This document shows, in pieces, positions 1 through 64,000 of a stretch of 64,000 nucleotides of DNA. Numbering within the stretch: the stretch's first letter is position 1; the number at the start of each line of letters is the position of its first letter. The stretch is from Eutreptiella sp. 'Long Island Sound 2002' (Eukaryota; Protista; Euglenida). A program made the position numbers and the translations under genes. The stretch is taken from NCBI GenBank assembly GCA_964036045.1, contig OZ038378.1, forward strand, positions 193,502,001 to 193,566,000, written 5' to 3'. A model generated the notes under the pieces. It was given only the letters and a program-made list of their open reading frames with translations. It was not told where the DNA came from and did not search any database.

Positions 1-1795
1 TGGTGGCTGTCGATAGTCCGCTCGGCCTTGGAACCGGACAGTCAGGTAGTTCAGCCTCGTGGTGGGGCAGGGAAGGAAGCCCACACCCGAGGGCCTGCTC
101 CTGCATGAGGCCTCCAGCCCAACCCAACCCAACCCCCCCACCAACACGAGACAATCCACACTCCCATCACGTACGCCGAAGCGACACCGAGACACGGCCC
201 CAAGGACAGCCACACACACATACAGCAGCATCCACAGATTTGGGTGCAGGTGCCGGCGGCGATACACCAATGGCTCCCCCCAAAATGTGTGACCAGATTT
301 GAGTTGTGCTCTGCGACATGGACACGAGGGCGGCAGGGACACAGGATATGCTTGACCTGCAAGGACAGGCCACAGCAAAACCAAATGGGGACAGTTCCCA
401 GACAGAAGAATCCTGCTGAGCTGCACCCGCAACACAACACACGCGTACACAGTGCACACACGGTCAACAGAGTCAAGGGCCCCTGAAGTACCGATGATGT
501 TTGCTCATTGCCACATGTCAGAGACGCTTCGTCATGTCCTCTGCGGAGGGTTGGTGCCCCCCCCATTTCCTCACTGAAAAATCCCCTGTTTTTACCAACT
601 GGGGGTTTGTGGTAAGAACTGGGGAGGGGGGGGGGGTTAGAATTACGGGGGTTGGGGTTTTTTTTGAGAGATTAGGGGGGGGGCTTTGGGGAACAGCTGG
701 GGGGTTTTTGGCCACAATGGGGGGGGGGGTTGGTACAATTCGCGGGGGGGTTTGGGTTACTTTGGAAGGGGTTTCGGTAAAGTCTGTCGTTTTTTTTGTA
801 ATGATTGGGGAGTTTCTTGGTAATCTATGGGGTTTTTTGGGTTAGTTTTCGGGGGCTTTTCTGCAAAATATTTCAGAGGGCTGATTTTGCCCTCCAAGGG
901 GCAGGGGATCCTTGGACCCAAAAAAAAAATTCATCCCTCCCCACTTGGGGAGCCCGACGGCAGGAGTTACGCAGTGTTTTTGATTCCTCCCCGCTTTGGG
1001 GACCCCGAGATGGCAGGGATTTGGGGTTTGGGGTCGCCATTGCTTTTTTCTTTTTTTTTTCACAGGGGTACTTCAGCTGGTAGTGGCCACAGCCCTAATC
1101 AGCTTTGCGTCCAATCAAATGTTTCGTCACCTGTCATTGTGCTCCTTGTTGTTTTCCTGTGCCATGCCCCCACCTTTGGGTGGCATTGTACCAAAAAGAA
1201 ACCCGCATTGAGCTCCAGGAGGAAACATGTGATGGAACGCAAAGCGGAATGGGCCTGTGGCCAATCGTGGCCGAAGTACCTCTATGAACAAACAAAAGCC
1301 AGAGGAACCCCGAAATGTAGCGTATGCCCCTCCAATGCCAACCCCTCCTAAATAGCAGGGTTCTTTTTTGGACGTATCACAGAGGCGGCCCAGAATGATT
1401 CAATTGGTGCTTCAAGCCGTGCAATCTTGTTTTGTCGTTGCAGAGGTGTGAGCAAACCTTGAGCCAAGGTGGGCGCAACCATAGATTTCACACCTAGTAT
1501 TTCAGAGTCAGCTCTTGCAGTTGTGGGTTTGCAGCTTAGTCCTTCCATTGCGCCAGGTCCCATGCCATGCACCACTTCGGCAGCCAACCAAACCTGTCCT
1601 TTGATGTACGGGGGGGGGGCTATTGGCAGAGGACGTTTGCACTCTCAAATTGGCTGCCAAATGAATAGCACCAAGTCAGCATTTATCAAGGTTGTTTCTG
1701 GGTGCCACCCCCAAATGTACCCCCACCAATTTGATTTCGTTACCACCCCCCCTCCCCCCCCCACCTCCTCCCCCACCCCTTAATCCTCTGTGCAG

Positions 1796-2110
1796 GTGGA
1801 AAGTCTGGTGCATAAGCTCCAAGAGCATCCTGGAATTCACACAGTGCTGACCAAGGCTGATGCTGCCGCTGCCTTCAGCCTCCCTGCCGACCGCATTGGG
1901 GATTTGGTTGTGGTGAGTGATGTCCACAAAGTCCTCGGTCTGTCCCCTGAGGCCCACGATTTGACTCAATTAAAGGAACCCTTGCGGTCCCATGGGGGCC
2001 TCTCAGAGCAGAACATTCCATTTCTGTGCACCAGTGCGCTCCCCATCCCTGGGCCCGCCTCACCTTTCAACTACGATGTGTTGCACATTATGCTCAACGC
2101 TGAACACTGA
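1796..2110 (+). CDS. phnA: Terminal exon of a phosphonoacetate hydrolase (PhnA, alkaline phosphatase superfamily) homologue; upstream exons not identified
   Basis: Translation contains LPADRIGDLVVVSD...LG...HDLTQLKEPLRSHGGLSEQNIPF...NYDVLHIMLN, matching the bacterial PhnA C-terminus as I recall it (LPxDRIGDLVV...HDLSGL..PLRSHGGxSEQ..P...NFD). It is preceded by a pyrimidine-rich acceptor tcctctgtgcag (AG 1794-1795) and ends at TGA 2108-2110. Confidence 0.85.
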   Translation: MESLVHKLQEHPGIHTVLTKADAAAAFSLPADRIGDLVVVSDVHKVLGLSPEAHDLTQLKEPLRSHGGLSEQNIPFLCTSALPIPGPASPFNYDVLHIMLNAEH

Positions 2111-4100
2111 GCCCTGATAACCAAATGCGACCCTCATTCCCCTTCCAGGGCCAGTCAACATTGGAACGTCTTTGTGGCGGGCGAGGGGGGTTACGCACTC
2201 AGCCCAGTCCGGGCCCCCGTGGCACCAATCCCAGCACCAGCAACAGTCCACTCCACAACTCGTCTACCCCACCATGGAAGCACCGCGGCACACCGGTGAT
2301 GAGCCGCGAAGGGCGGTCATGGAAAATTTTGGCACCTCAGTCCCCCCCCCTCACGCAGTTGCCATAAAGGCCAAGTTGGGTTTGGGGAACGGGGCGCCAA
2401 GGGCCATTAGGTTGCTTTCCCAGTCTATTTTGCTGACAGGTGGTTTCAAGGCCAAGGGGTAATCTCCCCAATTTCAATGCCCTAGAGGCACTATTGACAA
2501 ATATGAGCCCCATGAACGTGTGGTGCGGGTATATCTCAAGGCGCCAAGAAAGTGCCTCTCAATACCCGAGCTTCAGGATTGTCATCAGACAATCAACAGC
2601 AAACTTGTCCCAACAATGTGATGAGTGTTTCAATTGCTGGTGTAAAGGCAACAGGACGACAACGGAGAAAAGAATTGAGAGACTGACATCAACTGACAAA
2701 TGCCGGAAATGTCCGGCGTGAAACGCAACAATGAATCAGTCCCGCAGCGACTGTGTTCCCTGTGATTTGTTCCACTCGCACTCTCGCCCAGCATTGCCTA
2801 CTTCTGACGATCCACGATCCGACGATCCATGAAGCAGTGAGCCTGACGAGCTGGGTCATGGCGAACCCTGTCGCCAAAAAGTTGGTGATTTGGTTGTGAC
2901 CAAACGTGCATCGTTTGTCACGCACGCGGAAAGCAATTCGCTGTGTGGAAGACTGTCAGTGGTGGGAGAACCGCTACTGGAACGTGCGATAGACCACCCC
3001 ACGTTGTCATTGGGTGTGTCATCATTCCGCATCAGCCGAAACGCCATCCGAAGTCCTTGATGCGCTTCAGGATGTCCTCCTCCTGGGGGAAAAGTCTGCC
3101 GTGTCTAGGTTGCAGGTGGACCTCAGGATGAGGGCGGCACAGTAGGCGCCCATCTGTGGGTCGACACACAAACCCGCACATCACTGCCGTGGGTGAATGA
3201 AACATAGGTCGCGCCAGGGGGGGGGGGCTATACGAGTCCCCCAGGAATGGGGGGAAGGGTTGTTGGAAAGGGGGCTGGCCATGGCCCACAGCATGTTACT
3301 CCACACCACCAATTTGCTTGATTTGCTTTGTCACTAGCCGTAGCTTGAAATCGGTTGCAAGCTGTTTGCAAAAAGTTTCTCCACAATACAGACCTCAAAA
3401 TGATCAGCACGTCCTGTGAATGATTTTGACTCATATATTTTGAGTCCTCCCCCCCCCCCCCCCCCAAACAACAACAATGTCAGCGGCTGGGCAAGAGCTG
3501 GCCATGGGAGCCCGGCCCTTGAGTCTGGTAAATCGGCTTGCACGACCCCCCAAATGAATGTTTGCCACACACGCAGAAGGCTGGTGCGCTGGGTACTCCA
3601 CATGAACGTCTGTCTGGTTGAACAGCAAATGACCCAACACACTCCACAGAGCAGGAGCAGGAACCTTGTCTTCGGGGAAGATGGTCAGGGCTGGGACTGG
3701 GCAATTTCTTCCTCTCAAGCTCCCCATTGCCGGTGAAAGCACACAGCTCAGGTGGGTCTTTGTTGCTTCTTGGCCCGCTTCGTAATATGTGGTTTGGATT
3801 GTGTCTTCGGACGTTGGATTGTTCCATTTCATTTCCACGTGTGCCGACTTCTCATTGGCCCGACTTCAACATGTGTCGGACACAGTGAAACCATGCACGT
3901 GGCACTCAGCATTGGAGAATGTAGATCTGTGGCACGCAATACCACGGTGGGTGGCACTGTGGCATGCAATATTACAGCAACCACACGAATGTTCATTATG
4001 GAAACAGCCGGATTACATTCATCAAATTCTATTGCCTTCGGCAAGTGCACCTCGCAGAGAATCTACCCCAAGCAACGCACACAAAAAATAGGGAAAAAGG

Positions 4101-4560
4101 ACATAAATACAGCCTAAAACATGCTTTACATAGCTTGGATGGTCATTTTAAGTGATCACGGTATCAGAAAAATAAGTTTCGAAAACTTCGGTTTTTGAGC
4201 TGCCCAGGGTGAAAAACTGCATTAGCAGGTTGTGTACCAATCCCTTGGGAGCCCCCCCCCCCCCCCCGTGCGCCCAATACCCCAATAGGGTGAGAGACAC
4301 ATAAATACGGCCTGAAACATGCTTTACATAGCTTGGATGGTCATTTTAGGTGATCACAACATCAGAAAAAAAAAGTTTCAAAAACTTCGATTTTTGAGGT
4401 GCCCAGGGTGAAAAACTGCATAAGCAGGTTGTGTACCAACCCCTTGGGAGGACCCCCCCCCCTCAACCTAATACCCAAAGAGGGTGAAAAACATGTAAAT
4501 ACGGCCTAAAACATGCTTTACATACCTTGGATGGTCATTTTAGGTGGTCACAACATCAAA
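4101..4560. repeat. Tandem array of a ~195-bp repeat (two full units plus a partial); related units recur in Amt intron 1
   Basis: The motif aaatac(a/g)gcct(a/g)aaacatgctttacata(g/c)cttggatggtcatttta recurs at ~4104, ~4302 and ~4497. Related aaacatgct(t)cac...gtggtcacaa units occur at ~33050, 37320, 53570, 53740, 62660 and 62840. Confidence 0.8.
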
Positions 4561-5299
4561 AAAACGCCTACATTGCAAGCTGCGCGCATACGCCTGTAGA
4601 TTGTAGATGCGATGCTCAGTTGAATTCAATGCGAGTGTTATCGTGAACATTTATGTTTTATTACAAAACCGTCACTGTGATTTTAGGCACCAAACATGTT
4701 GATCATTTCATCATTTGTTGAAGGACATTGTGGATCTGATTGGTGCCGTGAATTGCGTGCTACGCTACAAATAATGGCTGTTAGGCATCCGTTGTGCAGC
4801 ATTTGTCGAACTTGCGTGCTGGCATTTTTGCGGTGCATAGAAATGTACCAAGCGCCCTTCTGCAGAAACATTTTTCTTGCTAACGAGCGATTACTCCTTA
4901 GCTCTTTACCAAAAGGCTAGCTCTACACGACATTCAAACACGCCTTTCTCTGTTGGCGCCGTTACAACCATTTTCTATGTTCATCACTTATTCTGTATTT
5001 CCTTTTTGGTGGAAACCCCAGGTTTACTCCACAACAGCTTTTGGGCATTTTGGTGTCTGCAGCTACAGAAATGGGCAGTTAAGGCCACCTAAGCGTTAGT
5101 GCAAAAATACGTCATACTTTTCTATATAGCCATGTGTGTCCATTGCACCGTCTGCTATGGTCCACAAATGTAAGTGCCTTAATAAACCATGAGAACATGC
5201 TACTGGATGCAAGGCACCATCAATATGGGCCCCCAAAATCGTGCAATATCTTTTTCAGCAGGCGAGGGCTCGCACACGAAAGGTGTATAGTTATTCAGT

Positions 5300-6620
5300 A
5301 TAGTTAAACATTTTCTAGCAGCATTGAAGAAATTTTTACACGTGTCTTATGCCACTTGCAGCTGTTCAAAATGCTAATTTGATAACGAATGCAAGTGAAA
5401 AAGCACTCTCATTTGGGGAAAACAATGATGATGAATTTTTTTCCTAAAGGTTGTTAAGTATGCTTCTTAAAAACAAGCATGATTTCTTGCATAATGGTGC
5501 ATACTTAGGACAAGACACGACAATCTAGGCAATCATGCGCTCAAGGTCTTTACCAATTGGAATCTTGGAGTATGGAATGATGTATGCCATCACACATGGC
5601 CTTATTGTGAGCATTGCACAAAAGATTCACTAATCTGGCCCTTGAGTTACTTGAGCGCACTAAACCTTCAAAAAAAATGTTTTTCTCGGTTGTTTTGGAG
5701 CCGTGCTCTTTGGAAATCGCTATAAGAAACATTTACACTTGAGGGCAAGTTGAAAGCATTTCTTTTTTGATTTCTTCCTCCGTGTTATGTACTCTCATGA
5801 CGTTTCGGGGTTGAAAAACAAGGTGCACTTTAGGCGTCCAGAGCCACAAGCCTCAAATCCAAAGAAATTGTGACCCGAATTTTATTATTTGACACCATAG
5901 GCAACAGCCATTAGGTCTTATGTGGGGGCGCTCCCCAAAAGACCTGTCTAAACACAAAATTGGCTACAACCCGCAAAATGTACATCCGAGACCTGATTTA
6001 TAAGTGATTTTACGTAGAGGCACCGCCGCACAAGCGATCATTTACTGTACTTATAGTGTAGGCATTTTGGATTACCGATCTTGTTTTTTCGAAGCTGAGC
6101 TTTTGACGCCACCTTGTTGCCATCACAAAGTAAGGGTGCATAGAAAATTATCAAACTTAGCTTTTGGTTCATCCAATGCAAAGCAATGGTCCCGAGTTTA
6201 TGAATGGTTCAGTTTTGACACTTTGTATGGTGCCGGGCACCATGAAAACAAAAACCTTGGTGCATTAAAACAATTATGTTGCCACTTTGTGTGCACTTTT
6301 ACATGGCAAATGGGGGCTAGAATTGGCAAGTGCTAGAAGAAATAGTTCATTTTAAGCAAGAGCAATGCAAATATTTGCTCCGACAGCTCGTATACCATCC
6401 ACCTTAACCATGAAAAAAAGCCACACAAAGCACGACGAATTCGTACAAATCTTCCCTTCGACAAAGCTTTCACATGATGTCATGCATGGTGTCTTGTCTT
6501 CCATTGGTGTAAAAATGTTCATTGCATTTCGTTATATCGTCACCCCAACATCATACAATGGCACTCCATCCTTTAACCAATATCAATCTCATGGCGCTCA
6601 ACTCGCTTGCCCCCTTTCAT
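5300..6620 (-). pseudogene. Possible heavily decayed piggyBac-like transposase relic
   Basis: Minus-strand fragments in different frames appear in piggyBac order: ALSKGRFVRIRRAL (cf. msrxRFxxIxrxL), FALDEPKAKF (cf. first catalytic iDE) and RYQISILNSCKWHK (cf. Y...kW after the third Asp). There are many stops and no TIR or TTAA was identified. Confidence 0.3.
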
Positions 6621-7083
6621 GTAGCCTCGATCCGCTTGTTATGCAATTGTACTATTTTTTGAATTTGTCTTACTTTTCAGTATTTTTGGTCAGATTTTAG
6701 CAATCTAACTTTCCGTTTTGCTAGCGGTTACACTACAGCCTACAGTGTAGACTAAGCAGCGTTGGTTGCAACCCCTACATCCTAAAAGCTGCCCCAAATG
6801 ACTCCATCTTTTTGTGACATTTATGGTATGTCCTGCCTAGTGGTCCATGAAAACAACACAAAAGCGTGCAAGAAAAAAAAAAGGCAATCATCAGTGTGAA
6901 AATATGTTTACCTGTTGCATAGTGCGTCCAAAGCACGTTGCATGATAAAGCAATAGTTGTGAATTCAACAACTCCAGCTGTCATTTGTATTGTACTTAAC
7001 AAACAACATTGGTCCTACAAATGTGAAGGTCAATACATTCAGTACAATAGTGCTCCTTACACTCACCACAAATTGTGCCGGTG

Positions 7084-7430
7084 GCCCCTAACCCCAACTC
7101 AAAAAGCCACACTACAAAGCGTGGATTGCGAATCCTTAACCCCAACTCAAAGGGCCACGCAACAAAGCGTGGATATCAAATCCCTAACCCCAACTCAAAA
7201 AGCCACACAACAAAGCATGGATTGCGAATCCCTCGCCTCTGCCTTCGTGGGGGCCCAAAAAATGGCGGAAATGCTATGTCACCTGTGCATTACCGGGGAT
7301 CCTCAAACAAAAAAGAACAAAATCAGAAATGGCTGCCTCACCCCTACCTTCTCGGGAGCCCAAAAGAGGGCAGAAATACTACATCACTCGTACATTCTCC
7401 GGGATCCCCAACGAAGGGGACAACATTAGA
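7084..7430. repeat. Three tandem 48-bp units followed by a dispersed-repeat-like segment
   Basis: cc(c/t)taaccccaactcaaa(aa/gg)gccac...caaagc(g/a)tgga is repeated three times at 7084-7222. Two similar ttc(g/t)...ggg(g/a)gcccaaaa...gcggaaat modules follow. Confidence 0.75.
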
Positions 7431-7673
7431 AATCAAAACCTACGCTAAGGGTCACAATAATGCCCCTAGTATCTCAAAGTATGGGTCTCTAGTACAGCCA
7501 GACACCCAAACAGCTGCCCTGCGCTACGTGCGTCCCCTTAGTGCACCACTCCCTAAAGGCCACCGGTGGGGCACGGGTCAAAAAAGATGCCCGGCACGCG
7601 CCGGGCGCGCTAACGCTCTCCCTGTCATTATCTTCTCTGTAAGCATGCTCATTTGCCAACAATCCGTGGTGCT

Positions 7674-7738
7674 AGTTCTGCCTGCCCCACCCCTCCCCCT
7701 GGACAAAGCAATCAGGACAGATGCACTATTCCACGGAC
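7674..7738. repeat. Element 1 split direct repeat B2 (65 bp; partner B1 at 7948-8012)
   Basis: agttctgcctgccccacccctcccc...tattccacggac is present twice, near-identical. Confidence 0.93.
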
Positions 7739-7803
7739 AACACTGCTGTCCTTTCATCACCCCTGGCAGGCGCCGGGACAAGACACATGGTGGGCGGGTG
7801 GGT

Positions 7804-7952
7804 CGATGTATCCCCGCCTTAAATTATAAAAAGGCTAAGGAGGGGAGGAGGTAGGATGGGAAGCAGGTCCAGAGACACGGGGGGGGGGGGGGGTGCTGGG
7901 GGCCCGGTGGCAGAACTTTCGTTACCCTGCTTCGCTATACTAACTGCAGTTC
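7804..7952. repeat. Element 1 split direct repeat A2 (partner A1 at 12252-12399)
   Basis: cgatgtatccccgccttaaattataaaaaggc...taactgcagttc is present twice, near-identical. Confidence 0.93.
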
Positions 7953-8063
7953 TGCCTGCCCCACCCCTCCCCCTAGACAAAGCAATCATGACGGATGCAC
8001 TATTCCACGGACGGCACATTTTGCCGCGCGATTGCGCGTCCATATGTCCCCGTAGCCGTCGTA

Positions 8064-9503
8064 TCATGAGTCCCCCACCTCCTCTTTGAATCTCCACGGG
8101 GGGCGAATCATCTCCATCAGACCCATGTACTTGGTGTCGACGGCTTTTTCCCACATCTCACGACGCCTTGCTGCTTCGGCAACGGCCTGTTTCGGAGACT
8201 GGAAGCCTGTCTCCCTAGTCAGGGGGTCGGCCGCGTTTAAAAGGGACGGCACCCTGAAGGACTCGACACTAACAGTACTCCAGCACCTTAGCCAAAACAG
8301 GCGCCGGAGTATTCGCTGCTGAGAATCGGCATGCACCGACGCCCTCAGCGCATTGATCTGAGACCTAGCTACGTTGCTGTCTGAACCCACACGAATTCTT
8401 TCAAAACCACGATAGGATGCCACCTTAATGACGATGTACAGCGCCTACAGTTCCGCCTGCTGCAGGGAGTCCACCCAGGGCGGACACACCTCCGATCGAT
8501 AGTAACCCCCCCCCCCCCAACAATCCCCAGTCAAAAATGTTTGCCCTCCGGCGCTGCATCCACGAACACTTCCCAGGCCCCTCGTCCACCAGGCCCTGGA
8601 GGGTCGCACCGCTGAGGGACACAAGAGAATAGGAGCACCGTCGCCACTCCCTTGCAGACCCCCCTACCAAACACTCCTTTCCCACTCTGCAAACCTCGAT
8701 ATGCGCCCGCCAGGAAGGCGCCCAGACCCGCATTGGGCCTGCTCAGCCAGCACAGTTTACCCAGGAGGCGTTCCATAACCTTTGAGGGCAGGCGCCCCCC
8801 GCCCACCCCCCGGATCCACGCCCTGAAGGCACCGACCAAGGCACCCACCGCATTGCTGATTGTCCCAGCCTTGGTGTCAATCTGCTTTCCAATAAAACTG
8901 AGTCTCTCAGTCGGATTTGGTTCGGACTTTGCCCCCACAATAAAACCCGCACGTCTCAGCCTGCGAATGCAGTCCCTCACAGCCCCCCGCAGACGACTCT
9001 TGCTCCTGCACAACAATAAAATGTCATCCAGGTACACCCAACCCCGCACACCACGTCTCGACAAGGCCCCCCGGATAACAGAGGATACCAGCTTTTGGCA
9101 TATCACTGGGCTATAGGCCCTTCCGAATGGCAGCCTCGCATACCGCATACCGGAAACGCCTACCCGACCGCCCCCCAACCACAAAAACACTGCGCCAGGC
9201 GGGGGGGAGGCGGATGCTCCAGTAAGCATTCTGCAGGTCCAGCTTTGCCAGAAAAACACGGCACCTGCCCCCCCCCACACGCCGAGGGCGCGCACGTCCC
9301 ATCCAGTGGCGGATGGCCTCCAGCCCTGGCAGTCGGAATTTCGGGGGCTTCCGGGGGTCGCTTGCGTTGACTCTCCGCGCATCAAGAATGGCTCGGCATT
9401 TGAGCGCATTCTTCCACGTAAGGAACATTTTTGCCGTCTCGGGGCGCTTTGTTCTGCGCAGTCCCTTACTCTCAGTTCTTAGGGACTCCAGCATTGCATC
9501 CAC
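8064..9503 (-). pseudogene. Element 1 reverse transcriptase-RNase H (disrupted); an N-terminal linker extends to ~10100 in the same frame
   Basis: RT motifs KLDLQNAYW, LPFG, VYLDDILL and FIG. RNase H motifs VFVDAA, QQAEL, RVGSDS and RVPSLLNAADPLTR. Disruptions are a 7-bp tandem duplication cataccg (9139-9152), TGA at 8531-8533, a poly-C frameshift near 8510 and a TAG after QQAEL. Confidence 0.9.
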
Positions 9504-9958
9504 GGGCCCCGACTTCCCCCCATGTTACTTTTCAATCCCCGCACTGTCCCCCCGTAACTGCCTCCGGTACACCCCCAGCAAGTCACGAGGAACCAAGGTG
9601 TTCCAGATCTTGTCTCACACTGTCACACATCCCGCTTCCCCCACCCCCCGAGCAGCCATGTCCTCGGTAACCACCCCCTCCTCGTCGCTGCTACTGTAGT
9701 ATCCATCGTCCTCCTCGTCTAAGTCCCCCTCCCCAACTTTTGTTAACACACTGCACAGCGTATCTAGACCCTCCTCCCCACACTCAAGCCTGAGCACCGC
9801 CTCACCCATCCCTGTAATGAGGTTTGTCACCATCTCTTGTCTGTGCACCTTGACGCCCCGCATTTCGCTTATCGCCCTCGCCGCATCTCGCAACCGCCCT
9901 AGAAGCACTCGCACTCGGGGACACTGTCCTACCTCGTTTGCGTGCACCCTCACCCCCC

Positions 9959-10943
9959 TCAGGCGATCCCCCAGCAAGTCGGGAAGCTTCCCCGGCCGCG
10001 AAGGCGATCTCCCGGCGTATCCATGACGGCCAGAACGAGAGCGTGGAGCCCTGCTTCGTGCAGTAGCCCGGCTCTGCCCCCCCCTCCCCCCATAGGCCAT
10101 GGGATTTTTCCCGAGCGGGCAAACTTCCACCTGGGAGGGGCCTCGGTATACATCTGCGCGACTTTCGCTGACTTCCACCCCCCCCCACAGCATAATTGTT
10201 GTGAGCGGTGCCCCCATTTTCCGGAGTTGTGCTGCCCCCATCCTACGGAAGCTATGCCACCGGACAGTCTTCTTTCCCTCCCCCCTCTCCAGCAGGCTGA
10301 CCAACGTTTTCCCCAGCGCCTCCCTGGACTCGTGCCACGCCCCTCTGTCGGGGTGGAATCCTTTGAGCGCTCTGAGTTTTGCCAGGAATTGCAACCAGGC
10401 TCGCACCCAGGGCCCCACTTCCTGTCTCTGGACCCCCCTCCTGGACTTCGTTCCAAAAAATCGCAACCCCTCATCTTCCTGTCCTAGCCCACCCCCCGCC
10501 TCGGAGCCCCGCAGGCAGTGTCCCACCGATATGCACGCCAGCACCACCGCCTCCCATTCTGCGAAGCTAGAGGCAGCCGCACACAGCCTGCACAAGTCCT
10601 CCAGTTGCGCCCACTCCTTCGCCTCCGCCCGCTGTTCCTTGCACCGCCGCTGGTCGATAGACATAACCAAGTACCAATCAGACTTCCGCACCACCGGGGC
10701 AAGCCACGCCATCTTTTCGGCCAGCCTCGCCGCAGCCAGAACGAGCTTTGCGGCGCTCTCTGACAGGTCGCCCTGCATAATCTGCATGAGCCTGGCCTGC
10801 AGTACACCCCGAGCACCGTCGCCTGGTCGCATCCGCTCCAGCCTTGCCAGTCGCCTGAGCTGCCGCAGATACCCGTCGAGGGTACCATCCTGCAGGCCCC
10901 GCACCGTAGTGGCATCAAAATTCGTCCCGTACTCATCAGCCAT
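9959..10943 (-). pseudogene. Element 1 tyrosine recombinase, frameshifted by one extra base in a 9-C run (10178-10186)
   Basis: Motifs CLRGSE, FGTKSRR and WHSFRR. Removing one G restores LWGGWKSAKVAQMY, which supplies the catalytic W and Y from the 9959..10474 frame. Confidence 0.9.
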
Positions 10944-11051
10944 CGCCGCCTCGAGTCTGTCGCGCGCTGCCGCCCACGGCCACTCGCGCTCGCTCTCCTC
11001 GTCGTCCTGCGTGCCCCCTGCAGCCCCGTCTCTAGCGTCATAGCTCCGCAG

Positions 11052-12242
11052 TCATTTCCTTCGGCCTTTACACCCGTGCTTCTCCCTGTCAAACCACCAA
11101 TGGTGGCCACCACACTCCGGGCATGCCGTTTTTGGAGGGTTTTCGCAATTAACCCAGTCTCCTGTCTTCTTGCTGCGGAAGTGGCGCTTTCCATCTATCC
11201 ATTTGAACTCCGGCTAACTTGTGCTCCCCTGCGTGCCACCTCTGCCTTTACGCTTTGAGTGGCGCCCTGATGAGCTGGAGCTTGCTGTAGATGAGGTATC
11301 AGACGCACTGTCGCTGCTACTGTCCGTGGACGACGATTCCGAGTCGGAGGACATGCGCCTCCCTTTTGCCCTTCGAGACGACCGGCGCTCCTTCATCTCC
11401 TTCTTTTTCTCCTTGCGCCTCTGTTTTTTGGCCTTCTTCTTGTTCTTCTTTTTGACCTCCTTTATTTTTGCCTTGACCGCGTCCTTACCGGATTTGTCGC
11501 AATCAAGGAGCAATTGCCAGACATCGTCAATGATCGTGGACACCTCCGTCTCAGTCTCAGACTCCTCGGCCTCCATTAACCTTTCAACCAGGCGGCACAG
11601 TTTGACCGTCCACCTCGGGGCCCCGGGCCTCTTTCTCATCCACCTGGCATTTTTGAAGCTGGGCTCCTTATACGTCAGTTCTTCCTCCTCGCCTTCCTCA
11701 GCGGCGGCCGGCCCCCCACCCCCTTCGCGATCATCGGCTCTGGCGCCCGCCTCCTCGTCCAGGGCCATGCCACTGATGGTCTCGGGCTTTGCGCTCTTCC
11801 CCGGAGAGTGTCTCTCACCCTTGATCCCCACTCCTCCTCTCCTGTTCACCGATTTTCCAGGCGGCTTGGCGATCAAGTCGCATACAGCGAACCCGACGGC
11901 GGCCTCTTCCGCAGACAGGCTGAACGCAGTCACCTCGACTCCCCAGGCAAGTGTCAACCCATACAGCAGCGCGTCAACGTACCGCTGCGGATCAGGGGAT
12001 TGAAATGAGATCCCCAGCGTCTCATGGAAGGTCCTGGCCAGCTTCACCGCACTCCAGCTGACTCCATCCCGTGACCATCCTGCCACGCCCGCCACCAGCA
12101 CCTCTGTGCGATGCTGATGCGGGATCATACGGGCCATCCAGGGCGTGTGAATCAGGTGGGCCCATGCTGTGGATTTTGCTGCGGGGTCTTCGTCTTTTAG
12201 ACGCCTCCAGTCCCATGCCCCATCATTTTTGGCCGAGCCCAT
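11052..12242 (-). pseudogene. Element 1 ORF1 (gag-like) with an internal TAG at 11214-11216 before a C-terminal zinc knuckle
   Basis: The frame continues past the TAG as PEFKWIDGKRHF...PPKTACPECGGHHWWFDREKHGC to TGA at 11052-11054. It lies directly after repeat A1. Confidence 0.75.
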
Positions 12243-12251
12243 TGGATGACC

Positions 12252-12399
12252 CGATGTATCCCCGCCTTAAATTATAAAAAGGCTAAGGAGGGGAGGAGGT
12301 AGGATGGGAAGCAGGTCCAGAGACAGGGGGGGGGGGGGAGTGCTGGGGGCCCGGTGGCAGAACTTTCGTTACCCCGCTTCGCTATACTAACTGCAGTTC
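12252..12399. repeat. Element 1 split direct repeat A1 (5' end on the coding strand)
   Basis: Matches 7804-7952; identity ends at agttc|atacttg. Confidence 0.93.
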
Positions 12400-12660
12400 A
12401 TACTTGAAATAAGGCTCAATACTTTTGGTAGTACAGAGCTTTGCACTGTGTGCACAACAAACCTGCACAGAGTGCCCACACAGCACACGTGCAGTTCATC
12501 AATGTACCCACTTACTATGTCACGTCGCCTCACATATCTGCACATATCTGCATTCTCAGTGAATTGACTACCAAATGCCGCGGTGTGCTTTTGAGAGCAC
12601 CAATCAAATGCACCAACCTGATTCCCACCACCATCTTGTGTGGCAGCCGGCTTCGTTGCA

Positions 12661-13047
12661 TCACCAGTTATCTGAATATGAGTAGGGAGGACTGGGCCAC
12701 GTAAACCCTGCCATATCGGGATCCCTGAATTCCTCAGGGGTGTCTCGGCCTAAAAGATGCACGGTGTGTGCCCATGGTACCGCTCCCCCCATATCCCACA
12801 AATCAATCCCACCCAACCTATCTTCTTTCACACCCCGTACTTGCCCCCACCCTATTGCCCCCATTGATTTCATGTTCCGCCACCACCTCCATGTTGCACT
12901 AGCAGCTTCCTCCTCTGCCCCTTCTTGGGTGGGGAAACAAGCAACAAGGGCAATTGTATCAGTCATGTGCCTCTGAAGTGGTTCCATAATCTCACCGTGG
13001 ACAGCTCTTTGAAACAAGGTCAGCCTTCTCGAGACTCCATCTTTCAA
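12661..13047 (-). pseudogene. Possible non-LTR (LINE) RT C-terminal relic
   Basis: WGQVRGVKEDRLGGIDLWD resembles the W..l..pk..GGLgl.dl motif downstream of LINE RT domains. No other domain was found. Confidence 0.3.
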
Positions 13048-14746
13048 TCATCTACACTTTCTGTGCATGTTCATGCTGAGTGAGCAGAAAACCACACAAA
13101 CGTCTTGGGTATGCCCCTCAAATGCTGCATGCACACAACGAAGCCAATCACATTAAGCACTGCAACTGCCACAGTTGTGTACCCAGGCATTAAGCCCTGA
13201 TATCCAAAGTTTCAGGATAGGGGTTGCAGACGTACTAAACATCAAACAACTGTTGAACAAGCAGCGGTGACGGAGTTCTGCGCATGTTGCAATGCCTGCA
13301 AATGATCTCGGACTGCAGCTGCCAAAGCGCATCTTAAACGCACATGTGTCAAAGGGGGGGGAGGGGGGTTGAAGCTGCAGCAGGATGCTGAGGCTGAAGC
13401 AGGACAGGAGCTGAGAAAGGTTCAGAGTTGAAAAAGTCAATTGGTGCAGTCTGAAATTGTGCACTTTTAGCGTTCCAATAATACAAGAAGAGGGCTCAGC
13501 ATCTGCTCAGCGCTGTGGGCCTGTCCAGCATAGGGGAGCATTTTTGCACAGCTCGGGCCCAGCGCGCACACAGCGCCCAACTGTCAGTGAGCTTTCCCAT
13601 GACCACTGAAAACCACCCACCACCGGGGGAGCTGCGTCCACAGGGCAAAAACAGCAGATTCAGACAGCAATCTTTAGTGGGAATTCTTAGTGGGAAATTT
13701 CGTTTGTTTTAACTCATTGTCTGAGTTTTTGGACTGAGTAAGAATCTGAGCAGTCCTGTGTCTGGGAACACAGTGGTTACTGCGGTCACCTTGGCCATAA
13801 GAGAAAATGGCTCCAAAATAGCCTACTTTTTGCACAGCGCGCGCACAGCGCACGGTGCGCCCCCTAGCAAGCCTAACCCTCATGATGAACCAAAATGGCA
13901 TGGAAAGCAGCATGGCCGGTCCACAAAGCGACAACAGCCGCTGGAATTTCACGAAATGGAGCAGGAAGACACAGGAGTGAAGGCTTACTCTTCAAAGGGA
14001 GACGTCGGTCATCAAATAGGGCGCTGTTAAGCATTTTTATAATGAAAGCATTCCAAATCCGTGGAACAAACAGGGCACTGTAGTGCCACGGCCACTCAGC
14101 TGACACCCCCAACCCCAACCCTCCAGCCCGCTTGACTAGGGCCGTGGAACCAAAGAGCAGGGGGTTTTATAGCCAAACGCAAATACTGAGAAAGGACTCC
14201 AAATGCTGAGATGCTGTGCAAACAGTGCACACGGACAAAAGAACACAAAACATTGGATCATCCGTTTGGAAGCATAAATGTGAGGCCATCTGCCTGAAGC
14301 CCACTTCGCGTGACATTGTCGTGAATCCCCATGCAAGGGTGCCATAGGGCTGGACAATGCACACACAAGCTCCGTGTGCTGGAGGGCCACCGGAAATAGA
14401 ACATAGAAAATTGGGCTCTGGTGTTTGCAGTGAAGGACAGTCCCTGACACCGAAATGAAAAAACTGCCGAACTGTGTTATGCTAAAGCCTCAAGAACAAG
14501 GGGGCAGCAGAATCTGGAAGTGCAGGTTTGGGGCACCTTTTCGCTGACAGCGGGTGGTGGTTAACCTACGTTCCCGACAGGTTACAATATGGTTGGTGGG
14601 CTATTGGGGTGGAATGAAATGTCATGTAAGGTAACCCTTCCCCCCCTGGAACTGCCCCCGGCTGTGGCAGGCGGCAGCCAAAAACGCAACAGAATTGCGA
14701 TCCTTCTGAACCGCCCTGGTCCCTGCACTTTGTGGCTGCACGTTAC

Positions 14747-15178
14747 TTAGTTCTGACCAACCCGGGCCACAATGATGGTGATGTCATTCTTCTTGCCACC
14801 GCGATATTCCACCCCGGCCTCCTGAGCACGCTTTGCAAATGGCGACAAGTAGCCTGTGTTACGGGCATTCTTAAGAGCCTGCTCCTTCAGCATGCCGGCA
14901 ATGCTTGGCAAGGACTTACCCTTCGCCGCAGACACCATGCGCGTGATGTCAGCCTCAACGATATTGTCCAGCAGACCATCAGTGCCCATCACCACAAGGT
15001 CCCCTGGTTGGGTCTTGAACATGCTCTGGTGGCTCATAGTAGGCAGTACCAAATTCTCTGGGTCGCCATGGGTGCTGAGCTGAAGTGGGACATTCCAGTC
15101 GGATCGCAAGGCTTCGGTGCGGTGCACGCACTCAGTGCCACGAATCACCAGGAGACCACTGTCACCGAGATTAGCCAC
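14747..15178 (-). CDS. PP2C (PTC7/PBCP-like) phosphatase, exon 3 of 3
   Basis: Acceptor attcag|GTG; encodes VANLGDSG...GDLVVMGTDGLLDN...GGKKNDITIIV and ends at TAA. Phase 0 matches the end of exon 2. Confidence 0.93.
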   Translation of the reverse strand: MANLGDSGLLVIRGTECVHRTEALRSDWNVPLQLSTHGDPENLVLPTMSHQSMFKTQPGDLVVMGTDGLLDNIVEADITRMVSAAKGKSLPSIAGMLKEQALKNARNTGYLSPFAKRAQEAGVEYRGGKKNDITIIVARVGQN

Positions 15179-18100
15179 CTGAATGCATGCAGGTTGTGTC
15201 TGGCAGGGATTCCATGACTAAACATGTCAATCTGAATGTGCACATCTTTGGAATCTTGGAACTTGTGTCTGGACTGACATTGGTCTGAAAATGCCTACAC
15301 TCCATTGTTCATTGCCATCCCGCTTTTTTACCTCTTTTACTTTTTTGCCTCTCAAACTTCGCCAAATATGCAAGGGGGTGGGGGCCTTCCCTTACCTGCA
15401 AGAGCATGGATGCCAGTGTTAAAAAAAAATGCATCATGCATGTTTGCAATGACACATAATGCCAATGATTCACCACATGACTAGTGGGTGGTCGTTAGAC
15501 AGTGCTTTAAGGCAAGTGGGTGGTCGTTAGACAGTGCTTTAAGGCAAGAAGGTGCCATTTAATCAGGACCTGTCATTGGACAGTACCATGAATACTTCTG
15601 CAGCCCAGGAAATTCTCTCCGCTGGAGGTTTGTGACCAAATCAGGGCAGCCCCCTTGTGTACCTACCAGGACCACCTGGTGAGGAGACAAACATTTGCAA
15701 AGAATAAAGCACACAACCCAGAGACAGCAAATCACGCACTTTGTGTGTGCCCTGGTCTCCGTCCCTGTCTGTGTCCTTCTTTCATTTGTTGTCCATTTCC
15801 TCTCGTAAAATTTCGAAAACCATTTCCAGCCAAACTTCCGGTGAAACAAAAAAATCAACCCCAAACACCCGTCTAGTGCCTTGTGAGCCCGGCTGTACAC
15901 ATTGACGTCCACGAGAAAATATTGCAGCCATCTCCACTTGTGCACATGCATGTTTGTACTTTAATTGTGCTTGTTTCGGGGGAAAACCAAATATTCAAGA
16001 AATGAGACTTTCTAGGGGGGGTTACAATTTGCCGCCAGGGTGGGCGTTATGGGCGAGAGACTTTCATCAACCGCATTACCATATGTACAAGGCAGGACTC
16101 GAACACGCCCCCCTAGGCCGCACGCAAAGGTGTGTGGCCACTCTACTATAACGATGCTGAAGCAAAATGTGCACATGATCAAAGCAGGAGGGGGGCACTC
16201 AATGACTGGTAGTGACCGAATCCCCCCACCACCACTGCACCCAAATTGGTGGTGAACCTGGTACGTGCTGGCAGTAAGTAAACACACGTTGCTGAGCTCA
16301 AAGCCAGGTCCCACGGGCAGGGGCCCAGGTATGGCACCTCTCTACTACGTCTTATGTCATGGCCAAAATTCAATCCTTGGGCTGTATTGGTCATCATCCC
16401 CCCACAAAACCCGATTCGCCCAATGCGCTGAGACTGCCCTGCTGCTATAATATATCCCTCCAGCACTGAGCCGTACAACTCATGGTCCATAGACCCCCAA
16501 CTGTCCCCACTATTGCTGTCACTCTTTTCCCCCGTTTCCTGTAGCTCAGTCAGTCCTTGTTGCTCCCATATTCCCTCTACCACGACCCTGCCATCCTCAT
16601 CAGACATTGAGCCATCTGATCGTGCATCTAGGTATGTAGACGATCCTAACCCCAAACCATCCTCCGACCCATGCTCTGGCAGCTCCCCCAAATACCTCCC
16701 CTAGCTGCCTAGGATGCATGCTTGTGGGCGACAGACTCCCCCACCCCCTTGCCGCCGCCTGCAAAGGGTGGGAACATGGCACCTCTAGGGCCAATCATTC
16801 TACTCCATTCTACTCGCAAACACGTTGTAACCCTTACCCAGGGTCCTAGTTTTGCAAATGCCAGCTCTCGTTGTAGGTCCATTCACTCCGCTAATTGCGG
16901 CCACCGGTCCACATTCAACAAGGGGCATGATGAGGTTAACCATTATTGTTGCTCCCATTGCGGTATTTTACCACCCATGCCCGCCAACACTTAGTCAGAC
17001 TGCAAGAACAAAAGGAGCTTGTTGCGTCCCATTACTACAAGCTCACATCACGTACTGTGATGGAGGGGGGGGGGGGGTTTGGTGGATGCAAAACTTGGTG
17101 CAGACAAAGTTTGGCACCCATCCTAAAATCCTGAAATCCTAAAGGGGGGTACAAAATTCCGAAACTGTGGCACAATAAGCATAGACTAGGAATGGTGGTT
17201 GATATTTCCTATGGGCCTTTGGTTGGCAATCATCTCATGGAGGCTTTTGGATGCTTGTTGGTGCTACAGACATATTGTAGCAGCTCCAACTAGCCTGCTA
17301 TAGTGTCCTTGAGAGTCCATGTCTTTTGCCCACGGCCAACCCTTACAAGGACACATCATGATGGGAAAATCTGCAGCTTGGCCCTTCAAGCCTAATACCT
17401 ACAACCCCCCCACCCACCCACCCTGTTCAGACAGCCCTCCCCCCCCCCCGGAGTTGCAATGGACCGGCTGCCCTAAAGTACCCGTGTTATCACCAAATGA
17501 TGGTATTGCCCACCAAGGTGCAAATATGTACAAAGCACTTGGGCACTACTGGGAGGGCCTGATTGGTGCTACATGGCTCCCCGTGGGTTTATTTTTGGTT
17601 GTTGGACATGGGGTCTATTCAGACAACTAACGGGAAATTCTGGAGGTAGGGGTATGTTATACCTTTCAAAATCTCCAAGGAAAAGGCTTTTCGGAATGAT
17701 ATGGGCGGGGGGGGAGGGTTCCGGAACCATATTTTTGTGAAATTTGGGGCCCTGAAGTTTGATGGTTCGAGCATTTTGGGGTGTCTTACACGCCACATCA
17801 CACAGGCCTCAAACGGTGACTCCATGATAGTATTGAGTTGAGCAAAAAGCAAAGTAGTGTATCTTATGCAGTGTTTTTTGCATAGAATCCAAATCTTTTA
17901 TGACCCGGGTCTCAACTCCACAACATGTTGTAGAAAATTTGCATTGATCCTCTTGCAGGTAGACTCTAGACTCTAGACTCTGTTGAACATCCTGTGCAAT
18001 AGTGCTGCTGCCCCGCATTGGGTTTCACATGTTCACCTTGCGAGGCCTAAATCTCCAAAATATCGTTTCAAAACGCAAAAGTGAAAGGGGTGGGTTTTTC

Positions 18101-20457
18101 CATTTTGATATGTGGAATTCAAAAACCCAAATCCCACCCTTCATTCAACCCAACAACATTGTGGAGGAAATGGAGCCAAACATGCAGGCAGCAATCATGA
18201 GAAACACAGATTCTACCAAATTTTGGCAAAAGCGTCCAAAAAATGGCATCTGCAGAGGCCTGCCACCATCTCAACGGGCCGTGGGAGTGGGTTTTTTTTG
18301 GATTCGGCACGTCCAAAATAAGGGGGGATATGCACCAATCAAAATGGTACCAACCACCGGCGTCCCAAACGGAATTTCCAAAAATAGGCAGTTAGTTTTC
18401 CCTACAGGTAGTTTAGCCCCCCCGCCCTGTCCAACACCCATGTTCTTTCATTGTCACCAAAATCGGCCAAGATTGGCCCAACGGTCCCCAAGGGTTATCG
18501 GAGGTCACCCAAAAAAACACAATTTTTCTGCCACCCCATGCTGGCATAAAAACGGCTAAGTCCTCACTGGTGGGGCCAATCGGAGGTAACCATAGGTAGA
18601 GCCCACGAACCTTGCAGTAGGTTAGGGAGTGCATGCGAAAGAAAAAAGTGGAATGGGATCAAGGTTTGTATCGGCACATTGTGCAGCTATAGGCGAGCCT
18701 AATTTTGCCCACCACACTAAAACGGGCCCAAAACGGCGCTTTTAGGGGCCACTAGGACGGCCTAAATCATGCTACATGGCTCCCCATGGATTTATGTGTG
18801 CTCCCATGGTCAGGCCATTGGCCCAAGGGTCCCCGGGGCTTGTCGGGGGTCATCCAAATATCGTGTTTTTTCAACCCTTGCTGCTGCTCCTTCCGCTGCC
18901 ACTTGCCGGTGCTAGAAAGGGCACCCCAGACCTTAAAGGGGGCTATAGAATGGGAAAACAAGGACAGTGAAAATTGGCCCCCTTTAATAAATTGACGGTG
19001 TACCTAGAGATGGAGCCCAGAAGCCCTGCTCCATGGCTCCCTAGGGGCTTATATGTGCTCCCATTGTCACCAAATGATCACCCAAAACTGGCCCAAAGGT
19101 TCCCGAGGGTTTTCGGAGGTCCCAATAATCGCAATTGTCACTAATGGGGCGCCAGAGGGAGGCCGATCTTGGAAACCTGGAGGTAGAACCCAGGCACCCG
19201 CCATTGGTTAGGGGGTCCATATGGGTGTGGATCAACACGTAGTGGCCACAATAGACCAACGAACTTTTCACCCTCCCCCACTCAAGAGGCATTACCCAAT
19301 GGGGGGGGGGGGGGTGGATTCATTGGGGGATAAATTTGTCTTCCAAAATGATGATTTTACAAGGGATTAAGCATCCAATATCATACATTGGGGCATGCTA
19401 CACAAATACCCCACTACGTGACCCACCCCCTTGGTGATTTTAGCTAAATCCAAAGCATCATGATGTACTTCCAATTTTTCCCATTTTGTGCATGCTTTTC
19501 ACGGGGAAAACGTTTTTTTATGTGGGTGAGTGGGTCGGTTAGTTGGAGTTGGCCACACCCCCACCTGCGGGTCTTAAGCAATAGCATAGACCAAACACCC
19601 TTCTTGATGGCAAACCCGTAGACAAAAACAACACAAGGCAACAAAATTTTCAGCAAACGAGTTTGAGGAAGAATCAAAATTCTCCATGCGATCAATGTGC
19701 ACTAGTGGCGTGCTACAAAATGAAGCGAAAGCTTCAAATAACGAAGATACGTGCCTCAACTTTCGTCTCGCATGCCTCAATTTTGACCCGGGTTTGGTAG
19801 TTGGTAGGTAAGCGATAGTGGTTGAGTGCAAGGCTCTGCTACATATAGGCAGCCCCTCAAGTAGGCTGACGGATTCATCTCTTCCACATCCTTGGAGACC
19901 CAAGGTCACAAGGAAGGTAGTGGACCGGATCAAATAGGTAGGAGCCCAAAGAACGAGCTAGCAACTAGAGGTTGGAGATATTGTTGAGCACAATGAATGA
20001 TTGTTGATGAGAAGCAGGGACATACACTTGCAGCTGGAACCCTTGACTCTGGAAAAAATCAACATGACGGTTTGTGTGCCTAATAAACAACTTTGTCCCC
20101 GCAAGTGTGTGGATCAATACACCGCACGCAATCATTTTCATTGTGCTCTCCACAAAGTGTGGTGGTGTGCTTTTGGCAGCATAATGCCATAACCTCAACC
20201 CCAACCCCTCCATCATCTTGCATGGCAAGTGAGTTGCTTGCACCACTAGTCTTCCAAACATGAGGTGAAACATGTTCCCATGGTCCATAAACAGGTGATA
20301 CCACAATAGATGGTCTGAACGAAAATGCACAAAGGAGCAAAAAAATAGCTCAATTTGCGCCTTGTAGCACGCATGTACATCAATGTATGATTGTTGTCGG
20401 GCCGTCAAAGTGCCATTCTTTCTTCCAAAAAAAAGGCATATTGACTTGCACCTAGCC

Positions 20458-20620
20458 CTATCATGGCCACCAACCTCAAAATCAAAGAAATCACCGCGCG
20501 TGCGAGAGGGTACATGCCCATCCCATATTAAGACATCGATAGACATCCCAAGGGCCAAAAGCCAAATCCATACAATGTTACCGAATATAGCAATGGCAAC
20601 GGTGACCTTATTAACATGGG
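20458..20620 (-). pseudogene. PHIS-superfamily (PIF/Harbinger-ISL2EU, DDE_Tnp_4-like) transposase fragment, copy 1
   Basis: Encodes TVAIAIFGNIVWI...SIDVLIWDGHVPSRTRGDFFDFEVGGHD; homologous to copies at ~27100-27275 and ~59880-60020. Confidence 0.55.
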
Positions 20621-21785
20621 ATGCATATGTGGGATTCCAAAGCTCAGTACTCCAAGCCTGTCTGATGGAACTAATGGGCATGGAATCAAACGGGTCAGAA
20701 AAGAAGGAAAATGGGGAGGATGGTTGTAAGGATTCAACCTATCAGCCCACCCAAATTCCTACACAACATGGTAAAAGTATTTGGGAACACACGCCTGGCG
20801 TTGCTACCAAACAACACTCCTCGCTACGCGACATGAATGCACCACGACTCACCGGTGGTGTCTTGAAAAAAAAAGGTGAAACATGGCTTCCTAGTCAAGA
20901 AGATGCATCACTTAGTCAGCTTGGGGTGCAAACCATTCATGCCCTCAATTCCAAGGGTGAACAACTCCTCCCCACTTATCCAATAAACAAAAAGGGAAGT
21001 AAAATGATTGTGCAACCCCTGTGGTATTAGGGAAAGGTGAGATGGCTATAGAACCGGTGCCATCTCAGGGAGAAACAAAACGCCTATGAAACCCATTCGG
21101 CGTGTAACCCTTGCCATCTCGGGGACCACTCAATGTTGATGGCTATGTAACCCTTGCGTCATTGGGACCACTCAATGTTGGCTGTGTAATCCCGGCCTCG
21201 GGGATGGGTGCGTAATCCCTGCCACTCAATGGACCACATGATGTTCATGTTGGCTATGCCTGTGTCTGTGCTGCCGTCCACAATTGTGCAGGAATCAAAG
21301 CCTGCCTTTTCAGGGTCTAAAGCGGAGATGAATCAGAGTGGCTCCATAATCCCTAGAGTGGCTCCATAATCCCTGCCTTCTAGGGTCCCCAAAACGGCGA
21401 GGAATCAAAGTGGCTATGCAAACCCTGTCTTCTCGCGGTCTCTAGGGTGCTTGGTATAGTGTTTGGTATAGCACTGGTTGGGGGCATTTCCACCAAACAA
21501 GATCCCCGGCGCACCAACGTTCCCCATTCCCCCACTAGTGGCAGGTGTTTTGTACCTCCTGCCAAATGGCTGTGTCAACTATACTGGACAATAAGGAAAG
21601 TGTGTTCTGGTTCGACGGCACAGGCATCGCAGGCAAGCACAATTCTGTCATCTCCTGAACTGTCAATTTCTCCATCTGTCTGACATACCCACCATTTTCT
21701 TCTGTTGCCTGCCGCAACAATAATAAAAATCAACGAATCTGTGTTTTCTCAATGCACAGTCAAACCTCTCCGCAACCCATCATAC

Positions 21786-21988
21786 CTCAAGGCTGCCATC
21801 AGGCAGGAGGGTGGCTATGCAGCATGTAGAGCTGCCGTAGTCCACGCTGTTCAGGTTCTCCAGGTAAGCGTTGTTCATCAGGAGAACTGGGTTGGGGGTG
21901 TCCTGGCTGGCGTCGGCCTGCGCCTTGACTTGCTGCATCAGGGAGTTGGCAAAGACGCCAGCGTTGACACCCTGTTCTTTCCAGGCGC
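21786..21988 (-). CDS. PP2C (PTC7/PBCP-like) phosphatase, exon 2 of 3
   Basis: Acceptor ctcacag|GC and donor GAG|gtatga. It encodes AWKEQGVNAGVFANSLM...GSSTCCIATLLPDGSLE and joins ADGVG|AW in phase 1. Confidence 0.93.
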
Positions 21989-22763
21989 CTGTGAGCCACC
22001 ACATGTAGAGGGATACAGAGGCAGGGAACGACGCTGCCGGGATGCGGCGGCCACAACACCAACGCGGAGACCCAAGAGGAGCACCAAGGCCAAGAGGGGG
22101 GCAAAAGAACACGCGCACCCGCAACCCTAAACGCCGAAACCATCGAAACAACAACACCACCAGCCAACCAAAAACAAACATCAAACAAGATCATACAGGG
22201 GATCAGGGGATTGCTTAGTGATACTTTGGGCCTCAATTGGTCAGGTGTGGACCCGCCACTTAGCTCCAGCCGCGCCTGCCTCACGACCTTCATCGCCATC
22301 TCAGTTCCATGATTGTCCGTGTCACGCAGACAGTGCTTTGCAGTTCGTCCCGTCCCTCGTCCCTGGATGGGGTAAGAGTCGGGCTGCTTCTACAGGGTTC
22401 AGGGCATTGTCGCCTTCGGACTGAGTTTGGGGCGTAGCGTTTGTTGTGTCCCACTTTGGCTCCCACCGTCGCACTGGCATGCTCGCTTGCGCTGGCCCCT
22501 CTCGGCCACACACCTGTGTTTCCGGGTCACCTGGTCGTGGGGGGTGGGGCGGTCAGAGGTCACCCTTGTGGGCCACTGCCACCGGCCCTGGGCTATTTAG
22601 GTCCTTAGGATTTAAAAACCCCAGTGGGTACTGGCTTTTTGGAGGTCAACATACAGCCATACAGAGGGTGGGAAGGCTGGGCGGCGCCGAGGCGCCTGCA
22701 TGTGTGGTGTGTGTGTTTGCGTGTGCGGTTGTTCCCTGTGCCAAGTTCCAGCACTTCTCAGAA

Positions 22764-22849
22764 GGCGGCCGCTCAAGTGGCAGCGCACCCGGCGTTTGCC
22801 GTGAGGGAGGTGGTTCGAGTCCCGGGATCGGTGGTCTCCCACCGATCCC
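22764..22849 (+). mobile_element. tRNA-derived, SINE-like head with a downstream perfect hairpin, in PP2C intron 1
   Basis: A-box-like gctcaagtgg, B-box ggttcgagtccc and a possible GCC anticodon loop. An 11-bp stem gggatcggtgg-tctc-ccaccgatccc follows at 22824-22849. The acceptor stem is not intact. Confidence 0.55.
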
Positions 22850-24063
22850 TTCAAATACCGGACGGGACCTCCTGTCGACCTGTTTGAGTACAGGTGGCGG
22901 CGCGCACTGCTGCAGGTGTGTGTGGTTCCTGCGTGTCACTTTTTGGGGGTTGGGGCAAAACGGACGAGACCTCCACCCGATCCACCGGTACCGGTGGTGG
23001 CGCGGGTTGCTGTAGGGAGGGGTGGTTCCCACGACGCCGACTAGAGAGCTCTACGTGCAGGGATACTTTGGGGGGGGTGGGGGGGTTTCTGGCCTTCCGG
23101 GGGTTTTGGCCGACGGCACAGCATTCACAGGAAACTTAGTCAAACAGATCGGCTGAAGGGCCAGGATGCTCGGAAAACTCCAATTCCCCCTTCAGAGACC
23201 AATGGTGGAGCAGGGCTGCTGTCACTGCGGTGTTAGGTACACTTTGGCTCTTCCTCCTGGTTCTGCTGCATTTTCCACCCACATGTGCACTCTGATGGAG
23301 AGGGTGTGGTCCACAAGGGCTGGTGGGGTCACAAGGGCTGGTGGGGTACCATGTGGTTCTTTTGTCTCCTGTGTGACCTGCTTGCTGGTCAAGGTGAGCT
23401 TGGGGGGGGGGGGGGGGATGAAGGAGTCACTGGATTGCCCCTCCCTCAACTATTGAGCCACCCTGCCCCAGTGCCGTACGTTGGGGCAGCGGGGGGATAA
23501 AGGGACGAGAGGGACCATGACCATTCCACTGGATCGGGCGAGTCCACCAAATGTGTTCTCAGTTGGCCCTCCTAATAATTAAACCTGCTCAAAAAGACAA
23601 GCGACAGGGACGTTTTGTGAGTCAGTGAAGAACTGCCTGCTGTGAGATGCCGATGTTGATGCCAACCTTCACTCTGCAAGTATCAGGCTGCACAGCAGCA
23701 AAATCAGAAGAAACAGCTCTTCAGCGACATAGTCACAGGCGCCTTTCACGATAAAAAAAATAAGACACTCAGAAAGTGGCTACCCCTGCTCGCAATTGCC
23801 ACTCATTCGTTCCTCTATACCGCTACTCTGTTGCGTTACTCTATGGTTACTCTATAGTGTTACGCTATACTGTTACTCTAGACAGCTTTCCCCGAGAGCA
23901 GCATTCTGGACTCGAAACCGTTACAGTGGAGTGTTGCTCTCTATAGTATTACTCTATATCCATGCGTTGTTCTGCAGCTTTACTCTTTCCTGCTACCCTC
24001 GGGCCTCTTGTTTCCAGGTTAGCAGCCTGGGATGTAAAGGGGGGAATTGCTGGAAAAACATAC

Positions 24064-24838
24064 CCACTCCATCCGCCACGGCCAGCACTCGGGGGGTGAC
24101 CACAAAGCTGTCCTCGCCACAGTCCATTGCGGCGTAAGGCTCGCCCCGCCATCCCTGATAAACTGCGGGAGCAGATGGGCCGTCCCTCATGCACTGGGCA
24201 CAGCTCTGCAGGTAGAACTCCCCAGCCCCCACCCCGGCGGGCACACTCTCCTCGCAGGACTCAGGCTCCGCCACAGGCTTGGGCTGCGGTGCCACAGTTT
24301 GAGGCTTGGCACCAAAGGCCCCGGCAACGCCCCCGACCACGGCCCCTTCTAGCCAGCCCACAGGGTCCGCCCCCCAGGCCTCATCCTTGGGTGCGGTCTT
24401 GGGGCTGCTGCTGCTTGCCTTCCAACCCAAGGCCCCGGCGATTGCCCCTGCCACCGTCAGTCCAAGCCAGCCGATGGGATCGTCCCCCCATCCCGCAAAC
24501 TGCCGTCCCACCCAGCCAATAGGGTCGTTCCCCCAAGGCTCACTCTCTGCTTTCTCGGCCCCGAGGCGGCTGCTGTACGAAGGCAGTGGGCGCCCTGCTG
24601 CTGAAGGGGCTGCCCGCGAACGCTGCTGTACTGCCACGGGCGTGGTCAGGGGGCGAGTAGAGGTGCTGGCCCATGTGCCCTGTGCTGCGTCCCCTGGGGT
24701 GGCGGTGACAAAGACAATCCCAGCGAGAGCGGCGAGGGTGGTGCTGACGGCGAGGAGGACCACCTGGGGCGACGCCTGGCGGGGTGCCAGAGCCCCGTGG
24801 TACTGTGGCTCAGTAGAGAGCAGGTGGATTTGAGACAT
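24064..24838 (-). CDS. PP2C (PTC7/PBCP-like) phosphatase, exon 1 of 3, with a tripartite euglenid-type plastid presequence; spliced product 469 aa
   Basis: ATG at 24838 is followed by hydrophobic segment 1 (VVLLAVSTTLAALAGIVFV), an S/T/A/R-rich region and hydrophobic segment 2 (WLGLTVAGAIAGALGWK). The catalytic start CGEDSF...VADGVG follows, then donor G|gtatgt. Exons 775+203+432 = 1410 nt stay in frame. Confidence 0.9.
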
Positions 24839-24848
24839 GTCAGCAAAG

Positions 24849-24865
24849 CTTGGGGCAAAAGAGGG
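24849..24865 (-). promoter_or_regulatory. Candidate (trans-)splice acceptor 10 nt upstream of the PP2C ATG
   Basis: The minus strand reads ccctcttttgccccaAG|ctttgctgacATG. This is inferred; no transcript evidence is available. Confidence 0.4.
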
Positions 24866-24904
24866 ATGCTGTGACTGCGACCGCATATCTGTGGTGCTGC
24901 CCTT

Positions 24905-25060
24905 GACATGACATGATGTGCCGTGCCGTGACGTGAAAGGACGGGACGGGACGCAACGGGGCCGGATGTGATGGGATGGCATGGGATATAATGTGACGTG
25001 ACGCGGCAGGATGGGATATAATGGGATGGGATGGGATGGGATGGGATGGGATGGGATATG
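24905..25060. repeat. Pentanucleotide microsatellite (GGGAT)n with GTGAC/GGGAC variants upstream of PP2C
   Basis: Directly visible as gggatgggatgggat... and gtgacgtgac runs. Confidence 0.9.
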
Positions 25061-27099
25061 GTGTGCATGTACCCACGTACCCAGGGCCCGCATTGCTTGC
25101 AAAAAACCACCGTATGAACGTAGTCTTCAGGTTTTTCACTGTCCACCCAAGAACAATGCATGCTTGGCCTCCAGAAAGTTCGGTTTCCCAAAGAGTCTGC
25201 TCTCGGAAAAAGTACCTGCCACTCTACTTGCCTTCTCCCTGAGGACAGCAAATGCACAGTACCTATGATTGAAGTGACTTGACAGGAACCAACCGCAAAA
25301 CTACCAAATACTCAAACCCCACATGGATAGGCCTGCGGCTGCGAATAAATGTCATGGAGTACACCATTGTGTCCACAGTGTCTTCGGGCTCAGCCTTTGG
25401 GAGTATCTTTTGTTTTTCTTACCCCGCCCCCCCCCTTGGATAAGCTACACCAAAGTCCCAAATCAATACGGTCCCTACGCCTACTGTAGCTTGGACACGG
25501 GTGCAGCTTGCGCGCGACACATGCAACTACCAACACCGGGCACCCACGTTCAAAAAGAGAGGATTGCATGGTGAGCTGGTGCAAGAAAGGGGCATATAAT
25601 GCACAAACATCCCCAAAATCAGAGCTATCTGGGTCAAGTGGGCAAACACTCACAACAAATGTGTCCATGACTCTATGTGACTCGCAAATCCGTCACCAAA
25701 CCCATGTCTCATGTGGCTGAACTACGTTTGGTACCGAATTAAAATTAGGTCCCAAATTAATACGGTCCCTACGCCTACTGTAGCTTGGACAAGGGCGTAG
25801 CTTATACAGGGGGGGGGGGGGGGGGCTACACCCTCCTCCCCATAAATCCGCCGTAAGCAACAAGCAAACAAGCACTTCACCAATCCGTTTTCTTGCTTAC
25901 TACCCCCCCCCTTGAAATCTCCCCCCTTTTGTCGGGTCGATTCCCCCCCTTGCGCCCCCCCCAGGGGGGGGCACACCCCAAATCTGTACCATAGTATCAC
26001 AGTGTAAATCAGCTTTGGCGCCTTGCAAAAAATTTCTTTGGCGCCTTTGGCGCCTGGTACTTCCTATGCTTTCTGGGCCAAGGTGACGATTCCCCCCCCT
26101 TTGGGGGGGGGGGGGGATTTCAAGGGGTGGGGAGGGGGGGGTGTCATAGCGAGGTTTCGCCGGCCGCAAATCCAGGAATTTGCAACCGCACACATGCCCT
26201 TCCCAAATCCCGAGTTTGAGCCCCAACTCACTGTTGGTGGCCCGGAGCACAGGCGCCAAATCTGGAGGTTCCCTTCCAAATCTGGACCATTTAGGACCAA
26301 AAACAGCCATTTTTGGCCCTAATAGGCCCCAAAACCTGTCAAAACAGCCCAGTGAAGGAAAAAGGTTGCCACAGGGCACCGTGCGTGCACCGTGCTCCTG
26401 TTTTATTTAGTTAATTTACCTGACACCTACATAATCCCCACCATAGCATCATCCCCAAGGCATGGAACCCTTGGATAGTACCTAGGATAGCATTGATCAG
26501 GGGCATACAAGCCAAAACAAAAGATGCCCGGCACGCCGACACTCCGCAAAAGCACAAAGCTACACCAACACCTTTGTGAAAGAATTGTATGGCCCCCAGC
26601 CCCCCAAAAAAAAGTAGGAAACATACAATTAGAATTGGTGGAAATAGAAACATGAACCAAAACACCCCAAAGAACATACTCCCAATACCCCAAAAATGCA
26701 CTTATGGTGCCCTATGCTCCTTATGCACTCTGCATTTACTTCTAGGTGAGGGGTCCAAAACAGCCAAATTTGTGGCCAACACAATGTGCGTCCCTCTAAT
26801 TTCCAAGTTTCATTTTCAGCCTAATAGCATCTCCTATTCCCATGGAATATTGCATCACATTGCTCACTGAATGCAATCAAGAAATGCCCAGTGGACTTCC
26901 ATTTTTGCCTATGCAACCACTGTCTTGGGGGGAATGTTTGCCCCGTGCGCGCCCGGCGCGCTACTTTTAGACTATGTTCCCCCCGAAGAGCCCCCAAGCA
27001 CACCCCTTGGAAACGCCCTTAGAATTAGGTGACCCAAACTGCCCCAGCTCAAGAAAGTTGCAAACTGGGAGGCAAACAATGAGAGGCACAATGACATGA

Positions 27100-27275
27100 A
27101 TCTGGCCCTTATAAGCACCATCATGGCCCCCAACTTCGAAATCAAAGAAATCACCTCGGGTACGAGAAGGTCCATACCCATCCCAAATCAAAACATCTGC
27201 TGATGTCCTGGGGGCCAAGGGGCAAATCCATATAATGTTGCCCAACATATCAACAGCAACAGTCCACCGGCAGGG
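27100..27275 (-). pseudogene. PHIS-superfamily transposase fragment, copy 2
   Basis: TVAVDMLGNIIWICPLAPRTSADVLIWDGYGPSRTRGDFFDFEVGGHDGAYKG resembles the DDE_Tnp_4 pattern vd..G.i..vs...pGs.sD..i.......D.gY. Confidence 0.6.
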
Positions 27276-27495
27276 CACGGGTCACAAAAGATGCCTGGCA
27301 CGCGCCCTGCGCGCGCCCGGCGCGCTAACGTTCCCCCTTGGGTTCGGTCCGTTTCGGGGAAGCGGAACCATGGCATGCCATGGTCCGTATGGGTCTTACA
27401 TGCTAACGCGCCTGGGTCGTACAAGAATGCGTGCGTCCTGTTCAAATCCTCCTCCCCCATTGCAGACCCCTAACTGGGTCTCCCGTTCCATCCTA

Positions 27496-28093
27496 ACCCC
27501 CCCCCCCCCTTGCGCAGGCACCCTGAAAGTCAGCAAAACGACGGTCACACGGGCTCCCGCGCTTAGACAAGCCCGTGCTTGCGCGCGACGAGCGGTACGG
27601 GGGTGATTCGTTGTGCATTGCTGACCGCCCTCATTTTGGAGACGGCTCTGAAGGCTCTGGGGAAGGGCCGCGGATTGGGAAAAAGACACGGTCCAAAGGA
27701 GCATGATGCTCAAGCTCATGCCCATTCCGCATGTACTTCACATGAAAGAAATCATCCCCACGAGTAGAAGGACCAATGATTGTTGCGGAGACATGTTCAC
27801 CGGTGGACCGGATGTACGTAACAACCATGCCAAGTGTAGCAAACTGAGCCATGGCTGAAAATCACATCAAAACGGACGGCATTGGGTTGCAATTGGAAGC
27901 AGAATGTTGGTATGAGCAGGAGGAACTACCAGAAGCATGATGCAGCCCCCCTTTCCCTCTACAAGCGAAGCACAACCGCGTAACGTTTCATTTCTGACCA
28001 TAAAAACCGTGGTCAGCCAAGTCCACCAAAACGACGGTCACACGGGCTCATGTGCTTAGACAAGGCAGTGCTTGCGCAAGGGGGGGGGGGGGG
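27496..28093 (-). mobile_element. ~600-bp TIR element with TA duplication, present only in Amt unit A; carries a 73-aa ORF (27631-27852)
   Basis: Ends are C13-ttgcgca ... tgcgcaa-G14, with TA at 27494-95 and 28094-95. Units B and C show the empty site ccatccTAccttgcatg (~48213, ~57061). Internal 51-bp direct repeats lie at 27534-27584 and 28027-28077. Confidence 0.75.
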
Positions 28094-30098
28094 TATCTTG
28101 CATGTTAGCCCCGGTTGCTGATCTTTGGTGTTCACCAGGGTAACAGTCCCCCCCCCAAAAAAAACACACAGGGGACAACACTTGAAGGGTGAACAAAGAG
28201 TTTCTGAGCAACCCCATGGAAGTCACTTAGACTAAAAACGGTGATTTTGTGTCTTTCACACCGCCAGTGCCCCCCCCTACCGCCCGGGCAAGGCGAGCGC
28301 CTTCAAAAAACATCCTTTTGCGACCTACCATGCGCATCCAGCAACAACACCGCCGATCCCTCCCCTCAGTGGTGGTACTGAAAAACCGCACACCTGAAAA
28401 CCACTAAAAAAGGAAAACATTCCGGACAAATATTCCCACGAAAAGATAATTGTACAAAAGCCTAACCATCCAACATCACTCATTGGGATACGCTACACGC
28501 GTACCCCCAAAAGCAGAGATACATGCCCCCCAAACCAACACTGGCTATAACAACCCCCTGGGAAATGGTTGTTTTGTACCCCCCCCCCCCCGAGAAAAAT
28601 TTGGTCCAGTTCAGAGGTTGACGGCACCAAATTTCCAAACGTTTTGAGCAATATTCCTCTTCCAAACAAGCATGATTTTACATGCAAAACCATTTAACAT
28701 GCAACCCCGTAGCGTATAGTACGTAAAATATCCCCGAAAAAACCCCATATTCACTTCTTGTGCCTGCACTTGATCTAACAACGCCTTTTGAGGTGATTTT
28801 GCCCTGGAATGAATGCAACCCCGACCTCAGCAGAACAAGGCAGAACAAAAAGACACACAACCACAGGAGAAAAATTAAAACCTTCAATATTGTGCTCTAA
28901 AGGGCAGGAGATCTGGAAAGCAGAGCTCAAAGAGCAGGAAGAAAACCAGCATCTACATACAATACATGGACTGGCTGCAAGGTGCAAAGAGTGGCTGCGC
29001 AAACACTCAAACCTTGGGCCAATAAAAATGCATTCCTGAGGCACAGAGCAGGAAATGATAATGGAAACTAGAAAAAAGTATTATACCAATAGATTGGCAC
29101 CCTCTATGTACAGCAGTAACATTCGCCAAAATGTCAAATACGCTTTGCATAATGCAACCATTTGAGACCTGCAAGTATTGAGGGACACACTTCCTCATAT
29201 ACCACTTACAAATGCCAAACAGCAGCATTCTCTTGGCTTAAGAACACACTGTACATAACTGAATGTCAAAAAACATCATGGACACAGCAAATAGAAATGG
29301 GAAACAATGCAACAGATGCAGCAAAAGCACCGTGCACCCAACTGCGCCATCAGAGACATCATGGGCAAAGCAAATGGAAATGGGAAACAACAAAGCGACA
29401 GGTGCAGCCAGGCATCTTGCACCTGACTGTGCCATCAGAGTCCTACATATTGACCCGTGCAAACTCGCTTGAATCCACAGTGCGTGCCTGTGCATACGTA
29501 CAAACTGTGAAAACAAAAGACTGGGCTGAATGTGGGTGCATTTGCACACACAACACTGAACGATAGCACCACCCCATCCATCCAGGCATCACCAGAGAGA
29601 TGTCAACAACATGTCGCCCCAAAGGAGAAGGCACAAAGTGTGCAGTGAAGCCCTGGCAAATACCATCTGCACAGGCGGACGCTAGGCTCAGAACTTCCTG
29701 GCAGTTCACCAAACCTTGCTTACACACTGAATGCTTCAATCAAAGCATGTTTAATGTACAACAACATTCCAACAAAGGGACACAGATTGGTTGCATAGAT
29801 CAGCACTTCGTGCCGAGAAACGCTGGACCGCCAGCTTGTTTTTGTTTTGAAATTTGCGCGTGCGTGCTATTAAATAAATCAGCTGCAAAGACAGAGGAAT
29901 GCTGGACTACAGACTCTGTTCCTGAGTTTGCGCGCGCATACTTAGCTGTGCCCCATTTGTGCACACAGGCGTGCGGGAACCAGCAGAGGGCAATCACATA
30001 CAAATGAAACTGGAAACAATGAGGTTAGAGCGCTTCGAGGAGTGCAACTGTGTGGGTGACCACTGCGGCTGTAACTTGCCACCGTTGGGCACCGTTAC

Positions 30099-30713
30099 TC
30101 ACACATCAGGCTCAACTTGCCCAACTTTCAGAATGGATGCACTTCCAGGACGGGACCCAAGCTGGAAGCCCACACCACCGTGCTCAGATCGGTCAAGACC
30201 CATGTCCTCCTCCTCTGCTTTCACACGAAGGAGGCCGGTGACTTTCAAGACCCCAAACACCAGGGCAGACATCAACCCAACCCACACCATAATTGCAAAA
30301 ACACCCAGCAATTGCACTCCCAATTGCTCACCACCACCACCGTAAAACAGACCATAAACAGTGGGGTCAGACACCCCATAAGCGGAGATCAAATTCTCCT
30401 TGGTGCAAAACAGTCCCACCGCAATCACACCCCAAATTCCGCAAGCACCATGGACACCGGATGCACAGAGCACATCATCGATCTTCAGCTTCAGAAGCAA
30501 ACGGGCATAACCATAAAAAACGACACCCCCAATTGCCCCAATTACTGCTGCCGCCCATGGTTCAACAACGGAGCAGGGTGCTGTTACAGAGACCAATCCA
30601 CCAAGAATACCATTCATCATGTAATTCACGTCAAAGTGGCCCATGAAGATACGGCTCATCAGCACAGTAGTGATACCACCACAACCAGCAGCCAAAGTAG
30701 TAGTCACACAGAC
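30099..30713 (-). CDS. amt: Ammonium transporter copy A, exon 4 of 4 (spliced product 493 aa)
   Basis: Acceptor gtgcag|GTC; encodes NGILGGLVSVTA...IDD...VHGACG...GLDRSEHG and ends at TGA 30099-30101. Confidence 0.95.
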   Translation of the reverse strand, partial: VCVTTTLAAGCGGITTVLMSRIFMGHFDVNYMMNGILGGLVSVTAPCSVVEPWAAAVIGAIGGVVFYGYARLLLKLKIDDVLCASGVHGACGIWGVIAVGLFCTKENLISAYGVSDPTVYGLFYGGGGEQLGVQLLGVFAIMVWVGLMSALVFGVLKVTGLLRVKAEEEDMGLDRSEHGGVGFQLGSRPGSASILKVGQVEPDV

Positions 30714-32062
30714 CTGCACACAAGATCACAGTGCACACAACCAATATGTAAAACCACTGTGTGGTTTCTGCTGTATTCAGCAGCAACCCTGTGGAGTGAT
30801 GCCATCACTAGACCCAGAAAGACTCAGCGACACGGTCACAGCTGTCGTGTTGTTTACGTGCACAGTTGAGAAGACAGAAGCAGTGATAGCAAAATAAAGA
30901 ATCATTGAGGTCCTCACAACCATGTCTCTGGAGGCAGAATCACGCATCACGGCGCCAAGCGAAAAATACACAAGCAGTGAATATGCAAACCACCAAATTC
31001 TGCACCCTAAGCACCTCAGCATGACACCGGGAGTCAACAATTGCACCAAATGGCAGAAATGCATGCAAGCTAAACAAAAGCACTGATGTGTTGACAAAAC
31101 ACTGACATTCAAAAATCTCTGAGATGACCTCTGACAGAAAATGGACCAGGGACAAGGGAGGGTGACCTTGAGACACCAAAAACAGACCTCAGTGGGAAAC
31201 AGACCTGACACTGTAAGCAAGCGCGATGACATGTGCCCACAGAATGCCCCACACACAATCAAACCCCATGGCTCATGCACAAATGCATCGAGGCACATGC
31301 AAGCATGCTGGGTATTGTGCACCACTGCCCAGTGCAACATACGTTCCCGGACCCTACACTGCCATGCAGCGGTTCTAGGCCGCCATGGTTTATTCTCCTC
31401 CACAAAATTTTCCATGTTCAATTGAACGTTAGAAAGGGAGGAGTGGGATGGGGGAGGGTCTGGATCTAATACTTCCCTGGAAGGGTGGGGGTTGAGACCT
31501 CATTAGATTGAGAGACTGGGATTACAAACACCAATGCAGAAAACTGCATTTTGAGGCAATGCACTCCAGTCTGACATGAATGCATCGTTCTTCTCCTCTC
31601 CCAAATCAGACCTGACTTAACCTCAAAGGTGGAGGAACGGCGGGAAGGGATCTTTTGCTGCTCTCCTGGCCCCGGACGACTACCAACACACGACAGTATG
31701 TATCAGAAGGTGCACATCACATGAATCAGGTCTTGAGATGATTGGGGCTCCAGCGCAACAGGGGGGATCGGAGTGAAAGAGAATCACATGATCGGAAGCA
31801 ATAGGCAAAATTCGTCATCAAACAAAAAAACAACATCGCGGTTGCGGGGGGGGGGGGGGACTGCCCCATGGAACGCAGGATCTCTGTGTTTATTTGATTG
31901 ACCGTGCCCTGTCATGATAATGCGAAGGTGATGTAGTTTTTGCTCCTTGTGCGTCTGTGCGTGGCAGGATATGTGACATGTGCGCATGTGTGTATGCATG
32001 CATGCATGGATGAATACATACATATGGATGAAATTCGCCATGGGGCGCATATGCACGCACAC

Positions 32063-32286
32063 CTTAGCGGCAATCAGAGATGCGTTTCCACTCAACATCA
32101 GAGTAGAACCAGCGTTGAAGCCGTACCATCCCAACCACAAGATGAGGGTACCAGTGCACAACAACACTTGATTGTGGGGACGATAGCGAGTCTCACGGAA
32201 TTCCTTTTCCTCCTCGCTCTCGCCTGCAGGTCCAAACCGCCCTCGCCGGGGTCCAATGATCAGAGCACCAACGAAGGCACCAACCC
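32063..32286 (-). CDS. amt: Ammonium transporter copy A, exon 3
   Basis: Boundaries gcacag|GG ... AAG|gtgtgc; encodes GPRRGRF...GTLILWLGWYGFNAGS. Confidence 0.95.
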
Positions 32287-32438
32287 CTGTGCAGAACAGA
32301 ATAATGAAGGGTCCAGTGGCATGCGACCTGAGAGTCTGAGTACCCTAAATGCACAGTGATGAGCACTGACAGGTGGCAAGCCGCAGTGCCGTGGTCACAG
32401 AACCCGTATTATCACACATGGTGAGGCAACCGACACAC

Positions 32439-32764
32439 CTCCAGTCAAGTGCACTACTCCACTTCCAGCAAAATCGATCATTCCATTGGTTCCAACACGA
32501 CCAAATGCTGAGGTGTCACAGAAGGCACTGAGCCAGCCAGCGCCGCTCCAGATCCAGTGCACCACCACAGGGTAAATGACAGCAGTCATAGCAATGGAGA
32601 CAATAATGTATCCCCCAACAGCACAGCGCTCCGCAACAGCTCCAGAGATGATGGTTGCGGTGGTTGCTGCAAAAGCCCACTGGAAGAACCATCCAGCAAA
32701 GGCGGTGTTGGGGAAGTGTCCGCTGGAGACGAGGAAAAACTCACCGCCGCCGATAAAGACGTTC
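32439..32764 (-). CDS. amt: Ammonium transporter copy A, exon 2
   Basis: Boundaries tcgcag|G ... GGAG|gtgtgt; encodes FFQWAFAAT...SGAVAER...YPVVVHWIW...[13 protein letters not shown]. Confidence 0.95.
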
Positions 32765-34301
32765 CTGCGATGGGACAGGCACACAGCTCATGTAAACAAG
32801 ACCCAGTTGCCTTGATGCAGGTGCTCCACTTGTGGAAAGCAGACGGAACACTTTGAAAAATCTATCGTCTCTGCTTGAAACCAAACTGTCAACATCTATA
32901 TGGAGCAGCACTACACCATGCTTCACAATTGTTGTTGCCGTCAGCAAGGCATTTCAAAGAGGGTGGGGGGCACGTACCTTGGAAGCTTAGCCCCCAAGCC
33001 CCCAGCCGCACCCAATGGGCGCGACCTGGGTGAAAACACACAAAATGGGATAAAACATGCTTCACATTGGATATTTCATCATTGTGGGTGGTCACAATAT
33101 CAAAAAAAAATCAGCTCTTGTAAAAGTCTGAATTCTGAAAACTGCAAAAGCAGGTTGTGCGCCGGTCCCTTCAGAAGGACACCCCCTACACCAACTGGCC
33201 AAATGGGGTGAACACCACATAACAAACGTCTTAAATTTTTTCTTCTTCCGTCCGTAACCATTGACAAGTGTTTGAGATGGTGCGGCGCTCCAGACACATG
33301 CTCTGAGACAGTACATTACCGTCCCCTAACACCTGCCCGCCATCCTCGCAGAGAGGAGCTGTAAGGCTGTGGGTTGGCTCGGTGATGCATTGTGCGCCCT
33401 CCCCACGGGCCACTCTTCGGCTCCTGCCTTGTGGCTAGAAAGGGGGTCTTTGTGTCGCAAAAAGGAAACCATGTGGAAAGATCGAGAGGTGCCACAGGTG
33501 CCTCAGGTGCCTCAGGGTGAACCTCCCTAGACTGTCAGCTAACCACTCCACTCTCATGTCATAGCCTGCTTGTGCAGGTGATGTTGGCGGTTTGGTGCCA
33601 ACCAGCCCTGCAAAGGCGCCTCCGCAGTTTCGCCGCCCCATCCTTCTCACTAGATCAAACATCCCTCCTCTGGCGTTTAGTTTGGGGCGCTCGACCATCT
33701 TGTGGACTTGTTGGTTCTTACACTCAATGTAGCTCTCAGTCAGTGTGCAGGCGACATGGGCTTGTCCTGCCACACTCAATTGTATGGCCACCCTACATTG
33801 CCCACCACAGTCATATTATTCTTCTACTGCCCACGCGATGTGAGGCTCCACGCAGCGCGTGCACGGCCCTTGTGTGTGGCACTCGCCCGCATGGTCTGCT
33901 CCCCCAGATAATTCACTCCCTTCAAGCGCAGCCATACAACCGTGCAGATGCGGGTTATGCACTTTTCGTCCACCAAGGGCCTACCTTTGTGCCCAGAGCA
34001 CTCAGAACCGGCGATGCGATCATGATGCAAAGGGGTCCCGTAGTCGTCCTGTGGGGCCACCATCACTGTTTGGGGTCCGGGCCGATGCCGACCACTGCCT
34101 CCCAGAACTCATGCACCTTCCGCAGGTCGAGGCCCACACCCAGGCCTTGCATGTAGGACACGGCTGCTTCCCACAAAACACCTACCTGGTACGGCGAGCT
34201 TGGGTGGTATGCCGCCACTTGCCATCCAACAACATTGGACAGCTCCATGTGCAGGGGTCTGCACCCGCCAGCGCCAGACGACGGCTCCCCGCCAGACAAC
34301 T

Positions 34302-34578
34302 GGAATTATGGGAATTATGGGGAATTATGGGGGAATTATGGGGAATTATGGGGGATTATGGGGAATTATGTGGAATTATGGGGGAAGTACGGGGAATTAT
34401 GGGTAATTATGGGGAATTGTGGTGGAATTATGGGGAATTTGGGTGGAATTATGGGGAATTATGGGGAAGTATGGGGAATGTTGGTGGAATTACGGGGAAT
34501 GTTGGTGGAATTATGGGAAATTATGGGGGAATTATGGGGGAATTATGGGGAATTATGGGGAATTATGGGGAATTATGG
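34302..34578 (+). repeat. (GGGAATTATG)n-type ~10-mer array
   Basis: Directly visible; the complementary array lies at 35574-35682. Confidence 0.95.
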
Positions 34579-35573
34579 CTTGGTGTTGATTCTTGATGGG
34601 TTGTTGTTCGTTCCCGATGGCTTGCTTTTGATTCTTGCCGGGTTGCTATTGATTCCTGTTGCTTTGTTCTTGATGCCTGTCAGCTTGTTGTTGATTCTTG
34701 ACTGGTGCCCAGTTGCTATTGATTCTTGCTAGTTTGTTCTTGATTCCTGGTGGCTTGCTATTGATTCCTGATGGGTTCCTTTTGACTCTTGCGGGGTTGC
34801 TGTCGCATCCTGCCAGTTTAATCTTGATTCCTCGTGGGATGGCTTGGAGGAACAAAGGCAAGCACAATGCACATGCACGTGAGGACGCAGTGGAACAAAA
34901 TCACGCGGCATCATTGTTGGATAAGTCTTTAAAGTCTTAAAGTCTGGTGGCCACTGAGCACTCTCCTTTGCACGGGTGCGAGGCCCATCGTGGGCCTGCC
35001 CTAATAACCACTCAACCTCCTCCTCCTCCCCTCCACAGACATGTCAGACTTTCATCCTCACAACAATGTTCTCTATGTGCGACTCTCCTACCTATACAAG
35101 GCACCCAAAGAATACATTTCTCAGGGGCAGGTGGTGAAGCAAATGAAGAAATTGAACATCAAGGCACTCAACCGCAGTGACATTGGGCTTAGTGGTGCTG
35201 GGGGCCGTCGTGGTGGTGCATGGATGTCGTGCGCTGCTGCATTAAAGGTTGTGCCACCCGGACACCGTGCTGCCTATGCATCCGCTTTTGATGAGGTTGC
35301 GACTGCTGCTGGTCTACAAGGTAGTGGCATGCCTGACGCTACTGCTGATGGTGTCACCACCTGCAACTGCAAATGCTATGACTGCAGACAATGCTGCTGA
35401 CGACCCTCCTGAACAACCTATTGCGCCTCCTGCTGTTCCACCTCGTGACACTCTTGCTGCACCTGATGACACTGTTGCTGCACCACATGGCAGTATTGAT
35501 GATGATGAGAAGCAAGGGGCCACACGACGACAACAAACAACGATCACCAACACAAGAAATGACATCCCAAATT

Positions 35574-35682
35574 CATAATTTCACCATAATTCCCCATAAT
35601 TCCCTCATAATTTCCCCACAATTCCACCATAATTCCACCCAAATTCCCCATAATTCCACCATAATTCCCCATAATTCCACCA
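35574..35682 (-). repeat. Inverted copy of the GGAATTATGG array (ccataattcc)n
   Basis: Directly visible; opposite orientation to 34302-34578. Confidence 0.9.
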
Positions 35683-35759
35683 ATGTGACGGGACAACCAA
35701 CAACTGTTGGACAAGCCCACTATAGCCTTTAGGAATTATGGGAAATTTCCCCACCACCG

Positions 35760-37270
35760 CCAGACGAACTTTCCCCGCCAGTGCCGCCAGCGGTTTGGCG
35801 GCCGCATACCCCTGCATGTGAGGCATATCCTGCCGTCGAACAGGCAAAACCGCATCCTCATGTTCCTTGGGGTCGCCCTGACACGATAACCCAACCACTC
35901 CCCTACACCGTTGTGACACCCCATGGTTCCGCCGTCCCACTCAGCTCTCACGGTATGGTGCCTCACCTCCGACGCTTAGAGCTGGAGTGCTCAGCCGTCC
36001 GGCGAACCCGGTGGCTCGCCCATTCGTATGTGGCTCTCACACGATGTGGGAGGGACCACCGCATATCTCTCGGGGACATTCAGAACCTTCCAACTTTGTG
36101 GGTTTTGGCACTTTTCGGCAATTTCTACAACTTTTGCTTCGATGTGCAAACATGTCGTCACCTGGGGGGGGTATGTGTATACTTTTTGAAATCTGTGAGA
36201 AAACGCCGTTTCAGAAATGTATGGGTTGGGGGGGGGATAGGTGACCATATTTTTGAGTACCGAGGCCGAACTTTTCAGTGTTTCAGGGTTTTCGGGCCTC
36301 AGGCTGCTCCGCTCACGCGTGCGGGACACCAACTCACAGGTTTTCCCATGGGTGCTCCGACATATTGTGGAGTTGGAGCAAAGTGAAAGGAGGTAAATGG
36401 ATGCATTTTGGGAGGTGCTGAATCCAAATATTGTGGTCCCATGTCCCAACTTGACAGCCTGTTTAAGAATTTCTGCCATCTTTGATTTCTTGCACTCTTG
36501 AGCTTGATGCTGCAAGTTGCACCACGCATCACCCGGGTGTTCAAGGCAGTTATTGGTCAAAGTGATCAACATATTGGGGTCTTAGGGGGACCTATGTTGC
36601 ACATATCTTCTACACATCAAATGCAACAAATCCACCCGAATGACTTGACCCTTATATGCCCATATGTTGGAGTAATGGGGGTAGGAGTGCGGTGCAGTCT
36701 GTCTGAAACCGGATCAGAACAGGCAAAAAAAACCCAACCTGTCAACGGTAACGGCCAATTTTCGAAAAAATATGGTTCCGGACCCCCCCCCCCAACCCAT
36801 ACATCTCCGAAAAGCCCTATTCAAGGGCTTTCCAGATATACCCCACATACCCCTACCTCCGGAACACTCAGTTGGCAAAAATGAGGCAACAAGGTCGCCA
36901 ACCCGCGAAAACCCACAAAGTTAGAAGGATTCCCGTTGTCCCCGAGAGATATAGTTTACCACTATCACGCTGTCGTCCCACAGTCTGGTCGTTGCACGTT
37001 TCCACTTCTCAAACTCCTGGTCCACTTGCCTCACCCATGTTCTCACCGGTCTCTGCCTCCGATATTCTTGCACTCCATCTATCCCTGCCTTGGTGAGCCG
37101 GAGATGCTGTCTGAGGTGTACAATCCACCCGCGTGCGTGTTCCTGCCAAAACCTCGCTAGGTAGACGAGCATGTAGACCCGGCGGTCCGTGGTCCATTCT
37201 CGTGTCGTGAGGCGGACATCTTCCTCCCCGGATTTGTGCACTTCTACCTCCCTGGCATCCGAGGGTAGGC
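35760..37270 (-). pseudogene. Relic ORF split by the 36067-36948 insertion; possibly related to element 2 ORF4
   Basis: Removing the insertion fuses ...RLWDDSVIVVNY to MRWSLPHRVRATYEW in frame. An adjacent frame has HTVRAEWDGGTMG. Confidence 0.4.
36067..36948. mobile_element. 882-bp non-autonomous TIR element (MITE-like) with ATAT (or TA) target duplication
   Basis: A perfect 12-bp TIR ctctcggggaca/tgtccccgagag extends imperfectly to ~43 bp (ccttc(c/t)aactttgtgggtttt). ATAT occurs at 36063-66 and 36949-52. Confidence 0.8.
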
Positions 37271-38325
37271 CCACCTGCACCAACTGGCCAAATGGTGTGA
37301 AAACCATATCACAAACGTCTTAAACATGCTTTACATGGGATATTTGATGATTGTGGGTGGTCAGGGGAAATTCTATTGCCTTTGGCACTCATCTTGCAGA
37401 GAAATACCCACACAACAGTCAAAATGCTCAGAATAAAGTTCTGTATCACCCCCCACCACCACCACTGTTTGCGCTCCTGTAGAGCTGCAGGGCACTCCAC
37501 CGTTACAGAGTGCTTGCACTCCGCACTCAAGGTTATTGCCGGCTGGATCCTTAATTTAATGTGCTGGTGCCACTACCTGCCACCGATGGAGAAACAACAG
37601 AAACGGTGTGCCAACACAGCAGCATGATGGATCTTGGAGAATGGCGAGGGGCCAATAGGTGCCGCCGACTGCCTGGAGAGCAGCAACATCTAAGGGCTTT
37701 GTCCCAACAACCCCCCCCCCCCCCCCCCCGCAACACACACAAGGGCACAAAGTGGTGAGAGGCCGATGGGCGCCGCCTCCTGCGCCACGTACTGAGTGAA
37801 AGGGTTCAAGGAAAAGGCAACGGTAACTGGCAAGATGCCTATGGGCGCTCCCGGCTGCAGACAGCAATACCACCAGGCATGGTGCCAAACCACGACCCGA
37901 CGTGTAAGAACACGGTAACAGCACGCAGACCAACGGAATCAATGCCTCCTGTTGGTCTGACAGGTATCATCTTGTTCGCCGTGCGTCATCTGCCCCCTTG
38001 AATTGAAGCCGTGTGACAGGGGAATGCTCGGAAGCAGTGTGAAAGGGAGGTGCCATGGTGCAGTGCAGGGCCTGGCCCTACTGCACTGTTTCTGGTTGAG
38101 CCTTTTTCTGAAATGCTTTGTATGGCGTCATTGTTGCCACTGAGAGCGTCCTCAATCAAATGCATGTCAGAGAGCTGCTGTACAAGCTCTGGTGAGCTTT
38201 TCTTTGGACTTTAGGTTGTGTCCGACCATCAACTGTTGGGTCCCTCCGCGCGCACGCACGTGCACACACACTCACGCAGAGTCCTTCCTCTGGCCATCAA
38301 CCAGCGACGTCAGAAACCCACATAC

Positions 38326-38642
38326 CTGCCACCGGAGACCGTGTCGCCACCGTAGGCAAGCGCCCAACCAATAGCCCACCAAGACAAAGCGGCGCAGCAG
38401 GCATCCATGGAATTCTTGAAGACAATGTTGACAACGTTTTTCGCCCGGCAGGAACCACATTCCAGCATTGTGAACCCAGTCTGCATGAAGAAAACCACGA
38501 TGGCGCACAGCATCAACCAAAGTGTGTCCAAGTCAGCGTTGGTCATAGGGTTTCCCGCAGTCTTCAAGGTGTCAACCTCTTGCTGCAACGCGGTAACTTG
38601 GGCCGTTAATTCGGCCCACGCTCCAGCTGAGACAATAGCCAT
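38326..38642 (-). CDS. amt: Ammonium transporter copy A, exon 1
   Basis: ATG at 38642 starts MAIVSAG...FFMQTGFTMLECGSCRAKNVVNIVFKN...WWAIGWALAYG. Donor AG|gtatgt in phase 2 matches exon 2. Confidence 0.93.
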
Positions 38643-38660
38643 TTTGTCGGTTGCGGCAGT

Positions 38661-38680
38661 CTGAAAACAGAAAATGCACA
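38661..38680 (-). promoter_or_regulatory. Candidate (trans-)splice acceptor 18 nt upstream of the Amt A ATG (same site in copy B at 56221)
   Basis: gcattttctgttttcAG|actgccgcaaccgacaaaATG is present in both copies. Confidence 0.5.
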
Positions 38681-40175
38681 ACTTAAGCACTACCAGTGAC
38701 GTGCTGGAAACATTGGGTTCTGCAGGGGTGGTGTGCAGGGCAGGGCCAGTGCAGTAGCTGTCCCAGGAGTCCAGTGTGCCTGCTGTGGGCGCAGGGGCAA
38801 CGGAGTCATCCAAAAATGAGTCACACTTGGCCTGACCTGATGGCACTCAACCAAAGATGGCTGTACAATTTCCCTTGCCACTGCAAAAAACCAGATGCCC
38901 CCGCCCCCCCCCCCCAAATGAAGCATATCTGCACTGTCTCTTCCCATCCCTGCCCATCCTACAGAATACTGCTCTTCGATGCTTCTGGATTTGATGAGCT
39001 CTGCAACAAGGGTGTTTCTAGCCGGTGACCAGCCACTTTCTCATCTAACTTATCGCCAATTCATTTCTAGAGCCATTCCCTGCCTAGCAGGAATTGTACT
39101 TCATGGAAAGATGCTACCAGATGGTGGTCCGCCTTGCACGAGTTGGCAGTCCTACCCTGTAAGCACCCGTCGACACAGCTGCATGCACCACCAGCATTGG
39201 AGCCAGTAGTGGTGTTGTATGCCTGGGTGGTGCAGTAAAAGGGACAGCCCCAATGGCAATAGACTCAAAGAGGCTATTCACAAGCCTTGGAGGATGGTTT
39301 GGTGGTATAATGAATGTTTTTCCACCTGGTGCGGCGCCCACTATAAACAAAAGTGGTAGCCCCAAACCTGGGGCTACAAAACCCACTGCGCCCTACCCGT
39401 GATACGTTCAACATGTTTCAGTGCCAGGGGCTGTACCGCCGTCCTGGTCGCTGCCGCTACAACCAATCACATGAGTTTCTTGCAGTCCACAGTGCATCTG
39501 GATTATACGGAGCATATCTTGGACTACATGTGCCCTGTTTGCCTTCACCAATTGAATCAATCAGCCTTCCCATTCACCTCATATTGTATGCATATGTAAT
39601 CACCAGGGCATTGTGAGGGGCCCACAATAGTAGCAAGTACCCGGTCATTTGCACTGTTGCAGTTGTAGAAGTCAGGGATACCGGCACGAACCCAAGACAA
39701 TGACATTGTGTTGCTGAGCTATAGACCAAGGAATAGCATGTACAATGCAATGCTGAGGGCATGCAAGGTGAAATGGGGCACCAATTAGCAACACGGCACC
39801 TCACCAGGCAACAACAAAATACGACAATGGTGTTTGGTAAAAGATCGAAATAAAAAAGATGCAAACAAAATACGACAATGGTGTTTGGTGAAGTATCGAA
39901 ATAAAAAAGATGCATAGTGTGCGCACGGTGCGTCCCACTCACGGGGCTGCTGCCAGCCAATGTGTGACCCCGAGGGGTGTGCAACCGTTTTGGGGGTGGG
40001 TGGGGTGCCCCCCCCCCCCCCTTCGTTGACCCAAACCTTGGGGGTCAACGGGTCTCGGGGGTCGACGGTTCTAGGGGGTCGGGCAGTCAGCGGCCGGGCT
40101 CCCCGGGGGGCCATGAGGCAACGGATACTGGGCTCGCATACGCCCCCGTGTCACAGGCGCATGGTCATCACCACA

Positions 40176-40394
40176 TAGTTTAAATTGTTTTTCCCCCCAT
40201 GGGCTTGGCACTTGCTGCTTCGCCCCACCAAACCCCATGCACCTCCTTCCACCTCCCCTCACTGCCATCCACGCAGCACACGAGACAACAGTGCACAGTC
40301 GTGGACATTGCTGAACCCAAAGAACGTAGTGTCGCGTGACCATTTTGCTGCTGTGCCGGCGACACCATCCGTCACCACCACCACCAAGGAACAC
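40176..40394. repeat. Element 2 split direct repeat B2 (partner B1 40793-41011)
   Basis: tagtttaaattgtttt...accaccaccaaggaacac is present twice, near-identical. Confidence 0.95.
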
Positions 40395-40690
40395 GTGGTG
40401 GTGCGGGTGGTGCATGGTAGGGGACATCCACGGTCCCGATAGACGTTTATACAACACACATATACGTTGGTCCATCGCCTGTGCGACGGTCGCGCCTGTA
40501 CCTGTGCCTGCGGTGGGCGGTGGTTCTCCCGTGAAACGTGTCACGGCCCCATCGGGGCCGCTCGCTGGCGAGTTGCTCTGTGCCCCTGCGCCACACTTCG
40601 CCCCGCGGCCCTTGCGACCCTTAGCCACGCCTTGCGCGCTCACCCACGCTCGTCCGGCACGCGCCCGGTGTTTTAGGGAGGGGGGGAGGG

Positions 40691-40797
40691 CGACGGCACA
40701 CCACAAAACAAACAAACACTATGCGAGTGTTCACGAGGTGCCCTCCTCCCACCCCCTTGCCCAATTTAAACTCAAGTTTACTGCATAAACTTTAGTT
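40691..40797. repeat. Element 2 split direct repeat A2 (partner A1 46126-46232)
   Basis: cgacggcacaccacaaaacaaac...taaactttagtt is present twice and appears identical. Confidence 0.95.
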
Positions 40798-41037
40798 TAA
40801 ATTGTTTTCCCCCCCATGGGCTTGGCACTTGCTGCTTCGCCCCACCAAACCCCATGCACCTCCTTCCACCTCCCCTCACTGCCATCCACGCAGCAGACGA
40901 GACAACAGTGCACAGTCGTGGACATTGCTGAACCCAAAGAACGTAGTGTCGCGTGACCATTTTGCTGCTGTGCCGGCGACACCATCCGTCACCACCACCA
41001 CCAAGGAACACAAAAAAATTACTCAAAATCACCCTTC

Positions 41038-41694
41038 TTACTGAGGCTGGCCCACATCTCCACTTGCGCTTGCCACCTCTCCGTGCCCACCCCCCTCTTG
41101 CTGCACTTCCCGCATCACCGCGGCCACCGCCCGCACCATAGCCGGCGAACCGGCGGCCCAAAGTCTTTGTGTCCCCGGCGGTAGTCGTGGCCCGTGTTTC
41201 AGCTTTTCCACCGTTACGGAGACTCGTACGCCGTGTGTCGCCCCGGTCCACTCTGGGATGAAGACCGCTCGCTCCATGGAGTGCGTTCCCTGCGGCTTTC
41301 CTTCGACCTTGCGTTGCGTCTCGCGCTGCCATGTTGCCTCGACACGTCTGCACAATCGCATCACGACCGGAAAGCGCTTGCTTTTCGCCAGCTCTGGTGT
41401 GACCGTCCACGTTCGATATGACACGCTCGCCACCTCGCATACTTCTTCAAACCTGTGAGCCGCCACCAGTCTATCGTCTCTTCGCCCCCGCTTAGCCGCC
41501 ACCTGCGCCGCATCGCGCTGTGCGCCGCCGGCTCGTGGCATGTGTAGCGCACGTGTCGCCGCAAAACAAATTCTGCCACGAGCAGTGCACAACACTCCCC
41601 TCAACAGCCCAAGCACTTGCTGCCGGGCCCACGCACGACGCTCACGCACACCCACCGCAGGCTCACCACAGGTTCGCAGACTCACGGCCCGCAA
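41038..41694 (-). CDS. Element 2 ORF4, 218 codons, unknown function, in frame immediately after the RNase H stop
   Basis: Open frame between the RH stop (41695-41697) and repeat B1; there is no ATG at the 5' end and no recognised domain. Confidence 0.4.
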   Translation of the reverse strand: MRAVSLRTCGEPAVGVRERRAWARQQVLGLLRGVLCTARGRICFAATRALHMPRAGGAQRDAAQVAAKRGRRDDRLVAAHRFEEVCEVASVSYRTWTVTPELAKSKRFPVVMRLCRRVEATWQRETQRKVEGKPQGTHSMERAVFIPEWTGATHGVRVSVTVEKLKHGPRLPPGTQRLWAAGSPAMVRAVAAVMREVQQEGGGHGEVASASGDVGQPQ

Positions 41695-44212
41695 TCAGAA
41701 CCGCAAGACGCCCCAACATTCTGTCTGAGTGCAAACAGGTAACAAATCTGCCATTTGGTCGAAGGCAGACCCCGGTGCCATGCTCTTGTCACCAAAAAAA
41801 TTGCTGCGGACCCGAGACAGGTAGTCCGCCGGCATGATGGCCCCGGGTACATACGAAAGGTGTACCGAAGTCCCCCCCTTTGCCAGAGCATACATTACTT
41901 GTCGAACACACCGACGCTGCTCCCGCAGCCCAATTCCCACTTTCCCTGTTCTCAGGCCCCAGAGCACCCCTTGGTTGTCCAGATGCAGCGTAGCCCACGG
42001 GAGTTTCCGTCCCACCACCGATTTTACGGCCGCAGCCGCCCCTCGAAATTCTAGCACCTGCTGGTTCTGCAGCGGCACACGCAGGGAGTGGTGTGCTCCC
42101 GCCGATGAGCACATACCCAGCCTGCCACTATTTCCGTCTCGCGCCGCGTCGGAGTACACCTGCGGGCACAGCCCCTTTGGGGGCGGGGGGGGGGGGGGGA
42201 CGTAGGAGGCCACCAGCCCCTTCCCGCAAACCACAACGCACCCGACAGCGACCGCAGAAGGTTTGTGGGCGGGCGCGGCATCCATTTTGCGCCCCACTGC
42301 ACGTGCGCAATGGGCCCCGCCAGAAATAGGTTTGACCAATGCGACGGCCTGCAGGCCCAGATCAACTTCCCCACCACCCGCTGGACGGACTTTCGCGTAA
42401 CCGGCCTGGATGCCATCAGCACGTACCTACTCAGGGCATCTTCCAACGTGTGCCTGGTGTTCCGAATGACCCCCCGCCCAAAGTCGACATGCTTGCCCAA
42501 AAAGACTAGCTCCCTCTCCGGCCGACTGGACGACTTGTCACTGATGAGGAATCCAGCGTTTGCCAGAACTTCCTTGAACTCCGCCAGCTTTGTGGCGACG
42601 GCGGCCTCGGAGTCGCCGAACACCAGAAAATCACCCAGGTAGTGCATGAGCCGCAGCACCGCCCCTGCCACCTCCAGCCCCACCTTCCCCGTCAACTGTG
42701 CCAGCAGTCGCTGACACAGTAGTGGACTGTAACTCCAACCAAACGGCAGCGTCTTAAAAACCCACATGCACTCCTCCCCCCCCACACGAAACAGGTGGCT
42801 CTTCCCCTCGGGCAGCAGTATGGACCAGTAACAATTTGTGACGTCAATGTTGGCCCCCCAGCCACGCAGCCCTTGCGAAAAAACCTCCGCTAAAGACTCT
42901 ACTTGAGGCAGGCTGACACGCGGCACCTTGTACCCGCCCTCCCACTGCCTCTGGTTGGCACGCACCCCGTGCAGGATAAGCCGCGCCTTGGTCTCATTCT
43001 TGGGGATGGTGAAGGCAGCCGCCGTAGGCACCAGGGAATGCCCAAGGCATCCGCCTCCTGCTTCGACGGTTGCTGCAGTGCCCCTGTCCTTGCAATGGCG
43101 CTGAGCATGTCAGCCGTGGGTCCCCGCACCTTCCGTACCTCCTCAGCAGACGATAGCAAAAACTCCTGTTGCGGACTGACATAGATCTGCCACAGCCACT
43201 CCGGCAGCGGAACCGCACCCACGGATCCTATCCCTTTTTGGGCTATCTCAGGAGTCACCTCACCTTCCGGCACGGCGGGGTAAATGCCGTCCAGCAATTC
43301 CCTAAACCCTTCCATGACCATGGCCTCGCACAGGTGCATCCATGTTAGCAGTGGCTTGTCGTCTCTCAAATCCTCACTCAACTGGAACACCTCTCTCCTG
43401 AACACATCCAACGCCTTGTACGCGCGTCCCTGCTCTACACCCCACTTTTGCGCAAAACGCAGCGAAAGCTGATACATGGTCTCTCGGAACCTGGCCTTGG
43501 AGGGCCGGCCCGCCCCAACGGTAGGATCAGACGTTACCCCCGCCCCGACACGACACACGCAGGCCACGTACGACGCGCATACCACCGCAACCCACCACAC
43601 CCGCGAAACCAGTCGCACCAGTACCGCCAACAAAGCGCCAAACCCGCCTACGCACAGCCACAGCTCTCCACTAAGTGGTGGAGGAGTAAGACGAGTAGGA
43701 CACGCTGCCGGTGGCTCTCCGCACTCGCTTGAACTCCCCCTGTGCTCGGGCCTCCTCAGCGCGTACTCTTTTGAACTTAGGGACAGTGCAAGGGGGTGGG
43801 GGCTTCCTCTGTGGGTCGGCAGTCGGAAGGAGTTGACTCGGTCGAGGAGGCCGGCACTTGCTGCCCACCGCCCCGAACTTGTCGCGCCCCTGTCGAGCTG
43901 CCACCCCCGTTGCCGGGCGCCTGCCTGTGCTTGGCGAGCTGTCCCTTCGGTCGCAGTTTGCCCCCCGCCCCGCCCTGGGCCGCCGTCGAATTCCCAGCGT
44001 GCCTGTCGGCCCCGGGCATGGTCCTTGAGGGCCCAAAGGCCACATGCTCCTTTCTGTGCTTCCACTGCTGTCGTATCCCAGACGGCCAGAGCTGCTCGAG
44101 TCGTAGGGACGTCGTGCGGCTGCGCCACCTGCCTCCAGCTCCCTCTCAGGGGGGCCGCGGCCAGAAATCCTCCGCTTGCACGGGCTGCGTTTCGGTCGGA
44201 TGCGCGTACCAC
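41695..44212 (-). pseudogene. Element 2 ORF3: linker-RT-RNase H, with two homopolymer frameshifts and a YLDD to YLGD change
   Basis: RT motifs AFTIPK...ARLI, IDVTNCYW, LPFGWSYSP, HYLGDF and FLG. RNase H motifs VYSDAA, QQVLE, HLDN and YVPGAIMPADYLSR. Frameshifts lie at ~43035 (C-run) and ~42190 (G-run). Confidence 0.92.
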
Positions 44213-44998
44213 CGCGCGGTGGAGTCACGCGCCCAGCGGCCCCACACGGCAACCTGCCGGATTGTGGCCCCAGCCGTCCACATAGCCCGAGCTCCGGCTC
44301 TGCGCCACGCGTGCCGGCGGGCACCCTCAAACGGGGATCCGACGAGGAGGCGTTGCATGCCTTTTTCCAGCTGTTGTGTCGTCCACGGCCGTCTTCCTTC
44401 CGCCGCCGGCTCTGGGAAGTGGCGCTGGAGCCACTGCAGCCACTCCCTTGTAAGCGGCGTGAGTGACCTCTGTTGCCAGTCCTGCCTCGTCTTGGAGTCG
44501 AAGAACCGCACCGCGTCATCAACGACCGCCCAAGGTTGTAGGGTGACTGCCTCTCCGACGCGCAGGAAGAGCTGGAACAAGACGATTGCCAGCCCGACCA
44601 CTGCCCAGTCCTCCAGGCTGCTGGTCCTTGCCGCCATGTGTAGCAGTATGATCGGGGATCCCCAGATACGCTCTTTTGCCGCGTTCCTTGTCTTCTTCGC
44701 CGCCTTGACGGATCTCCAGATGGTGGTCGGGATGCACGCGTCAACCAGCCGCACCTCTGTCGCCATAATGGCTGCGCTGATGATCCCCTTGATTGTGCTC
44801 TCCGAACTTCCCCAATCGGGCGCACTCCAATATGGTCTGCTCCAGGACCCGCTCCTTGGCATCACATGGGAACCGCTGCTCGACCGCCGCCAGCCTGCGT
44901 AGGTGACACTGGTATGTCCCCAATGACGATTCTTCCCATCCCAGCAGGACAAACGTCTGCCAACTGTGCAGAGCGTCTTGCGTGCGTAGTCTCTCCAT
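44146..44998 (-). pseudogene. Element 2 tyrosine recombinase, one frameshift near 44815
   Basis: Motifs FLRVGE, DSKT, HAWRR, GRW and ARWY. The N-terminal GWEESSLGTYQCHLRRLAAVE aligns with element 1 GLQDGTLDGYLRQLRRLARLE. Confidence 0.92.
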
Positions 44999-45100
44999 CT
45001 TCTGGAGGGCCGACCCCCAACCGTCCCCTCCACGGGCACTTGCTGCCCCCCTGCGCCCGCCGCCCCGTTGGGCCCCGAGGCGGCGGGGGCCCCCTTCCGT

Positions 45101-46117
45101 TCAGTCGCTCTCGACTAGGCACTGGAACCACCAGTGCTTGACTCGGCACACGTCGCAGGGATATCGCGGGGGCTTCCCTGTTTTGAGCACCTTTCCGCCT
45201 TTGGACTCGTACGTTTCCTCGGGTGTTCCCATGTTGGTGAAGCGGTCCTTCACTCGCTCCCTCCGCCTGTCCTGCACGTGCTGCGGAGCCAATTTTCCCG
45301 TCTTCGGCCTGGTCTTCGCTCCCTCCTCCTTGAGGTTCGCCTTCTCCGAGCCCCTGGCCTCGTTTGCTCCGTCCGCGGCTCGAGCCTCCAGCTGCGCCTT
45401 GACTTCTTCCTTTTCGACCTCGAACAGCAGGTGGGACCACACTTCGGACAGGGCCTTCATGCCCGCCTCGTACTCAGACTCCAGCATGCTTTGCAGATTC
45501 TCCGCCGCCCAGCCTGCCATCGCCCCCGCCATCGCTCTCGCCCAGGCAGGTTTCGCCTCGTTGGCCTCCATCTCCTGTCCTGCCTCCAGTACGAAAATCA
45601 CCTGCCGCAGCTGCGGCATTGCCTTGGACGCTCAAAGCTCTTGTATCGTTTTTAGTTGTTGCTCCATTACGAGCTTCATGTCTTCCATTTCTTGGCGCAT
45701 TTTCTCGATGTCCGCGTGCACCCCTTTGTCGTTTGGCGACCCGCTGGCACTGGAGTTGCCCCCAATTGACACCACGTCCGCGGGGTTCTTCTCCGGGGTC
45801 CCGTTCCCTGCGATCACTTGGGCATGCTGTGCTGACATGTAGAATGTGCAGTCGTTCCAGTTGAAGGTCCGCTTGTGGAGGGTCCCGAAGGCCACGACTT
45901 GCTCGTAGATGCCCTCCATGGATCCCTTCAGTCCATACTTCTGTCTCAGCCGATCTGCCGGTTCAACGGTATCGATTCCCGCTGTCTTTGCCGCCGTCAC
46001 GAGTCTGTCCGTGTCTTGCTGAAGCGTAGACGCGTTTAGCAGTTGCGTGGCCAGTTTATGCTGGCCCTGCTCGAGGTAATCCTCAAAGCTGATCGGCTGG
46101 TTCTCAGACTCAGGCAT
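45101..46117 (-). pseudogene. Element 2 ORF1 (gag-like) with an internal TGA at 45632-45634 and a C-terminal zinc knuckle
   Basis: ORFs 45632..46150 and 45101..45619 share one frame; it ends PPRYPCDVCRVKHWWFQC. Confidence 0.8.
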
Positions 46118-46125
46118 GGTCAGGA

Positions 46126-46232
46126 CGACGGCACACCACAAAACAAACAAACACTATGCGAGTGTTCACGAGGTGCCCTCCTCCCACCCCCTTGCCCAAT
46201 TTAAACTCAAGTTTACTGCATAAACTTTAGTT
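46126..46232. repeat. Element 2 split direct repeat A1
   Basis: Matches 40691-40797; identity ends at tagtt|cagtg. Confidence 0.95.
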
Positions 46233-46889
46233 CAGTGTTTTTTCCTTGCTGCACTGCAGCACAGACCAGTTTTGAACCGCTCCAGGTGGCTGCTGACTAT
46301 GCTTTGGCCTTGGCCATCTGTACATTGAGGTCAGCTCGCACCCACCACCCTCCCACAATGCCGGTTAGTCTCTAACCCTTGCTCTGCGGGTCTTGCTCTT
46401 GCTGCACCTGTCTTGCTCTTGCTCTCTGGCACGTGAAGACGTGTCATATCCAAACTCCGGGGGCGCAAAGGTGTCTCAACGTTTCACCATCAGACTATTC
46501 TGCTTGACGCTTCAACAGGTGCTTTGCTGTACTGTTGTGCTTACCTGTTCGGTACCACTCCATGTGTGCGCTGGCCGCCCACATATCCAGGTCAGCTCGC
46601 ACCCACCACCCTCCTGTGGGCCGCACTCTCGCTGCCCCTGTCATGCTCAGGCTCCCGGGGGGGGGGGGGGTCGGTGGGTACCCCAACATACATACCTCAG
46701 AATGATCCCCATGACACACTGATCATTTTGAAGATACACAACTGGGGTATATTTTTTTCAAAAAAAAATTTGCCCATCAACTCACGCTCCCATCAGCCAA
46801 GGTCCGACCCGGAGGTCGGGTTAGGGTCAAAATCGTTTTTTGTGTTTTTCATCCGTTTTTTAATTTTTCACAAAATTCTGACTATTTTG

Positions 46890-47080
46890 AGTATGCATAC
46901 ATAGGGTCAGACACAAAAATATACCCTGCCGTATCCCTAAAACAAATCTCCGACGCCTCTGGCGCCCACAAAATCCATTGTTTTGAGTATGGATACATAG
47001 GGTCAGACACAGAAATATACCCCTGCCGTATCCCTAAAATAAATCTCCGACGCCTCTGGCGCCCACAAAATCCATTGTTG
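46890..47080. repeat. Two tandem 96-bp units
   Basis: agtatg(c/g)atacatagggtcagacac...ctctggcgcccacaaaatccattgtt occurs at 46890 and 46986. Confidence 0.85.
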
Positions 47081-50000
47081 GCGTACAACCATTTTGGGGT
47101 CTGTAGTCCCCCCCCCAACGGCCCCTTGGGGTTGGGTCTTGACCGGGAGCAACCCCCGAGGTCCCACCCCCCCAATAAACAACTCCAAGTGCTATCCATT
47201 TACAAAATCCACAAACATAAGGCCTTGCGGGCTTGGAACTGCACCCATCGTGAGTGAATTGGGGCGGTATGCAAATGCCCTCAAACCCAAAATCTGGAAA
47301 GATTCGGAGAATGAAAATACATCAATTGCCGTTTAAGATTGCGGGAAACACTTGCATTACCAATGAAAATGCTAGTGCTCAATCTCAGTGCTGCGCCGCA
47401 ACATCACCATCTAGGTGCACCCAAACACTCATGTGCTTGGAACACAAAATCACTGGGAGTGGCAGCTAACAATGGATTCCCCACCTCTTCCGTCAAACAA
47501 AGCAGATTTTTTTTGCAATTCAATGTTTGCAAATTTGTTATTCATTGGTGGGTACGTTGCAACGATCTTTGTTTTCCTGTGTGTGGTGATAGAAGCCGGC
47601 ACGTGGGGCAAATCAGCCACCACCTTTCAATCCCAACTGGAGCATTTTTCCCGGCACAGGATTGTGTGGAGGACTGCGGAAAGCAGCAGAAGATGGCATA
47701 TCTGAAACTGATGAGGTCATCATAATCAGAGTGAAGAGTCAAATTTGCTTTTGTTGAGGATCTCGAGTTTTCATGTGGATTTTGAACCATTTCTTTGATG
47801 AATGTAGTTCTGTCATTATCAAGGTAGATTACTACCTGGAAAGTGAGGCACAACACCAACACATGGCCAAGAAGACAATTTGTCAAAACCGTATGCCTTG
47901 GGTTCCATGCCTGGTGACGATGAAAACACTGTTCATTGGTCCAAGTGCTTGGGATGGAACTTTTTGGACATGGACCACTTGACCCTGAACATGCTCACCA
48001 CTTGGAATGCTTTGACTGGCACCCTTGGGAGGTGGGATGGCCCTTTCTTTTGGTTACAGGAGGCTTGGCAGCAACTGGAGCCACAAGATTCTTGGGTACC
48101 CATGGATCTTCTGGTATGTTGTGTGTGAAATGCACCATGGCTCCAGACTTCCCATTATGCTCATGCAAGTCCTGCAGCCCCATTGCAGACCCCTAAACCG
48201 GGTCTCCTGTTCCATCCTACCTTGCATGTTAGCCCCAATTGCCGATCTTTGGTGGTCACCAAAATGACAGTCCGCCAGACCACCCCAACACACACAGAGG
48301 GGTAACACTTGAAAATTGAACAATGCATTTCTGCATTTCTGAGCCACCCAATGTTGGGCACTTGCACTGAAAAACGGTGATTTTGGGACAGCCCCCCCCG
48401 CCCATCCGCCCCAAGTCGCTGCCCAAAAAAAACGGGGGGGGGAGAACACTTGAAAAATGAACAAGAGGTCTCTGAGGAACCCTATGGTGGTCAATTGTTT
48501 GTTTGGAAGAGGAATATTGCTCAAAACGTTTCCAAATTTGGTGGCGTCAACCCCCGAAAGTGAAAAGTTTTTTTTCGGGGGGGGGGTACCAAAAAATCAT
48601 TTTGAAGGCGGTCAGTGTTGCCTCCGGGGGCATGTACCTCTGCCTTTGGGGTATGCGCGGAGTGTACCCCAATGGGTGATGTTGGATGGTTAGGCTTTTG
48701 TACAGTCATCATTTTCGGGGACGATTTTGTCCCCAATGACACTCTTTGTAGAGGACCAAAAACCACAGAGGTTGTCAGATCAAAACAGCGCAGGCCCTTG
48801 TATATTGGGAAAACACAGCATACCATCTGGTGGGGCTTGTTTGTGTACCCTACCCCAATTAAAAAAAAACCCAATCTGACTCGGAAAACAAGGAAAACTG
48901 AGATGTAGAAACTCAAATCAAACCATTTCGCTGGGTTCTCTTTTCTATACAAGGGTGCGTCAACTGAAGAAACTAACTGAAAAATAAGCATTATACACAT
49001 GCACCTCAAAGCAAACAAAGCCGAGGTCCCAAGGGCCAAACGATTGTAGCAATTGGGCACCAAACCTTTAGGGAAGAAAAGTGCTCATGGGATTTTGTAC
49101 CAAGCTTGAGGGGAGGGATAAAAGGTGGTAGGGCTGGATACGCATGTCAGGATGCAAATGGATGCTTTTGGAGCCTGCTAGCCGGGCCCATTTCACATGC
49201 AACTCCTTGGGGTATAATGTGCAAAAGATCCCCGAAAAAACCCCATATTCACTTCTTGTGCCTGCACTTGATCTAACAACGCCTTTTGAGGTGATTTTGT
49301 CCTGGAATGAATGCAACCCCGACCTCAGCAGAACAAGGCAGAACAAAAAGACACACAACAACCACTGGAAAAAAATTAAAACCTTCAATATTGTGCTCTA
49401 AAGGGCAGGAGATCTGGAAAGCAGAGCTCAAAGAGCAGGAAGAAAACCAGCATCTACATACAATACATGGACTGGCTGCAAGGTGCAAAGAGTGGCTGCG
49501 CAAACACTCAAACCTTGGGCCAATAAAAATGCATTCCTGAGGCACAGAGCAGGAAATGATAATGGAAACTAGAAAAAAGTATTATACCAATAGATTGGCA
49601 CCCTCTATGTACAGCAGTAACATTCGCCAAAATGTCAAATACGCTTTGCATAATGCAACCATTTGAGACCTGCAAGTATTGAGGGACACACTTCCTCATA
49701 TACCACTTACAAATGCCAAACAGCAGCATTCTCTTGGCTTAAGAACACACTGTACATAACTGAATGTCAAAAAACATCATGGACACAGCAAATAGAAATG
49801 GGAAACAATGCAACAGATGCAGCAAAAGCACCGTGCACCCAACTGCGCCATCAGAGACATCATGGGCAAAGCAAATGGAAATGGGAAACAACAAAGCGAC
49901 AGGTGCAGCCAGGCATCTTGCACCTGACTGTGCCATCAGAGTCCTACATAAGGACCCGTGCAAACTCGCTTGAATCCACAGTGCGTGCCTGTGCATACAG

Positions 50001-50613
50001 ACACTGTGTACAAACTGTGAAAACAAAATACTGGGCTGAATGTGGGTGCATTTGCACCCACAACACTGAAATATAGCACCACCCCACCCATCCAGGCATC
50101 ACCAGAGAGATGTCAACAACATGTCGCCCCAAAGGAGAAGGCACAAAGTGTGCAGTGAAGCCCTGGCAAATACCATCTGCACAGGCGAGGCGGACGCTAG
50201 GCTCAGAACTTCCTGGCAGTTCACCAAACCTTGCTTACACACTGAATGCTTCAATCAAAGCATGTTTAATGTACAACAACATTCCAACAAAGGGACACAG
50301 ATTGGTTGCATAGATCAGCACTTCGTGCCGAGAAACGCTGGACCGCCAGCTTGTTTTTGTTTTGAAATTTGCGCGTGCGTGCTATTAAATAAATCAGCTG
50401 CAAAGACAGAGGAATGCTGGACTACAGACTCTGTTCCTGAGTTTGCGCGCGCATACTTAGCTGTGCCCCATTTGTGCACACAGGCGTGCGGGAACCAGCA
50501 GAGGGCAATCACATACAAATGAAACTGGAAACAATGAGGTTAGAGCGCTTCGAGGAGTGCAACTGTGTGGGTGACCACTGCGGCTGTAACTTGCCACCGT
50601 TGGGCACCGTTAC

Positions 50614-51228
50614 TCACACATCAGGCTCAACTTGCCCAACTTTCAGAATGGATGCACTTCCAGGACGGGACCCAAGCTGGAAGCCCACACCACCGTGCTC
50701 AGATCGGTCAAGACCCATGTCCTCCTCCTCTGCTTTCACACGAAGGAGGCCGGTGACTTTCAAGACCCCAAACACCAGGGCAGACATCAACCCAACCCAC
50801 ACCATAATTGCAAAAACACCCAGCAATTGCACTCCCAATTGCTCACCACCACCACCGTAAAACAGACCATAAACAGTGGGGTCAGACACCCCATAAGCGG
50901 AGATCAAATTCTCCTTGGTGCAAAACAGTCCCACCGCAATCACACCCCAAATTCCGCAAGCACCATGGACACCGGATGCACAGAGCACATCATCGATCTT
51001 CAGCTTCAGAAGCAAACGGGCATAACCATAAAAAACGACACCCCCAATTGCCCCAATTACTGCTGCCGCCCATGGTTCAACAACGGAGCAGGGTGCTGTT
51101 ACAGAGACCAATCCACCAAGAATACCATTCATCATGTAATTCACGTCAAAGTGGCCCATGAAGATACGGCTCATCAGCACAGTAGTGATACCACCACAAC
51201 CAGCAGCCAAAGTAGTAGTCACACAGAC
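50614..51228 (-). CDS. amt: Ammonium transporter copy B, exon 4 of 4
   Basis: Translation is identical to copy A exon 4, with the same splice site. Confidence 0.95.
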   Translation of the reverse strand, partial: VCVTTTLAAGCGGITTVLMSRIFMGHFDVNYMMNGILGGLVSVTAPCSVVEPWAAAVIGAIGGVVFYGYARLLLKLKIDDVLCASGVHGACGIWGVIAVGLFCTKENLISAYGVSDPTVYGLFYGGGGEQLGVQLLGVFAIMVWVGLMSALVFGVLKVTGLLRVKAEEEDMGLDRSEHGGVGFQLGSRPGSASILKVGQVEPDV

Positions 51229-52581
51229 CTGCACACAAGATCACAGTGCACACAACCAATATGTAAAACCACTGTGTGGTTTCTGCTGTATTCAGCAGCA
51301 ACCCTGTGGAGTGATGCCATCACTAGACCCAGAAAGACTCAGCGACACGGTCGCAGCTGTTGTGTTGTTTACGTGCACAGTTGAGAAGACAGAAGCAGTG
51401 ATAGCAAAATAAAGAATCATTGAGGTCCTCACAACCATGTCTCTGGAGGCAGAATCACGCATCACGGCGCCAAGCGAAAAATACACAAGCAGTGAATATG
51501 CAAACCACCAAATTCTGCACCCTAAGCACCTCAGCATGACACCGGGAGTCAACAATTGCACCAAATGGCAGAAATGCATGCAAGCTAAACAAAAGCACTG
51601 ATGTGTTGACAAAACACTGACATTCAAAAATCTCTGAGATGACCTCTGACAGAAAATGGACCAGGGACAAGGGAGGGTGACCTTGAGACACCAAAAACAG
51701 ACCTCAGTGGGAAACAGACCTGACACTGTAAGCAAGCGCGATGACATGTGCCCACAGAATGCCCCACACACAATCGAAGCCCATGGCTCATGCACAAATG
51801 CATCGAGGCACATGCAAGCATGCTGGGTATTGTGCACCACTGCCCAGTGCAACATACGTTCCCGGACCCTACACTGCCATGCAGCGGTTCTAGGCCGCCA
51901 ACATGGTTTATTCTCCTCCACAAAATTTTCCATGTTCAATTGAACGTTAGAAAGGGAGGAGTGGGATGGGGGAGGGTCTGGATCTAATACTTCCCTGGAA
52001 GGGTGGGGGTTGAGACCTCATTAGATTGAGAGACTGGGATTACAAACACCAATGCAGAAAACTGCATTTTGAGGCAATGCACTCCAGTCTGACATGAATG
52101 CATCATTCTTCTCCTCTCCCAAATCAGACCTGATTTAACCTCAAAGGTGGAGGAACGGCGGGAGGGGATCTTTTGCTGCTCTCCTGGCCCCGGACGACTA
52201 CCAACACACGACAGTATGTATCAGAAGGTGCACATCACATGAATCAGGTCTTGAGATGATTGGGGCTCCAGCGCAACAGGGGGGATCGGAGTGAAAGAGA
52301 ATCACATGATCGGAAGCAATAGGCAAAATTCGTCATCAAACAAAAGAAACAACATCGCGGTTGCGAGGGGGGGGGGGGACTGCCCCATGGAACGCAGGAT
52401 CTCTGTGTTTATTTGATTGACCGTGCCCTGTCATGATAATGCGAAGGTAATGTAGTTTTTGCTCCTTGTGTGTCTGTGCGTGGCAGGATATGTGACATGT
52501 GCGCATGTGTGTATGCATGCATGCATGGATGAATACATACATATGGATGAAATTCGCCATGGGGCGCATATGCACGCACAC

Positions 52582-52805
52582 CTTAGCGGCAATCAGAGAT
52601 GCGTTTCCACTCAACATCAGAGTAGAACCAGCGTTGAAGCCGTACCATCCCAACCACAGGATGAGGGTACCAGTGCACAACAACACTTGATTGTGGGGAC
52701 GATAGCGAGTCTCACGGAATTCCTTTTCCTCCTCGCTCTCGCCTGCAGGTCCAAACCGCCCTCGCCGGGGTCCAATGATCAGAGCACCAACGAAGGCACC
52801 AACCC
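52582..52805 (-). CDS. amt: Ammonium transporter copy B, exon 3
   Basis: Same boundaries as copy A (offset 20519); one synonymous TTG/CTG difference was seen. Confidence 0.95.
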
Positions 52806-52957
52806 CTGTGCAGAACAGAATAATGAAGGGTCCAGTGGCATGCGACCTGAGAGTCTGAGTACCCTAAATGCACAGTGATGAGCACTGACAGGTGGCAAGC
52901 CGCAGTGCCGTGGTCACAGAACCCGTATTATCACACATGGTGAGGCAACCGACACAC

Positions 52958-53283
52958 CTCCAGTCAAGTGCACTACTCCACTTCCAGCAAAATCGATCAT
53001 TCCATTGGTTCCAACACGACCAAATGCTGAGGTGTCACAGAAGGCACTGAGCCAGCCAGCGCCGCTCCAGATCCAGTGCACCACCACAGGGTAAATGACA
53101 GCAGTCATAGCAATGGAGACAATAATGTATCCCCCAACAGCACAGCGCTCCGCAACAGCTCCAGAGATGATGGTTGCGGTGGTTGCTGCAAAAGCCCACT
53201 GGAAGAACCATCCAGCAAAGGCGGTGTTGGGGAAGTGTCCGCTGGAGACGAGGAAAAACTCACCGCCGCCGATAAAGACGTTC
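52958..53283 (-). CDS. amt: Ammonium transporter copy B, exon 2
   Basis: Same translation and splice sites as copy A. Confidence 0.95.
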
Positions 53284-54378
53284 CTGCGATGGGACAGGCA
53301 CACAGCTCATGTAAACAAGACCCAGTTGCCTTGATGCAGGTGCTCCACTTGTGGAAAGCAGACGGAACACTTTGAAAAATCTATCGTCTCTGCTTGAAAC
53401 CAAACTGTCAACATCTATATGGAGCAGCACTACACCATGCTTCACAATTGTTGTTGCCGTCAGCAAGGCATTTCAAAGAGGGTGGGGGACACGTACCTTG
53501 GAAGCTTAGCCCCCCAGCCCCCAGCCGCACCCAATGGGCGCGACCTGGGTGAAAACACACAAAATGGGATAAAACATGCTTCACATTGGATATTTCATCA
53601 TTGTGGGTGGTCACAACATAAAAAAAATCAGCTCTTGTAAAAGTCTGAATTCTGAAAACTGCAAACTGAAAACTGTTGTGCGCCGGTCCCTTCAGACACC
53701 AACTGGCCAAATGGCGTGAAAACCATATCACAAACGTCTTAAACATGCTTCACATGGGATGTTTGATGATTGTGGGTGGTCACAGCTTGGGAAATACGAT
53801 CGCCTTTGGCACTCACCTTGCAGAGAATTACCCACACACCAGTCAAAATGCTCAGAATAAAGTTCTGTGGACATCACCCCCCCCACCACCACTGTTTGCG
53901 CTCCTGTAGAGCTGCAGGGCACTCTACCATTGCAGAGTGCTTACACTCCGCACTCAAGGTTATTGCCGCACTCAAGGTTATTGCCGTTTAGATCCTTAAT
54001 TCAATGTGCTGGTGCCACGACCTGCCACCGATGGAGAAACACAGCCAACACAGTGGCGTGGTGGATCGTCTTGAAGGGTGAGGGGCCAATAGGCGCCACC
54101 AACTGCCGGGAGAGCAGCACCCCCGGCGTGCAAGAATACGGTAACAACACGGAGACCAACAGGTACCACCTTATTCGCTGTATGTCATCTGCCCCCTTGA
54201 ATTGAAGCCGTGTGACAGGGGAGTGCAAAGACATAACAACAATGGTGCGCCATGGTGCAGTGCAGGACCTGGCCCTGCTGCATTGTTTTTGGCTGGGCCT
54301 TTTTCTGAAATGCTTTGTATGGTGTCATTGTTGCCACTCAGAGCGTCCTCAATCAAATACATGTGAGGGAGCTGCTGC

Positions 54379-55734
54379 AGCCATCCCCCCCCCATTGCGA
54401 GAACGACGCGCTAAAATTCCAAAATTTGACGGAAACAATACCTACTGTTGTTCTGACACAGGTGTTGTTTGCGCACACGGCGAGAAGACACAAGCAATAA
54501 GAGCAAAATCAAGCATCATTGAGTTCGTATCAATCATGTCTTTGGAGGCAGGTCGAAATTAGTTGCTGCAGCGGGCCCGTTGTGGTGAGAAAGGCCGCAA
54601 ACGGGGCACTGTAGTGCTGGAAATCTGTCACAAAAAAACAAATATGTGTTGACAACCAACCGTTTGTGATGGAGACAGCTTTGGTGAGGATCCTCATTCA
54701 CATTGTGTACACCAGTTCTTACACCTACCCTGGACCCTCGTCTGAAAGTGAAGCAAGGAGCAGAATGGGGCAAGAAAACTGCAAGGGAGGGGCAGCAAGT
54801 GGCAGGACAGAAACCAGCATCCCCAGAATACCATCCCCAGCCCCAAATCAATGAAAAAACTTGCTCTTCATTGAAAACCGGAAAATGGAACCGCCAAATT
54901 CCATGGTTCCAAAAATTGCAGAAACAGGTCAGCCTATTTAGGTCCTGCACGCTGTGCGTACAGGGGTCAGCGCAGAAGCAGGACGTGGCAGAGCCACTGT
55001 GCCGCCCCCCAAGCCTCACCCTTAGTGTACACGGCGCAAGAGAAGGACCTGCGCCAAGGGCTCAGGTTTTCTCACTGCTGGCCCTTCGGTGCCCCTTGCC
55101 CGGGACGTTCGCTCCCGGCTGCTGGCACTCCCCCCTGTTCTCCATCCCTGGGCGACGTCACTGCAGCAGGTGAAGCCCAAAGCGAAGAGACTGCGCGCTG
55201 CTGCTGGGCGGTGATGTCCTTGGGTAGGCGCTCTGCCTGCCATGCTGGCCCCTACGACCCCCCATCCCCTCTTGGGCTTGCTGGGGGTGGAGAGTCCTGG
55301 CGACCCGGCTTTCACCGGTTGCTTGCCCGTGGCCGTGTGCCGGCGACTCGCTGCGGGCCAGCTGGGGTCCTCCTCCCCCCCCGCCCCCAGATGGAATGCT
55401 GAGCCCCCCCCCCAGCCCCCCCATTGCGGGCCCGCTGGCTGGCTGCCCCCCTGTGTCACCCCCCCACCCCATTGCTGCAAGGGAGTGGCAGCAAGGGGCA
55501 GGACAGAAACCAGCGTCCCCAGAATACCATTCCCAGGCTCAAATCAATGAAAAAACTTGCTCTTCATTGAAAACCGGAAAATGGAACCGCCAAATTCCAT
55601 GGTTCCAAAAATTGCAGAAACAGGTCAGCCTATTTAGGTCCTGCACGCTGTGCGTACAGTGGTCAGCGCAGAAACAGGACGTGGCAGAGCCACGGTGCCG
55701 CCCCCCAGGGTGTCGTTGTCACAAGGGGAGGGGG
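54379..55734. mobile_element. ~1.36-kb TIR-like insertion in intron 1 of Amt B (and C), absent from A
   Basis: A reads gctgctgtacaagc continuously. Imperfect ends are C-run-attgcgagaacgac versus gtcgttgtcacaag-G-run. Internal 233-bp direct repeats lie at 54779-55011 and 55475-55707. Confidence 0.55.
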
Positions 55735-55885
55735 TGTACAAATTCAGCTGAGCTTTTCTTTGGACTTTAGGTTGTGTCCGACCATCAACGGTTGGGTCCC
55801 TCCGCACGCACGCACGCGCGTGCACACACACTCACGCAGAGTCCTTCCTGTGGCCATCAACCAGCGACGTCAGAAACCCACATAC

Positions 55886-56202
55886 CTGCCACCGGAGACC
55901 GTGTCGCCACCGTAGGCAAGCGCCCAACCAATAGCCCACCAAGACAAAGCGGCGCAGCAGGCATCCATGGAATTCTTGAAGACAATGTTGACAACGTTTT
56001 TCGCCCGGCAGGAACCACATTCCAGCATTGTGAACCCAGTCTGCATGAAGAAAACCACGATGGCGCACAGCATCAACCAAAGTGTGTCCAAGTCAGCGTT
56101 GGTCATAGGGTTTCCCGCAGTCTTCAAGGTGTCAACCTCTTGCTGCAACGCGGTAACTTGGGCCGTTAATTCGGCCCATGCTCCAGCTGAGACAATAGCC
56201 AT
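55886..56202 (-). CDS. amt: Ammonium transporter copy B, exon 1
   Basis: 317 nt with the same translation as copy A; one synonymous GCG/GCA difference was seen. Confidence 0.93.
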
Positions 56203-59200
56203 TTTGTCGGTTGCGGCAGTCTGAAAACAGAAAATGCACAACTTGAGCACTACCAGTGACGTGCTGGAAACATTGGGTTCTGCAGGGGTGGTGGGTAGGG
56301 CAGGGCCAGTGCAGTTGCTGTCCCAGGAGTCCAGTGCGGATGTTGCCCCAAAGTTGTAACTGCTGTGGGCGCAGGGGCCTGGCCTGTGGGCACTCAACCA
56401 AAGATGGCTGTACAATTTCCCTTGCCACTGCAAAAAACCAGATGCCCCCGCCTCCCCCCCCCAAATGAAGCATATCTGCACTGTCTCTTCCCATCCCATC
56501 ACACCATTGGTGCCGAGCTCACTGTGGAGGGCAGTGGAAGATGGCATATCTGAAACTGATGAGGTCATCATAATCAGAGTGAAGAGTCAAATTTGCTTTT
56601 GTTGAGGATCTCGAGTTTTCATGTGGATTTTGAACCTTTTCTTTGATGAATGTAGTTCTGTCATTATCAAGGTAGATTACTACCTGGAAAGTGAGGCACA
56701 ACACCAACACATGGCCAAGAAGACAATTTGTCAAAACCGTATGCCTTGGGTTCCATGCCTGGTGACGATGAAAACACTGTTCATTGGTCCAAGTGCTTGG
56801 GATGGAACTTTTTGGACATGGACCACTTGACCCTGAACATGCTCACCACTTGGAATGCTTTGACTGGCACCCTTGGGAGGTGGGATGGCCCTTTCTTTTG
56901 GTTACAGGAGGCTTGGCAGCAACTGGAGCCACAAGATTCTTGGGTACCCATGGATCTTCTGGTATGTTGTGTGTGAAATGCACCATGGCTCCAGACTTCC
57001 CATTATGCTCATGCAAGTCCTGCAGCCCCATTGCAGACCCCTAAACCGGGTCTCCTGTTCCATCCTACCTTGCATGTTAGCCCCAGTTGCCGATCTTTGG
57101 TGGTCACCAAAATGACAGTCCGCCCAACCACCCCAACACACACAGAGGGGTAACACTTGAAAATTGAACAATGCATTTCTGCATTTCTGAGCCACCCAAT
57201 GTTGGGCACTTGCACTGAAAAACGGTGATTTTGGGACACCCCCCCCCCCGCACAAAAAAAAGCAGGTGGACAAGGCTTGATTGTTGAACAAATGGTCCCT
57301 GAGCCACCCGATGTTGGGCACTTGCACTGAAAAACGGTGATTTTGTGTCTTTCAAACAGCCGATACCCCCCCCTCCCCCCTTCTTCCCCCAACGGCATGG
57401 CTAGCAGCCTCAAAAAATATCCATTTGCATCCTACCATGTGTATCCAGCCGCAACACCCCTTATCCCTCCTCTCAAGGGTGGTACAAAATCCCCTGAGCA
57501 CTTTTCTTTCCTATACGTTTGGTGCCCAATTGCTGCAATCAGGACAGCCCCCATTCCCCGGCAAATGAGTGCATTTGGCCCGTGGGATAGCGACCTAGGC
57601 TTTGTTTGCTTTGAGGTGCATGTGTATAATGCTTAGTTGTCAGGTAGTTTCTTCAGTTGACGCACCCTTATATAGAAAACCCAGCTAAATAGTTTGACTT
57701 GAGTTTCTACATCTCAGTTTTCCTTGTTTCTCAACTCAGATTAGCTCTTTTTTCATTGGGGTAGGGTACACAAACAAGCCCCACCAGATGGTATGCTGTG
57801 TTTTCCCAATATACAAGGGCCTGCGTGGTCTTGATCTGACAACCTCTGTGGTTTTTGGTCCTCTACAAAGAGTGTCATTGGGGACAAAATCGTCCCCGAA
57901 AATGATGACTGTACAAAAACCTAACCATCCAACATCACTCATTGGGGTACACTACACGCATACCCCAAAAGGCAGAGGTACATGCCCCCGGAGGCAACAC
58001 TGACCACCTTAAAAATGATTTTTTGGTACCCCCCCCCCCGAAAAAACTTTTCACTTTCGGGGGTTGACGGCACCAAATTTGGAAACGTTTTGAGCAATAT
58101 TCCTCTTCCAAACAAGCATGATTTTGCATGCAAAACCATTTAACATGCAACCCCGTAGCGTATAGTACGCAAAAAAATCCCCGAAAAACCCCCATATTCA
58201 CTTCTTGTGCCTGCACTTGATCTAACAACGCCTTTTGAGGTGATTTTGTCCTGGAATGAATGCAACCCCGACCTCAGCAGAACAAGGCAGAACAAAAAGA
58301 CACACAACAACCACTGGAAAAAAATTAAACCCTTCAATATTGTGCTCTAAAGGGCAGGAGATCTGGAAAGCAGAGCTCAAAGAGCAGGAAGAAAACCAGC
58401 ATCTACATACAATACATGGACTGGCTGCAAGGTGCAAAGAGTGGCTGCGCAAACACTCAAACCTTGGGCCAATAAAAATGCATTCCTGAGGCACAGAGCA
58501 GGAAATGATAATGGAAACTAGAAAAAAGTATTATACCAATAGATTTGCACCCTCTATGTACAGCAGTAACATTCGCCAAAATGTCAAATACGCTTTGCAT
58601 AATGCAACCATTTGAGACCTGCAAGTATTGAGGGACACACTTCCTCATATACCACTTACAAATGCCAAACAGCAGCATTCTCTTGGCTTAAGAACACACT
58701 GTACATAACTGAATGTCAAAAAACATCATGGACACAGCAAATAGAAATGGGAAACAATGCAACAGATGCAGCAAAGGCACCGTGCACCCAACTGCGCCAT
58801 CAGAGACATCATGGGCAAAGCAAATGGAAATGGGAAACAACAAAGCGACAGGTGCAGCCAGGCATCTTGCACCTGACTGTGCCATCAGAGTCCTACATAA
58901 GGACCCGTGCAAACTCGCTTGAATCCACAGTGCGTGCCTGTGCATACAGACACTGTGTACAAACTGCGAAAACAAAAGACTGGGCTGAATGTGGGTGCAT
59001 TTGCACACACAACACTGAAGGAGCGGTGCTACGGCAATTCTCCAACTTCCAAACTTGGCAAAGAAATCTTAAGCACCATGATAGCACCACCCCACCCATC
59101 CAGGCATCACCAGAGAGATGTCAACAAAATGTCGCCCCAAAGGAGAAGGCACAAAGTGTGCAGTGAAGCCCTGGCAAATACCATCTGCACAGGCGAGGCG

Positions 59201-59271
59201 GACGCTAGGCTCAGAGCTTCCTGGCAGTTCACGAAACCTTGCTTACACACTGAATGCTTCAATCAAAGCAT

Positions 59272-60177
59272 GGCCAACTTCTTGCACTGCGTGGGCACTG
59301 CGTGGGCACTGCGTGCATATTGCGCACGCAGAGGCTGGGATACTCACCCAAGAATACCTGTCACCTAATTAGTAGCACGGCGAAGCAGCAAAGCCCACAT
59401 GAGAACAATGAAACTGCCTTCAATTTGGTAATCAACTGTCGTGATGAACAAGCAAATCAGCCTTATAAAGTACAACTATGCAAAGGCATGCAAGATGCAC
59501 ACATGTTCAAGTGGCAAGTGCCACACTCGGATACATCCCCAGGATGGTGGCCACACAATTGGCAACAAACACCGTAATCATTTTCCTCCTCTACAACGGT
59601 TGCCTCCTCCTGTGCCCATACAGACTCTGGAACATGAGGCCAGTGTCCATAGGGTTGATACCTAGTATGTCTGCGAATGCAAAACTGAGTAAGGTGGAGC
59701 AAAATACGCACATGGCCATGCAGCTCCATTGCAAAGCGTGTCCAGACATTGCGGACAATCCTCCATTGCCACAACCGTGCAAAGAGGTGCTCCACCCTTG
59801 CACGATAGAAGCCATGGATATCATTACACTATTGTTGGCTGTCAAAGTTTTCCGACCAATATAAGGTAGAGTGGTGTGCAAGCGGCCCTTATAGGTGCCG
59901 TCAGCGATTTCAAAATCGAAAAACTGTCCATGTGTTCGAGAAGGACCACGGTGATCCCAAATCATAACATCGGCGGAGGTTCCGGGCATAAAGTCACATA
60001 TCCATTCTATGCAATTCAAAAATGCCACATCCTAAATGCTTAGGAAGGCAAAAAAAAGGCTGGTACAGAACCAAAAACTTGTGAAAAGGGGCTGAAACTA
60101 GGTTTCGAGAATTTGCTGACATCCAAAACTTCGCACTGCGTGTGCACTGCATGCGCACTGCATGCATGGCATTCCCC
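59272..60177 (-). mobile_element. 906-bp non-autonomous PHIS-superfamily (ISL2EU-like) element, present only in unit C
   Basis: The empty site aaagcATgtttaatg is seen in A (~29742) and B (~50257). The insert has GG...CC ends with an AT duplication (alternatively read as a CATG duplication). It contains the transposase-like fragment WICDFMPGTSADVMIWD...FFDFEIADGTYKG. Confidence 0.65.
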
Positions 60178-60529
60178 ATGTTTGATGTACAACAACATTC
60201 CAACAAAGGGACACAGGTTGGTTGCATAGATCAGCACTTCGTGCCGAGAAACGCTGGACCACCAGCTTGTTTTTGTTTTGAAATTTGCGCGTGCGTGCTA
60301 TTAAATAAATCAGCTGCAAAGACAGAGGAATGCTGGACTACAGACTCTGTTCCTGAGTTTGCGCGCGCATACTTAGCTGTGCCCCATTTGTGCACACAGG
60401 CGTGCGGGAACCAGCAGAGGGCAATCACATACAAATGAAACTGGAAACAATGAGGTTAGAGCGCTTCGAGGAGTGCAACTGTGTGGGTGACCACTGCGGC
60501 TGTAACTTGCCACCGTTGGGCACTGTTAC

Positions 60530-61156
60530 TCACACATCAGGCGTCATATCAGGCTGAACTTGCCCAACTTTCAGAATGGATGCACTTCCAGGACGGGACC
60601 CAAGCTGGAAGCCCACACCACCGTGCTCAGATCGGTCAAGACCCATGTCCTCCTCCTCTGCTTTCACACGAAGGAGGCCGGTGACTTTCAAGACCCCAAA
60701 CACCAGGGCAGACATCAACCCAACCCACACCATAATTGCAAAAACACCCAGCAATTGCACTCCCAATTGCTCACCACCACCACCGTAAAACAGACCATAA
60801 ACAGTGGGGTCAGACACCCCATAAGCGGAGATCAAATTCTCCTTGGTGCAAAACAGTCCCACCGCAATCACACCCCAAATTCCGCAAGCACCATGGACAC
60901 CGGATGCACAGAGCACATCATCGATCTTCAGCTTCAGAAGCAAACGGGCATAACCATAAAAAACGACACCCCCAATTGCCCCAATTACTGCTGCCGCCCA
61001 TGGTTCAACAACGGAGCAGGGTGCTGTTACAGAGACCAATCCACCAAGAATACCATTCATCATGTAATTCACGTCAAAGTGGCCCATGAAGATACGGCTC
61101 ATCAGCACAGTAGTGATACCACCACAACCAGCAGCCAAAGTAGTAGTCACACAGAC
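60530..61156 (-). CDS. amt: Ammonium transporter copy C, exon 4, with a 4-aa longer C-terminus (GQVQPDMTPDV)
   Basis: Same acceptor as A and B, with a 12-nt in-frame insertion near the stop. Confidence 0.95.
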   Translation of the reverse strand, partial: VCVTTTLAAGCGGITTVLMSRIFMGHFDVNYMMNGILGGLVSVTAPCSVVEPWAAAVIGAIGGVVFYGYARLLLKLKIDDVLCASGVHGACGIWGVIAVGLFCTKENLISAYGVSDPTVYGLFYGGGGEQLGVQLLGVFAIMVWVGLMSALVFGVLKVTGLLRVKAEEEDMGLDRSEHGGVGFQLGSRPGSASILKVGQVQPDMTPDV

Positions 61157-61666
61157 CTGCACACAAGATCACAGTGCACACAACCAATATGTAAAACCAC
61201 TGTGTGGTTTCTGCTGTATTCGGCAGCAACCTTGTGGAGTGATGCCATCACTAGACCCAGAAAGACTCAGCGACACGGTCGCAGCTGTTGTGTTGTTTAC
61301 GTGCACAGTTGAGAAGACAGAAGCAGTGATAGCAAAATAAAGAATCATTGAGGTCCTCACAACCATGTCTCTGGAGGCAGAATCACGCATCACGGCGCCA
61401 AGCGAAAAGTACACAAGCAGTGAATATACAAACCACCAAATTCTGCACCCTAAGCACCTCAGCATGACACCAGGAGTCAACAAATCTCTTTCATTACGTG
61501 AGCGACCGTGCCCTGTCATGATAATGCGAAGGTGATGTAGTTTTTGCTCCTTGTGCGTCTGTGCGTGGCAGGATATGTGACATGTGCGCATGTGTGTATG
61601 CATGCATGCATGGATGAATACATACATATGGATGAAATTCGCCATGGGGCGCATATGCACGCACAC

Positions 61667-61890
61667 CTTAGCGGCAATCAGAGATGCGTTTCCACTCAAC
61701 ATCAGAGTAGAACCAGCGTTGAAGCCGTACCATCCCAACCACAGGATGAGGGTACCAGTGCACAACAACACTTGATTGTGGGGACGATAGCGAGTCTCAC
61801 GGAATTCCTTTTCCTCCTCGCTCTCGCCTGCAGGTCCAAACCGCCCTCGCCGGGGTCCAATGATCAGAGCACCAACGAAGGCACCAACCC
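61667..61890 (-). CDS. amt: Ammonium transporter copy C, exon 3
   Basis: Same boundaries as A (offset 29604). Confidence 0.95.
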
Positions 61891-62042
61891 CTGTGCAGAA
61901 CAGAATAATGAAGGGTCCAGTGGCATGCGACCTGAGAGTCTGAGTACCCTAAATGCACAGTGATGAGCACTGACAGGTGGCAAACCGCAGTGCCGTGGTC
62001 ACAGAACCCGTATTATCACACATGGTGAGGCAACCGACACAC

Positions 62043-62368
62043 CTCCAGTCAAGTGCACTACTCCACTTCCAGCAAAATCGATCATTCCATTGGTTCCAAC
62101 ACGACCAAATGCTGAGGTGTCACAGAAGGCACTGAGCCAGCCAGCGCCGCTCCAGATCCAGTGCACCACCACAGGGTAAATGACAGCAGTCATAGCAATG
62201 GAGACAATAATGTATCCCCCAACAGCACAGCGCTCCGCAACAGCTCCAGAGATGATGGTTGCGGTGGTTGCTGCAAAAGCCCACTGGAAGAACCATCCAG
62301 CAAAGGCGGTGTTGGGGAAGTGTCCGCTGGAGACGAGGAAAAACTCACCGCCGCCGATAAAGACGTTC
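62043..62368 (-). CDS. amt: Ammonium transporter copy C, exon 2 (exon 1 expected beyond the window)
   Basis: Same translation and splice sites as A and B. Confidence 0.93.
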
Positions 62369-64000
62369 CTGCGATGGGACAGGCACACAGCTCATGTAAA
62401 CAAGACCCAGTTGCCTTGATGCAGGTGCTCCACTTGTGGAAAGCAGACGGAACACTTTGAAAAATCTATCGTCTCTGCTTGAAACCAAACTGTCAACATC
62501 TATATGGAGCAGCACTACACCATGCTTCACAATTGTTGTTGCCGTCAGCCTGAAGGCATTTCAAAGAGGGTGGGGGACACGTACCTTGGAAGCTTAGCCC
62601 CCCCAGCCCCCAGCCGCACCCAATGGGCGCGACCTGGGTGAAAACACACAAAATGGGATAAAACATGCTTCACATTGGATATTTCATCATTGTGGGTGGT
62701 CACAACATAAAAAAAATCAGCTCTTGTAAAAGTCTGAATTCTGAAAACTGCAAACTGAAAACTGTTGTGCGCCGGTCCCTTCAGACAGACACCCCCTACA
62801 CCAACTGGCCAAATGGCGTGAAAACCATATCACAAACGTCTTAAACATGCTTCACATGGGATGTTTGATGATTGTGGGTGGTCACAGCTTGGGAAATACG
62901 ATCGCCTTTGGCACTCACCTTGCAGAGAATTACCCACACACCAGTCAAAATGCTCAGAATAAAGTTCTGTGGACATCACCCCCCCCACCACCACTGTTTG
63001 CGCTCCTGTAGAGCTGCAGGGCACTCTACCATTGCAGAATGCTTACACTCCGCACTCAAGGTTATTGCCGCACTCAAGGTTATTGCCGTTTAGATCCTTA
63101 ATTCAATGTGCTGGTGCCACGACCTGCCACCGATGGAGAAACACAGCCAACACAGTGGCGTGGTGGATCGTCTTGAAGGGTGAGGGGCCAATAGGCGCCA
63201 CCAACTGCCGGGAGAGCAGCACCCCCGGCGTGCAAGAATACGGTAACAACACGGAGACCAACAGGTACCACCTTATTCGCTGTATGTCATCTGCCCCCTT
63301 GAATTGAAGCCGTGTGACAGGGGAGTGCAAAGACATAACAACAATGGTGCGCCATGGTGCAGTGCAGGACCTGGCCCTGCTGCATTGTTTTTGGCTGGGC
63401 CTTTTTCTGAAATGCTTTGTATGGTGTCATTGTTGCCACTCAGAGCGTCCTCAATCAAATACATGTGAGGGAGCTGCTGCAGCCATCCCCCCCCCATTGC
63501 GAGAACGACGCGCTAAAATTCCAAAATTTGACGGAAACAATACCTACTGTTGTTCTGACACAGGTGTTGTTTGCGCACACGGCGAGAAGACACAAGCAAT
63601 AAGAGCAAAATCAAGCATCATTGAGTTCGTATCAATCATGTCTTTGGAGGCAGGTCGAAATTAGTTGCTGCAGCGGGCCCGTTGTGGTGAGAAAGGCCGC
63701 AAACGGGGCACTGTAGTGCTGGAAATCTGTCACAAAAAAACAAATATGTGTTGACAACCAACCGTTTGTGATGGAGACAGCTTTGGTGAGGATCCTCATT
63801 CACATTGTGTACACCAGTTCTTACACCTACCCTGGACCCTCGTCTGAAAGTGAAGCAAGGAGCAGAATGGGGCAAGAAAACTGCAAGGGAGGGGCAGCAA
63901 GTGGCAGGACAGAAACCAGCGTCCCCAGAATACCATCCCCAGCCCCAAATCAATGAAAAAACTTGCTCTTCATTGAAAACCGGAAAATGGAACCGCCAAA

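Follow-up and report, generated by a model that had tools for sequence, protein, structure and literature searches.

The window analysed here, a stretch of 64,000 nucleotides, harbours two retrotransposons inserted at the same seven bases, TAGTTCA, and this raises the question of whether these bases constitute a conserved, sequence-specific target akin to the att core of a phage. A sequence-only reading of the locus had proposed precisely this; a retro-integrase of eukaryotic origin bound to one fixed 7-bp target would, if true, have been unexpected in the field and of note as a candidate tool. The reading favoured by our analysis, to which we assign a probability of roughly 0.8, is instead that the two elements, each with disrupted reading frames, belong to two divergent lineages within a single group of tyrosine-recombinase retrotransposons, and that their common TAGTTCA is coincidental.

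Two divergent elements with split direct repeats

Element 1 spans positions 7674-12399 on the minus strand, as do all the features described for it below, and is a retrotransposon bounded by split direct repeats. Its 5' terminal A1 repeat (12252-12399) carries AGTTC at 12395-12399, followed by the flank Atact, and its A2 repeat (7804-7952) is 98% identical to A1. The B2 repeat (7674-7743), which is 3' terminal in sense orientation, is 93-95% identical to the direct repeat B1 (7948-8017), and the junction read places the target overlap in B2 at AGTTC, 7674-7678. A unique spacer of 60 nt (7744-7803), outside both repeat families, separates A2 from B2, and the B1/A2 junction falls on AGTTC at 7948-7952. 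On the plus strand the junctions thus read gtgcT/AGTTC/tgcc on the left, actgc/AGTTC/tgcc internally and actgc/AGTTC/Atact on the right, and the internal one may represent the integrating form with its ends joined. The coding region begins with a gag-like ORF1 of 342 aa with a basic, serine-rich tail (11214-12242), so designated by position only and matching no family in a Pfam search. It is followed by a tyrosine recombinase ORF of 442 aa (9615-10943), recognized in alignments with relatives, in which the conserved W...Y catalytic segment lies out of frame with respect to those relatives, as seen in the alignments and in the tblastn frame changes against the related copy L005. The reverse transcriptase (RT; 8531-9503, Pfam RVT_1 E=5e-10) extends in the ORF list over two ORFs (9111-9503 and 8531-9409) that overlap and differ in frame, and an RNase H-like ORF of 119 aa (8064-8423) aligns with the D..E..D..ADxLSR region of relatives and yields no match in Pfam and PDB sequence searches.

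Element 2 (40176-46232) lies likewise on the minus strand, together with all its features, and is also a retrotransposon with split direct repeats. Its A1 repeat (46122-46232), with TAGTT at 46228-46232 followed by the flank CAgtg, is 99% identical to A2 (40687-40797), and the same identity is found between B1 (40793-41011) and B2 (40176-40394), in which the junction read locates the target overlap at TAGTT, 40176-40180. Repeat comparison defines a unique 292-nt spacer from A2 to B2 (40395-40686). The plus-strand junctions read ccaca/TAGTT/taaat on the left, aactt/TAGTT/taaat internally and aactt/TAGTT/CAgtg on the right. The internal B1/A2 junction, TAGTT at 40793-40797, sits within a near-perfect palindrome of 43 nt; a junction hairpin was considered as a common feature of these elements and, strong as it is in element 2 (z=-5.4), was rejected because neither element 1 nor L009 has one. 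The gag-like region (45101-46150) comprises, according to the ORF translations, two ORFs (45632-46150 and 45101-45619) for which a Pfam search returned no family, the second of them bearing a CX2CX3HX4C zinc-knuckle-like motif. The recombinase ORF of 297 aa (44146-45039) presents the complete R..K..H..R..W..Y set in the alignment, with a Pfam Phage_integrase match (E=6.7e-5) below the curated cut-off. Between it and the RT ORF (326 aa, 42051-43031; RVT_1 E=2e-11), there is a further ORF (42899-44212) without a family in Pfam; by tblastn, its C-terminal part is the counterpart of the N-terminal portion of the long RT ORF in the relative L003. An RNase H-like ORF of 214 aa (41695-42339), in a frame different from that of the RT ORF in the ORF list, shows the motifs SDAA, QQxLE, LDN and PADYLSR (alignment A4).

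The description of both copies as tyrosine-recombinase retrotransposons is borne out by these proteins and those of their relatives. RVT_1 scores above the curated cut-off in elements 1, 2 and relatives, and a model of the related protein P0029 matches the RTs of foamy virus, MMLV, Ty3 and HIV with E down to 4e-12. Phage_integrase is matched in three lineages (E=7e-5 to 4e-4), every time below the curated cut-off. Alignments show the catalytic residues of the recombinase to be retained in most copies: K, H, R, W and Y are invariant, and the first Arg is invariant in alignment A1 and kept in most sequences of alignment A2. In the copies L003 and L005 the recombinase ORF runs without interruption. 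A model of the related L005 recombinase matches Cre, IntI, XerA and lambda Int with probability 1.0. The putative RNase H is assigned from motifs only, because sequence searches of Pfam and PDB gave no match and the last 280 residues of P0029, modelled with confidence below 50, apparently translate the RNase H region in a wrong frame (as judged from tblastn frames). No integrase or endonuclease family appears in any ORF scanned. As had been noted from the sequence, the terminal repeats are dissimilar and the proteins very divergent: BLASTN detects no similarity between the DNA of the two elements, and identity at the protein level is 28-31%. In both window copies the reading frames are disrupted. 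Of the relatives looked up, the closest are metagenome proteins without a name, and a lookup of 20 more distant representative matches provided no informative name and no accession, three being 'hypothetical protein'.

Fifteen insertion sites and the shared 7-mer

Repeat comparison and junction reads confirm the repeats and junctions where they had first been placed, and excision of the elements leaves gtgcTAGTTCAtact (element 1) and ccacaTAGTTCAgtg (element 2). Reconstructed with their flanks, the empty sites are ...GGTGCTAGTTCATACTT... and ...CACCACATAGTTCAGTG..., respectively, and both elements are indeed seen to have inserted in the same orientation at ..TGAAC/TA.. on the sense strand, that is, TAGTTCA on the plus strand. 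In a paralogous repeat of 90% identity (L002 3439-3539) the flanks of element 2 directly adjoin one another, which fixes its ends to about 3 nt. This repetitive context, together with a left flank of element 1 that is partly repetitive, might suggest that both elements entered copies of a single dispersed host repeat containing TAGTTCA. We give this explanation scarcely any credence, since the flanks of the two elements have no BLASTN similarity beyond the 7-mer and the L002 paralogue reads ACCACAATCAGTG, without TAGTTCA.

Twelve more loci were taken from the same assembly (ENA ERZ25074135), in which 13 further insertions were defined for the lineages of element 1, element 2 and a third, including three copies of the element 1 subfamily and four of the element 2 subfamily with at least 91% DNA identity. 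Each of the resulting 15 sites was defined by a three-way comparison of its 5', internal and 3' junctions, and the site at L013 was checked against an uninterrupted paralogue (97.7% identical). These 15 sites, picked non-randomly via protein clusters, amount to a small share of presumably some hundreds of copies. L006 and L013 each show one altered base near a junction, and mutation after insertion could have blurred a few junctions. A sixth lineage, E3 (L013), has a defined 5' end and was excluded from the site table when its B2 repeat was not found. In a scan of JGI metagenomes, the A-repeat pattern of element 1 had no match, and a 20-mer from the A repeat of element 2 hit three short contigs (L010-L012), treated as chance matches because they have no similarity to the elements.

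TGAACTA is found at two of the 15 sites, those of elements 1 and 2, and at none of the 13 further insertions, which match 0-2 of the four positions outside AAC. The sole invariant base is the C of the AAC with which the element ends, a G on the plus strand of the window; it is present in 15/15 targets and extended to AC in 11 and to AAC in eight, with a purine two positions before the C in all 15. Collecting further copies has therefore yielded the outcome that the sequence-only reading had itself named in advance as speaking against it, targets sharing less than AGTT, and its claim of a conserved 7-bp att-like site served by a site-specific retro-integrase falls with it. Because the 13 related copies have only (A/G)AC in common, the pattern corresponds to the ordinary loose targeting of this class of transposons.

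The case for an att-type core resides in the window itself, where two copies sit on an identical 7-mer in the same orientation and where, given AAC at both targets, identity at the other four positions has a probability of about 0.001-0.005 for this pair. Yet the three element 1-subfamily and four element 2-subfamily copies are among the 13 insertions located elsewhere, the window has four occurrences of TAGTTCA where 4.5 would be expected, with three unoccupied sites (both strands counted), and homology 3' of AAC is at chance, all of which renders such a core very improbable. Moreover, a second and different pair of identical 7-mers, TTGACAA, occurs at L006 and E4, and at least one identical pair is expected in 14-38% of 15-site samples, depending on the model.

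A more nuanced possibility is that of an extended degenerate target, of the form WWRAC/WH or longer (the slash marking the crossover), in which TGAACTA and TTGACAA are favoured and the match between the window copies reflects in part a real preference rather than pure chance. Positions -4, -3, +1 and +2 are A or T in 44 of 60 instances (p=6.5e-6), as compared with about 46% A/T further out, and two identical pairs among 15 sites would arise with P=0.009 under RAC alone. Against this, the target, approximately (A/G)AC amid locally A/T-rich sequence, holds about 5 bits in total versus 14 for a fixed 7-mer, none of the flanking positions is fixed, the sample is small, and with A/T context the two pairs have P=0.04-0.08, the upper value, obtained with empirical column frequencies, being not very unusual. 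Two identical pairs are hence marginal even with A/T context, and although a further degenerate preference may exist, we are inclined to doubt that it accounts for the match. On the reading favoured here, the identity of the window copies at TAGTTCA is a coincidence, made somewhat likelier through degenerate preference, and there is no conserved att site.

One-sided homology and a fixed crossover

The 15 insertions display no target-site duplication and share only 1-5 nt with the element junction, in agreement with what had been described for the window copies. Target/junction homology is markedly asymmetric: 5' of the C it averages 2.5 nt versus 1.28 under the null (P=1e-4), whereas on the 3' side it averages 0.29 versus 0.32 (P=0.62), so that the extra T and TA matches of the window copies do not exceed chance. 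A short core common to both ends and the internal junction does mark the crossover, as had been proposed, and its AAC (GTT on the plus strand) is kept across divergent lineages; the AGTT initially put forward, on the other hand, is not shared with targets, the T 3' of AAC matching at chance. On the element side, all five junction types have AAC at the end of B and AGTT at positions +4 to +7 of A, the repeats being otherwise unalignable, and the breakpoint is identical to the base in all 15 insertions.

This precision bears on the alternative that host end-joining inserts a linear cDNA through microhomology, with no use of the recombinase. Overlaps of 1-5 nt and their variable length would be explained in this manner, and linear single-stranded cDNA intermediates have been reported for DIRS-1 (PMC7192593). 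End-joining should nonetheless produce ragged ends in place of a constant breakpoint, and neither the AAC-N3-AGTT junction kept across lineages nor the catalytic residues retained in most recombinase copies would be anticipated; we thus deem it unlikely. Integration by the recombinase, in line with the published model for the order, would instead start from reverse transcription restoring a molecule whose B end abuts its A start, an arrangement mirrored by the internal B1/A2 junction, after which the recombinase would exchange strands between this B/A junction and the chromosome. Both the circular intermediate and the activity of the recombinase are proposals in this scheme. The insertion sites themselves show the crossover to be fixed on the element side, directly after the AAC ending B in every lineage, and the requirement on the target side to be short and degenerate, RAC with two A/T-rich bases on either side. 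Homology is confined to the 1-4 nt 5' of the crossover, so that no duplication results and the apparent overlap ranges from 1 to 5 nt.

Relation to known recombinase elements

The elements encode RT, carry a tyrosine recombinase instead of a DDE integrase or endonuclease, and generate no target-site duplication, as is characteristic of the order DIRS. Within it, their layout is that of VIPER and TATE: gag-like, tyrosine recombinase and RT/RNase H, in this order in every full-length copy fetched, and then A1...B1-A2-(spacer)-B2, with A1 at the 5' end and B1-A2-B2 at the 3' end in window elements and relatives alike. The kinetoplastid elements VIPER and TATE have the same ORF order, split direct repeats (A1...B1A2B2) and lack of duplication (PMC6681497, PMC12278014, PMC5814959), the likeness being one of architecture. 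The short unique A2-B2 stretch is also paralleled in VIPER, as inferred from the ~30-bp exclusive region of SIRE. Unlike VIPER and TATE, no close sequence relative found here carries a name.

DIRS1-like elements resemble those described here in integrating, without duplication, at a short sequence identical to the element end junction: a 3-bp junction recombines with an identical genomic 3 bp, and GTT/AAC figures in the list of trinucleotides given for elements of fish and hemichordates (Piednoel et al. 2011, PMC3266345). Compared with an exact trinucleotide, the match to the target is looser here. Moreover, the terminal repeats of DIRS1-like elements are inverted, and these elements also possess an internal complementary region and encode a methyltransferase domain, whereas here the repeats are direct and split, inverted repeats and an internal complementary region were not seen, and the ORFs scanned returned no methyltransferase family. 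Ngaro and PAT-like elements share with the present ones split direct repeats, with the replication model built on them, and a recombinase plus RT/RNase H, Ngaro also being devoid of a methyltransferase domain. Poulter and Goodwin are said to have placed, in 2005, the recombinase of Ngaro and PAT downstream of RT/RNase H; here it lies upstream of RT, between the gag-like and RT ORFs, an arrangement that sets these elements apart from Ngaro. With phage-type integrases (lambda Int attP/attB, Cre/loxP) the shared traits are the catalytic fold and residues, and the element site has an inverted AAC...GTT. Classical tyrosine recombinases require an identical overlap region, in contrast to the elements studied here, in which donor and target have no identical 7-8 bp overlap in common and specificity is about 5 bits; one-sided homology for strand exchange, if true, would depart from that requirement.

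Since the data show behaviour that is ordinary for this order of transposons, the 7-bp target is not to be carried forward. What our analysis provides is 15 insertion sites, resolved to the base, of VIPER/TATE-like elements, for which we found no base-level target description in the literature consulted; a crossover immediately following a conserved AAC, with homology on one side; and an AAC-N3-AGTT junction core kept across lineages with only ~30% protein identity. The many diverse, unnamed lineages in one eukaryotic genome are of interest in themselves. It is conceivable, if at present the weaker expectation, that they represent a large undescribed branch of VIPER/TATE architecture outside the kinetoplastids, whose recombinases would read AAC-N3-AGTT together with an asymmetric, degenerate WWRAC/WH through one-sided homology. 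As to the host, Rfam gave no match over 150 kb, and the homologues of an AAA ATPase from L009 say little about it, being about 35% identical and mostly CDC48-like proteins of bacterial type. Its ammonium-transporter gene is split over several ORFs, which argues against a kinetoplastid, a group that is intron-poor, and its Rae1-like gene is intronless.

Architecture and coding regions of the two elements

Both tyrosine-recombinase retrotransposons of the window lie on the minus strand and share a layout that reads B2 - spacer - A2 - B1 - coding region - A1 on the plus strand and A1 - ORFs - B1 - A2 - spacer - B2 in sense orientation, A and B being split direct repeats. Element 1 occupies 7674-12399 (4726 bp; A repeats 98% identical, B repeats 93-95%) and element 2 occupies 40176-46232 (6057 bp; A pair and B pair each 99% identical). 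The order of ORFs in both is gag-like, tyrosine recombinase, reverse transcriptase (RT) and RNase H-like region. The RT lies above the Pfam cut-off, and the predicted model of P0029, an RT protein related to element 2, matches the RTs of foamy virus, MMLV, CaMV, Ty3 and HIV, with E down to 4e-12; the putative RNase H assignment is made from D..E..D..ADxLSR motifs only. Phage_integrase matches to the recombinase ORFs occur in three lineages, all of them sub-threshold. Residues K, H, R, W and Y of the recombinase do not vary in 9/9 aligned sequences; the first Arg does not vary among the eight sequences of another alignment and is kept by most of the nine. For the predicted model of the uninterrupted recombinase of a relative (L005), of mean pLDDT 70, the matches to Cre, integron IntI, XerA, lambda Int and Tn1549 Int have a probability of 1.0.

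Reading frames are disrupted in both window copies; the pieces of broken genes were searched separately by reference, with no spliced gene model joined and no ORF extended past a stop. The RT of element 1 is divided between two frames and its recombinase is out of frame over the W...Y segment, and element 2 has three ORFs downstream of the recombinase ORF where its relative L003 has one long ORF. The RT and the RNase H-like region of element 2 (41695-43031) lie in different frames, as they do in L003, and the frames look split in the same way in two further copies of this subfamily (L002 and L013); in L004, a 75% identical relative, the two regions form a single ORF (P0003). This frame split may be either the shared defect of a trans-mobilised lineage or a programmed frameshift.

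Fifteen insertion sites and their target

The sequence-only reading placed three junctions in each element and both reconstructed empty sites at TAGTTCA, and our analysis agrees with it on these points. In L002 (3439-3539) a 90% identical paralogue of the repeat flanking element 2 continues through the insertion point without a break, which confirms the ends of this element to within about 3 nt; at the insertion point it reads ACCACAATCAGTG, so that the exact pre-insertion bases cannot be obtained from it. The window belongs to a 2.5-Mb contig (ctg10908_37x_l) of the ENA metagenome assembly ERZ25074135, and relatives of the RT ORFs of both elements were found solely in this environmental assembly, in 14 clusters for element 2 (one with 68 members) and in 42 for element 1 (45-100% identity, except one at 32%). 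We sampled eleven new loci of about 21 kb each, located the split repeats by self-BLAST, and read the 5', internal and 3' junctions of every copy. Two of these loci hold nested elements of further lineages, L014 (E4) and L013 (a short E5 and a partial E3). The empty site of the L013 copy, GAGCAAACACGTG, is read directly from an uninterrupted copy, 97.7% identical, of the element into which it inserted.

Written in sense orientation, with the overlap in capitals between the 5' and 3' flanks, the sites of the element 1 lineage are tat GAACT agc (window copy), aag AC gtg (L005), ttg AC aat (L006), agt C atg (L007), ggt AAC ttt (L008), cat AAC act (L014) and cac C ttt (L009). Those of the element 2 lineage are ctg AACTA tgt (window copy), tga AAAC acc (L002), ctc AAAC atg (L003), agc AAAC acg (L013), gca AAAC gca (L015) and tat C gtg (L004), and those of the third lineage are ttg ACA agg (E4) and aac C gcc (E5). 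The L002 copy lies inside a 25-bp minisatellite (6085-6368 and 12425-12507) whose adjacent units in most cases have GCAC at the place of the insertion's AAAC, and its pre-insertion match to the junction may therefore have covered AC only.

With the invariant C of the 15 sites set as position 0 (C in 15/15), A occupies position -1 in 11/15 and a purine always occupies position -2 (A 11, G 4). Positions -4, -3, +1 and +2 are A/T in 44/60 cases (p=6.5e-6), and beyond them the A/T content is about 46%. The summed information amounts to ~6 bits uncorrected and ~5 bits after a rough ad hoc small-sample correction, as compared with ~14 bits for a fixed 7-mer. Homology between target and junction is one-sided: its mean length 5' of the C is 2.5 nt, where random C positions would give 1.28 (P=1e-4), and 3' of the C it is 0.29 nt, where 0.32 would be expected (P=0.62). 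Since homology is confined to the 5' side, the exchange point lies directly 3' of the invariant C. The extra T matched by element 1 and the extra TA matched by element 2 are at chance level, and it is these matches that made the overlaps seem 5 nt long and the two window sites seem alike.

The proposal that TAGTTCA is a conserved, sequence-specific att-like target, and the elements candidate site-specific retro-integrases, is refuted by the wider sample: none of the 13 new insertions, including copies at 91-98% DNA identity to the window elements, lies at TGAACTA (the sense-strand form of TAGTTCA), and outside AAC they match its other positions at only 0-2 of four. Nor is TAGTTCA enriched in the window: it occurs 4 times, with 4.5 expected, and three of the occurrences are unoccupied. 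With AAC taken as given, four further positions must agree, for which the per-pair probability is ~0.001 if background composition is assumed and ~0.005 if the observed column frequencies are used. A second identical pair, at a different 7-mer (TTGAC|AA), joins L006 6724, of the element 1 subfamily, and L014 2041, the site of E4. Simulated samples of 15 sites contain at least one identical pair in 14% (RAC only) to 38% (empirical columns) of cases, and at least two in 0.9% to 8%. We read the sharing of 7-mers as a weak but real context preference combined with chance, and not as a defined att site. GTGGTG(c) and CACCAC(a), immediately left of the two window sites (7665-7673 and 40167-40175), are mutually reverse complementary, which we treat as coincidence.

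A common core on the element side

Although the A and B repeats cannot be aligned between lineages, every junction consists of AAC, three variable bases and AGTT. The core reads AACTGCAGTT in element 1, where it is a 10-nt palindrome, AACCGCAGTT in L008 and L014, AACCTTAGTT in L009, AACTAAAGTT in element 2 and AACACTAGTT in E4 and E5. Judged from sequence, the leading candidate for a core site of the recombinase itself is this inverted motif, AAC...GTT. The B1/A2 junction of element 2 lies in addition within a 43-nt near-perfect palindrome (40762-40804) centred on TGCAG, with a predicted folding energy of -15.9 kcal/mol as single-stranded DNA (z=-5.4). No such hairpin occurs at the junctions of element 1 or L009, which rules it out as a shared requirement.

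Relation to known elements and surrounding features

The insertions combine a fixed element-side breakpoint with a short degenerate target, one-sided homology and no duplication, and the catalytic residues are conserved. Ngaro and PAT elements carry the recombinase downstream of RT/RH, and the window elements differ from them in its position. They differ also from DIRS1-like elements, in which the repeats are inverted and both an internal complementary region and a methyltransferase domain are present. In layout, the window elements match the kinetoplastid elements VIPER and TATE, which combine gag-like, recombinase and RT/RH ORFs with A1...B1A2B2 repeats and make no duplication (PMC6681497, PMC12278014, PMC5814959). 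Following published models for the order (PMC3266345, PMC6681497, PMC7192593), B and A would be joined in the integrating form, with the internal B1/A2 junction as template, and the recombinase would exchange strands with the chromosome. Piednoel et al. (PMC3266345) describe this same process for DIRS1-like elements, whose 3-bp junction recombines with 3 bp of identical genomic sequence; GTT/AAC is one of the variants they list. A library search with P0029 returned 1449 relatives at E<0.001. The top matches were fragments apparently of the same family, full-length matches at greater distance were ~30% identical, and 0/20 of the distant matches looked up, from metagenome or Logan assemblies, bore an informative name. 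Our verdict is that elements 1 and 2 are a known kind of element behaving in a known way.

These elements insert into one another. E4 (L014 2041-8421, 6.4 kb), with about 30% protein identity to element 1 and to element 2, lies inside an element 1-type copy. L013 (2200-16700) is a nest in which the partial, third-type E3 carries both E5 (3451-5694, a 2.2-kb split-repeat element) and a 3'-truncated element 2-type copy (7418-13352), the latter lying between the two copies of a direct 1.4-kb duplication of E3 sequence (5991-7421 and 13353-14764, 97.7% identical). A2 and B2 are missing from two copies, L007 7023-10971 and L015 7156-12167, which consist of A1 - internal - B; recombination between B1 and B2 would yield this form.

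The window further contains three direct copies of a ~4.5-kb segment (28722-33179, 49223-53698 and 58172-62787; 97-100% identical) whose minus strand encodes the C-terminal half of an ammonium transporter (ORF 30099-30719, Pfam Ammonium_transp, E=5e-48). A piece of the N-terminal part is found several kb distant, at 55870-56571, and a DNA repeat at 38247-38546 is 99% identical to it. Each piece was searched by itself, and the arrangement resembles a host gene amplified in tandem and containing introns or insertions; this host gene is divided over several ORFs, and a host Rae1-like gene is intronless. At 34298-34851 and 35574-35683, G-rich units of 10-11 bp (GGGGAATTAT) form an array, after which comes an array of 21-bp repeats, and the first array recurs in inverted form ~1 kb downstream. 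Three 48-bp tandem repeats (7086-7231), related to repeats at several other loci, lie ~440 bp left of element 1. The repeats of the window are protist-style, and its retrotransposons are GC-rich.
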